This document shows positions 1-64,000 of a stretch of DNA of 64,000 nucleotides, one piece after another. Origin of the DNA: Vicinamibacterales bacterium. Lineage in GTDB: Bacteria > Acidobacteriota > Vicinamibacteria > Vicinamibacterales > UBA8438. Location of the stretch: NCBI GenBank assembly GCA_965208165.1, contig OZ242323.1, positions 4,851,617 through 4,915,616 on the forward strand, given 5' to 3'. Position numbers and translations under genes: made by a program. The notes beneath the pieces are model-generated. The model saw only the letters and a list, made by a program, of their open reading frames with translations, was not told the origin of the DNA and searched no databases. Positions within the stretch are counted from its first letter, which is position 1. Each line of letters starts with the position of its first letter.

Positions 1-308
1 TCTACACGCTGTTGTTCACGTCCCCCTACGGCGTCGGCCGCAACCTGGGCCGGGCCCAGTCGCAGTGGGGCACCGACATCGCCGCGGCTACGCGAGCCCG
101 CTACGAAGAGATGGTCGTGTCCACCCGGTTCCGCACGCTGGTGCCGCAGGTCGCGGCCGACATCGCCCGGAGGCACCAGCTGACCAGCCACCAGTACCGG
201 GTGACGTACCGGCCGCCGGAGGACGCGTCCGACCAGCCGCGCATTCAGGTCGGGTCCGCGCGCACGGGTATCGCCGCCATGCCGACGGACAACGGGAACA
301 TCCCCTGA
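1..308 (+). CDS. VWA-related secreted protein, C-terminal fragment (5' end outside window)
   Basis: Frame is open from the window edge to TGA at 306-308. The C-terminal tail (HQLTSHQYRVTYRPPEDASDQPRIQV...MPTDNGNIP) parallels the C-terminus of the 4543-5520 product (HRLMSNQYLLTYTPPENATAQSVIRL...TPTRDGKIP). Confidence 0.6.
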   Translation, partial: YTLLFTSPYGVGRNLGRAQSQWGTDIAAATRARYEEMVVSTRFRTLVPQVAADIARRHQLTSHQYRVTYRPPEDASDQPRIQVGSARTGIAAMPTDNGNIP

Positions 309-564
309 GGTCGGTTGCCGGGCCGGACGCGAGCGGCTGCAGGACGACCGTCATCGCCCTGCAGCCCCCGCCACCGGCAGCCTGACCTGTGCGGGTTGAC
401 GCTCGCCGACGCCAACCACCAACCGCGTCCGCCAGCCGGCGTGAATCCGGCTGACGCGGGCCACTGGACAGCGGGCCTCTCTCAGAACGGGGGCGGCGGA
501 CGGGGCGGCGGACCCAGGAGTCCCGGCTGCTCAGCCTGATCGGCGACGACGCCCGCCGGGCCTC

Positions 565-2463
565 TCAGAACGGGAGCGTCGGATCCAGGAGTCCCGGCTC
601 CACGACCGGGCCGGGCCGGTGCTCGGGGTCGTCGTCCCGCCAGGGCGTGCGGCAGGGCCGGCCGAGGCGGTAGAGGGCCAGGTTGGCGGCCATCCGCTGC
701 GAGGTTCCAGCCTGCCCTCCCGCCGCGGCGCCCGCCATCGCCACCCGTTGCCACTCCACCGCCTCGGCGAACCGGCCCAGCTCGGCGAGGGCCATGGCCA
801 TCGTCTCGGCGACGGCCGTGGTCTTGAGCGTCTCCTCCACCGCCTGCGCCAGCGCCAGCGCCTCCGACCCGTCCCGCACCCGCGGGTCGGGGGCGGCGGC
901 CAGGAGGCGCGCGACCGCCAGCGGGAACGCCGGCTCCCCGGGATGGAGATCCATCGCCGCGCGGAGTCGCTGCAGCGACTCCGCGTAGCGGGCCAGCCGC
1001 ACGAGGGCCATCGCCTCGCCGAACCGCGCCTCCCGCCAGCCCGGCTCGAGCTCGAGCGCCCGCCGGTAGGGCGCCAATGATGCTTCGAGCCGGTCGGTCC
1101 GGCGGAGCGTGTCGGCGAGCCTGAGGTGCGCCTCGGCGTGGTCAGGCTCGTGCGTGACGGCCAGGGTGTACCGCTCGATCGCCTCCTCGTCGCGGCCGCT
1201 CCGCTCGTAGAGGGTGCCCATCGCGAAGTGCGCGGCGGCAAGCCGGGGCTCGAGGCGGACCGCCTCCTCGAGCTGGTCGAGCGCGGCGCGGGCGTCACCC
1301 GTGCGGTTCAGGGCCAGGCCGAGGTTCAGCCGCACGACGGGGAGATCGGGCGCCAGTCGGACCGCCTCCCGGAACTGGCGCACCGCCTCGGGCCAGTCGT
1401 CCCTCGCGCCGGCGTACAGCCCGAGGTCCCAATGGACCTGCGGGCTCTGCAGCGCCGTGTTGACCTCCGCCATCAGGGGATCGGGCAGGCTGACGCCGGC
1501 GCCGTCGCGGCCCCCGCTGCCGTCCAGGTAGGACTGCGCCTTCTCGAGATCGCCGAGGCCGCGGTAGGCCATGGCGAGGGGATAGCGGATCGCGGTGGCG
1601 GCGGAGTCCAGTCGCAGCGCGCCTTCCAGTAGCGCCACGGCGCCCGCGTAGTCACGCCTGGCGGCGGCGGCCCGGCCCAGCTGGAACAGCACCGCCGGCG
1701 TATCGGGATGGAGGGAGCGGGCCCGCGTCAGCAGGGGCTGGGCCGCTTCCGGCCGACCCGCGTCGATGTGGACCTGGCCCAGCCACGTGAGCGCCGCGAG
1801 ATCGTCGGGGCGCAGCCGCAGGGCCCGCTCGAAGTGGTCGACGGCCGCCGTCAGCCGCCCCGTGCTCCTGAACACGTGCCCCAGGTAATAGGGCCAGCGG
1901 AAGTCGTCGGGGGCGAGCGCCTGCGCGTTCCGGAAGCAGCCCTCCGCCTCGTCGAGGTACTCGCCGGCCATCAGCAGCCTGCCCAGCTCGCCCCAGGCCT
2001 CGCCGCGCCGCCCGGGCCCCGCCGCGGTCACCGCCGCGTACGCCTCGCGAAGCTGCGCCCGGACCGACGGGTGCGCGCGGCTGAGGTCGGGCAGCACGAA
2101 CGGCAGAAGCGCGGGGGCGGTCGAGCCCGCCTGCGACGAAGCGGCCAACCGTGGAGCCGGGTGCGGCTGGCTCCGCCCGCAGGATGGCCCCACGGACGAG
2201 GCCGTCACGCGTGCAGCCGGGGCCACGCCGCAGCTGCCGCCCGGAGTCGGCTCGACCCCGCCCCCGCGCGACGAGACGGCCGCCGCCCCGATCGGGCTGC
2301 CGGCTGCGTGGCCGCTCGCTGCCAGCAGCAGGCACGCCGCCGCGACGCCGCTCGACAGCTTCCGTCCCACCGTCACTCCAAGCCCGAAGATCGCCCCGCT
2401 GCGGCCCGGCCGCCGCGCTGACGGCGACGCCGCCCCGGCCGCCCCTTCAGGAGTCAGCCTCAC
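565..2463 (-). CDS. TPR repeat protein, probably secreted or periplasmic
   Basis: 632-aa ORF with many tandem TPR-like units (e.g. AEGCFRNAQALAPDDFRWPYYLGHVF, AVDHFERALRLRPDDLAALTWLGQV, AIERYTLAVTHEPDHAEAHLRLA). N-terminal hydrophobic segment AAACLLLAASGHAAG. The exact start is uncertain. Confidence 0.8.
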   Translation of the reverse strand: MRLTPEGAAGAASPSARRPGRSGAIFGLGVTVGRKLSSGVAAACLLLAASGHAAGSPIGAAAVSSRGGGVEPTPGGSCGVAPAARVTASSVGPSCGRSQPHPAPRLAASSQAGSTAPALLPFVLPDLSRAHPSVRAQLREAYAAVTAAGPGRRGEAWGELGRLLMAGEYLDEAEGCFRNAQALAPDDFRWPYYLGHVFRSTGRLTAAVDHFERALRLRPDDLAALTWLGQVHIDAGRPEAAQPLLTRARSLHPDTPAVLFQLGRAAAARRDYAGAVALLEGALRLDSAATAIRYPLAMAYRGLGDLEKAQSYLDGSGGRDGAGVSLPDPLMAEVNTALQSPQVHWDLGLYAGARDDWPEAVRQFREAVRLAPDLPVVRLNLGLALNRTGDARAALDQLEEAVRLEPRLAAAHFAMGTLYERSGRDEEAIERYTLAVTHEPDHAEAHLRLADTLRRTDRLEASLAPYRRALELEPGWREARFGEAMALVRLARYAESLQRLRAAMDLHPGEPAFPLAVARLLAAAPDPRVRDGSEALALAQAVEETLKTTAVAETMAMALAELGRFAEAVEWQRVAMAGAAAGGQAGTSQRMAANLALYRLGRPCRTPWRDDDPEHRPGPVVEPGLLDPTLPF

Positions 2464-2507
2464 TCCAAGACCCCCCGCTGCCCTTCCGAAGGGAGGCCAC
2501 GCCGCTC

Positions 2508-4334
2508 CTACGGCCCGGACTCCCGGCTCTCGCCGCTACCTTGTTCGAGCGTGAGCCATCGGTCCACCGCCAGGTCCGTCCAGTCTTCCTCGCGGCCGCT
2601 CGGCCAGACGACGCGGACGCGCCGTACCGCGGCGGCCTGACCCAGGCCCACCAGCACTCTCGGGTCGTTGGCCGACGCATAGCTGCCGTCGGCCCTCGCG
2701 CGGCGCCACAGCGGGGGGCCGTCGTCGCGGAACACGCCGACTCTCGCGCCGGGCATGTCGCGGCGGCCGGGCCCGCCGACCAGCCTCAATCCGATCCACC
2801 GGTTGCGGTGGCCGACCTCGTTGATCAGCAGCCGCGCCCGGCCGTCGTTGTTGGCGACGAGCACGTCCACGTCGCCGTCGTTGTCGACGTCGCCGAACGC
2901 CGCGCCCCGGCTCACCTCCGACAGCTCGAACACCGCGCCGGCCCGCCCGGTGACGTCGTCGAACCGCCCGTTCCCCAGGTTGCGGAAGAGTTGGTTGGGC
3001 TGATCGAGCGGCAGGGGCTCCCCCGCCCGCGCGGACGAGCCCCGGCCGCGCATGGCGAACCGCTGGTGACTGGCCTGGACCGCCCCGTTGACGGCCAGCA
3101 GGTCCAGCCAGCCGTCGTTGTCGAAGTCGAGCCACGCCGTCCCGAAGCCGGTGTAGGCGAGGCTCGGGGCCCCGAGGCCGATGGTCGCGGTCCGGTCCTC
3201 GAAGAGCCCGAGGCCGTCGTTGACGTAGAGGGTGTTGGTCTCGCGCGTGAGGTGGGTCATGAACAGGTCGTCGTCGCCGTCGCCGTCGAAGTCGCCGGCG
3301 TCGACCCCCATGCTGCCCTCGGTCCGGCCGCTGTCGTTGAGGGCCGCCCCCGCGAGCAGGGCGCCGTTCGTGAAGGTCCCGTCGCGCCGGTTCATCCACA
3401 ACTGGTTGGGCTCGCCGTCGTTGGCGACGTAGACGTCCGTCCACCCGTCCCCGTCGGCGTCGAAGGCTGCGACCCCGAGGGCGGCGCCGTACTCGCGCGC
3501 CACTCCTGCCTCAGCGGTGACGTCGACGAACGTCCCGTCGCCGCGATTGCGGTACAGCCGGTCGGGGATCGGCGCCCAGGCGCTCGGCCCGCAGTAGTCC
3601 CGTTCCCCGGTGCGCGTGAAGCACTCGGGCTGCGGCGTGCCCGGGCGGTGGTCAAGGTAGTTGCCGACGTACAGGTCGAGCCAGCCGTCGCGGTCGAGGT
3701 CGACGAACGACGCCGACACGCTCCACCGGGGGTCTCCGGCGCCTGACTCGTAAGTGACGTCGGTGAAGGTGCCGTCGCCGTTGTTTCGGAAGAGCTGGTT
3801 CGCTCCCAGGGCGGTGCGGTACAGGTCGACCCGGCCGTCGTTGTCGACGTCGCCCGCCGCGACGCCCATGCCGTATGCGCCGCCGTCCAGGCCGCTTCCC
3901 TCGGTAACGTCGGTGAAGCGCAGGGTGCGGGTCCCGTCGGCGTGCAGCACGAGGTCGTTCCGGTACAGACGGTCCCCAGACGGATGGTCCTCCGGTAGAG
4001 CGGCTGCCGGGTCGGTGGCCCCGTCCGAGCCGAGCATCCGACCCTGCACGAGGTAGAGGTCGAGGTCGCCGTCGCCGTCGAAGTCGAACATCGCGGCGCC
4101 CGGGGCGAGAGTCTCGCTGATGTAGAGCTCGCCCGACGCGCCGTTGAGGTGGACGAAGTCGATACCCGCCGCTTCGGCCCGGTCGGTGAACCACACCGCG
4201 CCCGCGGGCGGTTCCGGAGACTGCGGAGCCGCACGGAGGCCGCCGGACGGGACGCCGGCCCCGGCCAAGAGCAGATTCGCAAGGAGCAGCCCGGCGGCCG
4301 TGCCGCCGCCGAGACGCCGAGACATCACGCGCAC
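2508..4334 (-). CDS. CRTAC1-family FG-GAP/VCBS repeat protein with ASPIC/UnbV C-terminal domain
   Basis: Signal-like N-terminus (AAGLLLANLLLAGAG). Repeated DxDGDGxxDLYxxN...NxGDGTFxDVT motifs. C-terminal NRWIGLRLVG...GARVGV...DGSYASANDPRVLVGLG segment typical of UnbV_ASPIC. Confidence 0.9.
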   Translation of the reverse strand: MRVMSRRLGGGTAAGLLLANLLLAGAGVPSGGLRAAPQSPEPPAGAVWFTDRAEAAGIDFVHLNGASGELYISETLAPGAAMFDFDGDGDLDLYLVQGRMLGSDGATDPAAALPEDHPSGDRLYRNDLVLHADGTRTLRFTDVTEGSGLDGGAYGMGVAAGDVDNDGRVDLYRTALGANQLFRNNGDGTFTDVTYESGAGDPRWSVSASFVDLDRDGWLDLYVGNYLDHRPGTPQPECFTRTGERDYCGPSAWAPIPDRLYRNRGDGTFVDVTAEAGVAREYGAALGVAAFDADGDGWTDVYVANDGEPNQLWMNRRDGTFTNGALLAGAALNDSGRTEGSMGVDAGDFDGDGDDDLFMTHLTRETNTLYVNDGLGLFEDRTATIGLGAPSLAYTGFGTAWLDFDNDGWLDLLAVNGAVQASHQRFAMRGRGSSARAGEPLPLDQPNQLFRNLGNGRFDDVTGRAGAVFELSEVSRGAAFGDVDNDGDVDVLVANNDGRARLLINEVGHRNRWIGLRLVGGPGRRDMPGARVGVFRDDGPPLWRRARADGSYASANDPRVLVGLGQAAAVRRVRVVWPSGREEDWTDLAVDRWLTLEQGSGESRESGP

Positions 4335-4542
4335 CCGGCGATTATCACACGGCGAAAGGACGTTGTCGGTGAGGGGCGTTCAGGCGCAGCGAAGGCGCCA
4401 ACGCCCGAGGCGCGGCCGAAGAATCAACCATCGAGTCGTCGACCACGAGCCTGCGTCAATGGCTAGCACGGGTCATTCGCAGAACGCCACGGCGTACCCG
4501 GCGCAGCACGTCGACCGACATCATCACCGGCGTCGCCCCCTG

Positions 4543-5520
4543 CTACGGGATCTTCCCGTCGCGGGTCGGCGTCATCCGGACGCCGGCCCGCGTGGTCAGC
4601 AGCCTGATGACCGACTGCGCGGTCGCGTTCTCGGGCGGCGTGTAGGTCAGGAGGTACTGGTTGCTCATCAGCCGGTGCTTCCGCCCGAGGTCCTCGGCCA
4701 GGTCCGGCAGCTGGGTGCGGAACCCGATGGCCGAGCTCAGCCCGTCGTAGCTGCCGGCCGTCACCCGGCCGATGTCCATGGCCCACCGCATCTGGTCGCC
4801 GCCCTGCTTGACCCCGGTGACCGACGTGAAGGTGTACATACGGGTGTGCAGCGCGGCCCGGTTGGCGATCAGCCGTTCCATCATCTCGCGGAAGGGCCGC
4901 TCGCGCACGCGCGTGCTCCCCTCGGGGCCGTTGGTGGCGACCATCACGATGACGGGGAAGTACTCGCCCGCCTCGTCCTCGTGCAGCCGCTCCGCCTCCT
5001 CGTACAGCGCATCGAGGAAGCTGGCCGCGCCGTCCATCTCCGGCGCGATCACCCCGACCGCGTCCTCGAGCTCCATCCGGTCGGTGGTGTGCCGGACCCA
5101 GAACTGCGGCCGCCCCCCGATGGTCGCAATCGCCACCTCGATGTCCGCGGGCAGCGCGTCCACGAAGCGCCGCAGGCCCTCGCGCATGTGGTCGAGCACC
5201 GGCGGGCTCGCCAGCCCGTTGTCGACGAACACCGTCACCCGCAGCGGCCAGCGGATCGGCTCGAGGCTGAGGGCTTCACTGCGTTCGCCGTCGGTCTCGA
5301 CGAACACCTCCGCGCGGTTCATGTCGGTGACCGGGGCGCCGGCGCCGTCGGTGAAGCTGACGAAGAACGACTGGGTCTGCGCCCACGCGGCCTGGCCGGT
5401 CCAGGGCGCGCCGGACGCGATGAGGGCGAGGGCGACGAGAACGCCGACGACGGAGCGACGTGGCGTGGCTTCGGCCGTCATGTCGAGAACCTCCGGTTGC
5501 AGAACTCCGGCCTGTGTCAA
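4543..5520 (-). CDS. VWA domain-containing protein (acidobacterial VWFA-related type)
   Basis: 325-aa ORF. Signal-like VVGVLVALALIASGA, then a VWA-like core (LRVTVFVDNG...VAIATIGGRP...FLDALYEEAERL...VIVMVATNGPEGS). Paralogous tail shared with the 1-308 fragment. An alternative start is Met at 5481. Confidence 0.7.
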   Translation of the reverse strand: MTQAGVLQPEVLDMTAEATPRRSVVGVLVALALIASGAPWTGQAAWAQTQSFFVSFTDGAGAPVTDMNRAEVFVETDGERSEALSLEPIRWPLRVTVFVDNGLASPPVLDHMREGLRRFVDALPADIEVAIATIGGRPQFWVRHTTDRMELEDAVGVIAPEMDGAASFLDALYEEAERLHEDEAGEYFPVIVMVATNGPEGSTRVRERPFREMMERLIANRAALHTRMYTFTSVTGVKQGGDQMRWAMDIGRVTAGSYDGLSSAIGFRTQLPDLAEDLGRKHRLMSNQYLLTYTPPENATAQSVIRLLTTRAGVRMTPTRDGKIP

Positions 5521-5522
5521 AT

Positions 5523-5792
5523 GCTCGAACCGACTTCAGGACAGCGCCGCCGGCTCAGGTCGCAGCACTCCGGAACCGTGGCGATGCCCCGACCGACTCG
5601 GGACAGCGCCGCCAGCTCAGGTCGTCGAACTCGAGCCCGCGGCACGCCCGAGCCGGCCTCGCAGCGTCGCCAGCTCAGGTCGTCCAACTCGGGTCCGCGG
5701 CACGCCCGAGCCGGCCTCGCAGCGTCGCCAGCTCAGGTCGTCCAACTCGGGTCCGCGGCACGCCCGAGCCGGCTTCAGGGCAGCGCCGCCAG
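5523..5792. repeat. Tandem repeat, 58-bp period, about 4.6 copies
   Basis: Two identical units, GGCACGCCCGAGCCGGCCTCGCAGCGTCGCCAGCTCAGGTCGTCCAACTCGGGTCCGC, at 5641-5698 and 5699-5756. A third copy starts at 5757. Two more diverged copies lie upstream (5523-5640). The array sits between the start of the 4543-5520 gene and the stop of the 5775-6797 gene. Confidence 0.9.
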
Positions 5793-6797
5793 TATCCCCT
5801 GGGCCTGCGCCGCCTCCTCCGAGTCCGGCTCGAGGTCGACGGCCCGCTGGAACAGCGTCTTGGCGCCTTCGATGTCGCCCCGGTTCAAGGCCACCATGCC
5901 GAGCTTGAAGACGGGGGGCGCCCACTCGGGATCGGCGTCGGCCGACTTCTCGTACCAACCGGCGGCGCCGGCGACGTCGCCCTCGCTGAACGCCACCTCG
6001 CCGAGGTTGTAGAGGTCCTCGGGCGACGCGTCGCCCCCCGCGGCGGCGAGGTCCCGGGCGGCGGCGAGGTCGCCCATCAGGAGCTGCGCCCGGGCGATCT
6101 TCCGCTCGATGGCCGCGTCGTCCGGCGCGGCCGCCCGATAGCGCTCGTAGGCCGCGACCGCCGCGTCGAACTCGGCCAGGGCGCGGTGTGCATCGCCGAT
6201 GTCCTGGTGCAGGGTGGTCATCTGCGGCCACCGCGCGAGCAGCCCCGAGTAGCCGTCGATGGCGGTGCGGTAGTCCTGGCGGTTGTAGGCGGCGTCGGCC
6301 GCGGTGAGGTCGGCGACGGTCCGATCCAGCTCCGTCTCCTCGACGTCCAGCTCGGCCAGTATCGACTCCACCTGGACTGCCGCGTCCACCTTCAGCGGGA
6401 CCATGTAGAACTCGATGGGCTGCACGCAGTTCTGCATCTTGGTCGGCGTGCACGCGTTCGACTGGGCCTGCGTCACCTCGATGCGGAGCATGGCGTCCTC
6501 GTAACCCTCGGCCATGACCATCGCGTTCCAGATGCCGCTCCGCATCCACGTCAGCGCGAAGCGGCCGTCGTCGTCGGTGGCGGTCTCCAGCGGCTCGGCC
6601 AGCGTCAGCCGGTCGCCGTTGGGGCTGAATAAGGGGGGGTCGACCCGGACGAAGGCCCCGACGACAGGATCGCGGGTGCCCTCGATGAACACCCGGCCCT
6701 GGATGCGCCCTTCTTCCTGCGCAAGCCCTTCAGGCGGTCCGAGCAGGAGGAGCGCGGCGGCGAGCACGCCGTGGAGGAACCGGCGGGAGCAATGCAT
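5775..6797 (-). CDS. Carboxypeptidase-regulatory-like domain plus TPR repeat protein (secreted)
   Basis: Signal-like LAAALLLLGPPEGLAQ. CarboxypepD_reg-like IQGRVFIEGTRDPVVGAFVRV...DDGRFALT. C-terminal TPR units (AAYNRQDYRTAIDGYSGLL, GDVAGAAGWYEKSADADPEW, GDIEGAKTLFQRAVDLEPD). Confidence 0.75.
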   Translation of the reverse strand: MHCSRRFLHGVLAAALLLLGPPEGLAQEEGRIQGRVFIEGTRDPVVGAFVRVDPPLFSPNGDRLTLAEPLETATDDDGRFALTWMRSGIWNAMVMAEGYEDAMLRIEVTQAQSNACTPTKMQNCVQPIEFYMVPLKVDAAVQVESILAELDVEETELDRTVADLTAADAAYNRQDYRTAIDGYSGLLARWPQMTTLHQDIGDAHRALAEFDAAVAAYERYRAAAPDDAAIERKIARAQLLMGDLAAARDLAAAGGDASPEDLYNLGEVAFSEGDVAGAAGWYEKSADADPEWAPPVFKLGMVALNRGDIEGAKTLFQRAVDLEPDSEEAAQAQGILAALP

Positions 6798-6874
6798 GGC
6801 AACCTCGGCAGAACACGCTGGGAGCGCTGATGGCTACGGACTCTACCGACTTCAGAAAACAAGTGTTCGACAGG

Positions 6875-6886
6875 GAACACGTGTTC
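6875..6886. promoter_or_regulatory. Perfect 12-bp palindrome GAACACGTGTTC (candidate operator) upstream of the 5775-6797 gene
   Basis: Read directly from the sequence. It is preceded by a half-site copy AAGTGTTCGA at 6861-6870. It lies about 80 nt upstream of the minus-strand start at 6797, in a locally AT-richer stretch. Confidence 0.3.
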
Positions 6887-7220
6887 GATATACCGAGCGC
6901 CGGCCGATTTCGAGCGAATCGCGGCCCGCAGCCCTTCGGCGGAACGCTCCGACCACGGCAAGGCGGTCTCTCCGTCACCGTCCGTGCCGGTCACGGAGAA
7001 CCCGCCCCGGTGCCAGTTGCGAACGGTGCGAGCGACGCGTGGTCGAAACGCGGAAAACGCCGGGGAACCAGCAGGCGCCCGGCTCTCCCCGTGGACTCCA
7101 CCCGACCTCTGGACTACTTGACCGGCCGGCGTCTTTACACCTGAGTCAAGTTTCGATCGTGTTTTTTCGCCATCGACAGGGCTTGGCCTACATGTCTTGT
7201 CGGTCTGAGGCGCAGCCTCG

Positions 7221-10166
7221 CTAGAAGTACATCTGCATGCCGAACGACAGCCTCCGGCCCGGCTCGATGGAGTTGATCCGAAGGAAGTCCGGGTTCTTGA
7301 CGCCGTCGCCACCGTAGTACCGGTTCCGGGCGGTGACGCGGGCCCGGTTGGTGATGTTGGTCGCGTCCATGTAGAACCGCGTGCGGATGTCGTTGATCGT
7401 CACCACCTTCGAGAACCGAAGCTGCATCTCCGTGGTGTAGTCCTCGAACACCGTGCCCGGCTCGATCAGGTCGACGGTGAGGCTCCGGTTGGCGTTGTCG
7501 GCCGCCCCGAGGTTCACGAGACCGGGAAAATCGACCGCGGTGACCTCATAGGTGGCCTGGATGGGCGCTCCCGGAAACACCTGGACGAGCCCCGAGATCA
7601 TGGTGTCGAACGGCAACGGCAACGCCCCCGACAGCTTGCCCATGGGCCGGTACGGCATCCGCGTCTCGCAGAAACGCAGGTCATTCGGGCGATCCAGTCT
7701 GGCCCGGTGACAGAAGTGGTTCTTGTTCGTGCCGGCCGTGACGCTCGCGGTCATGAAGCCGCCGCGGGGGAGCTCGCCGTCGAGAATCACCTCGAACCCG
7801 TTCCAGGTCCGGGAGTCCTCCGAAGCCAGGGTCTGGCGGTCGTTACCGGTCTGGATGTCGAAGTCGGGGTCGGTGACGTAGATCGGCACCTGCACGCCGC
7901 GGGCGACCGCCGGCAGCTCGGGGTCGTCCGGCCCGGTCCACGTGCCCGCCATGTGCCAATCGTCCGCCGAGGTGTTCAGGTTGTCGAACCAGTCGAAGTT
8001 CGAGTAGACGCGCCGGTGCCACATCGCGCTGAGCGCCCAGCCGTTGCCGAGCTGGCGCTCGACGCCGCCCGAGTACTCCCAGTTGCTGGCGCGCGGCAGG
8101 TCCGGGTCGAGCTGGGTCGTGATGTTCGACAAGCCGTAGTTGGGGTTGAACGAAGATCCGATCTCGTCGAGCTGGGGCGTCCCGTCCGGGTTGAGCGCGG
8201 TCAGGTCCCCGTTGAGGTCGGTCCAGATCCGCCAGTCGATCAGGTTGTAGGGATAGATGGGGTTGTATCTCTGGGTGACGCCGGTCCCCTCGTTCGCCAC
8301 GTACCGCCCCGCCGAGAACTTCACCGCCGTCGAGCCGTCGCCGAACAGGTCGAACGCCGCGCCGAACCGCCCGTTGAAGTCCTGCCAGTTCGGAACGTTC
8401 TCGAGGAGGGGGTCGGGCAGGGTCAGCTCCGGCGCGAACCAGCCGGCTTCCCGAGTGCCCCCCGGCACCGAGTTCTGGAACCAGTCGTACCGGACGCCGG
8501 CGTTGAGGGTCAGGCGGTCCATCGTCCAGGCGTCCTGCACGTAGATGCCGCAGTCGCAGTCCTGGACTATCCCCTGACGCTGGTTGCCGTTCCCCGTCAC
8601 CAGGAGCGCGGACGGGACCCCGTTGTTGAACCAGCCACGGAAGATGTCCCCCGGCCCCTGGTACGCCAGGGCGGTCCGGTTGTTCGCGAAGTTGACGCCG
8701 GCCTTGAAGTTGTGCGAGCCGGTCACGTAGGAGAGCGACGCGTTCAGGCGGCGGTGGAAGTCGTGGTTGTGGTGGTTCTGAAACGAGCTGTGGTAGAAGG
8801 TGCCCAGCACACGGTCTTCCTTGGGCATCCGGAATTCGCCGTGGTCCACCGGGCTGGTGTTGACGTCCGCCTGCATGAACGAGCCGTGCGCCTCGAGGAG
8901 CAGCCGGTTCGTCAGCGGCGCCGTCCAGCGGCCGGTCAACATGCGCGTCGGGTTCCCGTTGAACAGGTACCAGGCCTCGGGGGTCTGGCGGCCGAAGGCC
9001 CCGCCCCCGGTGGAGAGCGACGACTTGGGCTCCTGGAAATAGCTCCACGTGAACTTGTTGCGCTGGGTGGCCTGGTGGGTGAGGCGAATGTTGTAGTTGC
9101 CGGTCTTGCCCCAGGTGTACCCCCGCAGGTCGTCCTCGGTGACGTCGTCAGGCGTCGACGGCTCGTTCAGGTCCCAGAACCGGTCGAGGACGTACTGGCG
9201 GTTGCGGTTCTCGATCATCGAGGCGAAGAACCACAGCTTGTCCTCGACGATCGGCCCGCCCGCCGCGGGGTTGAAGCTGTAGCGGTGGGCGATCGGCGCG
9301 AACCGGAAGCCCCGGTCCTTGAGGTCCTGGCTGAGGTTGTCGGACTGGAACCCTCCCGACGTGCCGCTCATGAAGAAGTTGTACGAGAACTCGTTGCCGC
9401 CGGCCTTGGGCACGACGTTCGTCCGCACCCCGCTCTGGGCGTACTCGGCCGACTGCGACGAGGTGTCGAAGACGACCTCGGTGACCATCGCCTCGTTGGT
9501 GACGGTGCCGACGCCGGCCGACCACTCGTTCCGCCCCTGGAGCTGCCCCCCGGTCTTGACGCCGTCGATGGCGGGCTGGCCGTCGAGGGGGTCGGAGCCG
9601 TGCAGGCTCGGCAGGTTGTTGTAGTTGTTGTCTCCGGGGACGAGGGTCTCGCCGAGGGTCGTCCCCGGCACGTAGGCGGCGGCGCTGGTGATGCCCGCGG
9701 CCCCCGGCAGCACGTTGACGCGCTCGGCCGGCATGACCGTCTGCTGCCGCGTGGTCCTGACGTCGACCAGCGGGACGATGCCCTCCACCATCACCGTCTC
9801 TTCCAGGCCGCCGACCGCCATCGAGGCGTCGACGTCGGCCACGAACGCGCCCTGCAGCACGATGCCCTCGCGCACCACGCTGGTGAAGCCCGGCAGCGAG
9901 AACCTCACCGAGTAGGTGCCCGACGGCAGGTTGGTGATGCGGTAGTTCCCGGCGCCGTCCGAGAAGACCGTTCGCACCTGCTCGATCAGGGCCGGGCTGG
10001 TGGCCTCGACGGTCACGCCGGGCAGGACGCCCCCGACGTCGTCGACGACGGTGCCGGCGATGCCGGCCTCACCCTGGGCGAGGGCCGGGGCGGGTGCGAG
10101 CAGCGCTGACACGAGACTGGTCAGGCAAAGAAGAACGAAGATACACCGCGACTCGGACGGCTGCAT
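7221..10166 (-). CDS. TonB-dependent outer-membrane receptor with N-terminal carboxypeptidase-regulatory-like domain
   Basis: 981 aa. Signal peptide (LVSALLAPAPALAQG). CarboxypepD_reg (IAGTVVDDVGGVLPGVTVEATS...GNYRITNLPSGTYSVRFSLPGF). Long beta-barrel-like body ending in the OMP-type terminus RLSFGMQMYF. Confidence 0.9.
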   Translation of the reverse strand: MQPSESRCIFVLLCLTSLVSALLAPAPALAQGEAGIAGTVVDDVGGVLPGVTVEATSPALIEQVRTVFSDGAGNYRITNLPSGTYSVRFSLPGFTSVVREGIVLQGAFVADVDASMAVGGLEETVMVEGIVPLVDVRTTRQQTVMPAERVNVLPGAAGITSAAAYVPGTTLGETLVPGDNNYNNLPSLHGSDPLDGQPAIDGVKTGGQLQGRNEWSAGVGTVTNEAMVTEVVFDTSSQSAEYAQSGVRTNVVPKAGGNEFSYNFFMSGTSGGFQSDNLSQDLKDRGFRFAPIAHRYSFNPAAGGPIVEDKLWFFASMIENRNRQYVLDRFWDLNEPSTPDDVTEDDLRGYTWGKTGNYNIRLTHQATQRNKFTWSYFQEPKSSLSTGGGAFGRQTPEAWYLFNGNPTRMLTGRWTAPLTNRLLLEAHGSFMQADVNTSPVDHGEFRMPKEDRVLGTFYHSSFQNHHNHDFHRRLNASLSYVTGSHNFKAGVNFANNRTALAYQGPGDIFRGWFNNGVPSALLVTGNGNQRQGIVQDCDCGIYVQDAWTMDRLTLNAGVRYDWFQNSVPGGTREAGWFAPELTLPDPLLENVPNWQDFNGRFGAAFDLFGDGSTAVKFSAGRYVANEGTGVTQRYNPIYPYNLIDWRIWTDLNGDLTALNPDGTPQLDEIGSSFNPNYGLSNITTQLDPDLPRASNWEYSGGVERQLGNGWALSAMWHRRVYSNFDWFDNLNTSADDWHMAGTWTGPDDPELPAVARGVQVPIYVTDPDFDIQTGNDRQTLASEDSRTWNGFEVILDGELPRGGFMTASVTAGTNKNHFCHRARLDRPNDLRFCETRMPYRPMGKLSGALPLPFDTMISGLVQVFPGAPIQATYEVTAVDFPGLVNLGAADNANRSLTVDLIEPGTVFEDYTTEMQLRFSKVVTINDIRTRFYMDATNITNRARVTARNRYYGGDGVKNPDFLRINSIEPGRRLSFGMQMYF

Positions 10167-10235
10167 TGTCGATACCTCCTCGGGCGGCGTGAAGCGATAC
10201 GCCCGCCAGCTCCGAACAGAAGCGCACCATACAAT

Positions 10236-10265
10236 AGCACCAATCTCGGCAGCACCAATCTCGGC
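10236..10265. repeat. Perfect 15-bp tandem direct repeat (AGCACCAATCTCGGC x2) upstream of the TonB receptor gene
   Basis: Read directly. It lies 70-100 nt upstream of the minus-strand ATG at 10166, next to an AT-richer ACCATACAATAG stretch. Confidence 0.6.
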
Positions 10266-10424
10266 GGTGCGGATCTGCTGGACGCGGGAGACCGGTTACC
10301 TCCGACACCCCGGTGCGCTACGCAGCACAAGGTGCCGGCGCGGGAGTGACCGTGTTTCCCGGAGTGCGCTCCGGGTGACGCTCGCGAGCGGCCCGGCGTC
10401 AGGCGTGTGGGCCGTGCGTGGTAC

Positions 10425-10552
10425 AGGGCGCCCAGCGGAGCCGAAGGCGACGCTTGGCGGGCCAGGAATCTGCGCCGTAGAACGGTGCAGACTCCTAACA
10501 GGGTCGGTTGGGCGCCCAGCGGAGCCGAAGGCGACGATGGGCGGGCTAGGTG
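10425..10552. repeat. REP/MITE-like repeat cluster A (about 1.7 units)
   Basis: GGCGCCCAGCGGAGCCGAAGGCGACG..TGGCGGGCCAGGAATCTGCGCC-GTAGAAC-GGTGCAGACTCCT...GGTTGGGCGCCCAGCGGAGCCGAAGGCGACGATGGGCGGGCTAGG. Same family as the copies at 14338, 25905, 28815, 30400, 31190, 47201 and 55081. Confidence 0.85.
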
Positions 10553-11043
10553 AGCCGGGCCATGCACACGACGTCGTCGGCCCGTCCGTCGAGGAGGCGC
10601 GCCCGCCGCTTGACCCCCTCGCGCACGAAGCCCGCCCCCTCGAACAGGCGGATCGCCCGCGTGTTCGACGCGAACACCTCCAGCTCGACCCGCGTCATGC
10701 CGACCGCCCCTGCCGCCTCCAGCGCGCGGGCGAGAAGCCCCGCGCCCACCCCCCGCGCCCGCCACTCGGGCAGAAGTCCGATGCCGAGGACGCCGCCGTG
10801 CCGGAACCCCTCGAAGGCGTGGCGCTGCACGTCGCACCAGCCGACCACCCGCCCCTCGGACCGCACCACGAGCTGCACGCCGCCGCCGCGCGCCAGGCCG
10901 TCGACGAACGCCCGGGTCCCGTCGGCCCCGAAGCCGTCCACCGCGGCCAGGTAGCGCCGCTCGCGCGCCACCGCCCCGACCGCGGCCCGCAGCCCCTCGA
11001 CGTCGTCGGGCGTGATGGGCTCGATGCTGAACGGTGCGGTCAT
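10546..11043 (-). CDS. GNAT family N-acetyltransferase
   Basis: 165 aa. Acetyl-CoA-binding-type motif RARGVGAGLLARALEAA and VELEVFASNTRAIRLFEGAGFVREG. The stop codon (CTA on the plus strand, 10546-10548) lies in the terminal GGGCGGGCTAG of repeat cluster A. Confidence 0.85.
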   Translation of the reverse strand: MTAPFSIEPITPDDVEGLRAAVGAVARERRYLAAVDGFGADGTRAFVDGLARGGGVQLVVRSEGRVVGWCDVQRHAFEGFRHGGVLGIGLLPEWRARGVGAGLLARALEAAGAVGMTRVELEVFASNTRAIRLFEGAGFVREGVKRRARLLDGRADDVVCMARLT

Positions 11044-11159
11044 GCGACGTCTCCCGCGGCCGCCGAGGCCCGATTATGAGCGTCGCCACCGCCCAGGCGA
11101 CGCGCGCCCTCCCCGCGCTATTCGAACTCATGGTCCTCCGGTGTGCGGCTCGAACCCCG

Positions 11160-11543
11160 TTACCGCTTGAACGCCCGTATCGTCTCTCGCGCCCAACGAC
11201 GGCCCTCCTGGAAGTCGCGCTCCTCCATCCGCGGCCGGTCGCGAAACACGATCCGGGACACTCGCTTCTTCGTGCCGGCGGGAGACCGTTCGTAGCCGAT
11301 GACCCAACGGAAGATGCTGCCGACATCGACGGCGGCGACGTCACTCTCGGAGATCGCCGCCAAGGGGATGACCGCCTCTTCATCTTCATGCGACGAGCCG
11401 GCGGTCAGGTCGACCAGCCGCGCCACGAGCTCATCGCCACTCATCTCCACGACGTAACCCTCCCACTCCTGTAGAACCTGCAGCGTCGCCCTCCTCTCGG
11501 GCTCGGATCGCGGTGGACTGGAGTTCATGGCCCCACCGAACAC
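11160..11543 (-). CDS. Hypothetical protein (127 aa), tightly coupled to the upstream SprT-like gene
   Basis: ORF with non-degenerate, charged composition and more A/T-ending codons than its neighbours. The start is 1 nt downstream of the SprT-like stop. I recognise no family. Confidence 0.5.
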   Translation of the reverse strand: MFGGAMNSSPPRSEPERRATLQVLQEWEGYVVEMSGDELVARLVDLTAGSSHEDEEAVIPLAAISESDVAAVDVGSIFRWVIGYERSPAGTKKRVSRIVFRDRPRMEERDFQEGRRWARETIRAFKR

Positions 11544-11544
11544 C

Positions 11545-12354
11545 TCACGACGCGGAGGGAGGACGCGTGACGGCCGACGGCGGAGCCGCCCCGCCGGTGT
11601 TCAGTCGCCAGGCGATCTCCCCGCCGCACTTCCGGCACCGCGCACCGTGCCGCAGCCGGCGGCTCAGGCGCTGGCGCCGCCACTGCTTCCCGCAGCCGCA
11701 CTCGCCCAGCCAGCGGGCCGGGGTGTGGTCGACGTCGTGGCAGCGCTCGGCGGTGCAGCCGATGGCCCGGGCCACCGCCTTCCAGACGTCGTCGTGATGG
11801 TGCCGGTGGCCGACGATCGCGTGGGCGATCTCGTGCAGCAGGGTGTCCTCGATGTCGGCCCGGGTCGCCCGCAGACAGTAGCTCACCGACAGATCGATGC
11901 GCTTGTCGGCGTAGCGGCAGACGCCGGCGCGGGCCGTTGACAGGTCGAAGCCGAAGCCCCAGTCCGCGTCCAGCCCGCTCGCGGCCCGGTGACGGGCGAG
12001 GAGGTCGCCGGCCAGCGTCTCGACCTCGGCCAGCGTGCACTCCCGCTCGGGCGCCCGTTCGACCACGGTGAGGAGAGTGTAGGGCACCTTCCACAGGGCG
12101 TCGTCGCCGGCCGCCACCACGGCGCGGGCGCGCTGCAGCTCGGCGACGGCGCCCTCGATCGCCTGGCCGCGCCACCGGAACCGCACGCGGCTGCCGACGG
12201 GACAGGCGGCGCCGGGGAAGTCGGCGGTGATGGCGCCGGGCTGACGCGGCAGGGACGCCGGACGCGGCGGGGACGCCGGACGCGGCGGGGACGCCGGACG
12301 CGGCGGCGGAAAGAGCGGCAACTGGAACCCTGAACGCATCGGAGGTACCGGCAC
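11545..12354 (-). CDS. SprT-like zinc metalloprotease domain protein
   Basis: HExxH motif in LLHEIAHAIVGHRHHHDDVW, followed by a Cys-rich zinc-ribbon-like tail (GECGCGKQW...ARCRKCGGEI). The N-terminus carries PRPASP x3, encoded by a 21-bp tandem repeat at about 12245-12305. Confidence 0.8.
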   Translation of the reverse strand: MPVPPMRSGFQLPLFPPPRPASPPRPASPPRPASLPRQPGAITADFPGAACPVGSRVRFRWRGQAIEGAVAELQRARAVVAAGDDALWKVPYTLLTVVERAPERECTLAEVETLAGDLLARHRAASGLDADWGFGFDLSTARAGVCRYADKRIDLSVSYCLRATRADIEDTLLHEIAHAIVGHRHHHDDVWKAVARAIGCTAERCHDVDHTPARWLGECGCGKQWRRQRLSRRLRHGARCRKCGGEIAWRLNTGGAAPPSAVTRPPSAS

Positions 12355-12358
12355 CGGG

Positions 12359-13999
12359 CTATCTCCCTGCGCGCTCGACCTGCGCGGCCATCTCGCGCAG
12401 CATCTCCGCCGGGGAGATGCCGGTCCAGCAGTGGCCGCGGCCCGGACCGTAGACGATGCGGGCCTCGATCGACGGCCGGCCCTGCAGGAACGCGTCGAGC
12501 CGGCGCACCGCGCCGTCGAGGAAGTAGTCGTCCATGTCGCCGACCCAGATGTTCAGCCGGCCCCGCAGCTTCGGCGCCAGCGTGTCCCACCCCCGTTCGA
12601 GCACGAGGCGCAGGTCGTAGCGCTCCCAGTGCGTGGTCACCTCGGTGTCGATCTCGCCGGACGCGGGGTCCCAGAGCGGGACGGGGAGGCCGTCCGCGCC
12701 GCGGGGGCCGTAGACCGCGTTCCACGCCCCCCACTGGCCGCCCGACCGGGTCCAGCTGTCGCCGTGGCCGAGCACGTTCTCCATCCGCAGCTCGTGCCGC
12801 ATGGTGAACCGGGTGCTCCCGTCGAGGTTCCGGGCGCTGGGCAGCTCTCGTCCCTCGCCATCCACGTAGGCGTTGCCGCCCCGGTAGACATCCACGAGCT
12901 GGAAGGCGCGGAAGTCGACGCTGTCGGGGCACGAAGCCCAGGCCCCACCGAAGAAGTCGGGATGGAAGATCTGCAGGGCCAGCGCCACCCAGCCCCCCGT
13001 CGACGCGCCGTCGAGCACCCGGGCGCCCGCCGAGCCGCCGGCCCGGAACCGCTCCTCGACCCAGGGGATCAGCTCTTCGGTGACGGCGGCGCCGTAGGGG
13101 CCGCTGTTGGCCGAGTCGACCTGGTAGGGGTCTCCGTACGGCCCCGCCCCGTCGAGGTGCAGGAGCACGAAGCGGGGCGCGTCGGGGTCGAGCCACGCGG
13201 TGCGGAACGGGGACCCCGGCCGCATCATCCTCCGCACCCCGGTGTACCGCGCGCCGTAGCCGCCGATGCGCACCCGCAACGGATAGCGCCGCGCCGCATC
13301 CTCGTCGTGGCCCGGCGGCAGGATGACGCCGGCCCGGAGGTGGATCGGGCGGCCGTGGAACGCGGACAGACGCTCGGAACGGATGCGGACGAAGCGCAGG
13401 AGATCGGTGTCGTCGGGCAGCCGCTCGTCGGGGATGCGCCGCGTCAGGCGGAGGTCGATCGCGGCCGGCCGCGCGGGGTCGAGCTCCACGCGCCGGACGT
13501 CGCTGTACAGGTTGCCGGCCGCGTTGGAGCGGCGGATGTCCCGGTTGGTCGCCAGCACCGCCTGCACGCGGTACTCGCCGGCCGGCAGATCGCGCAGGGC
13601 CTCGAGGGGAAACGCGGCCGCCGCGGCCCCGACCGTCACGCGGGCTCCCGGGGCGAGGGACAGGGCATCCACCCCGAGGGTGGGCACGGCGCGGGCTCCG
13701 GTGCGGCCGATGAGGAAGCGCGGCTCCATCGCCGGCCGGTCGCCGGGGACCATCACCACGAGCAGCCGTCCCGGCGGCTGGGCGGGCAGCGACGGGTCGA
13801 GGGTGACCTCGAAGCGCAGGCCGGGGCCGGCCTGGCCGGCTGAGACAGGCCCGGCGGACGCGGCGGCAAGTACCGCCGCAGCGAGCACGCAGACCAGAGT
13901 CTGTGGACGCATCACGGATCGCATTGGCAATGCTGCAAGCCCGATGCGCGGACCCGCCAACACGGCGGCTTGCGCCGCCGACGGCCAGCAGGGCGCCAC
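12359..13999 (-). CDS. Putative esterase / alpha-beta hydrolase family protein (secreted)
   Basis: 546 aa. Signal-like VCVLAAAVLAAASAGPVSAG. Esterase-like core VLLHLDGAGPYG...EELIPWVEERF...LDGASTGGWVALALQIFHPDFFGGAWASCPD. Confidence 0.7.
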   Translation of the reverse strand: MAPCWPSAAQAAVLAGPRIGLAALPMRSVMRPQTLVCVLAAAVLAAASAGPVSAGQAGPGLRFEVTLDPSLPAQPPGRLLVVMVPGDRPAMEPRFLIGRTGARAVPTLGVDALSLAPGARVTVGAAAAAFPLEALRDLPAGEYRVQAVLATNRDIRRSNAAGNLYSDVRRVELDPARPAAIDLRLTRRIPDERLPDDTDLLRFVRIRSERLSAFHGRPIHLRAGVILPPGHDEDAARRYPLRVRIGGYGARYTGVRRMMRPGSPFRTAWLDPDAPRFVLLHLDGAGPYGDPYQVDSANSGPYGAAVTEELIPWVEERFRAGGSAGARVLDGASTGGWVALALQIFHPDFFGGAWASCPDSVDFRAFQLVDVYRGGNAYVDGEGRELPSARNLDGSTRFTMRHELRMENVLGHGDSWTRSGGQWGAWNAVYGPRGADGLPVPLWDPASGEIDTEVTTHWERYDLRLVLERGWDTLAPKLRGRLNIWVGDMDDYFLDGAVRRLDAFLQGRPSIEARIVYGPGRGHCWTGISPAEMLREMAAQVERAGR

Positions 14000-14047
14000 C
14001 GCAAGGGCAAGCTCCGGTGGACCATTGGCGGGAAGTGAAGGGAAGGG

Positions 14048-14281
14048 TCAGTGGCTGGCGTTCACGTGACTGTTGAAGGCACGGCTCAGCTCGTCCACGC
14101 GACCGGTGAGCCTGTCCACCTTCCCGCTGACCACCAGAACGCCAATGGCGGCCACCAGGCCGGCGCACGCCCCGATCACGGCGGCGATTCCCGACACGAC
14201 GTCGAAGATCTCCATGAGTCGAGGATACCCTGCTCGGGAGAAGGCTTCAACCGGGACGGCACCCGCCGTCAGCCATGCCAC
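14048..14281 (-). CDS. Small membrane protein (77 aa), hypothetical
   Basis: One clear TM helix (VVSGIAAVIGACAGLVAAIGVLVV), then a short helical tail (GKVDRLTGRVDELSRAF). No family recognised. Confidence 0.4.
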   Translation of the reverse strand: MAWLTAGAVPVEAFSRAGYPRLMEIFDVVSGIAAVIGACAGLVAAIGVLVVSGKVDRLTGRVDELSRAFNSHVNASH

Positions 14282-14337
14282 AACGCACCGCCCCGGCTGC
14301 TAGAATAGGGGACTCCGTACCGGCAGCCGGAAGTGCG

Positions 14338-14500
14338 CGCCGTGGACGGCGCAGACTCCTGGCGGGTTGGTTGGGCGGCAATCGGAGCCGCAGGCGACGA
14401 TTTCCGGGCCAGGAGTCTGCGCCGTAGAACGGTGCAGACTCCTGGCAGGGTTGGTTGGGCGCCCAGCGGAGCCGAAGGCGACGATGGGCGGGCTAGGAGT
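14338..14500. repeat. REP/MITE-like repeat cluster B (2 units; reference copy)
   Basis: Unit 14348-14423 (76 bp) has perfect 16-bp terminal inverted repeats: GGCGCAGACTCCTGGC at 14348-14363 and GCCAGGAGTCTGCGCC at 14408-14423. Then comes the junction GTAGAAC, and a second unit ending GGGCGGGCTAGGAGTGCC. Confidence 0.9.
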
Positions 14501-14509
14501 GCCACTGTG

Positions 14510-15523
14510 ATGATGAACCGCTCGACGACCGTGTCCCGATCCGTATTGCGCACACTCGCCGCGCTGGCCGTGGTCGCCGGCGCCGCCATGGTCGCCTGCA
14601 GCCCGCAGGGCGCCGGCGGCCTCACCGAACGCCTGTCGGTCGCCACCGGCGGCACCGGGGGCGTCTACTACCCCTACGGCGGCGGCGTCGCCAAGGTCAT
14701 CAGCGACCACCTCGAGGGGGTGGAGGCGACCGCGGAGGTCACCGCGGGGACCGTCGACAACCTGAAGTTCATCTCGAACCGGGGCGCCGACCTGGCGTTC
14801 GTCCTCGCCGACTCGCTCGACGACGCGGCGCAGGGGCGCGGCGCGTTCGCCGACTTCGGCACGGTGCCGGCGCGGGCCCTCGCGGTGCTCTACGACAACC
14901 TGAACCAGCTCGTGACCCTCGAGGGCAAGGGCATCGAGAGCGTCGCCGACCTTCGCGACCGCGTCGTGTCGACGGGGGCGCCGGGCAGCGGCACCGAGAT
15001 CACCGCGCTGCGCGTGCTCGAGGCGATGGGCCTCGACCCGGACGCCGACATCCGCAAGCAGAGCCTCGGGGCCGCGCAGTCGGTCGACGCCATCAAGGAC
15101 GACAAGATCGACGCGTTCTTCTGGAGCGGCGGCGTTCCCACCGGCTCCGTCCTCGACCTCGCCTCCACCCCCGGGCGAACCGTCAAGCTGGTGCCCAATA
15201 CCGACACCTTGCCGTTCCTCCATGAGAACTACGGCGACGCCGTGTACCACGCGGTCAACATTCCCAGCACGACGTACCCCGGGATGAGCGGGGACGTCGA
15301 GGCGGTCGGGGTGGCCAACGTGCTGGTGGTGCACGAGGAGATGTCTGACGATCTGGCCTACCGCATCACGCAGGCGCTGTTCGAGCACCAGGACGAGCTG
15401 GCCGCCATTCATCCCGAGGCGGAGAAGCTGTCAATGGAGAGCGCGGTGACGGGGTCGACGGTGCCGTTCCACCCGGGCGCCGTCCGGTACTACGAGGAGC
15501 AGGGGGCCTGGCCCGGATCGTAG
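14510..15523 (+). CDS. TAXI-family TRAP transporter solute-binding protein (lipoprotein)
   Basis: Trimmed from the 14333 ORF, whose 5' part reads through repeat cluster B. MMNRSTT...LAVVAGAAMVAC lipobox-like signal. GGTGGVYYPYGGGVAKVI and TTYPGM...VGVANVLVVHE motifs typical of TAXI receptors. Confidence 0.9.
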   Translation: MMNRSTTVSRSVLRTLAALAVVAGAAMVACSPQGAGGLTERLSVATGGTGGVYYPYGGGVAKVISDHLEGVEATAEVTAGTVDNLKFISNRGADLAFVLADSLDDAAQGRGAFADFGTVPARALAVLYDNLNQLVTLEGKGIESVADLRDRVVSTGAPGSGTEITALRVLEAMGLDPDADIRKQSLGAAQSVDAIKDDKIDAFFWSGGVPTGSVLDLASTPGRTVKLVPNTDTLPFLHENYGDAVYHAVNIPSTTYPGMSGDVEAVGVANVLVVHEEMSDDLAYRITQALFEHQDELAAIHPEAEKLSMESAVTGSTVPFHPGAVRYYEEQGAWPGS

Positions 15524-15809
15524 GTAGATCGTAGCGGCCGTCACGGGAGGCCCCGCCCCATTCGCCCGGCGATGCATGCGGCCTGACCCGGTGGTTCCGC
15601 GGAGCTGCGTTGCTCCGGGGCCCGCCGCCGGCATGCTTCCGAGTCCCGCCGCCTCGCGCAGGGGCCTCTCAGCCCGCTGGCGCCTGTCAGGCCGCTTGCG
15701 TCGTCACCGATCCCGGGGCGACGCGGGTCCCGACCACGAGCCGGCGGCGCCGCTCCCGCCGCCACCGGCTCGCATCACCCCTTTTCACCGGCCGCATTAG
15801 CGAGTACGC

Positions 15810-17822
15810 TTGCCCGTCGCGCGCGCTCCCGGTTCACGGACGCAGAACCATCCGCCGCGGGGGCGGCGCCACCATGACACCAACCGGGAGATCCCCCTGG
15901 CCGATCCAGCCGTACCGCCGGCCGCCCTCCGCGACGATCCCGACGCCGAGGTCCCGACCCGCCAGTTGAGCGGCATCCCCGCCCTCTTGGTGACGGTGCT
16001 GGCGGCGGGGCTGTCGCTCTACGCGCTGTACTGGGTCGTCGGCATCGTCCAGCCGCAGATCTACCGGGTCAGCTTCCTGCTGATCACCCTGGTCCTCACG
16101 TTCATCCTCTACCCCGCCATTCCCGCGTGGCGCGGCCGGGTGGCGGCCGTCGACTGGGGTCTGGCCGCGGCGGCCGTCCTCGTGCTCGCCTGGCCGATCT
16201 TCGACTTCGACCAGTTCGTCTACCGGGCCGCGACCCCCAGCGGGCTCGACATCCTGTTCGGCACCATCACCACCCTGCTCGTGCTCGAGGCGACCCGGCG
16301 CACGGTGGGCTCGATTCTGCCCGTCACCGCCGTCGCCTTCCTGCTCTATGGCTACTACGGCCCCGTGCTCGAGCTCATCGGCCTCGAGATCTTCGCCCAT
16401 CGCGGGTACTCGATCGAACGGCTGGTCGGCACCCTCTACATGACCCTGGAGGGCATCTTCGGGGTCCCCCTGAACGTCGCCTCGAGCTACATCGTGCTGT
16501 TCACCATCTTCGGGGCGATGCTGCAGCACTCGGGGGCCGGCCAGTTCTTCATCACCTGGACGATGTCCGCGTTCGGCCGCTCGTCGAGCGGGGCGGGGCC
16601 GGGGCGCACCGTCACCATGTCGGGCTTCCTGCTCGGCACCGTCTCGGGCAGCGGCGTGGCGACCACCGTCACCCTGGGGGCGGTGGCGTGGCCGATGCTG
16701 CGGCGGGCCGGGTTCTCGCCCGAGATCGGCGGCGGCATCCTGTCGGCGAGCGGCATCGGAGCCATCCTCGCCCCCCCGACGATGGGGGCGGCGGCGTTCC
16801 TCATCGCCGAGTTCCTGCAGATCACCTACCTGCAGGTCATCGCGATGGCCATCGTGCCGGCGGTGCTCTACTACCTGTCGATCGTCCTCATGATCGAGGC
16901 CGACGCGCGGCGGCTGGGGACGAAGGCGGTCGACGTGGACGTGCCGTCGGTGTGGACCCTCACCCGGCAGTCGGGCTACCAGTTCGTGCCCCTCATCGCC
17001 ATCGTCGTGTTCCTGGTGTCGGGCATGACCCCGTTCCGGGCGGTGTTCCTGGCCACGATGCTCGCCATCGCGCTGAGCTTCGTGCGCCGCGAGACGGCGC
17101 TGCGGCCTGCGCGGCTGGTCACCGCGCTCGAGACCGGCGGGCGGGCGGTGCTCGCGGTCGCCGCCACCACCGCCACGGCCGGCATCATCGTCGGGGTGGT
17201 GACCCTGACCGGGCTCGGCCTGAAGATCTCGAGCATCATCGTGGATCTGGCCGGGGGCAACCTGTTCTTCACCGTCGTCTACGCGGCGGTGGCGGTGTGG
17301 ATGCTGGGCCTCGCCGTCCCGGTCACCGCGTCCTACATCATCGCGGCGGTGATGATTGCGCCGGCCCTCACCCTGGTCGGGGTGCCCGACGTCGCCGCCC
17401 ACATGTTCATCTTCTACTACGCGGTGCTCTCCGAGGTCAGCCCGCCGACGGCGCTGTCGCCGTTCGCGGCGGCCGCCATCACCGGCGGCAACCCGTTCAA
17501 GACGATGATGCTGACCTGGAAGTACACCCTGCCCGCCTTCCTGGTCCCGTTCGCGTTCACCCTCAGCCCCGAGGGGCTGGGCGTGCTGCTGCAGGCGCCG
17601 CTGGCCGACATCGCCCGCACCGTCCTCACCGCCGCGGTCGGCATCCTCGCCCTCGCCATGGGCCTCGGCGGCTGGCTGCGGCAGGCGGCGACGACGCCCG
17701 AGCGCACCCTCGCCGTCGCCGGCGGCCTGCTGCTGTTCTACGCCACCACCGCCACCGACCTCGTCGGCGCCGCCTGCTTCGTCGCCGCCATCGGCATGCA
17801 CATCGTCCGCACCCGCGTCTGA
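15810..17822 (+). CDS. TRAP transporter fused 4TM/12TM permease (TAXI-associated)
   Basis: 670-aa polytopic membrane protein directly downstream of the TAXI receptor. Its motifs resemble fused TRAP permeases (GSGVATTVTLGAVAWPMLRRAGF, IFYYAVLSEVSPPTAL). The first in-frame start after the stop at 15798-15800 is TTG at 15810, so the start is uncertain. Confidence 0.9.
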   Translation: MPVARAPGSRTQNHPPRGRRHHDTNREIPLADPAVPPAALRDDPDAEVPTRQLSGIPALLVTVLAAGLSLYALYWVVGIVQPQIYRVSFLLITLVLTFILYPAIPAWRGRVAAVDWGLAAAAVLVLAWPIFDFDQFVYRAATPSGLDILFGTITTLLVLEATRRTVGSILPVTAVAFLLYGYYGPVLELIGLEIFAHRGYSIERLVGTLYMTLEGIFGVPLNVASSYIVLFTIFGAMLQHSGAGQFFITWTMSAFGRSSSGAGPGRTVTMSGFLLGTVSGSGVATTVTLGAVAWPMLRRAGFSPEIGGGILSASGIGAILAPPTMGAAAFLIAEFLQITYLQVIAMAIVPAVLYYLSIVLMIEADARRLGTKAVDVDVPSVWTLTRQSGYQFVPLIAIVVFLVSGMTPFRAVFLATMLAIALSFVRRETALRPARLVTALETGGRAVLAVAATTATAGIIVGVVTLTGLGLKISSIIVDLAGGNLFFTVVYAAVAVWMLGLAVPVTASYIIAAVMIAPALTLVGVPDVAAHMFIFYYAVLSEVSPPTALSPFAAAAITGGNPFKTMMLTWKYTLPAFLVPFAFTLSPEGLGVLLQAPLADIARTVLTAAVGILALAMGLGGWLRQAATTPERTLAVAGGLLLFYATTATDLVGAACFVAAIGMHIVRTRV

Positions 17823-17983
17823 TGCGCCCTTCCGTGATGACGGAAGGGCCGCGGACGGCGCCGCAGCGCGAGCCCCCCCGCACCCCATTCGTGGCCCGCG
17901 ACCGTCAGCGCAATGGCGCCGATTGCGCGAGCCGCGCGGACTCCAGCCGCGTCTCGGGAGCTCGATTCGCGGCCGGCCATCGC

Positions 17984-18012
17984 TTGACACGTGATGCCCG
18001 GCTGACTAGCAT
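17984..18012 (+). promoter_or_regulatory. Sigma70-like promoter candidate TTGACA-17-TAGCAT for vapBC (leaderless)
   Basis: TTGACA at 17984-17989, 17-nt spacer, TAGCAT at 18007-18012. The vapB ATG at 18021 lies only 8 nt after the -10-like hexamer, and no Shine-Dalgarno is present. Confidence 0.4.
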
Positions 18013-18020
18013 CAAACATC

Positions 18021-18257
18021 ATGCGCACGACCATCAACATTGCGGGGCCGGTTCTCGAAGAGTTGAAGCTCATCCAGAAAAGGGATGGCGGCACCTTGGG
18101 CGAGCTGGTCAGCGGGCTGCTGGCCGAGGGACTCAGTATGCGGCGCGCCGCTCCCGTCGAGCACGAGCTCGACTGGACCAGCCAGCCGATGGGCGCGCGC
18201 GTCGATCTTGCCGACAAGGCTGCCGTGTTCGCCATCCTCGACGACGACCGACAGTGA
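18021..18257 (+). CDS. vapB: Type II antitoxin, VapB-like
   Basis: 78 aa with an MRTTINI... N-terminus typical of VapB-type antitoxins. Its stop overlaps the start of the PIN toxin gene (GTGA at 18254-18257). Confidence 0.75.
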   Translation: MRTTINIAGPVLEELKLIQKRDGGTLGELVSGLLAEGLSMRRAAPVEHELDWTSQPMGARVDLADKAAVFAILDDDRQ

Positions 18258-18688
18258 GCTACACCGTCGACGCCAACATCCTGCTCTACGCCTCGGACCG
18301 GAGGTCGCCCTTCCACGCGGCGGCGCAAGAATTCCTGCGCCAACGCCCGCGCGACCCCGACATCCTGTGTCTGACGTGGCCGGTCGTCATGGCCTACGTT
18401 CGCCTGGCCACGCATCCACGGGTGTTCGCCGAACCGATGACGCCTCGCGCGGCCGCCGACAACGTCGCCGCGCTGATGCGGATGCCCCGCTGCCGCGTGG
18501 TGACGGAACCCGAGGACTTCCTCGCGACCTACCGCCTCGTAACCGCCGACGTCCCGGCCCGCGGCAACCTCGTGCCGGACGCGCACGTGGCGGCGCTGGC
18601 CAGAGCACACGGGGTCGGCACCATCTACACCCACGACCGCGACTTCAGGAGATTCCCGTTCCTGCGCGTGATCGATCCGGTGGCGTGA
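18254..18688 (+). CDS. vapC: Type II toxin, PIN-domain ribonuclease VapC
   Basis: These are the last 144 codons of the long 16127-18688 frame. GTG start overlaps the vapB stop. PIN acidic residues are in the expected context (VDANILLYA..., ...LVPDAHVAALA..., IYTHDRDFRRF). Confidence 0.85.
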   Translation: MSYTVDANILLYASDRRSPFHAAAQEFLRQRPRDPDILCLTWPVVMAYVRLATHPRVFAEPMTPRAAADNVAALMRMPRCRVVTEPEDFLATYRLVTADVPARGNLVPDAHVAALARAHGVGTIYTHDRDFRRFPFLRVIDPVA

Positions 18689-18780
18689 AGCCGCTGCGTC
18701 GGACGCGCGACCCGCCCGTTGTCACGGTCGCGCGCAGGCGGCCGAGGGGAAGCTGCCGTCTGCCCGGCAGTGTTTTATTC

Positions 18781-18810
18781 ATGACCGCATAATGTCTGCG
18801 TGCATAATAT
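18781..18810 (+). promoter_or_regulatory. AT-rich promoter-like element abutting the ATPase start codon
   Basis: TTTTATTCATGACCGCATAATGTCTGCGTGCATAATATTCCAGG-ATG. Duplicated GCATAAT. The -10-like TAATAT at 18805-18810 ends 6 nt before the ATG at 18817. No Shine-Dalgarno. Confidence 0.3.
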
Positions 18811-18816
18811 TCCAGG

Positions 18817-20208
18817 ATGCGTTTGCTGGACCGTAGCGACGAGCTGCGGCGTCTCGACGGCGTGCTGGAGGAGCCCGGCGCCTTCGCCGTCCTCTGGGGG
18901 CGACGGCGCGTGGGCAAGACCCGACTGCTCATCGAGTGGTCGCAACGCCACGACGGGCTGTACGCGGCGGCCGACCGGTCGGCGCCGGCCGTGCAACGGC
19001 GCTACCTCGCCGCCGCCGTGGCCCGGCGCTTCCCCGGGTTCGACGCCGTCGAGTATCCCGACTGGCGCTCGTTCCTGCTGCGCCTCGCCGCCGAGTCGGG
19101 CCGGAGCGCCTGGCCCGGTCCGTTCGTGCTCGACGAGCTGCCGTACCTGATCGCCGCCGACGCCACCCTGACCAGCGTCCTTCAGACCTGGATCGACGGC
19201 GCGCCCGGGCGGCCCACCGTCGTGGTGAGCGGCTCAAGCCAGCGCATGATGCATGGCGCGGTCCTCGACGCTGCCGCGCCGCTCTACGGACGCGCGCGCG
19301 AGGCTTTCGCGGTGCGCCCCCTGAAGCCCGCGTACCTCGCCGAGCTCGTCCCCGGCGCCGACCCGCGCGACCTCGTCGCCCTCTACGCGCTGTGGGGCGG
19401 TATGCCGCGCTACTGGGAGCTCGCCGAACGGTTCGGCCGAGACGCCGACCGCGCCGTGGACACGTTGGTCCTCGACCCCGCCGGCCCGTTGCACCTCGAA
19501 CCGGACCGGCTGCTGATGGAGGAAGTGCCGCCGGCCACCGCCCTTCGCCCGCTGCTGGACGTCATCGGCGCCGGCGCCCACCGCGTCAGCGAGATCGCCG
19601 GCCGCCTCGGCCGCCCCGCCCCCAGCCTCCCCCGGCCCCTGGCCGCCCTCGGCGAGATGGGCCTCGTGCGCCGGGAGACGCCCTTCGGAAGCGATCCCCG
19701 CTCCGGCCGCCGCAGCCTCTACAGCATCGACGACCCGTTCCTGCGGCTCTGGTTCCGCGTCGTGGCGCCGCACCGGACCGCACTGGCCCAAGCGCCCCCC
19801 GAGACGCGGCTCGAGTACTGGCGCCGCCACCGGCCGCAGCTCGAAGCCCTCGCCTGGGAGGAGCTGTGCAGAATGGCCGTTCCTTTCCTGCACCGCACCG
19901 ACTGCACCCTCGCCGCGCTTGGCCCATGGGAGCCTGCGCAGCGCTACTGGCGCGGCAACGAGCCGGAGTACGACGTGGTGGCGCGCTCGGTGGACGGCCG
20001 CCGGCTGCTCGTCGGCGAGGCCAAGTGGCGGTCGAGGCCGGCGTCGGCGATGGCCCTTCGGCCTCCCGCGGACACGCCGCCGGCGCCCGGCATCGGCGAC
20101 CTGGAGGTCGTCCGCGCGACGTTCGCGCCGCGAATGACCGGCGCGACGTCAGCGGCGGCCGACCTGCACGTGTTGGACGCGGGCGCCGTCTTCAGCGCGC
20201 TGCGGTGA
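18817..20208 (+). CDS. AAA+ ATPase of the archaeal-ATPase/DUF234 type
   Basis: 463 aa. DELRRLDGVLEEPGAFAVLWGRRRVGKTRLL (Walker A GRRRVGKT) and VLDELPYL (Walker B). C-terminal region with wHTH-like and DUF234-like features (YDVVARSVDGRRLLVGEAKW). Confidence 0.8.
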   Translation: MRLLDRSDELRRLDGVLEEPGAFAVLWGRRRVGKTRLLIEWSQRHDGLYAAADRSAPAVQRRYLAAAVARRFPGFDAVEYPDWRSFLLRLAAESGRSAWPGPFVLDELPYLIAADATLTSVLQTWIDGAPGRPTVVVSGSSQRMMHGAVLDAAAPLYGRAREAFAVRPLKPAYLAELVPGADPRDLVALYALWGGMPRYWELAERFGRDADRAVDTLVLDPAGPLHLEPDRLLMEEVPPATALRPLLDVIGAGAHRVSEIAGRLGRPAPSLPRPLAALGEMGLVRRETPFGSDPRSGRRSLYSIDDPFLRLWFRVVAPHRTALAQAPPETRLEYWRRHRPQLEALAWEELCRMAVPFLHRTDCTLAALGPWEPAQRYWRGNEPEYDVVARSVDGRRLLVGEAKWRSRPASAMALRPPADTPPAPGIGDLEVVRATFAPRMTGATSAAADLHVLDAGAVFSALR

Positions 20209-20415
20209 ACCGCGGGCACCCCCACCTGCTCGACAGGCACGGCGTTGAAGTGGGCGCGCGGCCGTCTCCGTGCCTGACCATTGTCGATGCCGTCGTATTC
20301 TGGTGACGACCATTCCGCGATGGCCCGCATTCTGGTCGGGGCGACTCGCGCACTCTCCACCCACCGTCGAGAAAACGGGACAGACTTCAGAAGGGGGCGC
20401 CCCCGGGGCCGGCCG

Positions 20416-22092
<1,677 letters not shown>

Positions 22093-22144
22093 TGCTTCGG
22101 TTCCGTGGAGGATGGTCCGCGGCCGGGCGGACGCCTAGAGCCGC

Positions 22145-22864
22145 CTATTGCCGCTCGAGGACGATGGCGATCTCGGTGGTCTCGCCGGCGCGGACGGTCA
22201 CCGTCTGTGGCGCCGCGCCCAGCTGCTCGTGCCAGATCGTCAGCTCGTGGTCGCCGGCCGGCACGTCCTCGAGCACGAAGGCGCCGTCGAGGCCGCTGAC
22301 GGCGCCGCGGTCGTTGCTGACCACGATCCAGGCCCGCATCCAGCCGTGGGAGTCGCACTCGACCCGCACCACGCCGGGCCGTCGCAGGGGGCGGTTGACC
22401 TCGAGCCCCGGGAACGGCATGGCGATGTTGAAGCCGGTGCGGTTGCGGTCGTCGTAGGTGTGGGTCGAGTGCAGGGTGTCGTCCTGGCTCGTCACCAGCA
22501 CCTGGCTGCGGGTGGGGGCGATCTGCACCCGCGGCACGAAGAGGCAGCCGGCGTTGTCGATGCGGGGCGAGGGCCGCTCGGCCGGCCACGGCACGCCGGT
22601 CAGGCGCACCACGGCGTTGGCCACGTGGCCGGCCGCGTCGGCGACGATCGCCTCGTCGGGCACGCTGTCGCCGCAGACGGCCTGATCCGTGTTCACCTCG
22701 AGGGTCGCGGCCGGCGGCGGGTCCGCCATCGTCACCACCCCGCGGATCGTTCCCGTCGCCTGCGCCCGGCCGGGGGTCTGGACCGCCGCGGCCAGCCCCA
22801 GGGCGACGAGGCAGACGACGCTCCACGCAAGCGTGCGTCTCGTCATGGCTCTACTGTAACCCAC
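22145..22864 (-). CDS. Secreted cupredoxin-like / carboxypeptidase-regulatory-like domain protein
   Basis: Signal peptide (VVCLVALGLAAAVQTPGRAQA). Central H...C..H..M-type pattern (LHSTHTY...VECDSHGWMRAWIVV). C-terminal CarboxypepD_reg-like FVLEDVPAGDHELTIWHEQLG...VTVRAGETTEIAIVL. Confidence 0.6.
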   Translation of the reverse strand: MGYSRAMTRRTLAWSVVCLVALGLAAAVQTPGRAQATGTIRGVVTMADPPPAATLEVNTDQAVCGDSVPDEAIVADAAGHVANAVVRLTGVPWPAERPSPRIDNAGCLFVPRVQIAPTRSQVLVTSQDDTLHSTHTYDDRNRTGFNIAMPFPGLEVNRPLRRPGVVRVECDSHGWMRAWIVVSNDRGAVSGLDGAFVLEDVPAGDHELTIWHEQLGAAPQTVTVRAGETTEIAIVLERQ

Positions 22865-22880
22865 TCGCGATCCGCCTCAC

Positions 22881-24755
22881 TCAGGCGCGGCCGCCCGCCG
22901 CCCCGCCGCTCCCGTGCCCGCCGGAGGCGCCCACCAGCTCGGGCTCCGGCGTGAAGTCCTCGCCGGGGTTGATGAAGCGGTCCTCCTCGAGCCGGTACTG
23001 CGTGTCGTGCAGCTCGCGGTAGCGGCCGCCCGCCGCGTACAGCTCGGCGTGGGTCCCCCGCTCGACCACCGCGCCCTGCTCGAGCACGAGAATCTGGTCG
23101 GCGCTGCGGATGGTCGACAGCCGGTGGGCGATGACGAACGTGGTGCGGCCCTTTCGCAGGGCCCGCAGCCCGTCCTGGATCAGCGCCTCGCTCTCGCTGT
23201 CGAGGCTCGACGTCGCCTCGTCGAGGATGAGGATGCGGGGGTCGGCGAGAATCGCGCGGGCGATGGCCACCCGCTGGCGCTGCCCCCCCGACAGCTTGAT
23301 GCCGCGCTCGCCGACGATGGTGTCGTAGCCGTCGGGGAAGCCGCGGATGAACTCGTCGCAGTGGGCGATGCGGCTCACCGCCTCGATCTCCGCCCGGGTG
23401 GCGTGGCGGCGCACGAAGCTGATGTTCGAGGCCACCGTCCCGTCGAAGAGGAAGTTCTCCTGCAGCACGACCCCGAGCTGCCGGCGGTAGTCGGCCAGCC
23501 TCAGGTCGGCGAGATCGTGCCCGTCGACGAGCACGCGCCCCGCCTGGGGCCGGTTGAACGCGATGATCAGGCTGACCAGGGTGCTCTTCCCCGACCCGCT
23601 CGACCCCACGAGGGCGGTGGTGCTGCCGGCCGGCGCCTCGAGCGAGACGTCCCTGAGCACCGGCACCCCCTCGGTGTAGGAGAACGTCACCCGGTCGAGG
23701 GCGATGTCGCCGGCCACCCGCCCCACCGGCCGCCGCTCGGCGTCCTCGTCGATCTCGGTCGGGGTGCCGAGAATCTCGCGAATGCGGTCGAGCCCCGCGA
23801 ACGCCTCGGTGATCTGGGTGCCGATGGACGCGATCTGCATGACCGGCGCCACCACCACCCCCGTGAACAGCAGGTACCGCAGCAGGTCGCCGACGGTCCA
23901 GTCGCCGGCGATGATCGCGCGCCCCCCCATGACGATCATCAGGGCCCCGATGCCGCCGATGGAGAGCGAGGCGGCCGACGTGGTGGCGGACACCCCGGTC
24001 ACCGTCTTCGCCACGTTCCGCAGCAGCCGGTGGACGCCCCCCGCGAACACCCGCTGCTCGCGCTTCTCCACGTTGTAGGCCTTGACGATGCGCACCCCCC
24101 CGAGGGTCTCCGCGAGCCGCCCCGTCACCTCGGCGTTGATCTTCCCGCGCTCGCGGAACAGCGGCCGCAGCCGCGAGAACGCCATCGCCATCGCCATCCC
24201 GAAGACGGCGAGGATGCACACGGTGACCGCGGTCAGCCGCCAGTTCAGGTAGAACAGCACCCCGAGGCCGAGGACCGCGGTCATGAACCCGCCCGCGAGC
24301 TGGGTCAGCCCCGTCCCGACGAGGTTGCGGATACCCTCGGCGTCGGTCATCACCCGCGAGATGAGGACGCCGGTCTGCGTCGCGTCGAAGTAGCCGACGG
24401 GCAGCCGCGTCACGTGCCGCTGCACGCGCTTGCGCATCTCGGTGATGGCGCGCTGCGCCGCCACCCCCAGCACCTGCGACAGCGCGAACCCGGTGCCCGA
24501 CTGCACCACGGTCGCCCCGGCCGCGGCCAGGGCCAGAGGCACGAGGAGGTCGCCCCGGCCCTCGGCGATGACGTCGTCGACGACGTAGCCGGACATCCAC
24601 GGCAGCACCAGGCCGGCGAGCCGGCTGATGGTCATCAGCCCCAGCCCGAGCGCGAGCCGGTAGCGGTGGGCGTACACCAGCGCCCGCGCCTCCTGCCAGG
24701 CGCCGGGCGAGGCGAGCGGTCTCTTTGTCGTCTTCTGCGGTTTGTCTTCGGCCAT
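22881..24755 (-). CDS. ABC exporter, fused transmembrane/ATP-binding protein (MsbA/multidrug type)
   Basis: 624 aa. 6-TM N-terminal domain, Walker A GSSGSGKST, signature LSGGQRQRVAIARA, Walker B ILILDEATSSLD. Confidence 0.9.
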   Translation of the reverse strand: MAEDKPQKTTKRPLASPGAWQEARALVYAHRYRLALGLGLMTISRLAGLVLPWMSGYVVDDVIAEGRGDLLVPLALAAAGATVVQSGTGFALSQVLGVAAQRAITEMRKRVQRHVTRLPVGYFDATQTGVLISRVMTDAEGIRNLVGTGLTQLAGGFMTAVLGLGVLFYLNWRLTAVTVCILAVFGMAMAMAFSRLRPLFRERGKINAEVTGRLAETLGGVRIVKAYNVEKREQRVFAGGVHRLLRNVAKTVTGVSATTSAASLSIGGIGALMIVMGGRAIIAGDWTVGDLLRYLLFTGVVVAPVMQIASIGTQITEAFAGLDRIREILGTPTEIDEDAERRPVGRVAGDIALDRVTFSYTEGVPVLRDVSLEAPAGSTTALVGSSGSGKSTLVSLIIAFNRPQAGRVLVDGHDLADLRLADYRRQLGVVLQENFLFDGTVASNISFVRRHATRAEIEAVSRIAHCDEFIRGFPDGYDTIVGERGIKLSGGQRQRVAIARAILADPRILILDEATSSLDSESEALIQDGLRALRKGRTTFVIAHRLSTIRSADQILVLEQGAVVERGTHAELYAAGGRYRELHDTQYRLEEDRFINPGEDFTPEPELVGASGGHGSGGAAGGRA

Positions 24756-24784
24756 GATGAAGAGATCAAGTATAGACTTTCGCC

Positions 24785-26038
24785 GTGGCTTCTCCCGTGC
24801 GCCGCATCCTCCACCTCGACATGGATGCGTTCTACGCGTCGGTGGAGCAGCGCGACGATCCGTCGCTGCGCGGCCGGCCGGTGGCCGTCGGCGGCCGGCC
24901 CGACCGGCGCGGGGTGGTCGCCGCCGCCAGCTACGAGGCCCGGAAGTTCGGGGTGCGCTCGGCGATGTCGATGGCGCGGGCGGTGCGCCGGTGCCCGGAG
25001 CTGGTCGTGGTACCGCCCGACTTCGCCCGCTACCGGTCCGTCTCGGACCGCATCTTCGACATGTACCGCTCGGTCACCCCCCTCGTCGAGCCCCTCTCGC
25101 TCGACGAGGCGTACCTCGACGTGACGAGCAACAGTTGGAACGAGCCGCTCGCCACGACCGTGGCCCGGCGGCTGAAACAGTGGATCCGCGCCGAGACGGC
25201 GCTGACCGTCTCGGCCGGGGCCGCGCCCAACAAGTTCCTCGCGAAGATCGCCTCCGACTGGGACAAGCCCGACGGCCTGACCGTCATCCCCGTCGAGCGG
25301 GTCGACGCCTTCCTGCGGCGGCTCCCCGTCGACGCGCTCTGGGGGGTCGGCCCCGTCACCGCGAAGCGGCTCCGGGCCGCGGGGGTGGTGAAGCTCGTCG
25401 ACGTGCGCACCGCGGACCCCCGCGTGCTCCGGCGCGCCGTCGGCAGCCGCATCGACTGGCTGCGCCGGCTCGCCGAGGGCAAGGACGACCGTCCCGTCAG
25501 CCCCGACCGCGTCGTCAAGTCGTCGGGCTCGGAGCACACCTACCCGACCGACCTCACCGACCCGGACGAGATCCGGCGCGAGCTCGACGGGCTGGCGCGG
25601 CGCGGGGCGGCGTGGCTCGAACGCAAGGGACTCGCGGCCCGCACCGTCACCATCAAGGTGCGCTACGCCGACTTCACCACCGTCACCCGCAGCCACAGCG
25701 CGGATCCCGCCACCCGCGACGCCGGGCAGATCGTCCTGCGGGCACGACGGCTGCTGGACCGGACCGAGGCCTGCACGCGGCCCGTCCGCCTGCTCGGGGT
25801 GACCATGCACAACCTGTCGGCGGAGGAAGACGCCCCGCCCGGCCCCGGGCATCCGACCCTGCCGCTCTCCGAGGCGTTACCGCCGGCCAGGCGTCAGCGC
25901 CCGGGGACGGCGCAGACTCCTGGCCCGCCGGTCGAGGGCCGGGCGGAGCCGCGGGGCGACGATTGGCGGGCCGGGCTCGGCGTTTCCCCCCGAAAAACGG
26001 GCCCCGATGGCAAGCACTCGGAGCCCGAGCCAAGGTAA
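24785..26038 (+). CDS. dinB: DNA polymerase IV (Y-family), with C-terminal tail running through a repeat copy
   Basis: ILHLDMDAFYASVEQRDDPSLRGRPVAVGG, SLDEAYLDVT, AKIASDWDKPDGL, LPVDALWGVGPVTAKRL. GTG start. The last ~55 codons have no DinB-like character and include repeat copy C. Confidence 0.9.
   Translation: MASPVRRILHLDMDAFYASVEQRDDPSLRGRPVAVGGRPDRRGVVAAASYEARKFGVRSAMSMARAVRRCPELVVVPPDFARYRSVSDRIFDMYRSVTPLVEPLSLDEAYLDVTSNSWNEPLATTVARRLKQWIRAETALTVSAGAAPNKFLAKIASDWDKPDGLTVIPVERVDAFLRRLPVDALWGVGPVTAKRLRAAGVVKLVDVRTADPRVLRRAVGSRIDWLRRLAEGKDDRPVSPDRVVKSSGSEHTYPTDLTDPDEIRRELDGLARRGAAWLERKGLAARTVTIKVRYADFTTVTRSHSADPATRDAGQIVLRARRLLDRTEACTRPVRLLGVTMHNLSAEEDAPPGPGHPTLPLSEALPPARRQRPGTAQTPGPPVEGRAEPRGDDWRAGLGVSPRKTGPDGKHSEPEPR
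25905..25975. repeat. REP/MITE-like repeat copy C (diverged), inside the dinB 3' tail
   Basis: GGACGGCGCAGACTCCTGGCCCGCC...GGGCGGAGCCGCGGGGCGACGATTGGCGGGCC matches the family consensus. Confidence 0.7.
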
Positions 26039-26048
26039 GATCGTGGCC

Positions 26049-26282
26049 ATGTTGAAGGGAACACGTCCCGGCATCCTCCGGAAGATTCAGCCGATCAGCG
26101 TGCACGGCCAGGTGTCGTGGGACGTCTTCTTCAACGACGCCGACGATCCGGACGGCCAGGTGCTGATGGCGCGGGTGGGGCCCGAGGCGGTCGATCAGAC
26201 CCTGGAGCCGGGAGACCGCATCGTCCTGGAGTACCTCCTCGGCAGCGTGACCCAGGTCACACGAGACACCGGAGGCGCGTAG
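26049..26282 (+). CDS. Hypothetical small protein (77 aa)
   Basis: ATG at 26049 within the 26007 ORF, 11 nt after the dinB stop. Balanced composition (MLKGTRPGILRKIQPISVHGQVSWDVFFND...). No family recognised. Confidence 0.4.
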   Translation: MLKGTRPGILRKIQPISVHGQVSWDVFFNDADDPDGQVLMARVGPEAVDQTLEPGDRIVLEYLLGSVTQVTRDTGGA

Positions 26283-26437
26283 CCCGTGCTCCCATGGCCT
26301 CCGGACCCGCGGTCGGGCCCCGGCCGTGCCCGGGCGGGACGCCGGGAAGACGCCGCCGAACCGCGACGCGGGGTCCGACGAGGGCCCCTGGAATCGAGAC
26401 GGCCGGAACCGTTTCCGGCCGCCGGGAACATATCGAT

Positions 26438-27517
26438 GTGCTGACGCTCGAGACCCTGGGGTGGGACGACCGGTTCGAGGCCGAGCTTCGGACCTGCGGC
26501 GACGGCGGCCTGCGGCCGGCCCGCGTCGCCGTCGCCCACAACGCGTTTTACCAGCTCAGCACCGCCGACGGCGAGGTGATGGCCGAGGTCGCGGGGCGGC
26601 TGCGCCACCGTTCGGCCGGCAGCGACGCCCGCCCGGTGGTCGGCGACTGGGTCGGCATCCGCCCCGGCGCGAACGGGAGCGCGACCATCGAGGCGGTGCT
26701 GCCGCGCCGCCACTGCTTCTCGCGCAAGGCGGCCGGCGAGCCGACCCGCCGGCAGCTCGTCGCCGCCAACATCGACACCGTGCTTGTCGTGAGCGGCCTC
26801 GACGACGACTTCAACCTGCGGCGGATCGAGCGGTACCTCGTGGCCATCCGGAACAGCGGCGCCGCCCCGGTGCTCGTCCTCAACAAGCCGGACGTGTGCC
26901 CCGACCCCGAGACCCGCCGCGCCGCCGCCGCCGCCCTCGCCCCCGAGGCCCCCCTGCACGTCATCGAGGCGCTGCGCCCCGGCGGGGCCGAGCCCCTGCG
27001 GCGGCATCTGCCTCCGGGGCGGACCGGGGCGCTGATCGGCTCGTCGGGCGTCGGGAAGTCGACCATCATCAACCGCCTGCTCGGCCGCGAACGGCAGCGG
27101 ACCGCGGCGGTGCGGCGCCGCGACGGCCGGGGTCGGCACACGACGACGCAGCGCGAGTTGATTCTCCTGCCGGGCGGCGGCCTGATCATCGACACGCCGG
27201 GCATGCGCGAGCTGCAGCTCTGGGAAGACTCGGACGCGCTCGACGACGCGTTCGACGACGTCCAGGCGCTGGCCGCCGGCTGCCGCTTCCGCGACTGCGA
27301 ACACGAGGGCGAGCCACGGTGCGCGGTGCGGCAGGCGGTCGAGACGGGACGCCTCGGCGCCGCCCGCCTCGACAGCTACCGCCGGCTGCGCCGGGAACGG
27401 GAGGCGGCGCGGCAACGCCGCGACGAGCTGGCGCGGCTCGAGGAGCAGAAACGGGGCAGGACCGCGCACCGGGCGGTGCGGGGGTTCCGCTCGAACCGGC
27501 TGACCGACGACGGGTAG
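26438..27517 (+). CDS. rsgA: Ribosome small-subunit-dependent GTPase A
   Basis: Trimmed from the 26117 ORF to GTG at 26438 (VLTLETLGWDDRF). Circularly permuted GTPase motifs LNKPD, GSSGVGKSTIIN, DTPGMRE. Zinc-knuckle CRFRDCEHEGEPRCAV. Confidence 0.9.
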   Translation: MLTLETLGWDDRFEAELRTCGDGGLRPARVAVAHNAFYQLSTADGEVMAEVAGRLRHRSAGSDARPVVGDWVGIRPGANGSATIEAVLPRRHCFSRKAAGEPTRRQLVAANIDTVLVVSGLDDDFNLRRIERYLVAIRNSGAAPVLVLNKPDVCPDPETRRAAAAALAPEAPLHVIEALRPGGAEPLRRHLPPGRTGALIGSSGVGKSTIINRLLGRERQRTAAVRRRDGRGRHTTTQRELILLPGGGLIIDTPGMRELQLWEDSDALDDAFDDVQALAAGCRFRDCEHEGEPRCAVRQAVETGRLGAARLDSYRRLRREREAARQRRDELARLEEQKRGRTAHRAVRGFRSNRLTDDG

Positions 27518-27536
27518 AGGAGCAGGAGGAAGCAGC

Positions 27537-28760
27537 ATGAGAACCGCACTCGCGGCTATCGGCCTGACGCTGGCGGCGGCCGCCGCCCAGGCGCAGGAGG
27601 ACACCGTCACCATCCGGGCCGGCCGGCTCCTCGACGGGCTCGGCAACGTGCGCGAGAACGTCATCGTGCACGTCACCGGATCGCGCATCAGCGCCGTCGA
27701 GCCGGCGCCCGCCGGCGAAGGGGCCGCCCCGGTCGGCTACGACCTGTCCGGGCTCACCCTCATGCCGGGGCTCATCGACACCCACGTGCATCTGACCGCG
27801 CACTTCAACGCCGACGGGCGCGCCGACCCCGACCCGGCCGAGACGCCGGCCCAGACCATCCTCTACGCGGCCGAGAACGCCTGGGCCACGCTGATGGCCG
27901 GCTTCACCACCGTGCAGAGCCTCGGCAGCCCCGCCGACCGCGACCTGCGCGACGCCATCGCCCGCGGGGTCCTGCCCGGCCCCCGGGTGCTCACCTCGCT
28001 GCGCGCGGTCGGGGCCGGCACGGGGTCTCCGGACGAGATCCGCGCGTTCGTGCGCCGCCTGAAGGACGACGGGGCGGACGTCGTGAAGGTGTTCGCCTCG
28101 GCCAGCATCCGCGAGGGGGGCGGGCTGGTCATGACCCCCGAGCAGCTCGAGGCGGTGTGCACGGAGGCGCAGGCGGTCGGGCTGCGCACGGTGGTCCACG
28201 CCTACGGCACCGACGGGCTGACCGCGACCATCGAGGCGGGTTGCGGGGGCATCGAGCACGGCAACCGCTACGACGACGCGGTCATCGAGCTGATGGCCGA
28301 GCGCGGCACCTGGCTCGACCCCCACGTCCACTTGCTCTGGGCCAACTACTTCGAGCACCGCGACCGCTTCATCGGCCGCGGCAACTACACCGAGGAGGGC
28401 TTCGCGTTGATGGAGGAGGCGCGGACCACCGGCTACGAGACGTTCCGCCGCACCCTCGCCCACGGCGGCGTGAAGGTCGTCTACGGCACCGACGCGGTGG
28501 CCGGCTCCCACGGGCGCAACGCCGAGGAGCTCGTCTACCGCGTCCGCGACGGCGGCCAGGACCCGATGGACGCCATCGTCTCGGCGACGTCCCTCGCGGC
28601 CGAGTCGCTGGGGCTCGCGGACACCATCGGCCGCGTCCAGTCGGGATACGAGGCCGACCTCGTGGCCGTCGCCGGCAACCCCCTCGACGACGTCGCCGCC
28701 GTGCGCGACGTGCGGTTCGTCATGAAGGGCGGCGTCGTCTACCGGAACTCAGCGCGCTGA
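27537..28760 (+). CDS. Amidohydrolase family protein (secreted metal-dependent hydrolase)
   Basis: Signal peptide (LAAIGLTLAAAAAQAQ). PGLIDTHVHL metal-binding motif, VVHAYG, IEHG, YGTDAVAG, VAGNPLDD. Confidence 0.9.
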   Translation: MRTALAAIGLTLAAAAAQAQEDTVTIRAGRLLDGLGNVRENVIVHVTGSRISAVEPAPAGEGAAPVGYDLSGLTLMPGLIDTHVHLTAHFNADGRADPDPAETPAQTILYAAENAWATLMAGFTTVQSLGSPADRDLRDAIARGVLPGPRVLTSLRAVGAGTGSPDEIRAFVRRLKDDGADVVKVFASASIREGGGLVMTPEQLEAVCTEAQAVGLRTVVHAYGTDGLTATIEAGCGGIEHGNRYDDAVIELMAERGTWLDPHVHLLWANYFEHRDRFIGRGNYTEEGFALMEEARTTGYETFRRTLAHGGVKVVYGTDAVAGSHGRNAEELVYRVRDGGQDPMDAIVSATSLAAESLGLADTIGRVQSGYEADLVAVAGNPLDDVAAVRDVRFVMKGGVVYRNSAR

Positions 28761-28767
28761 GTTCCGG
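28742..28767. terminator. Perfect 26-bp palindrome (hairpin) spanning the amidohydrolase stop codon
   Basis: CCGGAACTCAGCGCGCTGAGTTCCGG, every position checked as self-complementary. The TGA stop is at 28758-28760, inside the 3' arm. It lies between convergent genes. There is no U-tract, so intrinsic-terminator function is not assured. Confidence 0.4.
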
Positions 28768-28814
28768 CCGCTCCCGGCGGCCGCGCCGAAAGAGCGAGGA
28801 CGCTGGGCAGAGGC

Positions 28815-28863
28815 CATGTCACGTTGGAAAGGGCAACCCCGCAGGCGACGACTGGCGGGCTAG
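28815..28863. repeat. REP/MITE-like repeat half-copy D
   Basis: ...GCAACCCCGCAGGCGACGACTGGCGGGCTAGCG. The terminal CTAG supplies the stop of the minus-strand 28860-29273 gene. Confidence 0.6.
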
Positions 28864-29273
28864 CGCCAGAGGCCGAGCACGACCGCCATCACCCCGATCG
28901 ACGCGACCTGATAGCCGCCGTCGATGACCCACAGGCTGAGGGGCTTGTCCGAGAAGCGGTTGTTGGTGAGGCCGACGGTGGCCGAGAACCCGAGCCAGAG
29001 GTGCAGGCCGACATGGAACGTCGGACCGACGCCCTCGCCGAAGTGGCTGGCGATCACGGCCAGGATCGTCGCCATCACGAACCAGCAGACGAACGAGAGG
29101 GCGTAGGTCGGCCCCATGCCGCGCTGCATGCGCTCCAGGTCCGCCTCGGTGTAGCCCTGGGCCGCCATCCAGGCCTTCGCGAACAGCAGGGGCGAGTACC
29201 ACAGCATGCCGAGGACGAACGACAGCACCGCGGCCAGTCCGACGGCGAGATAGTTGACCTCTGCGAATCCCAT
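28860..29273 (-). CDS. DUF1761-like integral membrane protein
   Basis: Trimmed to Met at 29273, which is preceded by GAGGGAGGA. MGFAEVNYLAVGLAAVLSFVLGMLWYSPLLFAKAWM... with four predicted TM segments, typical of DUF1761. Confidence 0.75.
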   Translation of the reverse strand: MGFAEVNYLAVGLAAVLSFVLGMLWYSPLLFAKAWMAAQGYTEADLERMQRGMGPTYALSFVCWFVMATILAVIASHFGEGVGPTFHVGLHLWLGFSATVGLTNNRFSDKPLSLWVIDGGYQVASIGVMAVVLGLWR

Positions 29274-29443
29274 CCCCGTTCCTCCCTCGTCGCCGAACCC
29301 GATTCCCGAGGCCCGGCCCGCCGGGCCGGGACCGCTCCGCGCCGCAGACTCCAAGTGTGGCTGGTGGAGCGCGGAATCGTCAACGCGAGGGCGGGCGGCT
29401 CGGGCCGGCGGACCGGCCGCCGGCGTGCGTCACCCTCCGGACG

Positions 29444-29473
29444 TTGACGGTGCTCGTGCAACGCCCGTAGCAT
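29444..29473 (+). promoter_or_regulatory. Promoter candidate TTGACG-18-TAGCAT
   Basis: TTGACG at 29444-29449 and TAGCAT at 29468-29473. The -10-like hexamer is the same as in the vapBC candidate. It lies about 140 nt upstream of the MBL-fold gene. Confidence 0.3.
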
Positions 29474-29613
29474 GGCGGTCGCAGGGTTGCGAACGCCGTT
29501 GGCGCCGAACCTCGCCGGCGATGCCGGCGCCTCCGGCGGTTTCCTGGCCACTGACCGGCATCGCCGTGGCCCGGACGGACGGGTCGCGAGGACTCACTGA
29601 AAGCAGGTTCACC

Positions 29614-30411
29614 ATGCGTCTCACCGTGCTCACGACGTTCACCGCGGCGCTGCTGACCGCCGCCGCCCCCGCCGCCGCGCAATCGTCGGACCGCTTCCCG
29701 GCCGAGGGCGGCGACGTCGTCGTCACCCCCATCCTCCACTCGAGCGTGCAGATCGAGCACGCCGGCACGGTGGTGCACATCGACCCCTGGACGGCCGGCG
29801 ACCTGACGGACGCCAAGCCCGCCGACCTGATTCTCGTGACCGACGACCCGGCCCACCACCTCGACCCGGCCGCCATCGAGCAGCTCCGCAAGCCCGGGGC
29901 CCCGGTCGTGCTGACCGCGACCGCCCACGCCCGTTTCGGCGACGGCGTGGTGCTCGCGAACGGCGAGCAGGGGGTGTTCGCCGGCGTGCCGGTGGAGGCG
30001 GTCCCCGCCTACGACATGACGCCCGGCCAGCCGTGGCACCCGAAGGGCGAGGCGAACGGCTACGTCGTCACCCTGGGAGGAAAGCGGCTCTTCTTCTCGG
30101 GCGTGGGCGAGTGCGTCCCCGAGATACAGGCGCTCGAAGACATCGACGTGGCGTTCATGCCGATGAACCTGCCCGTCGACCGCATGCGCCCGATCCCGGT
30201 GGCGGAGTGCGTGAAGACCTTCGGGCCGCCGGTCGTCTACCTCATCCACTACGACAACGCGACCGCGCGCTGGTTCGGCGATCCCGAGCAGCCCCGCCCC
30301 GACAACGCGATGGAGATCGCGGCCACGATCCAGGCCCTGCGGGACGCCCTCGGGGGAGAGCCGATCGAGGTGCGCGACGGCGACTGGTATCCGGCCCGGA
30401 CGGCGCGGTAG
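29614..30411 (+). CDS. MBL-fold metallo-hydrolase (secreted)
   Basis: Trimmed from the 29254 ORF to ATG at 29614. Signal peptide MRLTVLTTFTAALLTAAAPAAAQ. DLILVTDDPAHHLD (degenerate HxHxDH region), FMPMNLP, VVYLIHYD. Confidence 0.8.
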   Translation: MRLTVLTTFTAALLTAAAPAAAQSSDRFPAEGGDVVVTPILHSSVQIEHAGTVVHIDPWTAGDLTDAKPADLILVTDDPAHHLDPAAIEQLRKPGAPVVLTATAHARFGDGVVLANGEQGVFAGVPVEAVPAYDMTPGQPWHPKGEANGYVVTLGGKRLFFSGVGECVPEIQALEDIDVAFMPMNLPVDRMRPIPVAECVKTFGPPVVYLIHYDNATARWFGDPEQPRPDNAMEIAATIQALRDALGGEPIEVRDGDWYPARTAR

Positions 30412-30576
30412 CGGCGCGGCTCCGCGAACGGCGCGGATTCGTGGAAGGTCGGTTGGGCGGCCAGCGGAGCCGAAGGCGACGGTTGGCGCGGCGGGAGTCT
30501 GCGCCGCGGAACGGCGCGGATTCCTGGAGGGTCGGTGGGCGCCGAGGGGAGCCGAAGGCGGCGGTTGGCGGGCTAG
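30400..30576. repeat. REP/MITE-like repeat cluster E (2 units) filling a convergent intergenic gap
   Basis: GAACGGCGCGGATTCGTGGAAGGTCGGTTGGGCGGCCAGCGGAGCCGAAGGCGACGGTTGGCGCGGCGGGAGTCTGCGCC-GCGGAAC-GGCGCGGATTCCTGGAGGGTCGGTGGGCGCCGAGGGGAGCCGAAGGCGGCGGTTGGCGGGCTAG. The flanking genes stop at 30409-30411 (TAG) and 30573-30575 (CTA). Confidence 0.85.
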
Positions 30577-31121
30577 TGGACCCCGCTGCTCATCTGCAGC
30601 AGGGTGGGATCGGCGCCGAGGCGCCGGATGGCCGTCTCCCACATCTGAGCGGCCTTGACGTCGAAGATGAGGTCGAGCTGCACGTCGGCGATCAGCCACG
30701 CCGACGCCGACAGCTCGGCGTCGAGCTGACCGGCCGCCCAGCCCGCGTAGCCGGTCAGGAGCCGTGTGCGGTCGGGGGGACGGTCTTCGAGGAGCCGCCG
30801 CAACAGGTTGGGGGACGTGGACAGGTAGAGGCCCTCGCAGACCTCGACCGACTCGGCATCGGCCGGCTCGTGCCCCATCAGAATCCAGCCCCGCTCGGGC
30901 TCGACGGGGCCGCCGATCCAGAGCTGCAGGCCGTTGTCCACATCGACCGGCGGGGTCAGCCGCACCACCGAGGAGACCGGCGTGTCCGTCTTCCGGTTCA
31001 GCACGAGCCCGAAGGCGCCCTCCTCGCCGTGCTCGCAGAGCAGCACCACGGTCCGCCGGAAGTTCGGATCGTGGAGCTGGGGCATCGAGAGCAGCAGCCT
31101 CGGCGCCAGCGACTTTTTCAT
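30573..31121 (-). CDS. yqgE: YqgE/AlgH family protein (UPF0301)
   Basis: These are the last 182 codons of the 620-aa frame. Start at the ATG preceded by GAAGGGG. LLLSMPQLHDPNFRRTVVLLCEHGEEGAFGLVLNR...GGPV...GYAGWAAGQLDAEL is the family signature. Confidence 0.85.
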   Translation of the reverse strand: MKKSLAPRLLLSMPQLHDPNFRRTVVLLCEHGEEGAFGLVLNRKTDTPVSSVVRLTPPVDVDNGLQLWIGGPVEPERGWILMGHEPADAESVEVCEGLYLSTSPNLLRRLLEDRPPDRTRLLTGYAGWAAGQLDAELSASAWLIADVQLDLIFDVKAAQMWETAIRRLGADPTLLQMSSGVH

Positions 31122-31189
31122 CCCCTTCGTCACTCGCTGATCATAGTGCATGTCTCCGCTACCGCCCCGTCCGGCGACGCTGGCGCCCG

Positions 31190-31430
31190 GCCCCCCGTTG
31201 CCGCCGACTCTCCTGTCCCGCCAATCGTCGCCGGGCGACCTTGCGGTCGCCTCGGGAGTCTCGCTGACGCGGAATCCCAGCGCCCCGAGGACGGCCGCGC
31301 AACCGACCCTCCACGAGTCCGCGCCCTCGGCGCCGACTTCCTGCTCGCCCACCGTCGCCTGACGGCTCTGCCGGGGGCCCAACCCACGCTCCAGGGGCTC
31401 GCGGCGTTCTACGACGCAGACTCCTGGCCG
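31190..31430. repeat. REP/MITE-like repeat cluster F (about 2.5 units, reverse orientation)
   Basis: CCCGCCAATCGTCGCC..., ...GCGCAACCGACCCTCCACGAGTCCGCGCC..., GGCGCCGACTTCCTGCTCGCCCACCGTCGCCTGACGGCTCTGCC...CCCAACCCACGCTCCAGGGGCTCGCGGCGTTCTAC-GACGCAGACTCCTGGCC. These are reverse complements of the family consensus. Confidence 0.8.
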
Positions 31431-32488
31431 CGCCGCCGCGCGAGCTCGCCCCGCGCCCACTCGACGTGCTCCTCCACCAGCGGGTCGCGAACCGAGTCGG
31501 CGTCGGTCCGGGTCTCGTACCGTTCCGGGGCCAGCGCGGCGCGGGCGCCGGCGGCGCCGCTGTTGCCCATCGCCACCGCCACGTTCCGGCGCAGCCGCTT
31601 CACCCGGGCCCGGGTCATCGGTCCCTTGCGGATGGCGTCCCGCAACCGGGCGTCCGACCGGCGCCACAGCTCGACCAGGGAGGGCCGGTCCAGGGCGGGC
31701 CGGGGCTGCCACGCCGGGTCGTCGCTGACCGGCGCCGCCGCGTTGTAGGGGCAGACCTCCTGGCAGATGTCGCACCCGTAGACGTGCGCCCCCAGGTCGG
31801 CGCGCTGCCCCGAAGGAATGGCCCCCTTCGTCTCGATCGTCAGGTAGGACAGGCAGCGGGTGGAGTCGAGCACCCCCGGCTCGGGGAAGGCGCCGGTGGG
31901 GCACGCTTCGAGACACAGCGTGCAGGCGCCGCACTGGTCGAAGGCCGGCGGGTCGGGCTCGAGGGCGACGCTGCAAAGCACCTCGGACAGGAACAGCCAC
32001 GACCCGACGTCCGGGTTGATGAGGCAGGTGTTCTTGCCGATCCACCCGAGGCCGGCGTACTGCGCGTACACGCGCTCCTGCACGGGCCCGGTGTCGACGT
32101 AGACGCGCGTCTCGCAGGGCCCGCCGTGCGCCTCGCGCATCCACGCGCCGAGAGCCCGGGTGCGCTCGCCGACGACGTCGTGATAGTCGTCGCCCCACGC
32201 GTAGCGCGAGATCAGCGCCGTGCCGGGGTCGCCGATCTCGGTCGAGCAGGGCCGGTCGGTGTTGTAGAGGGTTCCCAGGGCCACGACCGTGCGCGCCGTC
32301 GGCATCACCGCACGGACATCGGCGCGGCGGTCGGCGGTGCGCGCCATGTACGCCATGTCGCCGGCGTAGCCCCGGTCGAGCCAGCCGCGCAGCGCGGCCA
32401 GCTCGGGAAACGCGGCGGCCGGGGCGACCCCGCACAGATCGAAGCCGAGGTCACGGGCCTTCGCCTTGACGGCGTCCGACGTCAGCAT
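31409..32488 (-). CDS. queG: Epoxyqueuosine reductase
   Basis: 359 aa. MLTSDAVKAKARDLGFDLCGVAPA..., GYAGDMAYM, two 4Fe-4S motifs CGACTLCLEACPTGAF and CDICQEVCPYN, and a HEAT-like C-terminus. Confidence 0.9.
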   Translation of the reverse strand: MLTSDAVKAKARDLGFDLCGVAPAAAFPELAALRGWLDRGYAGDMAYMARTADRRADVRAVMPTARTVVALGTLYNTDRPCSTEIGDPGTALISRYAWGDDYHDVVGERTRALGAWMREAHGGPCETRVYVDTGPVQERVYAQYAGLGWIGKNTCLINPDVGSWLFLSEVLCSVALEPDPPAFDQCGACTLCLEACPTGAFPEPGVLDSTRCLSYLTIETKGAIPSGQRADLGAHVYGCDICQEVCPYNAAAPVSDDPAWQPRPALDRPSLVELWRRSDARLRDAIRKGPMTRARVKRLRRNVAVAMGNSGAAGARAALAPERYETRTDADSVRDPLVEEHVEWARGELARRRGQESAS

Positions 32489-32504
32489 GGGAGGTCACTC
32501 CCGG

Positions 32505-32812
32505 GAATCGCCGAACGCGGCTCGGATGGCCGCCCAGCCAACCCGTCGGCGATCCCCGCCATCACCCGCCGCCTCCGCGGGAGCCGGCGACTCCGGGGAG
32601 CCAACGCCACGGCGGAATCGGATGGCCGCCCAGCCAACCCGTCGGCAAACCCCGCCGTCACCCGCCGCCTCCGCGGGAGCCGGCGACTCCGGGGAGCCAA
32701 CGCCACGGCGGAATCGGATGACCGCCCAGCCAACCCGTCGGCAAACCCCGCCGTCACCCGCCGCCTCCGCGGGAGCCGGCGACTCCGGGAGCCAACGCCA
32801 CGGCGGAGTCGG
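32505..32812. repeat. Tandem array, 96-bp period x about 3, diverged subfamily of the REP-like element
   Basis: GGATGGCCGCCCAGCCAACCCGTCGGC recurs at 32524, 32620 and 32716. The unit contains CGCCCAGCCAACCC, the reverse complement of the family core GGGTTGGyTGGGCG. It lies between divergent queG and the NHL-repeat gene. Confidence 0.9.
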
Positions 32813-32913
32813 CATCGTTCAGCAGCGCGGACTTCGGCGGCGGGCGGACCGCGACGCCCGGCTCGACACCCCGATGCGCCCACGAACCGGGTGTCGTACA
32901 CTGCGAACGCATC

Positions 32914-34065
32914 ATGCCACAACGACTGCTTGCGAGCCTGCCGATGCTCGCCCTGCCCCTCCTCGCGTGCGAGCGGCCCGAGGCCCCCGAGGCGGCCGCC
33001 GACGCCGCCGCGACCCCCGGGGAGCCCGCCGCCGCCCTCGCGTTCGAGGTCGACCCCTACTGGCCGCGGCCGCTCCCCGACGACTGGCTGCTCGGCAACG
33101 TCGTGGGCGTGGCCACCGACTCGCGGGACAACGTGTGGATCATCCACCGGCCGAACAGTCAGCGCGGGGCCGAGGCGACCCCGCCGGTCATCGCCTTCGA
33201 CCCCGAGGGCAACGTGGTCCACGGCTGGGGCGGGCCCGGCGACGGCTATGCATGGGGCACGCAGACCCACGGCATCCACGTCGACCACGGGGACAACGTG
33301 TGGGTCGGCTTCGGCGGCGGGCTCCCCTACGACCTGTCGAGCCGGGCCACCACCGACAACGCCCACGTGCTCAAGTTCACCCCGGACGGCGACTTCCTCC
33401 TGCAGATCGGCGAGTTCGGCAACGGCACCGCGGGCAGCGGCAGCACGGAGTTCCTCGGTCAGCCGACGGACATCTTCGTCGACCCCGAGACCGACGAGGT
33501 CTACGTCAGCGACGGCTACACCAACCGGCGGGTCATCGTCTTCGACGCCGACACCGGCGAGTACCGGCGTCACTGGGGCGGCTACGGCGACCCGCCCGAC
33601 GACGCGCCCCAGCCGGCGTTCACGCGGGACGGGCCGCTGCCGCGGCAGTTCAACACGCCGCACTGCGTCGGGCGGTCGGCCGACGGCAACGTCTATGTCT
33701 GCGACCGCGGCAACCAGCGCCTGCAGGTGTTCGAGCCTGACGGCACGTTCGCGACCGAGGCGCTGATCGCCGCCCCCCTTCGGGACGGCGCCGTCGGCGG
33801 GACGCCCTGGGACCTCGCCTTCTCGCGCGACGCCGACCAGCGGCTCGTGTACGTCGCCGACGGCGGGGCCCACGCCGTCCACGTGCTGCGCCGCGACACC
33901 CTGGAGGTGGCGGCGACGTTCGGACGCCGCGGGCGGTGGGCCGGCCAGTTCGAGTCGCCGCACAGCCTCGCCGTCGACTCGCGGGGCAACCTGTTCGTGG
34001 GCGAAACGCTTGACGGGCGCCGCGTCCAGAAGTTCGTGCCGGCCGAGACGGAGCCTGCGCCGTAG
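32914..34065 (+). CDS. NHL-repeat six-bladed beta-propeller protein (peptidylglycine lyase-like), secreted
   Basis: Signal-like LLASLPMLALPLLAC. Repeated blades (VATDSRDNVWIIHR, IFVDPETDEVYVSDGYTNRRVIVFD, VGRSADGNVYVCDRGNQRLQVFEPDG, LAVDSRGNLFVGETLDGRRVQKF). Confidence 0.8.
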   Translation: MPQRLLASLPMLALPLLACERPEAPEAAADAAATPGEPAAALAFEVDPYWPRPLPDDWLLGNVVGVATDSRDNVWIIHRPNSQRGAEATPPVIAFDPEGNVVHGWGGPGDGYAWGTQTHGIHVDHGDNVWVGFGGGLPYDLSSRATTDNAHVLKFTPDGDFLLQIGEFGNGTAGSGSTEFLGQPTDIFVDPETDEVYVSDGYTNRRVIVFDADTGEYRRHWGGYGDPPDDAPQPAFTRDGPLPRQFNTPHCVGRSADGNVYVCDRGNQRLQVFEPDGTFATEALIAAPLRDGAVGGTPWDLAFSRDADQRLVYVADGGAHAVHVLRRDTLEVAATFGRRGRWAGQFESPHSLAVDSRGNLFVGETLDGRRVQKFVPAETEPAP

Positions 34066-34138
34066 CGAGGCGGAGCCTGCGCCGTAGCGAGGCGGAGCCT
34101 GCGCCGTAGCGAGGCGGAGCCTGCGCCGTAGAACGGCG
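34051..34138. repeat. 22-bp tandem repeat x4, each copy carrying TAG
   Basis: GAGCCTGCGCCGTAGCGAGGCG starts at 34051, 34073, 34095 and 34117. The first TAG (34063-34065) is the stop of the NHL gene. The last copy ends GCGCCGTAGAACGGCGCC, which is the REP-family junction motif. Confidence 0.9.
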
Positions 34139-34430
34139 CCGCCCGCGCCCGGCAAGCCCCGGGATCCTCGGCAAGGCTCAACCTCTCGCTGCAAGGGACC
34201 CGCCCGGGGGTGCACGACATCATTGTTGGATGGCGGCCCCCCGGCGCCGTCGGGCTCTCGATTCACGGGGACGGCTGGGCCATGGACCCTCGCGGCAGGT
34301 CAATCCAAGGGCTGCCGCGCCCGCACACGAGGTGATGCCCGTCTTGCGTGGCGGCGCACGACTTTCCTGTCGTGCACCCCCCGCCCGGCTGGAACTTGCG
34401 CCAGCGGTGCAGTAGCATTCACGGGAATCC

Positions 34431-36038
34431 ATGTTCGTGCGATCCCACGCGCTGGCGTTCGGCGTGATCGTCGCCGTGGCGGCTTCGCCCCCGATCGCGG
34501 CTGTCTCCGCCGCCCAGGCCGCGGCCCGCACGGCCCCGGACGACCCGCGGCTCGCCGACGCCGCCCAGGACCGGGACGTGGGCGCGATCCGCGCCCTCCT
34601 CGCCGAGGGACATGAGGTCGACGCCCCGCAAGCCGACGGCGCCACCGCCCTCGCGTGGGCGGCACACCGCGACGACGCGGAGATGGCCGACCTGCTGCTC
34701 CGGGCGGGGGCCGGGCCGAACGCCGCGAACGACCTCGGCGTGACCCCGCTGATGCTCGCGGCCGAGAACGGCAGCGCGCCGATGGTCGAGCGGCTTCTGC
34801 AAGCGGGGGCCGACCCGAACCTCGCCCGCCCCGCCGGCGGCACCGCCCTCATGATGGCCGCCCACTCCGGCAGCACCGCGGTGGTCCGCCGGCTCATCGC
34901 GGCCGGGGCCGACGTCGACGACGCGGCCGGCGGCGGGCAGACGGCGCTGATGTGGGCGGCGGCAGGAGGCCACCCGGGCGTGGTGACGGTGCTCGCGGAG
35001 GTCGGCGCGGACGTCGACGCGCGCACCGCGGCCCTGACCCGCCCGGGGCGGACCATCGTGCGCGAAGCCAGGGTGCTGAGCCGGTTCGAGGCCGTCAACC
35101 CGGCGTCGCTGCCCCGCGACGGGGACCGGGACCCGCCCCGGCCCGAGGGCGGGTTCACGCCCCTGCTCTACGCGGTCCTCGCCGGCGACGCCGAGTCGGT
35201 GGGCGTCCTGCTGGCGGCGGGGGCCGACGTCGACGACGCGGCACCAGACGGGGTGACCGCGCTGATGCTGGCCCTGACCAAGCGCCACACCGGCATCGCG
35301 CTCCAACTGCTGGAGGCGGGGGCGGACCCGCATCCCGCCGCGGCGGGGTACACGGCGCTGCACCTGGCCGCCGCCACCGGCCAGCCGGCGGCGGCGGAGG
35401 CGCTGCTGACGCGGGGGGCAGACCCGAACGCCCGCCTCGAGCGCCCGCAGCGCCTGACCAACGCGTTCGAGATCGGCGTCTTCACGTCGCCCGGCTCCGG
35501 CCGGCTGACCCAGATCGGGTCGACCCCGTTCCTCGTCGCCGCCAAGTCCGCCGACGCCGGCATGATGCGCCGGCTGGCCGAGGCCGGCGCCGACCCGCGG
35601 GCGACGACCGACGACGGCACCACCGCCCTGATGCTCGCGGCGGGGCTGGGCAAGCGCGCCGCCACCGACATCACCTACTACGACTGGACGGAGGAGAAGG
35701 CGGTCGAGGCCCTCGCGGCGGGCCTGGACCTCGGCCTCGACGTCGACGCCGCCAACGCGCACGGCGAGACCGCCCTCCACGCCGCCGCGTACCACAACGC
35801 GAACCCGGTCATCGAGTTCCTCGTGGGCCGCGGCGCCGACATCGACGCGCTGAACGCGGCCGGGCAGACGCCGTTGCGCATCGCCGAGGGACACCTCATC
35901 TGCTGCACCACCTTCGTGCGCCACGCCGAGGCGGCGGCGCGGCTGCGCGCGCTGGGCGCCGATCCGGACGCGGGCATCCGACTGACGTTCGGGCTGACGA
36001 ACTACGGCGACGAGGCGGCGGAGGAACCGCGGCCGTGA
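34431..36038 (+). CDS. Ankyrin repeat protein, secreted
   Basis: Signal-like VIVAVAASPPIAAVSAAQA. More than 8 ankyrin units (DGATALAWAAHRDDAEMADLLLRAGAGPN, GVTPLMLAAENGSAPMVERLLQAGADPN, GQTALMWAAAGGHPGVVTVLAEVGADVD ...). Confidence 0.9.
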   Translation: MFVRSHALAFGVIVAVAASPPIAAVSAAQAAARTAPDDPRLADAAQDRDVGAIRALLAEGHEVDAPQADGATALAWAAHRDDAEMADLLLRAGAGPNAANDLGVTPLMLAAENGSAPMVERLLQAGADPNLARPAGGTALMMAAHSGSTAVVRRLIAAGADVDDAAGGGQTALMWAAAGGHPGVVTVLAEVGADVDARTAALTRPGRTIVREARVLSRFEAVNPASLPRDGDRDPPRPEGGFTPLLYAVLAGDAESVGVLLAAGADVDDAAPDGVTALMLALTKRHTGIALQLLEAGADPHPAAAGYTALHLAAATGQPAAAEALLTRGADPNARLERPQRLTNAFEIGVFTSPGSGRLTQIGSTPFLVAAKSADAGMMRRLAEAGADPRATTDDGTTALMLAAGLGKRAATDITYYDWTEEKAVEALAAGLDLGLDVDAANAHGETALHAAAYHNANPVIEFLVGRGADIDALNAAGQTPLRIAEGHLICCTTFVRHAEAAARLRALGADPDAGIRLTFGLTNYGDEAAEEPRP

Positions 36039-36295
36039 CGGGAGGGCGGATGGCGGACGGCGCGGAACGGATCGCCGGCATCGCCGCTCCCGCCGTGGCG
36101 TAGGTCAGGCCGCAGCGGTGACCGGGAGGACGAATGGCGGACGGCGCAAGACGGACAATCGGCACCGCCGGCGTCGCCGCGGCCGCCGTGGCGTAGGTCA
36201 AGCCGCAGCGGTGACCGGGAGGACGGATGGCGGACGGCGCAGGACGGACAATCGGCACCGCCGACGTCGCCGCGGCCGGCACGGCGACCGAACCA
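36035..36295. repeat. Tandem repeat, about 83-93-bp period x about 2.8
   Basis: GTGAC(C)GGGAGG(A/G)CG(A/G)ATGGCGGACGGCGC...GCCGTGGCGTAGGTCA(G/A)GCCGCAGCG starts at 36035, 36118 and 36211. The ankyrin gene stop TGA (36036-36038) is the first GTGAC of the array. Confidence 0.85.
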
Positions 36296-36324
36296 CCACG
36301 GTCGTGACGCCGGAGAGGGTAACG

Positions 36325-38715
36325 ATGACAGGCAGCGCGGTACGGATCATCGGCATCGCCGGCCTCGCCCTGGCGGCGGCCGTCGCCGCGGCCGGGGCAC
36401 AGCCCCCCGCGGGCGCCCTCTCCGAGGCGGCCCCACGGCCGGCCGGCGGCACCGCCGAGGCCGTCTCCGCCCGCGCGGTCCTGGATCGCTACTGCGTCGC
36501 CTGCCACAACGCCCGCACCCTCACCGCCGGCCTCGCCCTCGACGACGTCGACCCCGCGCACGTCGCGGAGGATGCCGCGGTCTGGGAGAAGGTGCTGCGG
36601 AAGCTGCGCACCGCGACGATGCCGCCGTCCCCACGGCCGCGCCCCGACGCCGCGACCTACGCCTCGCTCGTCGACTACCTGGAGACCGCCCTCGACCGCT
36701 CGGCCGGGGCGGCTCCCGACCCCGGCCGCCCCGCGGTGCAGCGGCTGAACCGGGCCGAGTACGCCAACGCCGTCCGCGACCTGCTGGCCCTCGAGGTCGA
36801 CGCCCAGACCCTGCTGCCGGCCGACGAGTCGGGGTACGGCTTCGACAACATCGGCGACGTCCTCACCGTCTCGCCGGGGTTGCTCGAGCGCTACCTGCTG
36901 GCCGCCGCGAAGATCAGCCGGCAGGCTGTCGGGGACCCGACGCTGCGCCCCACCACCGCTCTCTACCGGACATCGCCGCTGCTCGCCCAGGACGGGCGTT
37001 CGAGCGAGGACCTGCCGTTCGGGTCGCGGGGCGGGCTCGCGGTGCGCCACCACTTCCCCCTCGACGCCGAGTACGTCATCCGGGTCGCCCTGCGGGGCCG
37101 GGCGCGGGCCGGGCACGCGCTGGAGGTCCGGCTCGACCGCGAGCGGGTCGGGCGCTTCGACCTCGGCGAGCGGGCGCCGCTCGAGGTGCGCGTCCCCGTC
37201 GCGGCCGGCACGCGGCTGCTCGGGGTCTCGTTCGTCGAGGCGCTGGAGCGGTCGCTGCCCCTCGACGGGCGCCCGCCGCCGCCCCCCATCACGAGCTTCG
37301 CGTTCACTCTCTACCCGAACCATCCGTCGGTGGAGCGCGTCGAGATCGTCGGGCCGTACGCGGGAAGGACCCCGGCCGACACCCCGAGCCGGCGCGCCAT
37401 CTTCACCTGCCGTCCGGAGGCGCCGGCGGACGAGACCGCGTGCGCGGGGCGCATCGTCGAGCGGCTCGCGCGACGCGCGTACCGTCGCCCTGTGACCGAT
37501 GCCGACACCGCCCCCCTGCTCGCCGCCTACGAGGCGGGGCGGCAGGAGGGCGGCGGCTTCGAGGACGGCGTCCGGTGGGCGATCGAGGCGCTGCTCGTCT
37601 CGCCGAAATTCCTGTTCCGGGTCGAGGAGACCCCGCCGGCGACCGTGCCCGGCGCCCCCTACCGCGTCGGCGACCTCGACCTCGCCTCGCGGCTCTCGTT
37701 CTTCCTCTGGAGCAGCATTCCCGACGACGAGCTCGTCGACCTCGCGGCGGACGGCCGGCTGCGCGAGCCGGGCGTCCTCGAGGAGCAGGTCCGCCGCATG
37801 CTCGACGATCCGCGCGCGGGGGCGCTGGTCGAGAACTTCGCGGGGCAGTGGCTCTATCTGCGCAACCTGCCCAGCGTCGCCCCCGACACGGTCCGGTTCC
37901 CCGACTTCGACGACAACCTGCGCCACGCGCTCCGCCAGGAGACCGAGCTGTTCATGGCGAGCCAGATCCGCGAGGACCGCGGCGTGCTCGACCTCCTGCG
38001 CGCCGACTACACCTTCATCAACGAGCGGCTGGCCCGGCACTACGGCATCCCCGGCGTCTACGGCAGCCACTTCCGGCGCGTGGCGTACCGCGACGACCGC
38101 CGCGCCGGCCTCCTGGGGCACGGCAGCCTGCTCACGGTGACCTCCTATCCTCACCGCACGTCCCCGGTGCTGCGCGGGAAGTGGCTGCTCGAGAACCTGC
38201 TGGGGGCCCCGCCGCCCCCGCCGCCCCCGGACATCCCCGAGCTCGACGAGCCCGGCGGCCGGGCGGCGCCGGCGACGATGCGCGAGCGCATGGCGCAGCA
38301 CCGGGCGAGCCCCGCCTGCGCGACGTGCCACGCCAAGATCGACCCGCTGGGGTTCGCGCTCGAGAACTTCGACGCGGTGGGGCGGTGGCGCACGCGCGAG
38401 GACGGCGCGGGCACGCCGATCGACGCCTCCGGCGCGCTCCCGGACGGCGCCCCCTTCGACGGCCCCGCCGCGTTCCGCGAGGCGCTGCTGCGCGAGCCCT
38501 GGGCCACCGAGTTCGCGACCACGGTCACCGAGAAGCTGATGACCTATGCCCTCGGCCGGGGGCTCGAGCACTACGACGCCCCGGCCGTGCGCCGCATCCT
38601 GCGCCACGCCGGACCCGGCGGCCACCGCTGGTCGTCGCTCGTTCAGGGCATCGTCGAGAGCGCCCCGTTTCAGATGCGGCGCGCGCCGGAAGCCGGCAAC
38701 GCCCGCGCGCAGTAG
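36325..38715 (+). CDS. DUF1592/DUF1588/DUF1587/DUF1585/DUF1595 multi-domain protein with N-terminal cytochrome-c-like CxxCH
   Basis: Trimmed to ATG at 36325 (GGAGAGGG upstream), because the 5' part of the ORF reads through the tandem repeat. Signal peptide IIGIAGLALAAAVAAAGAQ. CVACHN heme-binding-type motif. Further motifs: NRAEYANAVRDLL, FAGQWLYLRNL, LTVTSYPHRTSPVLRGKW, CATCHAKIDPLGFALENFDAVGRWR. Confidence 0.9.
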   Translation: MTGSAVRIIGIAGLALAAAVAAAGAQPPAGALSEAAPRPAGGTAEAVSARAVLDRYCVACHNARTLTAGLALDDVDPAHVAEDAAVWEKVLRKLRTATMPPSPRPRPDAATYASLVDYLETALDRSAGAAPDPGRPAVQRLNRAEYANAVRDLLALEVDAQTLLPADESGYGFDNIGDVLTVSPGLLERYLLAAAKISRQAVGDPTLRPTTALYRTSPLLAQDGRSSEDLPFGSRGGLAVRHHFPLDAEYVIRVALRGRARAGHALEVRLDRERVGRFDLGERAPLEVRVPVAAGTRLLGVSFVEALERSLPLDGRPPPPPITSFAFTLYPNHPSVERVEIVGPYAGRTPADTPSRRAIFTCRPEAPADETACAGRIVERLARRAYRRPVTDADTAPLLAAYEAGRQEGGGFEDGVRWAIEALLVSPKFLFRVEETPPATVPGAPYRVGDLDLASRLSFFLWSSIPDDELVDLAADGRLREPGVLEEQVRRMLDDPRAGALVENFAGQWLYLRNLPSVAPDTVRFPDFDDNLRHALRQETELFMASQIREDRGVLDLLRADYTFINERLARHYGIPGVYGSHFRRVAYRDDRRAGLLGHGSLLTVTSYPHRTSPVLRGKWLLENLLGAPPPPPPPDIPELDEPGGRAAPATMRERMAQHRASPACATCHAKIDPLGFALENFDAVGRWRTREDGAGTPIDASGALPDGAPFDGPAAFREALLREPWATEFATTVTEKLMTYALGRGLEHYDAPAVRRILRHAGPGGHRWSSLVQGIVESAPFQMRRAPEAGNARAQ

Positions 38716-38742
38716 AGCGGTAGAACCCGGGAGCCTGGACCC

Positions 38743-40098
38743 ATGATTATCACGAAGAAGACGCTGTCCCGCCGCACCGTGCTCCGCGGTCTCGGCGCCT
38801 CGCTCTCGCTGCCGCTCCTCGACGGCATGGTGCCGGCCCTCGAGGCAACCCGCAACACGGCGGCCAACCCGGTGCGCCGCTTCGGCGCCGTCTACGTCCC
38901 CAACGGGGTCGAGATGCGCGCGTGGACCCCGCCGGGCGAGGGCGGCCCGCTGGAGCTGTCCCCGGTCCTCGGGCCGCTCGCCCCGGTGAGGGAGCAGGTG
39001 AACGTGCTGAGCGGCCTCGCCGACAAGGTCGCCATCCCGCGCGAGGGCGAGGGCGTCGGCGACCACGCCCGCGCCGCCTCGACGTGGCTGACCGGCGTGC
39101 ACGTCAAGAAGACCGAGGGCGCCGACATCCGGGCCGGCACCTCGATGGACCAGATTGCGGCGCGCGCGTTCGGGCAGGAGACCCAGCTCACGTCGCTCGA
39201 GCTCGCCATCGACTCGGTCGAGGTGCTCGGGGCCTGCGACCAGGGCTACAGCTGCGCCTACGTCAACACCATCGCGTGGCGCAACCCGACCACCCCGCTG
39301 CCGATGGAGAACAACCCGCGCGCGGTGTTCGAGCGCCTGTTCGGGGCCACCGACAGCACCGACGTCGCGGCGCGGCTCGCCCGCCTGCGGCAGGACCGCA
39401 GCATCCTCGACTTCGTCACCGGCGAGGCCGACGCCCTCCGCCGCGCCCTCGGGGCCGGCGACCGGCAGAAGCTGGCCCAGTACCTCGACGCGGTGCGCGA
39501 CGTCGAGCGGCGCATCCAGATGGCGGAGGAGCAGAGCGACCGCGAGATCCCCGTCGTCGAGCAGCCGGTGGGCATCCCCGACACCTTCGAGGAGCACTGC
39601 CGGCTGATGTTCGACCTGCTGCTGCTCGCCTACCAGACCGACCTGACGCGCGTGAGCACGTTCATGTTCGGCAAGGAGGTCAGCGGCCGGTCGTTCCCCG
39701 AGATCGGGGTCCCCGGCGGCCACCACGGGTACTCGCACCACCAGAACGACCCCGAGAACCTCGCGATGCTCGCCCGCATCAACACCCACCACATCCGGCA
39801 GTTCGGGTACTTCCTGGAGAAGATGCAGGCGACCCCCGACGGCGAGGGCTCGCTGCTCGACCACTCGCTGTTCATCTACGGCTCGGGCATCAGCGACGGC
39901 AACCTCCACTTCCACCTCGACCTGCCGACCCTGCTCGCGGGCGGCGCGGCGGGACGGGTCCGGGGCGGGCGCCATCTGCGCTATCCCTCCGACACCCCCG
40001 TCGCCAACCTGCACGTCGCGGTCCTCGACAAGCTGGGGCTGCCGGTGGAGACCTTCGGCGACAGCACCGGCACGCTGGGGTATCTGACGGACGTGTGA
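38743..40098 (+). CDS. DUF1552 domain protein (Tat-signal, sulfatase-like fold family)
   Basis: 451 aa. LSRRTVLRGLGASLSLPLLDGM twin-arginine-like signal. SLELA..., DRSILDFV, DLTRVSTFMFG, GGHHGYSHH, SLFIYGSGISDGNLH motifs. Confidence 0.9.
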   Translation: MIITKKTLSRRTVLRGLGASLSLPLLDGMVPALEATRNTAANPVRRFGAVYVPNGVEMRAWTPPGEGGPLELSPVLGPLAPVREQVNVLSGLADKVAIPREGEGVGDHARAASTWLTGVHVKKTEGADIRAGTSMDQIAARAFGQETQLTSLELAIDSVEVLGACDQGYSCAYVNTIAWRNPTTPLPMENNPRAVFERLFGATDSTDVAARLARLRQDRSILDFVTGEADALRRALGAGDRQKLAQYLDAVRDVERRIQMAEEQSDREIPVVEQPVGIPDTFEEHCRLMFDLLLLAYQTDLTRVSTFMFGKEVSGRSFPEIGVPGGHHGYSHHQNDPENLAMLARINTHHIRQFGYFLEKMQATPDGEGSLLDHSLFIYGSGISDGNLHFHLDLPTLLAGGAAGRVRGGRHLRYPSDTPVANLHVAVLDKLGLPVETFGDSTGTLGYLTDV

Positions 40099-42791
40099 CG
40101 CGGAAGTTGCGCCGTCCGCCGCGGTCGAACGGCTCCCGGCACCGCGTCCGGCTGGCCGGCCTCGTCTTCCTGTCCGGCGCGGCCAGCCTCGTCTACGAGG
40201 TGCTCTGGCTCAAGGAGCTGAGCCTGCTGTTCGGGAGCACCGCGTACGCGGCCTCCACGACCCTCGCCGTCTTCTTCCTCGGCCTGGCCGTCGGCAGCGC
40301 GGCGTTCGGGCGCTGGTCGCCGCGACTGCGCTCGCCCCTGCGGGCCTATGCCTGGATCGAGCTGGGCATCGCGGTGTCGGCGGCCCTGTACTTCGTGCTG
40401 CTCGAGATCTACCTCCAGCTCTACGGTCCGATCTACGGCGCGCTGGTCGACCGGCCCGCCGCCTTCAACGCGTTCAGGGTCGCCCTGGCGACGCTCGTGC
40501 TGCTGCCGCCGGCCGCCCTGATGGGCGGCACGCTGCCGCTCCTGGGGCAGCACCTGGTGCGACGGCCGGACGAGCTCGGCCGTTACGGCGCACTGTTGTA
40601 CGCGGTCAACACCATCGGCGCGGCCACCGGTGCGTTCCTCGCGGGGTTCGTGCTGCCGCTCGCGCTCGGCTTCGACCGGGCGTATCTGCTGGCCATGGCC
40701 GTCAACGTGGCCGTCGCCGGCCTCGCGTGGCGGCTGTCGCAGGTCGAGAGGTTCGAACCCGTACAGGATCCTCGAGGTCGAGAACATGATCCGGATCGTC
40801 AACGGCGGTCGCAGGTCGAAGGGCGTGACGCCGCACGGGATCCGGACGTCCCCGCCGGCCGGCGCCGGCAACCGGACCGGCGCCCCGGAGTCTCGCGCCG
40901 GCGGCCGGCGGGCGCGGCTCCGGCTGGCGCGGCCGTCTCCGCCTGGCTCCTCGCCGCCGTCGCCGGCCTCTCCGGCATGTTCGCGCTCGGGCTCGAGGTG
41001 CTCTGGACGCGGATGTTCGCCCAGGTCCTGCAGAACTCGGTCTACACCTTCTCGACCGTCCTCGTGGTGTTCCTGGCCGCGCTGGCGGCCGGCTCGGCCA
41101 TCGCCAACCGCCTCTGCCGCGCACGGGCGGCGCCGGCGCGAGTGCTGTGGATGCTCCTCACCCTGTCGGGGCTCGGCGTCGCGGCCACGCCGTTCGCCTT
41201 CCACCACCTGACGGCCGGGCTCAGCACCCTCGCCACGGGCGACGGCTGGATCCCCTATGTCGTCTCGATCTTCGCGAACACGGCGCTGCTGCTGTTCGTG
41301 CCGACGGCGCTGCTCGGCGCCGTCTTCCCCTACCTGCTGCGCGCCGCGGAAGGGTCGCCGGCCGCGCCGGGCACCGTCATCGGACGCCTCGGCGCCCTCA
41401 ACACGGCGGGCGGCGTCGTCGGCGCCCTCGCGGCCGGGTTCGTGCTGCTCGGGACGATCGGGCTCTGGAACGGCGTGCGGCTCATCGCCGCCGGCTACCT
41501 CGTCCTCGCCCTGGCGTCCGCCTGGCGCGGCTGGCCGACGCCCCGCCGGCGGCTCGTGCCGGCCGCGGCCACTCTCGGCGCCCTCGCCCTCCTCGGCACC
41601 GTGCTCGACGCCTCGCGCCTGAGCGTCGTCGACGTCGACGCGGAGCGCGGCGAAGCGCTGCTCGCCACCTGGGAGGGCCCCGACGGCGTCGTCGCCGTCA
41701 TCGAGCGCGCCGGGAACCGGCGCATCGAGATGAACAACTTCTACACGCTGGGCGGGACGGGCTCCCTCGAGCAGGAGCAGAACCAGGCCCTGCTCCCCCT
41801 GATGACGCACCCCGACCCGCGCCGGGTCTTTCTCCTCGGCCTCGGCACCGGCATCACCGCGGGGACCGCGCTCAGGCACCCGGTCGAGCGGCTCCTGGTC
41901 TGCGAGATCGCGCCCGACGTCATCGCAGCCGCCGCGACGTACTTCGACGCGGCGAGCGGCGGGCTCTTCACCGACCCCCGGGCGTCGGTGCGCGCCTGCG
42001 ACGCCCGCAATCACCTGCTGGGGACGGCGGAGCGCTACGACGTGATCCTCGCCGACCTGTTCGTCCCCTGGCGGGCCGGCGTCGGCAGCCTCTACAGCCG
42101 CGAGCACTTCGAAGCGGCGCGCGACCGGCTCACGGCCGGGGGGCTCTTCGTCCAGTGGCTGCCGCTCTTCCAGGTGTCCCGCCGCGAGTTCGACCTGGTG
42201 GCGCGCACGATGCTGGCCGTCTTCGAGCAGGTGACGCTGTGGCGAGGCACCTTCAGCCCGGCGACCCCGTTCGTGGCGTTCGTCGGCGCGGCGGAGCCGA
42301 CCCGGCTCGACCCCGTGGTGATCGAGCGCAACGGGCGGCACCTGAGCGGCGGCGCGCCGCTGCCCGACGCCACCGCGCTCGCGGTCACCCTTCCGTTCTA
42401 CGCGGGGAACCTGTCGGCGGCCGAGGGGCTGATTCCGCCCGGGTCCGTCAACACCGACGACCGGCCGCTCGTCGAGTACCTGGCCCCGGTGACCCAGCGC
42501 GAGGAGCGCGCGGGGACGACGGGATGGTTCGACTCCACCGAGCTCGCAACCTTCCTCCGGCGCCTGGCGGCGGCGGCGCCGCCGGCCCGCGACCCGCACC
42601 TGGCCCTGCTGAGCGCCGCGCAACGGGACTTCGTGACGGCCGGCCTGAGCTACTACCAGGGAGCCGTCGCCAGCCGGCTCGGGCGCGACGCCGACGCCGA
42701 CCGGCACTTCCGCGACTTCGCGGGACGCATCCCCATCGAGTTCCGCCCGCCGATCGACGTGGGAGACAGAGACGCCGACGTGGTCCCGTAG
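40095..42791 (+). CDS. Fused polytopic membrane / spermidine-synthase-like (class I MTase fold) protein
   Basis: GTG at 40095 overlaps the DUF1552 stop (GTGA). Two multi-TM blocks (FLSGAASLVYEVLWLKELSLLFG..., LSGMFALGLEVLWTRMFAQVL...) and then a spermidine-synthase-like domain (VFLLGLGTGITAG, YDVILADLFVPW, LFVQWLPL). Confidence 0.8.
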   Translation: MTRKLRRPPRSNGSRHRVRLAGLVFLSGAASLVYEVLWLKELSLLFGSTAYAASTTLAVFFLGLAVGSAAFGRWSPRLRSPLRAYAWIELGIAVSAALYFVLLEIYLQLYGPIYGALVDRPAAFNAFRVALATLVLLPPAALMGGTLPLLGQHLVRRPDELGRYGALLYAVNTIGAATGAFLAGFVLPLALGFDRAYLLAMAVNVAVAGLAWRLSQVERFEPVQDPRGREHDPDRQRRSQVEGRDAARDPDVPAGRRRQPDRRPGVSRRRPAGAAPAGAAVSAWLLAAVAGLSGMFALGLEVLWTRMFAQVLQNSVYTFSTVLVVFLAALAAGSAIANRLCRARAAPARVLWMLLTLSGLGVAATPFAFHHLTAGLSTLATGDGWIPYVVSIFANTALLLFVPTALLGAVFPYLLRAAEGSPAAPGTVIGRLGALNTAGGVVGALAAGFVLLGTIGLWNGVRLIAAGYLVLALASAWRGWPTPRRRLVPAAATLGALALLGTVLDASRLSVVDVDAERGEALLATWEGPDGVVAVIERAGNRRIEMNNFYTLGGTGSLEQEQNQALLPLMTHPDPRRVFLLGLGTGITAGTALRHPVERLLVCEIAPDVIAAAATYFDAASGGLFTDPRASVRACDARNHLLGTAERYDVILADLFVPWRAGVGSLYSREHFEAARDRLTAGGLFVQWLPLFQVSRREFDLVARTMLAVFEQVTLWRGTFSPATPFVAFVGAAEPTRLDPVVIERNGRHLSGGAPLPDATALAVTLPFYAGNLSAAEGLIPPGSVNTDDRPLVEYLAPVTQREERAGTTGWFDSTELATFLRRLAAAAPPARDPHLALLSAAQRDFVTAGLSYYQGAVASRLGRDADADRHFRDFAGRIPIEFRPPIDVGDRDADVVP

Positions 42792-42856
42792 CTTGGCCGC
42801 CTCGATGCGGGGACGGGTATGGTGAAGTCTCGTATCCTCACTTCCTGGAACCCCGG

Positions 42857-43081
42857 ATGCCGGCGAAGCCGACCTCCAAGAACCAGTTGACACTTCCCAA
42901 GACGGTGATCTTCGACTTTCCGGACACCCGTTACTTCGACGTCACGCAAGAAGACGGCCGGATCGTGCTCACGCCCGTGCGCATCCGTCGGGCCGACGCC
43001 GTGCGCAGGAAGATCGCCGAGCTGGACCTGTCGGGAGCCGATGTGGCGGCGGCGGTGACCTGGGCTCGCCGGGGTGAATGA
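42857..43081 (+). CDS. AbrB/MazE/SpoVT-type antitoxin-like DNA-binding protein (orphan)
   Basis: 74 aa at the end of the 41147 frame. SKNQLTLPKTVIFDFPDTRYFDVTQEDGRIVLTPV is a swapped-hairpin AbrB-like motif. I see no credible toxin gene downstream. Confidence 0.7.
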   Translation: MPAKPTSKNQLTLPKTVIFDFPDTRYFDVTQEDGRIVLTPVRIRRADAVRRKIAELDLSGADVAAAVTWARRGE

Positions 43082-43121
43082 CTCCGCCGCGCACGTGGCT
43101 GGCTCGCCGGAGCGGCCCCGG

Positions 43122-44324
43122 TCACTGCACCCAGTGCTCGACCGGCTTCTCCAGGAACTCCTCCAGCGCGATGCCGTCGCCGCCGACGAGCAGCGTGCGC
43201 GACGGCCGGAACGCCGCGTCGAAGGCGGCCATTCCCGGCAGGGCGGCCGGGGACCGCCCGCTCTTCACCTCCAACGCGACCAGCTTGCGGCCCGCGCGCA
43301 CCACGAAGTCGACCTCTCGGCCGCGGTCACGCCAGTAGAAGACCTCCATCGCGCCGCCGGCCGCCGCGTTGACGAGGTGCGCGCCCACCGCCGATTCGGT
43401 CAGCCGTCCCCGGAACTCGCGGTCCGCCCGGGCCTCGGGCGGGGTGAGGCCCGACAGGGCGGTCATCAGCGCCGTGTTGAAGACCTGCAGCTTCGGGCTC
43501 GACCCGCGCCGCCGCGCCGCGCCGCCGGCGTACTTGGGCACCCCGATGATCATCCCGGCACCCGCCAGCAGATCGAGGTAGTGGGCGAGGGTGGTTGTGT
43601 TGCCGGCGTCCTGCAGCTGCCCCAGCATCTTGGTGTACGACAGAATCTGCCCGGAGTACGCGCAGCCCAGCTCGAACAGCCGCCGCAGGAGGGCCGGCTT
43701 GTCGACCCGCGACAACAGCAGCACGTCGCGGGAGATCGTCGGCTCGACGAGGGCGTCGCGGACGTACCGCGCCCAACGGTCGGGCTCGCCGGCGAGCGCG
43801 GCCGCGCCGGGATAGGCGCCGTGGAAGAGATACCGGTCCAGCGACCAGCCGAACGCGGCCCGCATCTCGGCCAGGCTCCAGTGCGGCAGATGCAGCACCT
43901 CGAAGCGCCCCGCCAGGCTGTCGCCGAGTCCCCGCTGCACCAGCAGGGGCGCCGACCCCAGCAGCGCCACCTTGATCGGCCGGCCCGCGTGGGTGTCGGC
44001 GTCCCAGAGGCCCTTGACGACGTCGGACCAGCCGGTCACCTTCTGCACCTCGTCGAGGACGAGCAGGACGTCGCCGCCGCCGGCCTCGCCCGCGATCAGC
44101 CGCGCCGCCTCCCAGTGCGCCTGGATCCACCGCGCGTCGCGCAACGTCGGCTCGTCCGCGCTGGCGTACCGCGCCGGCCGCCCCCACCGCTCCATCACCT
44201 GTCTGGCGACGGTCGTCTTGCCGACCTGCCGCGCCCCTGACAGCACCTGGATGAACCGGCGCGGCTCCTGCAGCCGGCCCAGCAGGTCGGCCACCCGCCC
44301 CCGGGCGAACTCCACATTGCTCAT
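43122..44324 (-). CDS. AAA+ ATPase (AAA_14 plus DUF4143 type)
   Basis: 400 aa. FIQVLSGARQVGKTTV (Walker A), VLLVLDEVQKV (Walker B), DVLLLSRVDKPALLRRLFEL, and the C-terminal REVDFVV...LVALEVK restriction-endonuclease-like segment typical of DUF4143 proteins. Confidence 0.85.
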   Translation of the reverse strand: MSNVEFARGRVADLLGRLQEPRRFIQVLSGARQVGKTTVARQVMERWGRPARYASADEPTLRDARWIQAHWEAARLIAGEAGGGDVLLVLDEVQKVTGWSDVVKGLWDADTHAGRPIKVALLGSAPLLVQRGLGDSLAGRFEVLHLPHWSLAEMRAAFGWSLDRYLFHGAYPGAAALAGEPDRWARYVRDALVEPTISRDVLLLSRVDKPALLRRLFELGCAYSGQILSYTKMLGQLQDAGNTTTLAHYLDLLAGAGMIIGVPKYAGGAARRRGSSPKLQVFNTALMTALSGLTPPEARADREFRGRLTESAVGAHLVNAAAGGAMEVFYWRDRGREVDFVVRAGRKLVALEVKSGRSPAALPGMAAFDAAFRPSRTLLVGGDGIALEEFLEKPVEHWVQ

Positions 44325-44439
44325 GAAACTGAGTAATTATACTCTTTAATCTGAGTAAAATAAGTGCTTGCGGGGCGGCCCGGCGTCGTTCGCACGGCGT
44401 CGAGGAGGCGGGGCTCGAACACGCGGGGACCGGCGGCCG

Positions 44440-45588
44440 TCACTCGATGGCGTCGAGGAGGGCGGCGGTGTCGTCGGCGTCGTTGTACAGGTGGGGCGCG
44501 ACGCGGACGGCGTCGCCGCGGAACGACACCGCGACCTGCCGCTCGTGAAGGCGCTCGGCGAGGCGCGCCCGATCGACCGAGTCCCGCACCCGCACCCCGA
44601 AGAGGTGGCCGCCGCGCCAACGCGGCTCCTCGACCCGGTGCCCGCGCTCGCGCAGGGTGCGGCTCAGGGGATCGGCCAGGGCGCGGCAGTAGTCCTGGAT
44701 GGCGGGGACCGTCCACGCCAGCACGAGATCGAGGGCCGCGGCGAGCATGGGCAGGAGCACGAAGTTCGAGCGCTCGCCGACGTCGTAGCGCAGCGCCGCC
44801 GGCTGGTACTCGTCGCGATAGCGGACGAGCCCGGCGAACGCCTCGCTGCCGCGCCGGGTGATCCAGTTCTCCTCGATCGGCGTACCATGGTCGAAGGCGG
44901 GCCCGTACCAGGCCAGCCCCATCGAGTAGGGGCCGAGCAGCCACTTGTAGCCGGCGCAGACGAGGGCGTCGGGGCGGACGCGCTGGACGTCGAACGGCAT
45001 GGCCCCCACCGACTGGGTCCCGTCGACGGCGAGGAGGGCGTCGCAGTCGCGGGCGCGCTCGCCGACCCGCTCGAGGTCGAAGAGGGTGCCGTCGGCCCAG
45101 TGGACGTGGGGCACCGAGACGAGGGCGGTGCGCCGGTCGATGCTCGAGAGCAACCGGATGTTCCACTCGAGGGCCCGGCCGCGGGCGTCGGGCGGCGGCG
45201 CCGCGACGGTGCGAAGCTCGAGGCCGCGCTCGGCGCACAGGCGGCGCCAGGCGTAGACGTTGCTGGGGAACTGCTCTTCGAGGACGACGACGTTGTCGCC
45301 GCGCGCGGCGGGGACGTTGCGGGCGACGGCAGCCAGCCCGTAGGACACCGACGGGACGATGGCCACGCGTTTCGGGTCGGGGGCGTTGACGACCCGCGAG
45401 AACAGGCAGCGCACGTGGTCGCTCTCGTCGAAGAAGTCCTCGGGGCGAATCAGGTGCGGGGCCGTCCGCCGGTCGATGCCGCGGATGCCGGCGGCCCGGA
45501 CGGCGGCGGCGAGCGGCGCCATGAACGCGCAGTTCAGGTAGTGGACGCCGGCGGGCAACGTGAACGCGGAGCGCTGGCAGGAGATCAT
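44440..45588 (-). CDS. Aminotransferase class V / cysteine-desulfurase-like PLP enzyme
   Basis: Trimmed from the 682-aa ORF, whose upstream part is antisense to the dipeptidase gene, to MISCQRSAF... VHYLNCAFMAP, ALVSVPHVHWADGTLFDL, LAVDGTQSVGAMPFDV, CAGYKWLLGPYSMG (PLP-lysine context). Confidence 0.85.
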   Translation of the reverse strand: MISCQRSAFTLPAGVHYLNCAFMAPLAAAVRAAGIRGIDRRTAPHLIRPEDFFDESDHVRCLFSRVVNAPDPKRVAIVPSVSYGLAAVARNVPAARGDNVVVLEEQFPSNVYAWRRLCAERGLELRTVAAPPPDARGRALEWNIRLLSSIDRRTALVSVPHVHWADGTLFDLERVGERARDCDALLAVDGTQSVGAMPFDVQRVRPDALVCAGYKWLLGPYSMGLAWYGPAFDHGTPIEENWITRRGSEAFAGLVRYRDEYQPAALRYDVGERSNFVLLPMLAAALDLVLAWTVPAIQDYCRALADPLSRTLRERGHRVEEPRWRGGHLFGVRVRDSVDRARLAERLHERQVAVSFRGDAVRVAPHLYNDADDTAALLDAIE

Positions 45589-45855
45589 GGCGTGGCCCGG
45601 AAAGCGTCGCCGGTCGGCTCGGCCGCCGCCCCGGCCTCCAGCCGTCCGCACCGTTCCACGGCGCAGAGGCCTCGGCGGTCGTCGGCGTCGAGGCAGCTGG
45701 CGACGTCGCCTCGCCGATGTCGCCGAGGCGCAGGCCGTGATTCCCTTGCGGAAACGCCGGGGACACGACAAGGTACCGTCGTCAGAGCCCTGATCCGAGT
45801 ATAGACAGGCCGCTTGACCCCCACAAGGGCGGGCCGGTCGAGAGAGGAGGCGTCG

Positions 45856-47205
45856 ATGAACATGCCCGCGGGAAGGCTCATTCACCGGGGACGCGGCTCG
45901 CGGTACTTCTGCGCGGTGTTGGCGGGGCTGATGCTGCTCGGCGCGGGCACGGCGGCCCCGGCCCCGGCGGCCCCGCCGACGGGGGCCTCGCCTGCGGCCG
46001 CCCCGCCCCCGGCGGGGAGCCAGGAGACCGAGTCGGCCCTCGTCGCACGGGCGCGCGCCATCCACGACCGGGTGCTGACCATCGACACCCACGACGACAT
46101 TCCCCTCGACTTCGCGACCGCGACCACCGACCCCGGGGTGCGCGGGGAGCGTCAGGTCGACCTGCCCAAGATGGAGGAGGGCGGCCTCGACGCCGGCTTC
46201 TTCGTCGTCTACGTCGGGCAGACCGAGCGAACGCCCGAGAACGAGGCGCAGGCCAAGGCCGACGCGATGACCAAGTTCGAGGCCATCCGCCGCATGGCCG
46301 AGCAGATGTACCCGGACCGCATCGCCATCGCCTACACCGCCGACGACTTCGAGCGCATCGCCGGCAGCGGCAGGTCCATCGCGGCCATCGGCATCGAGAA
46401 CGGCTACGTCATCGGGCGCGACCTCTCGCTCATGCAGACCTACTACGACCTCGGCGCCCGCTACTTCGGCCTCGTCCACAACGGGCACAACGACATCGCC
46501 GACTCGGCCAACCCGCGGCCGAACCTAGGCGACGCCCCGGCCGAACACGGCGGCCTCAGCGCCTTCGGGGCCGAGGTCGTCGCCGAGGCGAACCGGCTGG
46601 GCATGATGCTCGACGTCTCGCACGCCTCGAGGGCGGCGATGCTCGACACCGTGCGGCTGTCGCGGGCGCCGGTCATCGCCTCGCACTCCAGCGTCCGGAC
46701 CCTCGCCGACAATCCGCGCAACCTCGACGACGAGCAGCTCCTGGCCCTGCGCGACAACGGCGGGGTCATGCACACCGTCGCCCTCGGCGCCTTCGTCAGC
46801 AGCGCGGCGGCGGCCCGCGGCGACGCCATCCGGACGCTACGGGCGGACATCGGGCTGCCGCGGTTCGGCCCGGCGGACCCGGCCGGCCTCGACGAGGCGG
46901 CCCGCGGCGAGTACGACCGCCGCATGGCCGAGATCGACGGGCGATGGCCGGCCGCCGACGTCGCCACGTTCGTCGACCACATCGACTACGCGGTCGAGCT
47001 GATCGGCCTCGACCACGTCGGCATCAGCTCCGACTTCGACGGCGGCGGCGGCGTCGTGGGGTGGAACCACGCCGGCGAGACCTTCAACGTCACCCTCGAG
47101 CTGGTGCGGCGCGGCTACACCGAGGCCGAGATCGCGCAGCTCTGGGGCGGCAACCTGCTGCGGGTGCTGCGCGAGGTCGAGCGGGTGGCGGCGGCCAGCC
47201 GCTAG
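45856..47205 (+). CDS. Membrane dipeptidase (peptidase M19 family), secreted
   Basis: ATG at 45856 after GAGAGGAGG. Signal-like FCAVLAGLMLLGAGTA. LTIDTHDDIPLDF, IGIENGY, LVHNGHNDIADS, MLDVSHAS, VIASHSS, GISSDFDGGGG. Confidence 0.9.
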   Translation: MNMPAGRLIHRGRGSRYFCAVLAGLMLLGAGTAAPAPAAPPTGASPAAAPPPAGSQETESALVARARAIHDRVLTIDTHDDIPLDFATATTDPGVRGERQVDLPKMEEGGLDAGFFVVYVGQTERTPENEAQAKADAMTKFEAIRRMAEQMYPDRIAIAYTADDFERIAGSGRSIAAIGIENGYVIGRDLSLMQTYYDLGARYFGLVHNGHNDIADSANPRPNLGDAPAEHGGLSAFGAEVVAEANRLGMMLDVSHASRAAMLDTVRLSRAPVIASHSSVRTLADNPRNLDDEQLLALRDNGGVMHTVALGAFVSSAAAARGDAIRTLRADIGLPRFGPADPAGLDEAARGEYDRRMAEIDGRWPAADVATFVDHIDYAVELIGLDHVGISSDFDGGGGVVGWNHAGETFNVTLELVRRGYTEAEIAQLWGGNLLRVLREVERVAAASR

Positions 47206-47395
47206 CCGCAATCGTCGCCAGCGGTTCCGCTTGGCCCCCTGCCGACTCGCCAGGAGTCGGCGCCGTTCCACGGCACGGACTCCTGGCCCGCTGCAGCGTC
47301 GAGGGCAGGCCCTGCGCGGCGACAGAGGTTCCGAGTCAAAACGACGGGCGCCAGGACGCTGCATCGTCGAGGGCAGGCCGGACGCCGGCGACCGA
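47201..47395. repeat. REP/MITE-like repeat cluster J (about 2 units, reverse orientation)
   Basis: GCTAGCCGCAATCGTCGCCAGCGGTTCCGCTTGGCCCCCTGCCGACTCGCCAGGAGTCGGCGCC-GTTCCAC-GGCACGGACTCCTGGCC... The terminal CTAG contains the dipeptidase stop TAG (47203-47205). Confidence 0.8.
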
Positions 47396-47402
47396 GATTC
47401 CG

Positions 47403-48128
47403 ATGATCGAGACTCGCGGCTCACGTCCCGAGGCGGCAACCGCGCCGGGCCGAGACGGTGCATCGGCTCATGCGGCCGGACGCGGTCAGACCTTCGACCC
47501 GCGTACCGCATCGCTGAAGGCGGAAGATCGGCGGCTGCTGGCCCTCGTCGATGCCGCGCTGGAGCGGGCGCGGGCGTCGGCCGGGACCCACCTCGTCTGT
47601 CAGTCCGGCTGCACGCCCTGCTGCTTCGGCCCGTTCGCCATCACCCAGCTCGACGCCTGGCGTCTCCGCGAGGGGCTGCGCGCCCTGGCCGTGACCGAGC
47701 CCGGACGGGCGGCCGGGGTCCACGAACGCGCCGCGGCGGCGGTGGCGCGGCAGGCGCCCGCGTTCGGCCCCTGCCAGGAGGGCGTCTTCGCCACCGAAGC
47801 GGAAGAGGAACGGTTCTACGAGACCTTCGCGTCGGACCCCTGCCCCGCCCTCGACCCCGACTCGGGCGCCTGCACCGTCTACGCGTGGCGCCCGGTCGCC
47901 TGCCGCACCTACGGCCCCCCGGTGCGGATGCACGGCGACGACCTCCCCCCGTGTCCACTCTGCTTCAAGCGAGCGGCGCGGGAAGAGATAGAAGCGGCCC
48001 GCCAGACCATCGAGGCGGGCCACGTGCAGGACGCCCTGACCGATCGCGCGGAGCGGGAGACCGGCCGGCGGGGCATGACCACGATCGCCTTCGCCATCGC
48101 CGGCACGCCCGCCGAGGACCGGATATAG
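47403..48128 (+). CDS. YkgJ-family cysteine-cluster protein (UPF0153)
   Basis: Trimmed to ATG at 47403. CQSGCTPCCFGPF...CPALDPDSGACTVYAWRPVACRTYGPP...CPLCF matches the CxxCCxxP...CPxL...C.IY..RP..CR.YP pattern. Confidence 0.75.
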   Translation: MIETRGSRPEAATAPGRDGASAHAAGRGQTFDPRTASLKAEDRRLLALVDAALERARASAGTHLVCQSGCTPCCFGPFAITQLDAWRLREGLRALAVTEPGRAAGVHERAAAAVARQAPAFGPCQEGVFATEAEEERFYETFASDPCPALDPDSGACTVYAWRPVACRTYGPPVRMHGDDLPPCPLCFKRAAREEIEAARQTIEAGHVQDALTDRAERETGRRGMTTIAFAIAGTPAEDRI

Positions 48129-48468
48129 CTCTTGCCCGCTCGCCGGTCTCCCATCATCTGATCGAGCAAGTGGATCACGGACCCCGCCGCTACGCTACGC
48201 TTCCCAGCGCCCCAGCCAGACCCTCCCGCACGGGTTGACTCCCTCGCGCACTCCACCCCACCGTTGGGCCCACGCGTTTCTCCGACCCGCCGCGTCCGCC
48301 GCTCCCGACACTCGCTCGTAGTACAATTGCCCCGCCTGCCGGTGATGCCGTGCACAACACGACCAAACCCAGCTCCCTTCGTTGCGGCCCTTACCAGACC
48401 GCCGCGGATGCGTGCGCCGTCCGCCCGAGCCCTGCAAGAACGGTTCGCTCCCAACCCGGAATGGCACC

Positions 48469-49962
48469 ATGCTGACCCGACTGCAGGTCTCCGGCTTCAA
48501 GAACCTCGTCGACATCGATGTACGCTTCGGCCCGTTCACCTGCGTGGTGGGCCCCAATGGCGCCGGCAAATCGAATCTATTCGACGCGATCCGGTTCTTG
48601 CACGCACTAGCCGGCCACACACTGATGGAGGCAGTCGCCTCCGTCCGCGACCAGGACAGTCGCAACGCCGATGTGCGTAGTCTCTTTCATCACGCCGCGG
48701 GACACCATGCCGACAGGATGTCCTTCGCCGCCGAGATGATCGTGCCGGCAAGGGCCGTCGACGACCTGGGTCAGGAAGCCAAAGCCAGCATCACTTTCCT
48801 CCGATATTCGCTGGAACTGGCGTACCGAGACACCGGTGACGGTCCAACGCCCGGATCTCTGGAAATCACCAAGGAAGAGCTGGTCCACATCCCCCAAGGC
48901 GTCGCCGGTAAACACCTGCTGTTTCCTCATCGCGCCAAGGACTGGCGCCGGTCCGTCGTGCACGGTGAGCGTCGCGTGCCCTTCTTCATTTCCACCGAAG
49001 AAAACGGCGGCCATCGCGTCATCAAGCTGCATCAGGACGGCGGCAGCAGCGGACGCCCGTTGCGCCGATCTGCGACCAACCTCCCGCGCACTGTGCTGTC
49101 GGTTGCGAACGCCGCCGAGAGCCCCACGGTAGTAGTTGCGCGGCGAGAAATGGAAGCCTGGCGAATGCTGCAGCTCGAGCCGTCGTCCCTCCGAAGGCCG
49201 GACGAATTCTCTGCGCCCACGCGCTTGGGAACCGATGGCAGCCATCTGGCTGCGACGTTGTACCGTTTGGCTCGGCATGCCGGAGCTCATGGCTACAACA
49301 CTTCGATGGAGGAGAACACGTCTCGCACCTGCAGCCAGATAGCCATTCGCCTGAGCGAGCTCATCGACGACGTGCGCGACATCAGCATCGACAGAGACGA
49401 AAAGCGGGAACTGCTGACCCTGTATGCGCAAGATGGAGAGGGTACCCGTCATCCCGCCCGCGCACTGTCAGATGGCACCCTGCGCTTCCTGGCCCTGGCC
49501 GTCCTCGAGATGGACCCGGAGACTCAGGGCGTCCTCTGCCTCGAGGAACCCGAGAACGGCATCCATCCGGCGCGGATTCCCGCTATCCTGCAACTCTTGC
49601 GTGACATTGCCGTCGATGCGTCTGAGCCCCCGGGACCCGAGAATCCGTTGCGCCAGGTTATCGTCAACACACATTCACCAGCTGTCTTTCTGGAGGTGCC
49701 CGACGATAGCGTGGTTTTCGTGAAGACACAGGAAGCCATGGACGCGCAAGAGCACTTGTTCCGGAAGGCCCAATTCTACTGCCTGTCGGACACCTGGAGG
49801 GCCAGGGGCAATGGGGAACTGAGCGTCGTGCCCCGCGGCGATCTGCTCGCGTACCTGAACCCCGTGCTGCGGGACGTACCGAGGGAGGCCACGGCAAAGG
49901 AGCGTCGTGTCGTCGACCGTGAAGACCTGATGCCCCTCTTGCCTTTTCCCTCGCCCTTGTAG
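48469..49962 (+). CDS. SMC/ABC-type ATPase (AAA_21/AAA_15-like, OLD/AriA/PtuA-like class)
   Basis: Start at ATG 48469 (MLTRLQVSGFKNLVDIDVRFGPFTCVVGPNGAGKSNLFDAIRFL: N-terminal beta-strand plus Walker A). Q-loop-like MLQLEP. Signature-like LSDGTLRFLALAVL. Walker B VLCLEEPENGIHP. H-loop VIVNTHSP. Codons look more A/T-rich than in the flanks. Confidence 0.85.
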   Translation: MLTRLQVSGFKNLVDIDVRFGPFTCVVGPNGAGKSNLFDAIRFLHALAGHTLMEAVASVRDQDSRNADVRSLFHHAAGHHADRMSFAAEMIVPARAVDDLGQEAKASITFLRYSLELAYRDTGDGPTPGSLEITKEELVHIPQGVAGKHLLFPHRAKDWRRSVVHGERRVPFFISTEENGGHRVIKLHQDGGSSGRPLRRSATNLPRTVLSVANAAESPTVVVARREMEAWRMLQLEPSSLRRPDEFSAPTRLGTDGSHLAATLYRLARHAGAHGYNTSMEENTSRTCSQIAIRLSELIDDVRDISIDRDEKRELLTLYAQDGEGTRHPARALSDGTLRFLALAVLEMDPETQGVLCLEEPENGIHPARIPAILQLLRDIAVDASEPPGPENPLRQVIVNTHSPAVFLEVPDDSVVFVKTQEAMDAQEHLFRKAQFYCLSDTWRARGNGELSVVPRGDLLAYLNPVLRDVPREATAKERRVVDREDLMPLLPFPSPL

Positions 49963-49980
49963 CTTCGTCGACTGAATGCA

Positions 49981-50637
49981 GTGATTCGCTTTACGCTTGT
50001 GGCTGACGGCTCGTCGGATCGGGCGCTTCTTCCGGTCCTCGTATGGCTGTTGCGGGAGCACTTCGGGAACATTCCCATTCAGCCGGCGTTCTCAGACCTG
50101 CGTCGTCTTCGGAATCCACCCGGGCAGCTCTTTGAACGCATCGCCAAGGGTGTCGAGCTGTATCCTTGCGACCTGCTCTTCGTGCACCGCGACGCCGAAC
50201 GTGAAACGATGGACAAGCGTGAGGAGCAAATTCGCGAGTCCCTGGAAAGGTGCGCAATCGACGCGACGCTGCCGGTTGTTTGCGTGATTCCGGTGCGGAT
50301 GCAGGAAGCGTGGTTGCTCATCGACGAATCCACATTGAGGAGGGCCGCGGGGAATCCTCTGGGTCGTCGGCCACTGCCCGTACCTGACCCGAAGAGACTC
50401 GAAGACCTGCCGGACCCCAAACAGACCCTCCATGAACTTCTGCGCCAAGCGAGCGACCTTCACGGCAGACGGTTGGCGCGCTTCAACCGTGATGTGAGGC
50501 GCCACGTGCATCGCCTGGCCGAGCAGATCGAGGACTTCCGTCCGCTGCGGGGATTGTCGGCGTTCCAGAGGTTGGAACACGAAGTGGTCGCCGTTCGCCA
50601 GAGCGGCATTCTCCCCGCACTTGACAGTGTTCGCTAG
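49981..50637 (+). CDS. DUF4276 / Toprim-like small protein (candidate nuclease partner of the ATPase)
   Basis: GTG start 18 nt after the ATPase stop. 218 aa. N-terminal strand plus acidic pair (IRFTLVADGSSDRALLPVL), central acidic cluster (LLFVHRDAERE), and VVCVIPVRMQEAWLLIDE. This layout is what I recall for DUF4276 and OLD-type Toprim domains. The family assignment is from memory, not from a search. Confidence 0.65.
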   Translation: MIRFTLVADGSSDRALLPVLVWLLREHFGNIPIQPAFSDLRRLRNPPGQLFERIAKGVELYPCDLLFVHRDAERETMDKREEQIRESLERCAIDATLPVVCVIPVRMQEAWLLIDESTLRRAAGNPLGRRPLPVPDPKRLEDLPDPKQTLHELLRQASDLHGRRLARFNRDVRRHVHRLAEQIEDFRPLRGLSAFQRLEHEVVAVRQSGILPALDSVR

Positions 50638-51053
50638 GCATTGGTGTTGAGCCTCTGTGCTCTGCCGGGTCCTGTCGTCGGTCCTGTACCGCAGGTGGCG
50701 TCCGCCCGCGAGCCGGCCGCCGGCGCCGTCGGCCGGCAGCACGGGCAGGCGGGTGTGCATATGGAGGTTCTCGTCGCCGATGCAATCGCCATGGAGCAGC
50801 GTCGGGTGATCGAGCGGGGTGCGATCGCCGTAAGCGGGGACTGCGGCGGCCCCACGCTCGCGGCGGGGTTCCCGGCGGCCGGGTGCAGACCGATTGGAGG
50901 AAGCCGAGGCCGGTCGACCTCAGTTCCGGCCTGCCGCCCCTTCGCTCGGAGTCGGAGAGGACACCAGCGGCGTCAGATGGCGTTGGCGACGGCGACCCGG
51001 CCTGGCTCGCCCCCCTGACCAACCCCGGTCTTCGCCTCGTACGACACGTTTTT

Positions 51054-51091
51054 TGTAGACACGCTACTTTATATAGCGTAGCCTATCTACA
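51054..51091. promoter_or_regulatory. AT-rich palindromic operator/promoter abutting the padR start
   Basis: TGTAGACACGCTACTTTATATAGCGTAGCCTATCTAC-ATG. Inverted repeat ACGCTA (51061-51066) N7 TAGCGT (51074-51079) around TTTATATA. Outer GTAGAC/ATCTAC half-sites. No Shine-Dalgarno before the ATG at 51091. Confidence 0.5.
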
Positions 51092-51453
51092 TGACGACAG
51101 CTCCCGCGAGCAACCGGATCGAGCTGCTCTACGGCACCCTCGACCTGCTCATCCTGCGGACGCTCCTGTACGGGCCCTCGCACGGCCACGCCGTCGCCAA
51201 GCACATCCAGCGGGTCTCGGAGAACGCCCTGCAGATCGAGACGGGCTCGCTCTACCCTGCCCTGCACAAGCTGGAGAGGCGCGGCTGGATCGCGGCCGAG
51301 TGGAAGAAGTCGGACAAGGGCAAGCGCGCTCGCTACTACCACGTCACGCCGCTTGGCCGCGAGCATCTCACGGCGCAGCAGTCGCGCTGGGAGGCGCTGT
51401 CGGTGGCCATGGCGCGGGTGCTGCGGCCGGCCGAGCAGGAGTCGGGGCCGTAG
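51091..51453 (+). CDS. PadR family transcriptional regulator
   Basis: 120 aa. LYGTLDLLILRTLLYGPSHGHAVAKHIQ...GSLYPALHKLERRGWIAAEW...RARYYHVTPLGREHL is the PadR wHTH signature. Confidence 0.9.
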   Translation: MTTAPASNRIELLYGTLDLLILRTLLYGPSHGHAVAKHIQRVSENALQIETGSLYPALHKLERRGWIAAEWKKSDKGKRARYYHVTPLGREHLTAQQSRWEALSVAMARVLRPAEQESGP

Positions 51454-51613
51454 GGGCGGGGCGGGACCGACGGGCGGAGGCGGCAGCGTCCTAGTGCCGC
51501 TCTGGCGTTGGGGTTGCAGGAATCGGGACCGTAGCCCGGCGCAGACGGCCGGCGGGTCGGTAGTCGGACGGGAGTCCGAGCCCGGCCGGCGACTCCCCGG
51601 GGAGGAGGCGGCG

Positions 51614-54283
51614 ATGTGGCGACAGGTCTACGTTCGGCTGCGCTCGCTCTATGGCTGGCAGCGTCGGGAGTCGGAGCTCGACGAGGAGATCCGCTTCCAT
51701 CTCGCGGAAGAGATGGACGAGCGCATCGCGACGGGGGTGTCCCCCGATGAGGCGCGCGCGGCGGCGCGGCGCGACTTCGGCAACGTGCCTCTCATCCGCG
51801 AGCTGACGCGCGAGACCTGGGGCTGGGGAGCCGCCGAGCGCCTGCTCCAGGACGTCCGGGCCGCGATCCGGGGAATGCGGCGCAACCCCGGCTACACCTG
51901 CGCCGTCGTCGTCACCCTCGCCCTCGGCATCGGCCTCAACGCGGCGATGTACGGAATGCTCTCCCGGCTGTTCCTCCAGCCGCCGCCGCACGTCGAGAAT
52001 CCGGACGACATTCACCGCGTGTGGGTGCGCCAACGGTTCGACTGGGGGGCTTTCGCCGGCACCGTCGTTGCGAACGACTCGATGAACCGGGCCGAGTTCA
52101 GCGCGCTTCGCGACGGCCGGGACCGGTTCGGGGCCATGGGCGGCTATACGGCTCCGCGGGCCATGCAGAACGGGCGAGGTCAGGCGGCCGAGAGCCTCCT
52201 CGTCTCCCGGGTCTCGGGGGACCTCTTCGCACTGCTCGGCGCGCGGCCCGCCCTCGGGCGGCCCATCCTGCCGGAGGACGACCACCTCACGGCGGCGCCG
52301 GTCGCGGTGGTCGGCAACGGCTACTGGGAACGCAGCTTCGGCGGCGCCCGCGACGCGCTCGGCGCCACCGTCACCTTCGACGATGTCGCCTACGAAATAG
52401 TCGGCGTGATGCCGCCCGCCTTCTCGGGTCCCGACCCGAACGCGGCCGACGTCTGGTTGCCGCTGAGAGAGTCCAACTCCTTCATCACGGCCCTCGTGCG
52501 CCTCGCGCCGGGGGTGACGGTCGAGGCCGCGGGCGCCGCCGCCACCGCCGCGGTACGCGCGGCGCGGGCCGACTCGCCGTTTCCGGCCGACATCGAGGAC
52601 AAGAAGGCGACCGCATTGCTGGGTCCCCTCCTGAGAACCCGCGGACCGGGAACCCTCTGGCGTGACCTCCGGTTGCCCCTGGTGGTGGGGGGCGTCGCCC
52701 TCGCGGTGCTTCTCATCGCGACCGCCAACGTGTCGAACCTGCTGATGCTGCGCGTCGCCGCGCGCCGGCGCGAGCTCGCCGTCCGCCACGCGCTCGGCGC
52801 GGGGCGATGGGGCGTGGGACGCCTGCTGGTGACCGAGAGCGTCCTGCTCGCCGCGCTCTCCGGCCTGGCGGCGCTCGGCGTGGCCGCAGTGGCCGGCCGG
52901 GTGCTGCGCGTCACGCTGCTCCCGCGTTACCAGTGGGCGGGCGACACGGTGGACGTCACCGCCATCGCCTTCACCGGCGGGGCGGTGCTGGCGGTCGGCC
53001 TCGTGGCCGCGCTGTTCCCGGCCCTGTACGCGGCGCGGGGCCGGGGAATCGAGAGGCTCGACGGCCTGCGGGGCGCCCGCTCGCTCGGCGCGCCGGTCCG
53101 GACCGGCCTCATCGTCGTCCAGGCCGCGCTGTCGCTGGTGCTGCTCGACGGCGCAGTCCTCTTCTACCGCTCGTTCGAGGCCGCGCGCCAGCTCGACATC
53201 GGCTACGCGAGGCAGAACCTGCTGACGGTGCGGCTGGGCGGCTCGCCGGCGACGACGCCGCTCAACGAGAACACCGTCGACGCGATGGAGGCCCGCGTGC
53301 GGTCCCTGCCGGGCGTCCTGGAGGTGGCGCAGGGAACCAACTCGCCGTTGGGAACCATCGGGGCGATGGGCGGGGTGCGCGCTGAAGGGCTCGACCGCCT
53401 CCCCCTCATGAGCGGCCCCTTCGTGAACCTCGTGACCCCGAACTTCTTCCGGGTGGCGGGCCAGCGCATCCGTGACGGCCGGGGCTTCACAGAGAGCGAC
53501 CGCGCGGGCACGGAGAGGGTCGTGGTCGTCAACACCACGTTCGCCCGGAACGTCTGGCCCGACCGGAACGCCGTCGGCCGCTGCCTGTTCGTCGGGCGCG
53601 AGGCCACCGACTGCACGACCGTGGTCGGCGTTGCGGAGTCTCCGCTAGAAATGGGTCTGGAGGACACCGCCCGCGTGCCGCACTTCTACCTGCCGCTCGC
53701 ACAGGCCGCGGCCCAACCCGCGACGGGAGAGCGCCTGAACGCGGGGCGCAGCCTGATCGTCCGCACCCGCGGGAGTCCCGCACCCACGGTGCCCCCGGTG
53801 CTCGCCGCCCTGGCCGAGCTGTTCCCGGATCTGCCGGCCGACCGCGTGCGAAACCTCACCGCCGTCTACACAGACCGCATCCGCCCGTGGACGATCGGGA
53901 CCGGGCTGCTCGGCTCTGCCGCCCTGCTCGCCCTGCTGCTCGCCGCCCTCGGCCTCTACGCGGTCGTCGCCTTCGGCGTGCGCCAGCGCGAGCTCGAGTT
54001 CGGCATCCGGCGCGCCCTCGGCGCCCAGGCGCAGGACCTCCTTCGCCTCGTCCTCGCGCGCGGCCTCTCGCTGGCCGTGGTCGGCGTCGTCGCCGGGGGG
54101 CTGGCCGCGCTCTGGGCCGGCCGCTTCGTCGCGCCGCTGCTCTTCGAGGGCCGGAGCCCCCGCGACCCGCTGGCCCTCACCGCCGCCGCCCTCGTGCTGG
54201 TGACGGCGGCCCTCGTCGCGTCGTTCATCCCGGCGCGCCGGGCCGCGCGGGCCGATCCCCGCCAGGCCCTGCAGGCGGAATAG
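51614..54283 (+). CDS. ADOP-type duplicated FtsX/MacB-like permease
   Basis: ATG at 51614 after GGGGAGGAGG. ELDEEIRFHLAEEMDERIATGVSPDEARAAARRDFGNVPLIRE...RNPGYT is the characteristic N-terminus. Two FtsX-like 4-TM modules. C-terminus ARRAARADPRQALQAE. Located downstream of padR, as is usual for this family. Confidence 0.9.
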   Translation: MWRQVYVRLRSLYGWQRRESELDEEIRFHLAEEMDERIATGVSPDEARAAARRDFGNVPLIRELTRETWGWGAAERLLQDVRAAIRGMRRNPGYTCAVVVTLALGIGLNAAMYGMLSRLFLQPPPHVENPDDIHRVWVRQRFDWGAFAGTVVANDSMNRAEFSALRDGRDRFGAMGGYTAPRAMQNGRGQAAESLLVSRVSGDLFALLGARPALGRPILPEDDHLTAAPVAVVGNGYWERSFGGARDALGATVTFDDVAYEIVGVMPPAFSGPDPNAADVWLPLRESNSFITALVRLAPGVTVEAAGAAATAAVRAARADSPFPADIEDKKATALLGPLLRTRGPGTLWRDLRLPLVVGGVALAVLLIATANVSNLLMLRVAARRRELAVRHALGAGRWGVGRLLVTESVLLAALSGLAALGVAAVAGRVLRVTLLPRYQWAGDTVDVTAIAFTGGAVLAVGLVAALFPALYAARGRGIERLDGLRGARSLGAPVRTGLIVVQAALSLVLLDGAVLFYRSFEAARQLDIGYARQNLLTVRLGGSPATTPLNENTVDAMEARVRSLPGVLEVAQGTNSPLGTIGAMGGVRAEGLDRLPLMSGPFVNLVTPNFFRVAGQRIRDGRGFTESDRAGTERVVVVNTTFARNVWPDRNAVGRCLFVGREATDCTTVVGVAESPLEMGLEDTARVPHFYLPLAQAAAQPATGERLNAGRSLIVRTRGSPAPTVPPVLAALAELFPDLPADRVRNLTAVYTDRIRPWTIGTGLLGSAALLALLLAALGLYAVVAFGVRQRELEFGIRRALGAQAQDLLRLVLARGLSLAVVGVVAGGLAALWAGRFVAPLLFEGRSPRDPLALTAAALVLVTAALVASFIPARRAARADPRQALQAE

Positions 54284-54296
54284 CCACCCGTGACGG

Positions 54297-55058
54297 TCAG
54301 CGCGGCCGGCGCCCCACGAACATCTCGTGCCGGCCCGGCTCCACGCCGGAGACCACGAGCGGCTCGCATCGGGGCTCGAACCCGACTTCGGTCAGGAGGT
54401 CCAGCCAGCGGTCGCGCGCGAACAGGCCCTCGACGTGCCGCTCGTGCACGCAGCGGACCGACCCGTCGCGCTCGCGCAGCAGGAACGCGAAGTCGGCGAG
54501 GTACTCCGTATCGCCCGGATCGGGATCCCAGACCCACTCCAGGTAGCGCAGCCCGCGCGCGCACCCCCCGCCGGCTCCGGAAGGCGGCCGCTCGTCGCAA
54601 CCGCCAGCGGACGCCCCGGCCCGGAAGTTCTCGCGCACGTAGTCCGGCTGGAACAGCACGGCGCCGCCGGGACGGCAGTGCGCCCACGCCGTCTCCATGG
54701 CGCGCCGCAGGTCGGCCTCGGTCGTCATGTAGCAGACGGCGTCGTGGACGAAGACGGCGTCGAAGCTCCGGCCCAGGCGGAGCGTGCGCATGTCGCCGAC
54801 CCGGTGCTCGCACTCGGGGTTGAGGGCGCGGCTGACCGCGAGCATCTCGGGCGACAGGTCGGTGAGCAGCAGGCGGGGGAAGCGCCGCTTCAGGTGCAAG
54901 GCGGTGTTCCCGCCGCCGCAGCCCAGCTCAAGCAGGGACTCGATCGGGCCGTCGCACGCCTCCTGCAACCGGTCGGCGTAGACGACGGCCTCCTCGGCGT
55001 AGTCCGCCTGGTCGTCGACGAGCGGCCACCACTCTGCGAGTTCGCTGTAGAGACGCAT
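54297..55058 (-). CDS. Class I SAM-dependent methyltransferase
   Basis: 253 aa. Motif I LLELGCGGGNTALHL, acidic post-I LLLTDLSPEM, FDAVFVHDAVCYM. Confidence 0.85.
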   Translation of the reverse strand: MRLYSELAEWWPLVDDQADYAEEAVVYADRLQEACDGPIESLLELGCGGGNTALHLKRRFPRLLLTDLSPEMLAVSRALNPECEHRVGDMRTLRLGRSFDAVFVHDAVCYMTTEADLRRAMETAWAHCRPGGAVLFQPDYVRENFRAGASAGGCDERPPSGAGGGCARGLRYLEWVWDPDPGDTEYLADFAFLLRERDGSVRCVHERHVEGLFARDRWLDLLTEVGFEPRCEPLVVSGVEPGRHEMFVGRRPR

Positions 55059-55080
55059 CGATCTGCCCGTTGACGACGGC

Positions 55081-55197
55081 CGCGCGGACTCGCCGATCCC
55101 GAGTCGTGTCGGGTGGATTCACACCGGCGCCAGCCCGCCCATCGTTGCCTTCGGCTCCGCTGGGCGCCCAACCAACCCTCCAGGAGTCCGCGCCCTT
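55081..55197. repeat. REP/MITE-like repeat copy K (reverse orientation)
   Basis: CCAGCCCGCCCATCGTTGCCTTCGGCTCCGCTGGGCGCCCAACCAACCCTCCAGGAGTCCGCGCC is the reverse complement of the family consensus. Confidence 0.85.
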
Positions 55198-55274
55198 CTA
55201 CTCCTGGCTCGAGCCCTCCACCGGCACACCGGGCGCGCAGTCGTCGGCCAAGCCGCGAACCGCGCCAGCGGCGG

Positions 55275-56870
55275 TCAATCGACGCCGAAGGCGAGCAGCA
55301 CGTTGCCGGGCCGGCCGCCGAACGCGGCGTAGCCCGAGTTGACGTAGACCATGCCGCCCACGACCACCGGCCCGGGGCCGTTGATCGACCCGCCCCGGGC
55401 CTCGACGCCGTTGACCGTCTCGTGCTCGCCGTTGGTGTCGAACTCCCAGAGGACCGAGCCGTCGCCGGCGTCGTAGGCGCGGAACAGGCCGTCGTAGGCG
55501 CCCGAGAAGACGGCGCCGGGAATCGCGGTGATCGCCGCCAGCAGGGCCGGGCTGCACCCCTCGCAGACCGGTTCGTGGGGCTCGGCGAACCAGACCAGCT
55601 CGCCGGTCGTCAGGCGCACCGCGGCGAGGCCCCCCGGCTCGGGCGTCAGGTAGTCCGAGTTGGCGAAGTACGCCTTCTCGGGGTCGACCGCGAAGCCCCA
55701 CTCGATGCCGCCGAGGGCGCTGCCCGCCCCGACCTGGTAGCGCCAGACGACGGCGCCGCCGCGGTCCGGGTCGAGGGCGTAGCCCGTCCCGGCCTTCTGG
55801 CCGATGACGAGGAGGTCGCGGCCGTCGGCCGTGGTCACCAGCACCGGCGACGCGCCGAAGTCGAAGTCGGGGCCGTCCTCCTCCGGGCAGTTCGGGTTGT
55901 CGCCGCCGCAGTTGAGGATGAACGCGTCGTCCGGCGTGAGCTGGTTCGTCCAGCGGACCGCGCCGGTGTCGAGGTCGAACGCGATGATGGCGTCGCTCGT
56001 GGCGGCGGCGGGCTCGGTATAGGCGTTGCCGGTCGCGGCGTAGACGACCCCGCGCTCGGCGTCGACGGTCGGCGCCGACCACACCGCCGCGCCGGACGGC
56101 CCCATGAGGTCGGCGCCGGCGGGGTTGCGCCCGCGCGGCGCCGGCGCCTCCTCGATGGTGTAGCTCTGCCAGACCAGCTCGCCGGTCGCCGCGTCGAGGG
56201 CGGCGATGCTGCCGCGGAACGTGCAGCAGGGATACCGCGGGTTGGCGGCGAGCAGCTCCTCCAGGGACGACACCGGCGCGTAGAGCCGGCCGCCGTGCTC
56301 CACCGGCGCCCCGGTGATGCGGGCCCCCGGGTGGGTCTCGACGTCCCGGCGCCAGATCTCGGCTCCCGTCGCCGCATCGAGCGCGTAGACGTTGGCCGCG
56401 AAGTCGCCGAAGAAGAGGGCGTGCCGGCCGTCGGCGAGGCGGGTGACGGTCATGGCGCTGCGGACGCCGCTCGCGGCCTCGAACGTCCAGTGGGTGCAGC
56501 CCGTCGCGGCGTCGAGGGCGTAGACGACGCCGCGCTCGCTGGCCACGAACAGGCGCCCGCCCACCACCGTCGGCTGCGACTGCGCGGTGGCCGAGCGCGG
56601 GTAGCCGAACGTCCACTTGAGCCGCAGGCGCGGCACGTCCTCCGCCGCCAGCCCGGCCTGGTTCGCCGGCTGGAAGCGGGCGTTCGTCACCCCCGCCCCC
56701 CAGCCGTTCCACCGGGGGCCGCCGTCCAGCCCCGGCCACTCCGCCGGCGAAGAGGCCGAGCAGGCGCCGTCCGGCGTCGCATCGGCCGGCTGGCCGGCGG
56801 CCGGTGCGGCGCCAGCCATGAAGCTCCATGCCACCGCAAGCACCGGGGCAACCGCGAGAGGTCTGCGCAT
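55275..56870 (-). CDS. PQQ-like beta-propeller repeat protein (quinoprotein dehydrogenase-like), secreted
   Basis: Signal peptide (LAVAPVLAVAWSFMAGAAPAAG). Repeated propeller motifs (GRLFVASERGVVYALDAATGCTHW, NVYALDAATGAEIW, SIAALDAATGELVW, AIIAFDLDTGAVRW, LFRAYDAGDGSVLW). Confidence 0.8.
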   Translation of the reverse strand: MRRPLAVAPVLAVAWSFMAGAAPAAGQPADATPDGACSASSPAEWPGLDGGPRWNGWGAGVTNARFQPANQAGLAAEDVPRLRLKWTFGYPRSATAQSQPTVVGGRLFVASERGVVYALDAATGCTHWTFEAASGVRSAMTVTRLADGRHALFFGDFAANVYALDAATGAEIWRRDVETHPGARITGAPVEHGGRLYAPVSSLEELLAANPRYPCCTFRGSIAALDAATGELVWQSYTIEEAPAPRGRNPAGADLMGPSGAAVWSAPTVDAERGVVYAATGNAYTEPAAATSDAIIAFDLDTGAVRWTNQLTPDDAFILNCGGDNPNCPEEDGPDFDFGASPVLVTTADGRDLLVIGQKAGTGYALDPDRGGAVVWRYQVGAGSALGGIEWGFAVDPEKAYFANSDYLTPEPGGLAAVRLTTGELVWFAEPHEPVCEGCSPALLAAITAIPGAVFSGAYDGLFRAYDAGDGSVLWEFDTNGEHETVNGVEARGGSINGPGPVVVGGMVYVNSGYAAFGGRPGNVLLAFGVD

Positions 56871-57077
56871 CTGGATATCCTGGGTTCATTGGACGCGAGG
56901 AAGTCGAGTCCGGGGAATTATTGCTCGATATGCTCCAGCGCCGCGCTCCGGCCGCCGGACGTTCGCGGCTCGCGGCGCAACGCGGGGTGCTCATCGCGCG
57001 GGCTGCTAGAATGGCGGCGCGGAGACCGGCGTTCCGCGGCCGCCTGATTCCGGCGCCCAACGAGAGAGACGCGACCC

Positions 57078-58109
57078 ATGCGCGACTTCCTGGCCCAGAC
57101 CCTCGCGGAGAGCCCGACCCGCGAGTGGATGGTGTACCTGCTCGGCAACGTCCCCGGCCTGCCCCCGATCGCCCAGTCGTTCCACATCATGGGCATCGCG
57201 ACGGTGGTCGCCTCGATCGTGATGGTCGATCTGCGCTTCCTGGGCCTCGCGCTGCGCGGCCACGACGTCAGCGAGATGATCCGGCGGCTGTTGCCGTGGA
57301 CGTGGTGCGCCCTCGGCGTCAACTTCGTCACCGGCATGCTCTTCGTCCTCGCGCGGCCCGCCCGCTACGTCTACAACCCCATCGCCGTCTCCAAGTTCTC
57401 GTTGCTGCTCGTGGCCGTCGGGCTCGCCTTTTTCATCTACTGGAAGAACCGCAAGGAGCACGGCTACTGGGAGGAGTCGGAGGACCGCCTGCTCGTGGCC
57501 CGGCTCATCGCCGGCGTGTCGCTCCTGGCCTGGATCGGCATCATGCTCGCGGGGCGCTGGATCGCGTACTCGGAGTACATCACCGACCCCTTCCCGGTGC
57601 CCTTCCCCTGGGAGAGCCTGCAGGCGTACCCGTCCATCTGGCAGTGGCTGCAGGACCACCCCCTCTCGCAGCACATCGGCTTCACCTGGTGGTTCCCGGC
57701 GCTGGAGTCGATCCACGTGGTCGGCATCGGCCTCGTCGTCGGCACCATCCTGACCGTCGACCTGCGGCTGCTCGGCGTCGCGGCGACGCGGTACCCGGTC
57801 AGCCAGATCACCGGCAAGCTGCTCCCCTGGACCTGGGCGGCCTTCGTGGTGGCCGCCATCACCGGCTTCGGCATGTTCATGACCCGCGCGCCCGGGTACC
57901 TGGACAACGCCGCCTTTCAGATCAAGCTGCTGCTGCTGCCGCTCGCGTTCATCAACATGGCCGTCTTCCATTTCCGGACGTTCCGCGGCGTCGGCGCGTG
58001 GGACACGGCCGAGGAGCTGCCCCCGGCCGCACGCTTCGCCGGGGGCGCGTCGCTGCTGATCTGGGCCGGCATCGTGCTCGCCGGCCGCTGGACCGGCCAC
58101 CTCATCTGA
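57078..58109 (+). CDS. Integral membrane protein with internal two-fold duplication
   Basis: 343 aa, about 8 TM. The two halves are visibly homologous (SFHIMGIATVVASIVMVDLRFLGL...LLPWTWCALGVNFVTGMLFV versus SIHVVGIGLVVGTILTVDLRLLGV...LLPWTWAAFVVAAITGFGMF). The family name is not certain. Confidence 0.6.
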   Translation: MRDFLAQTLAESPTREWMVYLLGNVPGLPPIAQSFHIMGIATVVASIVMVDLRFLGLALRGHDVSEMIRRLLPWTWCALGVNFVTGMLFVLARPARYVYNPIAVSKFSLLLVAVGLAFFIYWKNRKEHGYWEESEDRLLVARLIAGVSLLAWIGIMLAGRWIAYSEYITDPFPVPFPWESLQAYPSIWQWLQDHPLSQHIGFTWWFPALESIHVVGIGLVVGTILTVDLRLLGVAATRYPVSQITGKLLPWTWAAFVVAAITGFGMFMTRAPGYLDNAAFQIKLLLLPLAFINMAVFHFRTFRGVGAWDTAEELPPAARFAGGASLLIWAGIVLAGRWTGHLI

Positions 58110-58325
58110 ACACCACGGCCCGGGGCCGGTAGGGTCCGGGTCCCCGCGTGATGGACGGCCCGGCAGGTTGGCAGCGGGGCGTACGGGGACGCACGACGCC
58201 GGCATCGGGCGCGCGGCCGCCGCATTCCGAGGTTCGAGGCGAAACCGACAGACTGCGGCCGGCCCGGCCGGGCTGGCCGCCAGCCTCACGGGGCATGACC
58301 GATTCGGGCCGAAGCCCCGCCAGTT

Positions 58326-58393
58326 CCCAAATGTTCGGTAACTTTAATTCTGGACCGACTCGACAAACCCAAATGTGTTCGGTAACTTTATTT
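58326..58393. promoter_or_regulatory. Two AT-rich direct repeats upstream of fic
   Basis: CCCAAATGTTCGGTAACTTTA at 58326-58346 and CCCAAATGTGTTCGGTAACTTTA at 58368-58390. The second ends 7 nt before the ATG at 58398. No Shine-Dalgarno. Confidence 0.5.
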
Positions 58394-58397
58394 CGTC

Positions 58398-59429
58398 ATG
58401 AACGAACACATTGTGCCGGGTCGCGGCCGGCCTCGACGCGCCGACGTCTACCGTCGCCTCGACGTTCAGATCGAGGAGCTCAGGGAGCGCATGGGCGGCC
58501 TGCCGACTCCGGTCGAGGCCGCCGACATCTGGCGCGACATCTGGTACGAGGAGGCCCACCACTCCACCGCCATCGAGGGCAACACCCTGGTCCTGAAGCA
58601 AGTGGAGCGGCTCCTCGCCGAAGGCAGGGCCGTCGGCAACAAGGAGCTCCGCGAGTACATGGAGGTGCGCGGCTACGCCGATGCCGCGGATTGGGTCTAC
58701 CGTCAGGCAACCAGCCCGAATGGACTCGCACATCCCGAACGGATCCTGAGCCTGGAGGAAGTGCGGCACGTCCACCACGTCGCGCTGACTCCCGTCTGGC
58801 AGGTGGCGCCGCATCCGAGCGCGACTCCGCGCGAAGCCCCCGGCCGCTTCCGGGAACATGAGATCCACGCCTTTCCCGGCGGCATGACGCCGATCACATG
58901 GCCGCTCGTCCCCGCGGAAACGACGACCTGGATCGAACAGGTGAACGCCCTCGACGCGACGGACGCGATGTTCCCCGAGGCGCTCGCGGCGGCTCACTGC
59001 CGATTCGAGCAGATCCACCCCTTCCTCGACGGCAACGGCCGGGCCGGACGGCTGATTCTCAATCTCGTCCTCATCCGGCTCGGTTACCCCCCGGTGATCA
59101 TCTACAAGCGCGATCGCGCCAGGTACCTGCAGGCGCTGCGCCGCGCGGACGCCGGCGAGTCGAGCCCCCTGGGCGAGATGCTCGCCCGCGCCATCCTGAA
59201 CAGCCTCCACCGGTTCGTCATCCCTGCCGTGGCCGGGCCGGCGAGGCTCGTGCCCCTGGCCGCGCTGGAGACGCCCGACGTCAAGGCGGCGGCCCTGCGC
59301 GCGGCGGCGGAACGGGGCCGACTCCGGGCCACCAGAGGACCCGACGGCCAGTGGCGAAGCTCGCGCCGCTGGGTCGACGAGTACCTGGCGAGCCGTTACC
59401 GACGCGACTCGACCACGCACCGGGGCTAG
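58398..59429 (+). CDS. fic: Fic family protein (AMPylase-type, class II with intramolecular inhibitory helix)
   Basis: Fic motif HPFLDGNGRAGR (in EQIHPFLDGNGRAGRLILNLVLI). N-terminal [S/T]xxxE[G/N] inhibitory motif STAIEGN. Confidence 0.9.
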   Translation: MNEHIVPGRGRPRRADVYRRLDVQIEELRERMGGLPTPVEAADIWRDIWYEEAHHSTAIEGNTLVLKQVERLLAEGRAVGNKELREYMEVRGYADAADWVYRQATSPNGLAHPERILSLEEVRHVHHVALTPVWQVAPHPSATPREAPGRFREHEIHAFPGGMTPITWPLVPAETTTWIEQVNALDATDAMFPEALAAAHCRFEQIHPFLDGNGRAGRLILNLVLIRLGYPPVIIYKRDRARYLQALRRADAGESSPLGEMLARAILNSLHRFVIPAVAGPARLVPLAALETPDVKAAALRAAAERGRLRATRGPDGQWRSSRRWVDEYLASRYRRDSTTHRG

Positions 59430-59917
59430 TGTCCTGGCCGTGAAGTTCGCGAAAGCTCTGAATCGCGGTAACTGCCTGCAAAAACTAAAGTAATACCGCA
59501 CAGAATCGTTCCACGAACCACGGTGGCGAGACACTAGGAGGGCGCCGATTCCGCACACTCGCGGCGGCGTCCGGCTGGCGCCCGAGCCGAGCCCCGGCGG
59601 GGCTCACTCGCTGCGCAGCGCGGCGGGGTGTCGAGGCGCGCGGCCCGCCGGGCCGGCAGGTCGCTGGCGAGGCCGCCGGCCGCTTCCCGGGGGGCGATCT
59701 CGACCCCTCCAGGTGCGGGAGTTGCGGAGAGTCGACCCTCGGACGGACTCACCGGGACAGCCCGACAAGCCACTGAAGCGTGTCCGGCACCTTCCCCTGA
59801 TCGCGCCCGGAACAACCACGGGGTCGTGGCCCGCCCTCGACGATCGGAAGCGTACCGCAAAACGGCGCCGAGCGGAACGGACCGGTGGCAGGCGGCCGGA
59901 TGCGTCGGGCGGCCGGG

Positions 59918-59956
59918 TTGACAAACTACCCACCGCAACGTACTAATTAGATAGTA
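59918..59956 (+). promoter_or_regulatory. Promoter/operator candidate upstream of blaI
   Basis: TTGACA at 59918-59923, 17-nt spacer, TACTAA at 59941-59946. Inverted repeat TACTA-N6-TAGTA (59941-59956), nested in ACTAC...GTAGT. The ATG at 59960 follows directly, with no Shine-Dalgarno. Confidence 0.4.
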
Positions 59957-59959
59957 GTC

Positions 59960-60349
59960 ATGCCGCGACAGCGTCCTCCCCTCGCCGACCAGGAGCTCGA
60001 GATCATGCTGGTCGTCTGGGACCGCGGCGAGGTCACCGTTCGCGAGGTCTACGAGGCGTTCCGAGAGCGCCGGCCCGTCGCCTACACGACGGTGCTGACG
60101 ACGATGCGGATTCTCGAGCAGAAGGGGCACCTGGAAGTCAGCCGGGCGGCGCGGGCGCACGTCTATCGGGCGCGGTCGACCCGCGAGGGCGTGCTCCGGG
60201 CCATGGTGCGCCACTTCGTCGACCGGGTGTTCGGCGGCGCGGCCGAGCCGCTCGTGCAGCACCTCGTCCGCGACAAGCGACTCAGCGCAGACGACCTGCG
60301 CGACATCGCGAGCCGGCTGAACGGGCCGGACAAGGACGATGACGGCTGA
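59960..60349 (+). CDS. blaI: BlaI/MecI/CopY family transcriptional repressor
   Basis: 129 aa. LEIMLVVWDRGEVTVREVYEAF...AYTTVLTTMRILEQKGHL wHTH signature. Overlaps the downstream M56 gene by 11 nt. Confidence 0.9.
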   Translation: MPRQRPPLADQELEIMLVVWDRGEVTVREVYEAFRERRPVAYTTVLTTMRILEQKGHLEVSRAARAHVYRARSTREGVLRAMVRHFVDRVFGGAAEPLVQHLVRDKRLSADDLRDIASRLNGPDKDDDG

Positions 60350-61928
60350 GCTGCTGGCGCAGAACGTGGTCGCGCACTGGATGCAGGCCGCTGGCGTGGC
60401 CGGGGTCGCTTGGCTCGGGGTTTCCGTCCTGCGGCTTCGCGAGCCCGGCTTCCTGCTGAAGTACTGGCAGGCGGTGCTCCTCGTCCTGCTGCTCGTGCCG
60501 TGGCTCCAGCCCTGGCAGCCGGCCGCGGCGACACCCGCCCACGGACCGCCCCTGGTCGGACCGGAGCGGGAGTCCGCGGCGACACCCGCCCACGGACCGC
60601 CCCTGGTCGGACCGGAACGGGAGCCCGCGGGCGTCGCCGGTGTCTCGTTTGCCGAGAGCGTCGTCGCCCTGCCCGCCGAACGGTGGAGCGTCGAGCCGTG
60701 GACGTGGGTTCTGGGGATCCTGGCCGTAGTAGCCGTCTTCCGGCTGGCACGGCTCGGGCTGGGCCTCGTGCGGCTCGGCCGTCTCGCCCGCTCGACCGAC
60801 CGGGTCTCGCCGCCGGCGCCGGCGCGGGAGCTCCTGGCGCGGTTCCCGACGTCGGTCACCTTCGTTCATCCGCCGGATGTCCGGATGCCCTGCAGCTTCG
60901 GGCTGTTCCGCCCGACGGTGGTGCTGCCGGCCGCCTTCGACCGGCTCGAGCCGGCGTTCCAGCGCGGCATCGTCTGCCACGAGCTGCTGCACCTCGAACG
61001 GCGCGACTTCGCCGCGGCGGTGGCCGAGGAGGTGGCGGCGGCGCTGCTGTGGTTCCACCCCTGGGCGTGGCTGATCCGCGGGCGCATCCGCCTGCACCGG
61101 GAGCAGGTCGTCGATGCCGCGGTCGTGCGCCGCACGGGCGATCGGCGCGCCTACGTGCGGTGTCTGATCGCGCTGGCGGGGCACCCGCGTGCGTTGTCCC
61201 TCGCGGCGCCGATGCTGCGGCCGACGGAGCTGCGCGCCAGGGCCGATGCCTTGTTCGAGAAGGATCGAACGATGTCCAGACGAGTGTCGGCGGCGCTCGC
61301 GATTGGGCTGGGAGCGGCACTGGGTGCGACGGTCTGGATATCCGCGGCGACGGTTCCGCTGAGCGCCGCCGCGACGCGGACTCCACGGGACGCGGCCGCG
61401 CGGGGGCCGGCGCCGCAGGCGACGGGCGCCGGTCAGCCGGCGACCGGGGTGACGATTGCGATGGTCGCCGCCGCGCGGGGGTCGGCGCCACAGGCGCCGG
61501 GCGTCGGTCAGCCGCCAACCGGGGTGACGATTGCGCTGATTGGCGGCGCGCGGGGGCCGGCGCCGCGGGCGACGGGCGACGGGCGGCCGGCGACCTCCGC
61601 CTCCGGTCGTCGCCAACCTCGATCGACCGGCGCGGGCCAAGCGAGGCGGCGGACGGCGGCAGTCCTGCAAGAGCTGCAACAGACGGTTGCGGCCATGTCC
61701 GACCGGTTGCGGAACGACGAAACGGCGGGCGAACTGGTGCCACAGGTCACCGAGATGCGGCAACGACTCGCCGAGCTGAACGAGCGGCTGCCAGGCCACT
61801 GGCTCGGGGTCAGCATTTTCCCCTCCGGCACCGCGACGAGCGAGGAGCGCGTCGGCGTGAGCCGCGAGCGCGTGCGGAAGGCGACGCTGGCGGATCCGAC
61901 GCGGAAGATGCCGCGCGCGGAGCGATGA
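60339..61928 (+). CDS. BlaR1-like M56 family membrane metalloprotease / signal transducer (no penicillin-binding sensor seen)
   Basis: TM N-terminus. HExxH in IVCHELLHLERRDF, then WFHPWAW. Internal in-frame tandem repeats (51 bp x2 at 60525-60626; 75 bp x about 2.7 at 61398-61600). The C-terminus is coiled-coil-like, not a transpeptidase-like domain. Confidence 0.85.
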   Translation: MTAELLAQNVVAHWMQAAGVAGVAWLGVSVLRLREPGFLLKYWQAVLLVLLLVPWLQPWQPAAATPAHGPPLVGPERESAATPAHGPPLVGPEREPAGVAGVSFAESVVALPAERWSVEPWTWVLGILAVVAVFRLARLGLGLVRLGRLARSTDRVSPPAPARELLARFPTSVTFVHPPDVRMPCSFGLFRPTVVLPAAFDRLEPAFQRGIVCHELLHLERRDFAAAVAEEVAAALLWFHPWAWLIRGRIRLHREQVVDAAVVRRTGDRRAYVRCLIALAGHPRALSLAAPMLRPTELRARADALFEKDRTMSRRVSAALAIGLGAALGATVWISAATVPLSAAATRTPRDAAARGPAPQATGAGQPATGVTIAMVAAARGSAPQAPGVGQPPTGVTIALIGGARGPAPRATGDGRPATSASGRRQPRSTGAGQARRRTAAVLQELQQTVAAMSDRLRNDETAGELVPQVTEMRQRLAELNERLPGHWLGVSIFPSGTATSEERVGVSRERVRKATLADPTRKMPRAER

Positions 61929-61966
61929 CGGCCGCAAGGTATCGGGAATCGCGTGAAGGAGAAACC

Positions 61967-62850
61967 ATGACACCGTCGTTTCGTCCAGCCCCGCGACGTG
62001 ACTCGTGGCTCGCACGCCGACTGACGCAACGCGTCCTCCCGCGGGACTCGGCCACGGGGTCACGAGCATTCGCGTTCAGGACGGCGGCCGCGTTGGCGCT
62101 GACGCTGGGGATGACCGGTTGCGAGGCGACGAGCCAGCCACCGGAAGGGGCGACCGGCCAGCCACCCGAAGAGGCGACCGGCCAACCACCCGAAGACGTC
62201 CAGCCCGAGGAACGCGAGGACGACGACCGCCGGCTGCGCAGTCTGCCGGCCTTCCGCGCCCTCGACACCGACGGCGACGGCGACATCTCGGCCGGCGAGA
62301 TCGACGCGGCCCCCGAATCGCTCGCCTCTTTCGACGCCGACGGCGACGGACGGCTCTCGGCCGACGAGCTGCGGCCCCAACCCGGCGGCCCGCGCGTCTT
62401 CTTCGGCAGTCCGGCGAACCTCCCCGAGGGGAGTCAGGTCATGACGTTGGGCGCCGACGAGGAGCTGGATATCGCGGATCTGCCGCCGCAGCTCCGCGGA
62501 GCCTCCTGGCTCCCGCCGACGGCGACGGGGACGGCACGGCTTCAGGGATGGAGCTCCTCGCCGCGATGATGGCCGCGCAGGGCGAGTCGGGAGATGGGGA
62601 GCCCGGAAGCGCAGAAGGGCCGGAAGCGCCGTCGCAGGAATCCGGAACCGGTGGCGAGGCCCCGCAGGGACGGGTACCCCTCATGGCCACGCTCGACGCG
62701 AATCAGGACGGCACGGTCTCGGAGACGGAGATCGAATCGGCGGCGCAGTCGTTGCGCACGCTCGACACCGACGGCGACGGGCGCATCTCGCCAGAAGAGC
62801 TTCAGCCCGTCTCGAGCGGCGGTTCCAGCGACAACGATCTGCCCGAGTGA
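61967..62850 (+). pseudogene. EF-hand calcium-binding lipoprotein gene, apparently disrupted by a -1 frameshift (or assembly indel)
   Basis: ATG at 61967 after GAAGGAGA. Lipobox LTLGMTGC. EF-hand loops DTDGDGDISAGE and DADGDGRLSADE lie in frame A, which stops at 62569. Three more EF-hand loops (DGDGDGTASGME, DANQDGTVSETE, DTDGDGRISPEE) continue in frame B to 62850. Confidence 0.6.
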
Positions 62851-62979
62851 CGCGGCGGCGGGCCGTCCCGCCCTCTACCCTCGACGCGCGGCCGCCGGTG
62901 GCCGCCAGTGCAGAGCGAGAGCTGATCCCAGCTCCGTCGCGGGACCGGCTCGCGACGAAACGCCGGCGTGGCATCAAGC

Positions 62980-64000
62980 ATGGATACGCTGCTTCGGGAT
63001 GTCCGCTCCGCGGCGCGGCGGCTCGCCGCCCAGCGCGGATTCACCCTCGCCGTACTCCTCGCCCTCACCCTCGGCATCGGCGCCAACACTGCGATGTTCA
63101 GCGTCGTCCACGCTCTGCTCCTGCGGCCCCTGCCCTATCCGGACCCCGAGCGCATCGTGCGGGTGGGAGAGTCGATGAGCGATCGCAGAGGAATGCTCAC
63201 GAATCGGTCGATGCCCCTCCTCCAGGACGCCGAGGCGTTCGAGCACCTCGCGGCCTACCGCGAGATCTCGCGGCAGTGGGCGGGGCCGGACGGCTCGGTC
63301 ACCCTGCGCGGCGCCACCGTCTCGCCGGCGCTGTTCCCCCTGCTGCGGGCGACACCCCACCTCGGGCGGCTCTTCACCGAGGGCGAGGCGCGAGAGGGAG
63401 CGGACGGGGTCGTGCTGCTGAGTCACCGCGCCTGGACCAGCCACTTCGGATCGGATCCGGGCATCGTGGGGGCCGTCCTGGCTCTCGACGGCGATCCGCA
63501 CACCGTGGTCGGCGTGCTGCCCGAGGGTTTCCATTTCCCACACCCCGACAGCGAGCTCTGGACACCCTTCGTCGTTCCGCCGTTCACGCCGCCGGCGGCA
63601 GCGGACGCGGGGCAACCGCGCATGACGGTCATGATGGCCTTCGACGCCCTTGGGCGCCTCGCGCCGGGGGTGTCGCCGGAACAGGCGGCGGCCGAGGCCA
63701 GCACTCGCCTGCAGAGCGCCAGCGAGTTTCCCGTAATGGCCATCGGCGGCGGACGGGAGGGGGAAGGGCCGTCCGAGAACGCAGTGCGGGTGGCGCCGTT
63801 GCTGGAAGAGATGGTCGGCGCGTATCGGCCGGCGCTCCTGGCCCTGACTCTGGCGACCGCCCTCGTGCTGCTGATGGCCTGCATCAACGTGGCGGGGCTG
63901 CTGCTGGCGCGGGGGGTTGCGCGCCAGCGGGCGCTGGCGGTGTGCGCCGCGCTCGGCGCGAGCCGCTGGCGCCTCGTCCGCCAACTGCTGACCGAGAGCG
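62980..64000 (+). CDS. ADOP-type / MacB-like FtsX permease, N-terminal part (3' end outside window)
   Basis: Not in the ORF track because the frame stays open to the window edge. MDTLLRDVRSAARRLAAQRGFTLAVLLALTLGIGANTAMFSVVHALLLRPLPYPDPERIVRV... then MacB-like periplasmic domain and start of FtsX TM (LMACINVAGLLLARG). Confidence 0.85.
   Translation, partial: MDTLLRDVRSAARRLAAQRGFTLAVLLALTLGIGANTAMFSVVHALLLRPLPYPDPERIVRVGESMSDRRGMLTNRSMPLLQDAEAFEHLAAYREISRQWAGPDGSVTLRGATVSPALFPLLRATPHLGRLFTEGEAREGADGVVLLSHRAWTSHFGSDPGIVGAVLALDGDPHTVVGVLPEGFHFPHPDSELWTPFVVPPFTPPAAADAGQPRMTVMMAFDALGRLAPGVSPEQAAAEASTRLQSASEFPVMAIGGGREGEGPSENAVRVAPLLEEMVGAYRPALLALTLATALVLLMACINVAGLLLARGVARQRALAVCAALGASRWRLVRQLLTES

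Follow-up and report, generated by a model that had tools for sequence, protein, structure and literature searches.

A family of 84-nt REP/BIME-like repeats with two unlike hairpins at gene 3' ends in a soil Vicinamibacterales bacterium

REP and BIME repeats have long been known from Escherichia coli and Pseudomonas, and the biology of REPs, BIMEs and REPINs has been established almost entirely in Proteobacteria. A GTAG-type REP is a palindromic unit of about 20–40 nt with an unpaired GTAG or GTGG located 0–2 nt 5' of the hairpin foot and more than about 100 copies per genome; in a REP/REPIN-RAYT system, the same REPs flank a single-copy RAYT (HUH/Y1) gene. Repeats of the GTAG type are characterized by a GTAG tag, G.T pairs, a location downstream of ORFs, termini that supply TAG, inverted dimers and RAYT partners (PMC3733652; PMC6006769). 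In E. coli, stalling has been reported for REPs located no more than 15 nt from a stop codon (PMC12306157). Solibacter usitatus carries about 600 hairpins of the class-3-associated kind (PMC6006769).

Here we describe the repeats of a 64-kb stretch of DNA (the window) from a soil Vicinamibacterales (Acidobacteriota) bacterium. They form a genuine family of 84-nt units with two unlike hairpins each, a variant of these REP/BIME repeats rather than a kind of element in its own right. An earlier note on this DNA had proposed a repeat family, and both nhmmer and a covariance model (R1) match it at eight loci, four on the plus and four on the minus strand. With recognized units called at E<1e-4, the covariance model finds 11 units at these eight loci, plus a few remnants, instead of the at least 10 loci and about 15 or more units counted previously. 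The 16-nt arms described there, GGCGCAGACTCCTGGC and GCCAGGAGTCTGCGCC, are indeed perfect at 14348–14363 and 14408–14423, and the quoted core and the GTAGAAC junctions are found at 10.4, 14.3 and 30.4 kb. With up to three mismatches allowed, the window contains 18 matches to the arm motif versus 3.05 expected, a number reached in 0 of 100 shuffles. Copies and remnants are listed below.

10426–10459, plus strand: left, partial member of a two-unit array, hairpin-2 module only (covariance model R1 positions 48–81, E 2e-4; nhmmer positions 46–83)
10462–10549, plus strand: full 84-nt unit with flanking CCAG/CTAG (covariance model 98.7 bits, E 5e-17); CTA at 10546–10548 is the TAG stop codon of a GNAT gene (10546–11043, minus strand)
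14327–14408, plus strand: unit 1 of a two-unit array (covariance model E 8e-11), with a variant hairpin-2 stem, GGCAAT/ATTTCC
14409–14496, plus strand: unit 2 of this array, upstream of an NMT1-like gene (covariance model 113 bits)
25887–25974, plus strand: decayed unit with boundary TAGs lost (covariance model E 7.5e-8), within the C-terminal extension of the dinB ORF (24797–26038), where DinB homology stops near residue 340 of 413
28839–28863, plus strand: 25-nt fragment, the 3' half of hairpin 2 and CTAG (nhmmer E 0.034); CTA at 28860–28862 is the stop codon of a DUF1761 gene (minus strand)
30414–30490, plus strand: 5'-truncated unit (covariance model E 2e-6); TAG at 30409–30411, immediately to its left, is the stop codon of an MBL-fold gene (29614–30411)
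30491–30576, plus strand: full unit (covariance model E 2e-12); CTA at 30573–30575 is the stop codon of an AlgH-like gene (minus strand)
31206–31325, minus strand: badly decayed unit with an internal insertion (nhmmer E 0.002; covariance model only E 0.39 at 31286–31338)
31340–31427, minus strand: unit at the end of a QueG-like gene (covariance model E 2e-11); the hairpin-1 loop GTAG (31409–31411, minus strand) holds the stop codon of this gene (31409–32488), and the unit arm encodes the protein tail ..QESAS*
32522–32812, no strand assigned: tandem array of three 96-nt repeats, a doubtful member (nhmmer E 0.0016; covariance model E 0.1–0.6; TRF)
34044–34153, plus strand: 22-nt repeat running from TAG to TAG and made of the hairpin-1 left arm and GTAG, in four tandem copies (34044–34131; TRF period 22, 4.0 copies), then a decayed right arm; TAG at 34063–34065 is the stop codon of an NHL-repeat gene
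38713–38740, plus strand: remnant (TAG AGCG GTAGAAC CCGGGAGCCTGG) after the stop codon of a PSD-domain gene (alignment)
45592–45674, minus strand: decayed unit in a divergent intergenic region (covariance model E 4.8e-5; nhmmer E 1e-4)
47202–47286, minus strand: unit in reverse orientation (covariance model E 4.8e-12); TAG at 47203–47205 is the stop codon of an M19 dipeptidase gene (45856–47205, plus strand)
55130–55207, minus strand: unit without most of the hairpin-1 left arm, between two minus-strand genes (covariance model E 4.8e-12)

Several details of the initial description change accordingly. The copy placed at 28815–28863 is reduced to the 25-nt fragment and that at 34051–34138 to the 22-nt array of left arm and GTAG. 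The tandem derivative at 32505–32812 is present as the 96-nt array, and its similarity to the family is only marginal, limited to a short stretch of the linker and the start of hairpin 2. Members occur in about 8–9 of the about 28 gaps of at least 150 nt, so that the family had been overstated as shaping nearly every longer intergenic region. Location at gene boundaries holds for most copies, which lie at gene 3' ends, and does not strictly apply to the unit inside the dinB ORF. The family is also present in the 99%-identical strain L001, which differs from the window in the copy number of the 96-nt array, has three fewer copies of the 22-nt repeat and, in the alignment, 39 extra bases at the unit 30414–30490. 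The orthologous site of the remnant 38713–38740 holds a full unit in L083.

About 75 full copies, drawn from about 13 Vicinamibacterales species, establish the unit register and the TAG boundaries. In its natural form, the unit measures 84 nt with (C/G)TAG at both borders, the first base of the tag being C in most copies and G in some. It consists of TAG, hairpin 1, a G-rich linker of about 15 nt, hairpin 2 and CTAG. The consensus begins with 5'-TAG and GAGTCTGCGCC-GTAGAAC-GGYGCAGACTC, the latter forming hairpin 1 (33 nt, with a stem of 13–17 bp and a loop of 3–7 nt), continues through the linker CTRGC-AGGGTTGGTTGG and ends with GCGCCCAGCG-GAGCCGAAGGCGA-CGATGGGCGG, which forms hairpin 2 (about 35 nt, a bulged 'long hairpin' whose invariant 13-nt loop is GAGCCGAAGGCGA), followed by GC-TAG-3'. 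The tag of hairpin 1 is able to pair with the downstream CTRG. Neighboring units of a tandem share one palindromic CTAG (L018, L097, L099), which results in an exact period of 84 nt, or 28 codons; arrays of two to three units are observed, and in L099 a TAG-bounded module consisting of the core only is duplicated by itself, as is the arm-plus-GTAG module of the 22-nt array in the window.

The 76-bp unit of the earlier note, with a core between 16-bp terminal inverted repeats, is thus out of register. If it were correct, the family could be a classical MITE mobilized by a DDE transposase, for instance of the IS5/IS630 type targeting CTAG or TA, with target-site duplication. The perfect inverted arms at 14348–14423 fit this explanation, the (C)TAG at both borders could represent a 3–4 bp duplication of a CTAG/TAG target, and a related contig (L002) carries a gene for a DUF772 (IS5/IS1182-type) transposase. 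However, single copies in many genomes have the structure arm'-GTAGAAC-arm-core-CTAG and lack the right-hand arm, which indicates that the supposed terminal repeats belong to a single hairpin, whose two arms look like repeats when viewed across a tandem junction. At the real ends of single copies, TAG...CTAG, the sequences GAGTCTGCGCC... and ...GATGGGCGGGC show no inverted repetition, and no insertion sequence with matching ends is found in the window or in the other loci. We therefore consider a MITE origin very improbable.

By contrast, the REP/BIME-like reading, also put forward in the earlier note, is supported by the architecture of the unit. Each hairpin reads as xTAG, 0–2 nt and a GC-rich hairpin, with TAG 0 nt from hairpin 1 on the top strand and 2 nt from hairpin 2 on the bottom strand. 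Since the two lie on opposite strands, the unit is an inverted pair of two different REP-type hairpins with tags facing outward, as in a BIME or REPIN. Both stems are maintained by compensatory changes. RNAalifold alone missed hairpin 1, and the structure was therefore set by hand and tested by pair counting. Paired cells amount to 92.3% in this structure versus 31–41% when the partners are slid, and 55 cells with double changes are observed versus 24.9 in shuffles, none of 500 shuffles reaching the observed value. The pair 62:86, for example, is C-G in 26 copies, A-U in 18 and G-C in four. The stems also carry G.T wobbles. In hairpin 1, G.U versus A.C counts favor folding of the top strand (90 versus 38), and the G.U wobbles favor one strand (110 versus 51). 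Folded as RNA, the top strand forms very stable hairpins (−53.1 kcal/mol, z −6.3). Neither hairpin is followed by a T-tail, whichever strand is read, and a terminator scan does not flag the units; intrinsic (Rho-independent) termination was accordingly rejected.

The consensus had not been recognized as a described element, and it indeed seems undescribed, since it has no Rfam family, no match in the literature and none in plasmid or phage collections. In the window, Rfam yields no matches at the gathering score and, in E-value mode, weak matches to generic hairpin (miRNA) models only; no paper containing the repeat sequence was found in the literature, and no family member in the collections of plasmids or of phage contigs. 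Three other kinds of element were considered and rejected: a CRISPR-like array, because the 'spacers' of the repeat arrays are invariant; an integron attC site, because the loop does not match the attC R' consensus; and a tRNA- or tmRNA-derived origin, because ARAGORN finds nothing.

The distribution of the family extends far beyond the window. It is found with unique flanks in the chromosomes of many independent long-read MAGs, which refutes an assembly artifact, and many extra units are present in the 8-kb loci of other genomes. Extrapolation from the density in the window, 11 units per 64 kb, suggests several hundred units or more per genome of 6.5–7 Mb. The unit 14409–14496 is identical over 84 of 84 positions to the master copy in other species (100% to L018, L006 and L052); this same copy, taken as 14411–14494, is 84/84 identical to copies in OZ220718.1, whose orthologous genes are 71–73% identical to those of the window genome. 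When metagenomes were scanned with the AlgH-like protein, no relative above 84% identity came back, and none of those returned has the family. Related units are found in a Pseudomonadales MAG (L028, OY761542.1; E 2e-8), where the tag of the bottom strand is GTAG, and in a Spirochaetia MAG (CBDBOG01; E 3e-6). In both MAGs, the hairpin-2 stems have other sequences yet still pair, and the 13-nt loop is invariant across Acidobacteriota, Gammaproteobacteria and Spirochaetota. In L028, a group II intron begins about 15 nt after a unit, and some bacterial introns similarly sit after terminator hairpins.

The units are closely associated with gene ends and lie exactly on TAG stops, a boundary TAG very often ending the flanking gene. 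A gene ends on at least one side in 73 of 83 clusters, and divergent genes flank only 10 of them. Stop codons no farther than 25 nt from a unit are TAG in 51 cases and TGA in 7, versus 102 and 175 elsewhere (Fisher p 4e-13). In total, 33 unit ends supply a stop codon: the boundary TAG is the stop of the left gene in 16 clusters, the loop GTAG serves in five and the right CTA in 12. All TAGs within one unit share a frame. All orthologues of the AlgH-like protein share the terminal residue (...VH*), their stop being TGA, TAA or TAG, and the unit at the window gene begins at this stop. Of the clusters in unidirectional contexts, 41 have the top strand sense to the gene upstream and 15 antisense. 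Orientation tracks the strand of neighboring genes (41 versus 22) rather than the local GC skew (32 versus 31, no bias, with the 8-kb skew being a noisy proxy).

These observations can be read in another way, namely that the family is primarily a functional structured RNA module of gene 3' ends, consisting of a stop codon and two stabilizing or terminating hairpins, with a sequence conserved for this function and a spread by recombination or gene conversion instead of a dedicated transposase. Consistent with this are the preference of the G.U wobbles for one strand, the excess of sense over antisense clusters, the dependence of orientation on gene strand, the extreme stability of the hairpins as RNA, the hairpin-2 loop that is invariant even between phyla, and the terminator-hairpin-like position of the unit ahead of the L028 intron. 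However, either orientation is found relative to the gene that a unit supplies with a stop (about 21 by the left end versus 12 by the right end), and units also lie between divergent genes, in arrays of two to three identical units and inside an ORF extension. The T-tail and the Rfam family are missing, and recombination alone would hardly yield whole units that are 100% identical across genera. The sense bias, too, is expected otherwise: antisense insertion needs a C before the stop, so that a TAG target, being non-palindromic, would by itself place units preferentially in gene sense. Overall, we regard a primarily functional RNA module as unlikely, if conceivable.

The explanation that we favor, and consider fairly probable, is that the family represents REP/BIME-like non-autonomous repeats of Vicinamibacterales copied at TAG by an enzyme acting in trans. 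Units and TAG-bounded sub-modules would be copied by a single-strand DNA enzyme, for which the likeliest candidate is a RAYT-like HUH/Y1 tyrosine transposase that would recognize the hairpins and cut at the TAG tag, and new copies would land at TAG. Because TAGs are mostly stop codons in a 72% G+C genome, most new copies would come to lie at stops; units inserted in this way would replace no protein sequence, and their TAGs, all in one frame, would act as back-up stops. Syntenic pairs (L004/L095, L025/L056) differ by messy indels and offer no clean filled versus empty site at high identity; insertion at TAG, with or without a target duplication, is hence inferred. An inserted unit would bring a hairpin of high stability (about −53 kcal/mol as RNA) right to the stop codon. 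By analogy with E. coli REPs close to stops, translation termination and transcript stability at the 3' end are probably affected. The hairpins may act as mRNA stabilizers or terminators, as was suggested from the start.

No transposase gene had been noticed in the window, and Pfam, used along with the annotation of L001, likewise detects no RAYT or other transposase domain among its about 50 proteins. In about 870 kb of loci, which is less than 1% of the respective genomes, a phmmer search with E. coli RayT against six-frame ORFs finds no RAYT, and a regular expression for the HUH...Y motif no Y1 gene. The only weak RayT match is a malate synthase. Short genes flanked by inverted units in two places encode a HIT protein and a methyltransferase, not RAYTs.

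A different possibility is that the unit is not a RAYT-associated REP but a palindrome-associated derivative (PATE) of an IS200/IS605-type insertion sequence, with hairpin 1 as the left end, hairpin 2 as the right end and insertion 3' of TAG without duplication. The subterminal hairpins at both ends in the absence of terminal inverted repeats, the short motif shared by the left flank and the right end of the element, and the duplication of TAG-bounded sub-modules all agree with it. IS200/IS605 elements show a lagging-strand bias, and the lack of a skew-linked orientation gives no sign of it, within the noise of this proxy. Furthermore, neither tnpA nor tnpB is found nearby in the same about 870 kb, and each hairpin alone already meets the definition of a REP, on opposite strands. 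Acidobacteria do possess class-3 Y1 transposases of an unusual kind, to which hundreds of hairpins belong, but class-3 elements have been described with a CnGA foot, not TAG (PMC6006769). A PATE origin is therefore, in our judgment, quite improbable.

A more speculative version of the REP/BIME-like reading, which we put forward tentatively and think is probably wrong, treats the doublet as a portable 'stop codon plus 3'-end' cassette that would insert at TAG stops through an enzyme, possibly other than a canonical RAYT, recognizing the hairpin-2 loop, and would raise TAG usage. In these genomes, at 72% G+C, TAG makes up about 45% of stops, an unusually high share. Were the cassette real, its activity would have helped to create this usage, and hundreds of genes would have gained an in-frame back-up stop and a ribosome-stalling hairpin. 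More generally, if the tie to TAG stops is causal, the family bears on stop-codon usage in high-GC genomes.

Vicinamibacterales are among the most abundant and least studied soil lineages, and the family would provide a well-defined REP-type set in them, in a field that has so far been almost wholly proteobacterial. Its clean features, namely the exact 28-codon period, the TAG tag at each module boundary and the master copy identical across genera, make the copying enzyme of REPs, its cut site and host use testable. There are practical consequences as well. Gene calling is confounded by C-terminal tails such as ..ESAP*, by extended ORFs such as dinB and by supplied stops, and the units are strain-level indel hotspots in comparisons of MAGs.

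Among known systems, Correia/NEMIS and other TA-targeting MITEs are likewise small, abundant, located at gene ends and bounded on both sides by a target containing T-A. They possess genuine terminal inverted repeats and duplicate TA, whereas the real ends of the family described here carry no such repeat. The class-3 TnpA(Y1) 'REPtron-like' systems of Acidobacteria and Planctomycetes (Quentin et al. 2018, PMC6006769) come from the same phylum and comprise atypical hairpins in hundreds of copies. Their hairpins have a 5' CnGA foot and flank the Y1 gene, unlike the window family, which has a TAG foot and no Y1 gene in sight.

The GTAG REP superfamily (Di Nocera, De Gregorio & Rocco 2013, PMC3733652), which includes Stenotrophomonas SMAG and the REPs of Pseudomonas and E. 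coli, is considerably closer. It shares with the window family a short tag that ends in TAG and precedes a GC-rich hairpin at 0–2 nt, stems with G.T pairs and complementary variants, a position mainly downstream of ORFs in unidirectional and convergent gaps with the TAG stop often supplied, and inverted dimers, clusters and some copies in ORF ends (here dinB). The differences are that the tag of the window family mostly starts with C, yielding the palindromic CTAG shared by neighbors, that the hairpin-1 tag can pair, whereas published GTAG tags are unpaired, and that the hairpin-1 stem, at 13–17 bp, is at or above the published 6–13 bp. Moreover, the two hairpins of the dimer are unrelated and always occur in the same combination, head-to-tail arrays of such hetero-dimers without spacers are atypical of GTAG families, and the Vicinamibacterales host and the sequence itself fall outside the 24 described families.

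E. coli BIME-2, with alternating Y and Z2 REPs, and the RAYT-associated REPINs of Pseudomonas also consist of an inverted REP pair with a short linker, reiterated head to tail. In these and in the window family, a dominant 'master' sequence stands amid mutated copies, and the family is inherited within a bacterial lineage. Unlike in BIME-2 and REPINs, the period of the window family is exact (84 nt) owing to the absence of an outer linker. Its two REPs are far more unlike than Y and Z of BIME-2, and, in contrast to those of a REPIN, they are not copies of each other. Finally, REPIN sequences are usually species-specific, whereas the master copy of this family is identical across genera and has related copies in other phyla.

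Repeat finding, nhmmer and a covariance model, the latter proposed in an earlier note on this sequence, all recover the same repeat family from the window. The arm motif occurs 18 times with up to three mismatches versus 3.05 expected, and the arms described as perfectly inverted, 14348-14363 and 14408-14423, are indeed exact reverse complements. With filters off and a cut-off of E<1e-4, the covariance model finds 11 units at eight loci. Thus, the family is real, but the earlier estimate of at least 10 loci and about 15 or more units was too high; about one third of the longer intergenic gaps, rather than nearly every one, hold a member.

Members of the repeat family in the window (units: covariance model, E<1e-4)
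10426-10549, 1.5 units
14327-14496, two units
25887-25974, one unit with no TAG left
30414-30576, two units
31340-31427, one unit
45592-45674, one unit
47202-47286, one unit
55130-55207, one unit
28839-28863, remnant
31206-31325, remnant
34044-34153, remnant, with an array of a 22-nt 'left arm + GTAG' segment at 34044-34131
38713-38740, remnant

The relation of a 96-nt array at 32522-32812 to the family is marginal. An assembly artefact is contradicted by matching repeat positions in a 99% identical strain (1.83-Mb ENA contig) and by the family's occurrence between unique flanking sequences in many independent, complete MAG chromosomes. The window is generally abundant in tandem repeats, and those at 5604-5773 (period 58 nt), 12243-12306 (18 nt), 36073-36308 (93 nt), 60523-60630 (51 nt), 61391-61595 (75 nt) and 62123-62196 (24 nt) are unrelated to the hairpin units.

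Outside the window, 67 of 84 clusters are single copies with the layout (C/G)TAG-GAGTCTGCGCC-GTAGAAC-GGYGCAGACTC-CTRGC-AGGGTTGGTTGG-GCGCCCAGCG-GAGCCGAAGGCGA-CGATGGGCGG-GC-TAG, that is, 84 nt with a TAG at each boundary. This is not the arm-core-arm unit with terminal inverted repeats suggested earlier: the supposed terminal repeats are the two arms of hairpin 1 seen across a tandem junction. The single-copy anatomy also contradicts a TIR-type MITE, the other option raised in the earlier note. Neighbours in arrays share a CTAG, hence the 84-nt period reported by TRF. TAG-bounded modules are also found independently of whole units. A core-only module lies between two units in L099, a comparison locus, and the 22-nt segment is present four times at 34044-34131, with three copies fewer in the 99% identical strain. 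In the window genome, array-internal CTAGG/CCTAG has become CCAGG/CCTGG (e.g. 10460-10465, 14407-14412, 14442-14447), the substitution pattern expected of Dcm/Vsr-type very-short-patch repair; CTAG is retained in other species. Two comparison loci (L047:6640-6700 and L116:1100-1190) carry a small extra palindrome, GCCTCCrGAGGAGGC, nested in the right arm of hairpin 1, which may be a second, smaller repeat targeting the 84-nt unit.

Folding the unit, as the earlier note had advised, gives two hairpins on the top strand, predicted as 17 bp with an AGA triloop (hairpin 1) and a bulged stem of 6 + 2 + 3 bp (hairpin 2). Computed as RNA, this fold has -53.1 kcal/mol (z -6.3), computed as DNA -29.3 kcal/mol; the bottom strand folds less stably (-41.3 kcal/mol). 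Across 64 copies (58 distinct), 92.3% of cells are paired versus 31-41% after shifting the partners by 1-3 columns, and two-sided changes number 55 cells versus 24.9 in shuffles, none of 500 shuffles reaching 55. The clearest covarying pair, 62:86, is C-G in 26 copies, A-U in 18 and G-C in four, and entire alternative hairpin-2 stems are found (CCCAG/ATGGG, CCAAG/ATTGG, GGTGAG/CTCTCC, GGCAAT/ATTTCC). Hairpin 1 has 90 G.U pairs for 38 A.C pairs, and for hairpin 2 the counts are 20 and 13, each being a count of sequences and not of independent events; the excess in hairpin 1 indicates selection for its folding on the top strand. The main rival of a transposed repeat is an RNA module kept primarily for its function, which we consider rather unlikely.

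Genes are predicted on either side of 83 clusters; read in unit orientation, 41 of these clusters have two same-sense genes as neighbours, 17 convergent genes, 15 two antisense genes and 10 divergent genes. In 16 clusters the upstream gene stops at the left boundary TAG, in five the in-frame loop GTAG serves as the stop (giving tails like ..QESAP*), and in 12 a gene on the opposite strand has the right CTA as its stop codon. Where a gene ends no more than 25 nt from a unit, its stop is TAG in 51 cases and TGA in seven, versus 102 and 175 for other genes in the loci (odds ratio 12.5, p 4e-13). Boundary TAGs other than stops have mostly decayed (CCAG, CTGG, CCGG, CGAG). The orientation bias relative to flanking genes that the earlier note had proposed to examine is present (41 sense versus 15 antisense clusters). 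A non-palindromic TAG target would produce such a bias, as antisense insertion at a stop is possible only where a C precedes it. Orientation is unrelated to local GC skew (32 versus 31).

Eight gene ends in the window involve units or remnants, namely those of the GNAT, DUF1761, MBL-fold, AlgH-like, QueG-like, NHL-repeat, PSD-domain and M19 dipeptidase genes. AlgH orthologues from 80 metagenome loci without the repeat family end at one ..VH* residue with TGA, TAA or TAG, and the unit in the window begins exactly at the ..VH* stop of the AlgH-like gene. Thus, units occupy the stop codon and leave the protein unchanged. The decayed unit at 25887-25974, with every TAG lost, is read through as the tail of dinB (DNA polymerase IV; 24797-26038, plus strand, 413 aa), adding about 70 codons; homology to E. 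coli DinB stops near residue 340. The closest AlgH relative (84% aa), on metagenome contig Ga0114993_10022036, carries another palindromic tandem repeat of about 115 nt (CTTAGACGGGGCTTCGCCCCG...; L122:3040-3262) immediately 3' of the same stop, so lineages differ in the repeat family that they place at this gene end. The window has a G+C content of 72%, and for a genome of that composition TAG stops are unusually frequent (window: TAG 22, TGA 24, TAA 2; Vicinamibacterales loci L004-L119: TAG 153, TGA 182, TAA 3), and still make up 37% of stops once genes beside detected units are removed. Several TAG stops with no detected unit continue as TAGCCCG..., which could be decayed unit ends.

In a scan of species-representative genomes, the 18-mer GCGGAGCCGAAGGCGACG matches chiefly Vicinamibacterales/Vicinamibacteria MAGs (Acidobacteriota) of about 13 species, and nhmmer finds more than 100 units in the matching 8-kb loci. 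The unit at 14411-14494 is identical over 84/84 positions to units of OZ220718.1 and over 83/84 to units in three further species, whereas protein-coding genes of the window share just 71-73% DNA identity with their orthologues in OZ220718.1; therefore, a master sequence is held constant or re-amplified. In 99% identical strains, units are sites of indels, and substitutions are denser inside them than in their flanks. In one such strain, 88 nt of ordinary intergenic sequence are duplicated in tandem downstream of an AAA_14/DUF4143 gene (L001:15620-15760); the window has this stretch once (44360-44448). A second close relative (L002:9948-16771, ENA ERZ25084387 ctg32608l) diverges downstream of a spermidine-synthase-like gene into a strain-specific island with a YjiV_N/helicase/MZB gene, a DEAD helicase and a DUF772 (IS5/IS1182-type) transposase. 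The window itself has a low-GC island at 48000-51100 (0.64-0.68 versus 0.72-0.75 in the surroundings), encoding an AAA_21/AAA_15/SMC_N ATPase (48469-49962) and two ORFs without Pfam match (49981-50637, plus; 50092-50760, minus), which may be a horizontally acquired defence-type module. Small accessory modules at 18021-18688, 58398-59429 and 59960-61928 comprise a PIN-domain toxin preceded by a short ORF (likely a VapBC pair), a Fic/DOC protein, and a BlaI/BlaR1-type repressor and sensor pair.

Outside the order, model searches yield convincing relatives in a Pseudomonadales MAG, where two copies each provide a stop codon, and in a Spirochaetia MAG. An Azotimanducaceae MAG has the 18-nt hairpin-2 core with stems that differ yet are still complementary. 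No match was found in the phage contigs and plasmids searched. In the Pseudomonadales MAG (OY761542.1, L028:2350-4666), a group II intron starting GTGTG... lies about 15 nt past the related unit and has the same strand as the DUF480 gene upstream. Rfam places RF02003 (D1-D4) at 4400-4538 and RF00029 (D5-D6) at 2350-2461, both on the minus strand, and the ORF between them is a DDE_Tnp_ISAZ013 transposase and not a reverse transcriptase. This arrangement suggests that the unit hairpins serve as a terminator-like target of the intron.

To the observed unit anatomy, stem covariation, tie to TAG stops, master-copy conservation and module-wise duplication at TAG, we would add a RAYT/HUH-Y1-type enzyme, working in trans on single-stranded DNA, which would recognise the hairpins, cut at the tag and paste copies at other TAGs. 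As the earlier note had stated for the window, no transposase domain is present among its proteins, nor in the annotation of the 99% identical strain; about 870 kb of loci, a tiny sample, contain no Y1-like ORF, and the loci compared include no clean pair of filled and empty sites. An IS200/IS605-derived PATE would differ from this proposal mainly in the acting Y1 enzyme and fits the same data, but we regard it as improbable, more so than the RNA module. For the host, so stable a hairpin (about -50 kcal/mol) right at the stop codon should shield the 3' end of the mRNA and may stall ribosomes as they terminate; E. coli REPs within 15 nt of a stop codon are reported to do the latter, according to a statement cited in PMC12306157. 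Since no T-tail is found at the units, they are not canonical intrinsic terminators.

Hairpin 1 on the top strand reads 'xTAG + hairpin' and hairpin 2 on the bottom strand 'CTAG-CC + bulged hairpin', the bottom-strand tag being exactly GTAG in the Pseudomonadales relative. Both largely fit the published definition of GTAG-type REPs, with a tag 0-2 nt from the foot of a short or 'long' bulged hairpin (PMC6006769; PMC3733652). Therefore, the unit is an inverted pair of two different REPs with tags outward, which agrees with the REP/BIME-like interpretation proposed earlier. No Rfam family, paper, plasmid or phage record contains the 84-nt sequence, also in line with the earlier note; the family is a variant of the known REP/BIME kind, with a new sequence. 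Its arrays resemble E. coli BIME-2, in which Y and Z2 REPs alternate. The family is solid and clearly delimited, and the soil lineage that carries it is important; it would be a conceptual surprise only if the TAG-stop link or the enzyme proved unusual. The closest known systems are the GTAG-tagged REP superfamily, BIME/REPIN doublets and the REPtron-like class-3 Y1 systems of Acidobacteria, which share with the unit the tag + hairpin design, G.T pairs, sites downstream of ORFs, the supply of TAG stop codons and inverted pairing. Unlike these, the family has a palindromic CTAG tag shared between neighbours, a fixed hetero-dimer of hairpins, a period of exactly 28 codons with all TAGs in a single frame, a hairpin-2 loop invariant across phyla and a master copy identical across genera, and no RAYT was found in the window or in the about 870 kb of loci.

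Follow-up and report, generated by a model that had tools for sequence, protein, structure and literature searches.

The ends of a short, hairpin-rich repeat double as the stop codons of flanking genes in Vicinamibacterales bacteria. We observed this in a 64-kb stretch of genomic DNA (hereafter the window) and in location statistics on other Vicinamibacterales DNA, where the matches listed comprise at least 99 copies, spread over at least 56 of 116 eight-kb pieces and at least 12 genomes. Our preferred explanation, to which we assign a probability of roughly 55%, is integration at (C)TAG: the repeat would be an interspersed, non-autonomous element of the REP/BIME type, carried by Vicinamibacterales (Acidobacteriota).

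Coincidence of repeat ends with stop codons

Among about 100 copies listed from other genomes, half of the left ends with a nearby, co-oriented gene end upstream lie exactly on the stop of that gene (19/38, P = 1e-31), with six more of the 38 genes stopping 15 nt further on, at a TAG in the loop of the repeat's first hairpin. Among the same copies, 12-13 of the 21 right ends with a convergent gene fall exactly at its CTAG (P = 3e-20 for 13/21). The sequence-only reading, an earlier inspection of the window made from its letters, had proposed tabulating the distance from repeat ends to stops, and the exact coincidence is beyond chance at both ends. A repeat is present within 90 nt downstream of 50/135 TAG-ending genes versus 14/159 TGA-ending genes (odds ratio 6.1, P = 5e-9); genes ending in TGA have a nearby element at variable distances only, never abutting. 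A C precedes the TAG stop in every right-end case (13/13) and in 14/19 left-end cases, whereas it does so for about 35% of TAG stops overall. Altogether, the junction with a stop codon is nucleotide-exact in about 40% of arrays, in either orientation, and the copies among the matches listed are, as REPs are defined, many, extragenic and mostly near the 3' ends of ORFs.

Structure of the repeat unit

The repeat has a period of 84 nt, a single unit being 81 nt plus a TAG common to neighbours (TRF). Read 5' to 3', the unit comprises (C)TAG, hairpin 1, a spacer, hairpin 2, GGCGGGC and TAG; in single and arrayed copies alike, (C)TAG stands directly 5' of GAGTCTG and directly 3' of GGCGGGC. The base before TAG may be C, G or A at the left end and is invariably the C of GGCGGGC at the right end. 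Hairpin 1, (CYAG)GAGTCTGCGCCG-TAGAA-CGGYGCAGACTC(CTRG), carries in its loop the second TAG, in frame and 15 nt past the left one. Its palindrome of 31-37 nt, within the 20-40 bp of REP palindromes (inverted-repeat pairs I14 and I16), has the tetranucleotide tag as its 5' foot, mostly CTAG, in fewer copies GTAG, and comprises 16 pairs with 91% of cells paired and compensatory change at 5 pairs. For both hairpins taken together, 92% of cells are paired versus 31-44% in slid controls, with compensatory change at 9 pairs; G-U pairs are frequent on the plus strand of the element. The CTAG tag can pair with CTRG at the 3' foot of hairpin 1, and since it is base-paired within the hairpin, the left tag looks element-borne rather than target-derived.

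In the CTAG-to-CTAG phase terminal inverted repeats are absent, GAGTCTGCGCC and the reverse complement of the right end, CCCGCCCATCG, being alike only in CTAG. Inverted 17-mers exist in the loop-TAG phase only. They might define a classical MITE whose 17-nt inverted ends adjoin the loop TAG, but we rejected this reading since the boundaries of single copies disagree with it, CYAG-GAGTCTG at the start and mostly GGCGGGC-YRG at the finish. Stops within the unit are restricted to CTAG on the minus strand and to the flank and loop TAGs, in a single frame, on the plus strand. By inspection of the sequence, neither hairpin is followed by a U-tract; a search with Rfam covariance models was negative across the window at the gathering threshold, and in 10300-14600 even at E<=1. 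Where no gene adjoins, the right boundary of an array is ragged.

Copies in the window

Copies were located by nhmmer, domains by Pfam and tandem arrays by TRF, which gave 10-11 repeat loci (nhmmer) in the 64 kb. All seven stop codons named by the sequence-only reading end ORFs of high GC3 in or against repeat copies, with their coordinates correct, and Pfam confirms the genes as GNAT, DUF1761, DUF179/AlgH (yqgE), Peptidase_M19, MBL fold, QueG and NHL, and as DinB where a long tail had been noticed.

At four loci a terminal CTAG supplies a stop. Cluster A (10424..10549, plus strand, 1.5 units; E 4e-22 and 8e-9) closes with CTAG 10546-10549, and the GNAT gene on the minus strand (10546-11043) takes its amber stop from the CTA therein (10546-10548); copy D (28839..28863, plus), the last 25 nt of a unit only (GCAGGCGACGACTGGCGGGCTAG), provides the DUF1761 stop (CTA 28860-28862). 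Cluster E (30409..30576, plus) runs from the TAG of the MBL-fold gene (30409-30411) through two units to the CTAG that holds the yqgE stop (CTA 30573-30575), so that this convergent gap of 161 nt is indeed, as first described, bounded on both sides by repeat TAGs. Copy I (47202..47289, minus, one reverse unit; E 2e-11), which also occurs in the relatives L197-199 and L202, gives the M19 dipeptidase its plus-strand TAG (47203-47205) out of the right-end CTAG 47202-47205. The claim that one terminal motif contains all four of these stops needs amending: GGCGGGCTAG occurs exactly four times (10540, 14487, 28854 and 30567) and holds three minus-strand stops, the site at 14487 holding none, and the M19 stop lies in a reverse copy of diverged sequence (GCGGCTAG).

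The site at 14487 belongs to cluster B (14337..14496, plus, two units, TRF period 84; E 8e-23 and 1e-20), whose terminal CTAG (14493-14496) is not a stop, no ORF ending there. This end runs on as AGGAG, 8-12 nt before GTG/ATG codons of an NMT1-like gene, and therefore may act as a Shine-Dalgarno sequence. Copy J (55131..55215, minus, one unit; E 2e-17) likewise supplies no stop, its terminus GGCGGGCTGG being a decayed CTAG and the stop of the adjacent gene (TGA 55275) lying 60 nt off. Copy H (45593..45663, minus), a degenerate unit in the divergent aminotransferase/M19 region, touches no stop; it scores E 0.009 in the window versus 6e-15 and 2e-11 in L203 and L206, and is kept at the same site in genomes with M19 genes about 88-98% identical, missing in L200. 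Copy G (32500..32561, minus; E 4e-4), a weak partial match and a possible family member, adjoins a 96-nt x3 tandem array (32522-32812, TRF) in the divergent region between queG and the NHL gene.

The remaining loci touch gene ends in other ways. Cluster F (31208..31427, minus; E 1e-7 and 1e-4) separates the queG stop from the yqgE start by about 2.5 diverged units. The TAG that ends queG is that of the hairpin loop (31409-31411); 15 nt upstream and in frame, the flank codon reads CAG (31424-31426). At 34044..34140 (plus), the left arm of hairpin 1 (CGAGGCGGAGCCTGCGCCGTAG) is present four times in tandem with a period of 22 nt (TRF 4.0 copies, 98%), the first TAG (34063-34065) being the NHL gene stop and the last copy running on as AACGGCGCC. 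Both stops had been placed in a junction motif, which has six matches at one mismatch or less versus 0.57 expected; the queG copy is present with one mismatch (GCGTCGTAGAAC), and the NHL stop falls in GCGCCGTAG-CGA, in the first of the four partial copies, with the exact 12-mer 60 nt on, at 34123. Copy C (25887..25975, plus; E 2e-5) is a degenerate unit within the tail at the 3' end of dinB (24797-26038).

Copies lie on the plus strand at 10-31 kb and on the minus strand at 31-55 kb of the window. GC skew, considered as an explanation, shows no switch in the window, and with 10 copies the pattern may be chance.

Protein C-termini beside the copies

Compared with repeat-free orthologues, the predicted proteins of yqgE, M19 dipeptidase, GNAT, DUF1761 and MBL end at the same residue, i.e., their C-termini are unchanged. 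The yqgE product ends in GVH in 119/120 homologues, the M19 C-terminus VAAASR is conserved, and nearly all GNAT homologues have 165 aa and end in CMARL[TA]; likewise unchanged is the LVGF end of an outer-membrane-protein-like gene in L039. The DUF1761 orthologue of L209 has CAA TAG followed by two units, and that of L207 has CGC TGA. A metagenome scan with yqgE found four relatives only at >70% identity, 0/4 with the repeat.

Among the genes considered, only queG, dinB and probably NHL have ends that appear, from these comparisons, to be remodelled. For queG the extension amounts to 5-6 codons, the tail GQESAS being encoded by the left arm of hairpin 1; its orthologues end 5-9 residues earlier or differently, and L207, without the cluster there, has a 7-nt gap. 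In dinB the left flank of copy C, CAG (25888-25890), is out of frame, and therefore the ORF reads through the copy for about 50 codons to the TAA at 26036; its IMS_C domain stops at residue 344 of 413 (Pfam), and the L210 orthologue has 347 aa. The NHL tail EPAP matches GAG CCT GCG CCG TAG, and this gene end was probably remodelled by repeat sequence. The suggestion that insertions redefined C-termini is thus borne out for queG, dinB and probably NHL and refuted for the four CTAG cases for which it was listed, most C-termini being identical without the repeat.

Stop codons in repeat-free orthologues

At the position of the M19 stop, genomes without copy I (L200, L201 and L203-206, from four lineages) carry CGA or CGG followed by TGA, and 4/9 last coding bases differ between filled and empty alleles. 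Repeat-free GNAT orthologues (L213-216) have TGA at the same codon, an orthologue ending ACC TGA, as do those of yqgE (L209 and L210-212, two lineages). Neighbouring background genes retain their stop identity at similar divergence. No significant decayed copy was found downstream of the repeat-free TGA orthologues of M19, GNAT and yqgE; L203 reached z=2.7 in one global alignment and z<=0.44 on retest, and the separate test downstream of DUF1761 in L207 was marginal.

Scarcity and repeated use of CTAG

CTAG occurs 18 times in the window versus 63 expected, a 3.5-fold depletion in a genome of 72% GC. Outside coding sequence lie 16/18 of these sites; at least six are stops and about half overlap stops. 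The assumption that CTAG/TAG sites are mostly stops is accordingly about half true of CTAG and wrong for plain TAG, of which there are 197 per strand versus about 21 amber stops.

Single sites have been occupied more than once. The yqgE stop meets the right end of the element in the window and the left end of one unit, in the opposite orientation, in L207. In another gene, opposite ends again adjoin the same stop, the right end in L079 (CGC TAG) and the left end in L073 (CGG TAG), and L092 and L001 have a CTAG stop in common with different repeat families behind it. Other inserts at such junctions form filled/empty pairs with (C)TAG on both sides (L207/L208 and L022/L053); in the L053 insert the gene-side copy is still CTAG and the distal copy CTGG, and the 106-nt insert of L208 has no further copy in the DNA examined. 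Four copies of a 104-nt MITE (MITE-2) also have (C)TAG on both sides; this element, a neighbour of the repeats studied here, ends in imperfect inverted repeats of 12 nt and is flanked by CTAG on one side and by CTGG or CTAG on the opposite side. In a test for a variable target-site duplication, left and right trinucleotides of the repeat proved uncorrelated beyond TAG/TAG; for the other inserts, CTAG is duplicated.

Proposed integration at (C)TAG and its alternatives

According to our preferred explanation, the element would integrate at (C)TAG and regenerate (C)TAG, either by duplicating 3-4 bp of target or by landing 3' of a short target with the same tetranucleotide at its far end, the mode of IS200/IS605 and REP/RAYT systems. 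CTAG is depleted, and at about half of the surviving sites it overlaps the amber stop of a gene with C as the last base of its final codon, so that many insertions would land exactly on a stop; because CTAG is palindromic and present on both sides of the insert, the last codon and the amber stop would be kept in either orientation and the protein would be unchanged. Later selection would hold the gene-side TAG, and TAGs unused as stops would drift to CAG, TGG or CGG. Once the gene-side TAG was lost, the loop TAG 15 nt on would end the protein after 4-5 extra residues (queG), and in the other two frames the unit would offer no stop, the gene reading through it entirely (dinB). Head-to-tail arrays would form when a new copy entered the CTAG that terminates one already present. 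Targeting of CTAG/TAG, which the sequence-only reading had put forward, is largely supported by (C)TAG at both ends, five unchanged C-termini, opposite orientations at one stop, duplication of CTAG by other inserts and the rarity of CTAG. Against integration at (C)TAG stand the TGA codons of the repeat-free M19, GNAT and yqgE orthologues, which simple TAG targeting does not predict, and the lack of a clean filled/empty pair for the 84-nt unit itself. Further points against it are the changed coding bases at the end of M19, a left tag that looks element-borne, the uncorrelated trinucleotides, the ragged right boundaries of arrays and the negative search for a RAYT motif in the DNA pieces examined.

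These TGA codons, joined by that of DUF1761 in L207, are what speaks for the opposite order of events, in which the element overwrites the third base of the last codon and a native opal stop with its own CTAG, by insertion or microhomology-mediated copy/deletion at the boundary of sense codon and stop, TAG being made and not sought. The change from CGA TGA to CGC TAG in M19, the different last codons beside opposite ends in L079 and L073, the tag being a paired part of hairpin 1 and the stable stop identity of background genes agree with it. We nevertheless hold it to be unlikely: no known mechanism inserts in frame at a stop irrespective of the stop sequence; 5/19 left-end cases retain G or A before TAG, like native codons; TGA genes with a nearby element are never abutted; and CTAG duplication is directly seen for two other inserts. 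Moreover, fast occupation of CTAG stops would also leave only TGA alleles empty, and hidden decayed elements did not emerge behind the remaining amber stops, whose downstream sequences resemble the element no more than those of TGA genes do (P = 0.44). That such opal-to-amber conversion by the element's CTAG drives the amber-rich stop usage of the lineage (about 40-50% TAG at 72% GC) we regard as very unlikely.

A functional reading takes the hairpins as 3'-UTR structures, RNA stabilisers, terminators or translation-coupled regulators, placed by host selection or compaction. Conserved hairpins with compensatory changes and plus-strand G-U pairs, the persistence of copies H and I at orthologous sites (M19 88-98% identical) and the preference for positions behind gene ends would suit it. 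For E. coli, Liang, Rudd and Deutscher (2015) reportedly found that a REP lying no more than about 15 nt from a stop lowers expression of the upstream gene. Yet copies abut genes in both orientations, so that the transcribed strand differs and the G-U pairs of one strand are C-A mismatches in its complement; divergent promoter regions hold many of the copies (B, G and H); U-tracts and an Rfam family are missing, as described above; and neither the nucleotide-exact junction nor the far-side CTAG is explained by functional selection, which leaves this reading little probability. Finally, insertion within gene ends might as a general rule let the ORF stop at the first repeat TAG and alter protein length. 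The tails of queG, dinB and NHL and the confinement of stops in the unit to CTAG (minus) and one frame of flank and loop TAGs (plus) fit that rule, but yqgE, M19, GNAT, DUF1761 and MBL share their final residue position with dozens of homologues that lack the repeat, and a random frame predicts read-through at 2:1, against at most 5 candidates seen and about 38 exact coincidences. As a general explanation it is thereby refuted, and we consider it extremely improbable.

Implications

Tag-bearing REP-like palindromic repeats are hereby extended to Vicinamibacterales, abundant and mostly uncultured acidobacteria of soil and sediment; our literature search found no paper pairing this order with REPs. 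For annotation, an amber stop followed by CCCGCC or GAGTCT marks a repeat junction, tails of the queG/dinB type are repeat-encoded, and ragged C-termini in the clade need comparison with the repeat. Furthermore, a depleted palindromic tetranucleotide that survives mainly at stops is a common landing site for several unrelated small elements, and this survival suggests one reason why such repeats accumulate right after genes. If stops were converted in this way, REP-like elements would over time push the amber-rich stop usage that is unusual for a lineage with 72% GC.

Comparison with known systems

That a repeat end can supply a stop is already contained in one sentence of the literature on GTAG-tagged REPs of other bacteria, a remark which is now quantified in a new lineage. 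Like GTAG-tagged REPs/BIMEs (Di Nocera, De Gregorio and Rocco 2013, PMC3733652; Nunvar et al. 2010, PMC2817692) and the REPIN-RAYT system (Bertels and Rainey 2011, PMC3116915), our repeat is a short imperfect palindrome with NTAG at its 5' foot, of high copy number, extragenic and mostly behind gene ends between convergent or co-oriented genes, occurring as singles, dimers and clusters and persisting long at orthologous sites. Unlike REPs, whose tag is an unpaired GTAG, it mostly has a palindromic CTAG that can pair with CTRG at the 3' foot, and two further TAGs, one at the far end of the unit and one, in frame, in the loop. The host phylum, Acidobacteriota, also differs from that of known GTAG REPs, and for acidobacteria only TIR-flanked tyrosine transposases are listed (Di Nocera, De Gregorio and Rocco 2013, PMC3733652). 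BIMEs are alternating inverted REPs, whereas the present repeat is a fixed 84-nt two-hairpin module arranged head-to-tail. In contrast to REP/RAYT systems, where a RAYT (Y1 HUH transposase) gene flanked by REPs belongs to the same genome, no RAYT gene linked to the repeat, nor any transposase for it, was found in the DNA pieces examined, a weak negative obtained by regex search of six-frame translations for NPV(R/K)AG(L/M), which we take to be a conserved RAYT motif.

Members of the IS200/IS605 family and PATEs lack terminal inverted repeats and have differing subterminal hairpins, with a fixed tetranucleotide next to the left end and a further one at the right tip. The repeat shares with such derivatives the absence of inverted termini, the distinct subterminal hairpins and fixed tetranucleotides at the left junction and right tip; the same tetranucleotide at both ends would, on the IS200/IS605 model, account for head-to-tail arrays and apparent duplications. 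It differs in that neither TnpA nor a related full-length element was found for it. IS5-group elements target YTAR, and IS630 inserts at TA within CTAG. DDE-type CTAG MITEs (IS5, IS630) and the Correia elements of Neisseria resemble the repeat in their CTAG/TA flanks, small size and effect on neighbouring gene ends. MITE-2, with its inverted termini, fits this class; the 84-nt unit, read from CTAG to CTAG, has none. Mycobacterial interspersed repetitive units (MIRUs) are intergenic and tandem, each 40-100 nt long, and overlap with their ends the flanking stop and start codons; they lie within operons in one orientation and carry short ORFs. The repeat likewise forms tandem units that touch gene ends, some copies finishing with AGGAG just before a start codon; unlike MIRUs, it is hairpin-rich, occurs in both orientations and mostly touches stops only.

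The 84-nt repeat and its anatomy

In the window, whose G+C content is 72%, a search with a profile made from the clear copies found 10-11 loci of the family in 64 kb, and Tandem Repeats Finder gave a period of 84 nt. At cluster E (30409-30576), two head-to-tail copies fill the entire gap between two convergent genes, from the plus-strand stop of the MBL-fold gene (TAG, 30409-30411) to the minus-strand stop of yqgE/AlgH (CTA, 30573-30575). The seven stop codons that the sequence-only reading had listed proved to be true gene ends, their ORFs having a distribution of G+C over codon positions typical of real genes and their names being confirmed by Pfam. Of the four exact occurrences of the 10-mer GGCGGGCTAG, three provide a minus-strand stop; the M19 dipeptidase stop sits in a diverged reverse copy. 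The queG and NHL-repeat stops need correction: queG ends in a one-mismatch copy of the junction motif, and NHL ends not in the exact 12-mer but in a run of four 22-nt partial copies, the first of which (GCGCCGTAG-CGA) holds the stop. Six other tandem arrays lie in the window, some of them probably within coding sequence: 96 nt x3 (32522-32812), 93 nt x2.5 (36073-36308), 58 nt x2.9 (5604-5773), 51 nt x2.1 (60523-60630), 75 nt x2.7 (61391-61595) and 18 nt x3.6 (12243-12306); only the 96-nt array has a link, a weak one, to the 84-nt family.

Alignment of about 100 copies with their flanks defined the unit, best written as (C)TAG / GAGTCTGCGCCG-TAGAA-CGGYGCAGACTCCTGG / CAGGGTTGGTTG / GGCGCCCAGCGGAGCCGAAGGCGACGATGGGCG / GGC / TAG. 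The first block is hairpin 1, an almost perfect palindrome with the tetranucleotide itself as its 5' foot, and the third block forms another hairpin. Over 38 distinct copies, 92% of the cells of both helices are paired, versus 31-44% with slid partners, and nine pairs show compensatory change. No terminal inverted repeats were found in the CTAG-to-CTAG phase of the unit, and no Rfam family matched it. Arrayed units have one YAG in common. The TAG in the loop of hairpin 1 lies 15 nt past the left TAG and is therefore in frame with it; apart from these two, the plus-strand sequence has no stop in any frame, and CTAG is the sole stop of the minus strand.

When an 18-mer taken from hairpin 2 was searched against one genome per species, at least 116 pieces of DNA matched. 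Among the matches listed, at least 99 profile matches fell in at least 56 pieces, and the matching pieces belonged to Vicinamibacterales/Vicinamibacteria (at least 12 genomes), with one exception labelled Pseudomonadales. The site of copy H (45593-45663), upstream of M19, is kept in loci L197-L206 at about 1235-1407; the copy is retained where M19 identity is only 88% and has kept its sequence better than the window copy, while in L200 some 150-190 nt including it are absent.

Coincidence of unit ends with stop codons

Genes were called with a score for codon usage that had been trained on the window sequence, and both ends of the unit were compared with neighbouring stops. A co-oriented coding ORF ends between -60 and +90 in 38 arrays; its stop lies exactly at the flank TAG in 19 of them and at the loop TAG in six; several left-end near misses with a TAG are extra, degenerate left arms. 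Where the next feature past the right end is a convergent gene end no more than 40 nt away (about 21 cases), the stop falls exactly in the terminal CTAG in 12-13, and in the other eight the terminus is not TAG and the stop is 5-39 nt distant. Binomial probabilities of exact coincidence are 1e-31 (left) and 3e-20 (right). Counted by gene, 50 of 135 TAG-ending genes are followed by an element within 90 nt, versus 14 of 159 TGA-ending ones (odds ratio 6.1, P 5e-9). The claim that repeat termini supply TAG stops is thus confirmed and extends across the family. Furthermore, a C precedes the stop at 13/13 right ends and 14/19 left ends, compared with about 35% of all TAG stops, which makes the motif CTAG and not plain TAG. 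Termini that do not serve as stops read CAG, TGG, CGG or GAG, matching what transitions from TAG would give; no correlation was found between left and right trinucleotides.

Stop usage in the window (21 TAG, 20 TGA and one TAA in 42 called genes) is amber-rich for a genome of 72% GC; the other loci (L001-L116) have 159 TAG versus 197 TGA, and the TAG share stays at about 37-41% even with repeat-associated stops taken out. At right ends that point towards a co-oriented gene, the repeat runs on as CTAGGAG with a start codon 5-10 nt later (window 14493-14515; L091 near 5060; L015 near 965), so that the repeat end may supply a Shine-Dalgarno sequence.

Proposed insertion at CTAG or remodelling of gene ends

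Two explanations had been put forward, namely that the element targets CTAG/TAG, or that insertions replaced native 3' ends and redefined the C-termini. Comparison with homologues shows that most C-termini are unaltered. YqgE ends in GV(H/N)* in 119 of 120 homologues and likewise in four metagenome relatives lacking the repeat; M19 ends in VAA(A/E/N)(S/G)R* in dozens of orthologues; nearly all GNAT homologues have 165 aa and the C-terminus CMARL(T/A)*; the final residues of DUF1761 and MBL are those of their relatives; and an outer-membrane-protein-like gene of L039 runs ...LVGF* directly onto CTAG. Remodelling holds for a minority, the exceptions being queG, dinB and probably NHL. The last six codons of queG (GGC CAG GAG TCT GCG TCG, tail ...GQESAS*) are the left arm of hairpin 1, its flank codon is CAG and its stop is the loop TAG; orthologues stop 5-9 residues sooner, and L207, without the cluster, continues to a different TGA. 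Here the unit's own TAG has taken over as stop. DinB (347 aa in the L210 orthologue) reads into copy C in a frame other than that of the flank codon, adding about 50 codons up to TAA, and hairpin 1's left arm also matches the NHL tail ..EPAP* in the window sequence. P0126, a 226-aa 'yqgE' protein with an odd tail (L209 935-1615), was considered as a read-through variant and rejected: the tail is an assembly artefact due to a one-base frameshift on a contig of 3.6x coverage, and the correct frame ends GVH-TGA.

An element that seeks (C)TAG is the best-supported reading. At the yqgE stop, two units abut by their right end in the window, and in L207 (92% protein identity) a single, oppositely oriented unit abuts by its left end (CAC TAG followed by GAGCCTGCG); at a second gene end both unit ends are again used (L079, CGC TAG then CCCGCC; L073, CGG TAG then AAGTCTG). 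In L092 and L001 the same CTAG stop precedes different repeat families. L001, in the stretch orthologous to L092 857-933, has some 300 nt of another repeat in place of the unit, in two copies ending ...GGGGCGA-CTAG. No clean empty allele of the 84-nt unit itself and no transposase linked to it was found; the two clean filled/empty pairs at its junctions both concern other small inserts, which duplicate CTAG. Compared with L207, L208 has a 106-nt insert between two ACTAG (5562-5667); it is AT-richer, separates the yqgE stop from the repeat, and has no further copies in the DNA examined. Compared with the empty allele L022, L053 has a 104-nt element between the CTAG stop of a gene and the repeat, the gene-adjacent tetranucleotide still being CTAG and the far side CTGG. 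This element is MITE-like, with imperfect inverted ends (TGCTGCGTCACG...TGTGGCACTGCA), and its four copies (L053 3040-3143; L049 5179-5281; L096 768-865; L047 4483-4510) all lie at 84-nt-repeat junctions, bounded by CTGG/CTAG at one end and by CTAG at the opposite end. The yqgE end draws several repeat families: in other relatives a different one (...CTTAGACGGGGCTTCGCCCCGAACCCCACGCGGGCG...; L117 from 5069, in tandem; L210-L212 from 5565) begins a few bases past a TAA/TGA stop. As for the premise that CTAG/TAG sites are mostly stops, TAG is common (197 per strand, about 5% stops), and the premise is therefore valid for CTAG only, which is about 3.5-fold depleted in the window (18 observed versus 63 expected under a Markov model); two of these sites fall within coding sequence and 16 outside it, at least six serve as stops and five form repeat ends. 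Several intergenic sites read CTAGAAT (14300, 57006) and resemble a -10 promoter box.

Nevertheless, the repeat-free orthologues, which have TGA at the same codon, do not fit (C)TAG targeting. M19 ends CGA/CGG TGA in four repeat-free lineages versus CGC TAG with the repeat, GNAT ends ACC TGA versus ACC TAG, yqgE has TGA in L209 and L210-212, and DUF1761 has TGA in L207; neighbouring repeat-free genes keep their stop identity at similar divergence, and no decayed copies were recognisable downstream of these TGA stops. The M19 genes of L201 (empty, TGA) and L202 (filled, TAG) are 96% identical, a contrast that points to a recombination event whose breakpoint fell at the gene end. It could be that CTAG stops are filled so readily that only TGA alleles stay empty, or the insertion itself could have replaced the stop. 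A possible change of stop-codon identity by these elements is the sole part that could prove surprising.

Comparison with known systems

Our literature search retrieved no paper connecting Vicinamibacter to REP, REPIN or RAYT. Di Nocera and colleagues, working across many phyla, grouped REPs into families by their tag, GTAG or CGTC (PMC3733652). The 84-nt family resembles the GTAG-tagged REPs in its palindrome, the NTAG tag at the foot, copy number, location and stop-codon overlap. It differs from them in a tag that is mostly palindromic CTAG, in being a fixed two-hairpin module in head-to-tail arrays, in carrying a TAG both in the loop and at its distal end, and in host phylum. The unit was tested for the terminal inverted repeats of DDE-type MITEs and has none; its asymmetric ends and two different hairpins bring it closer to elements of the IS200/IS605 type.
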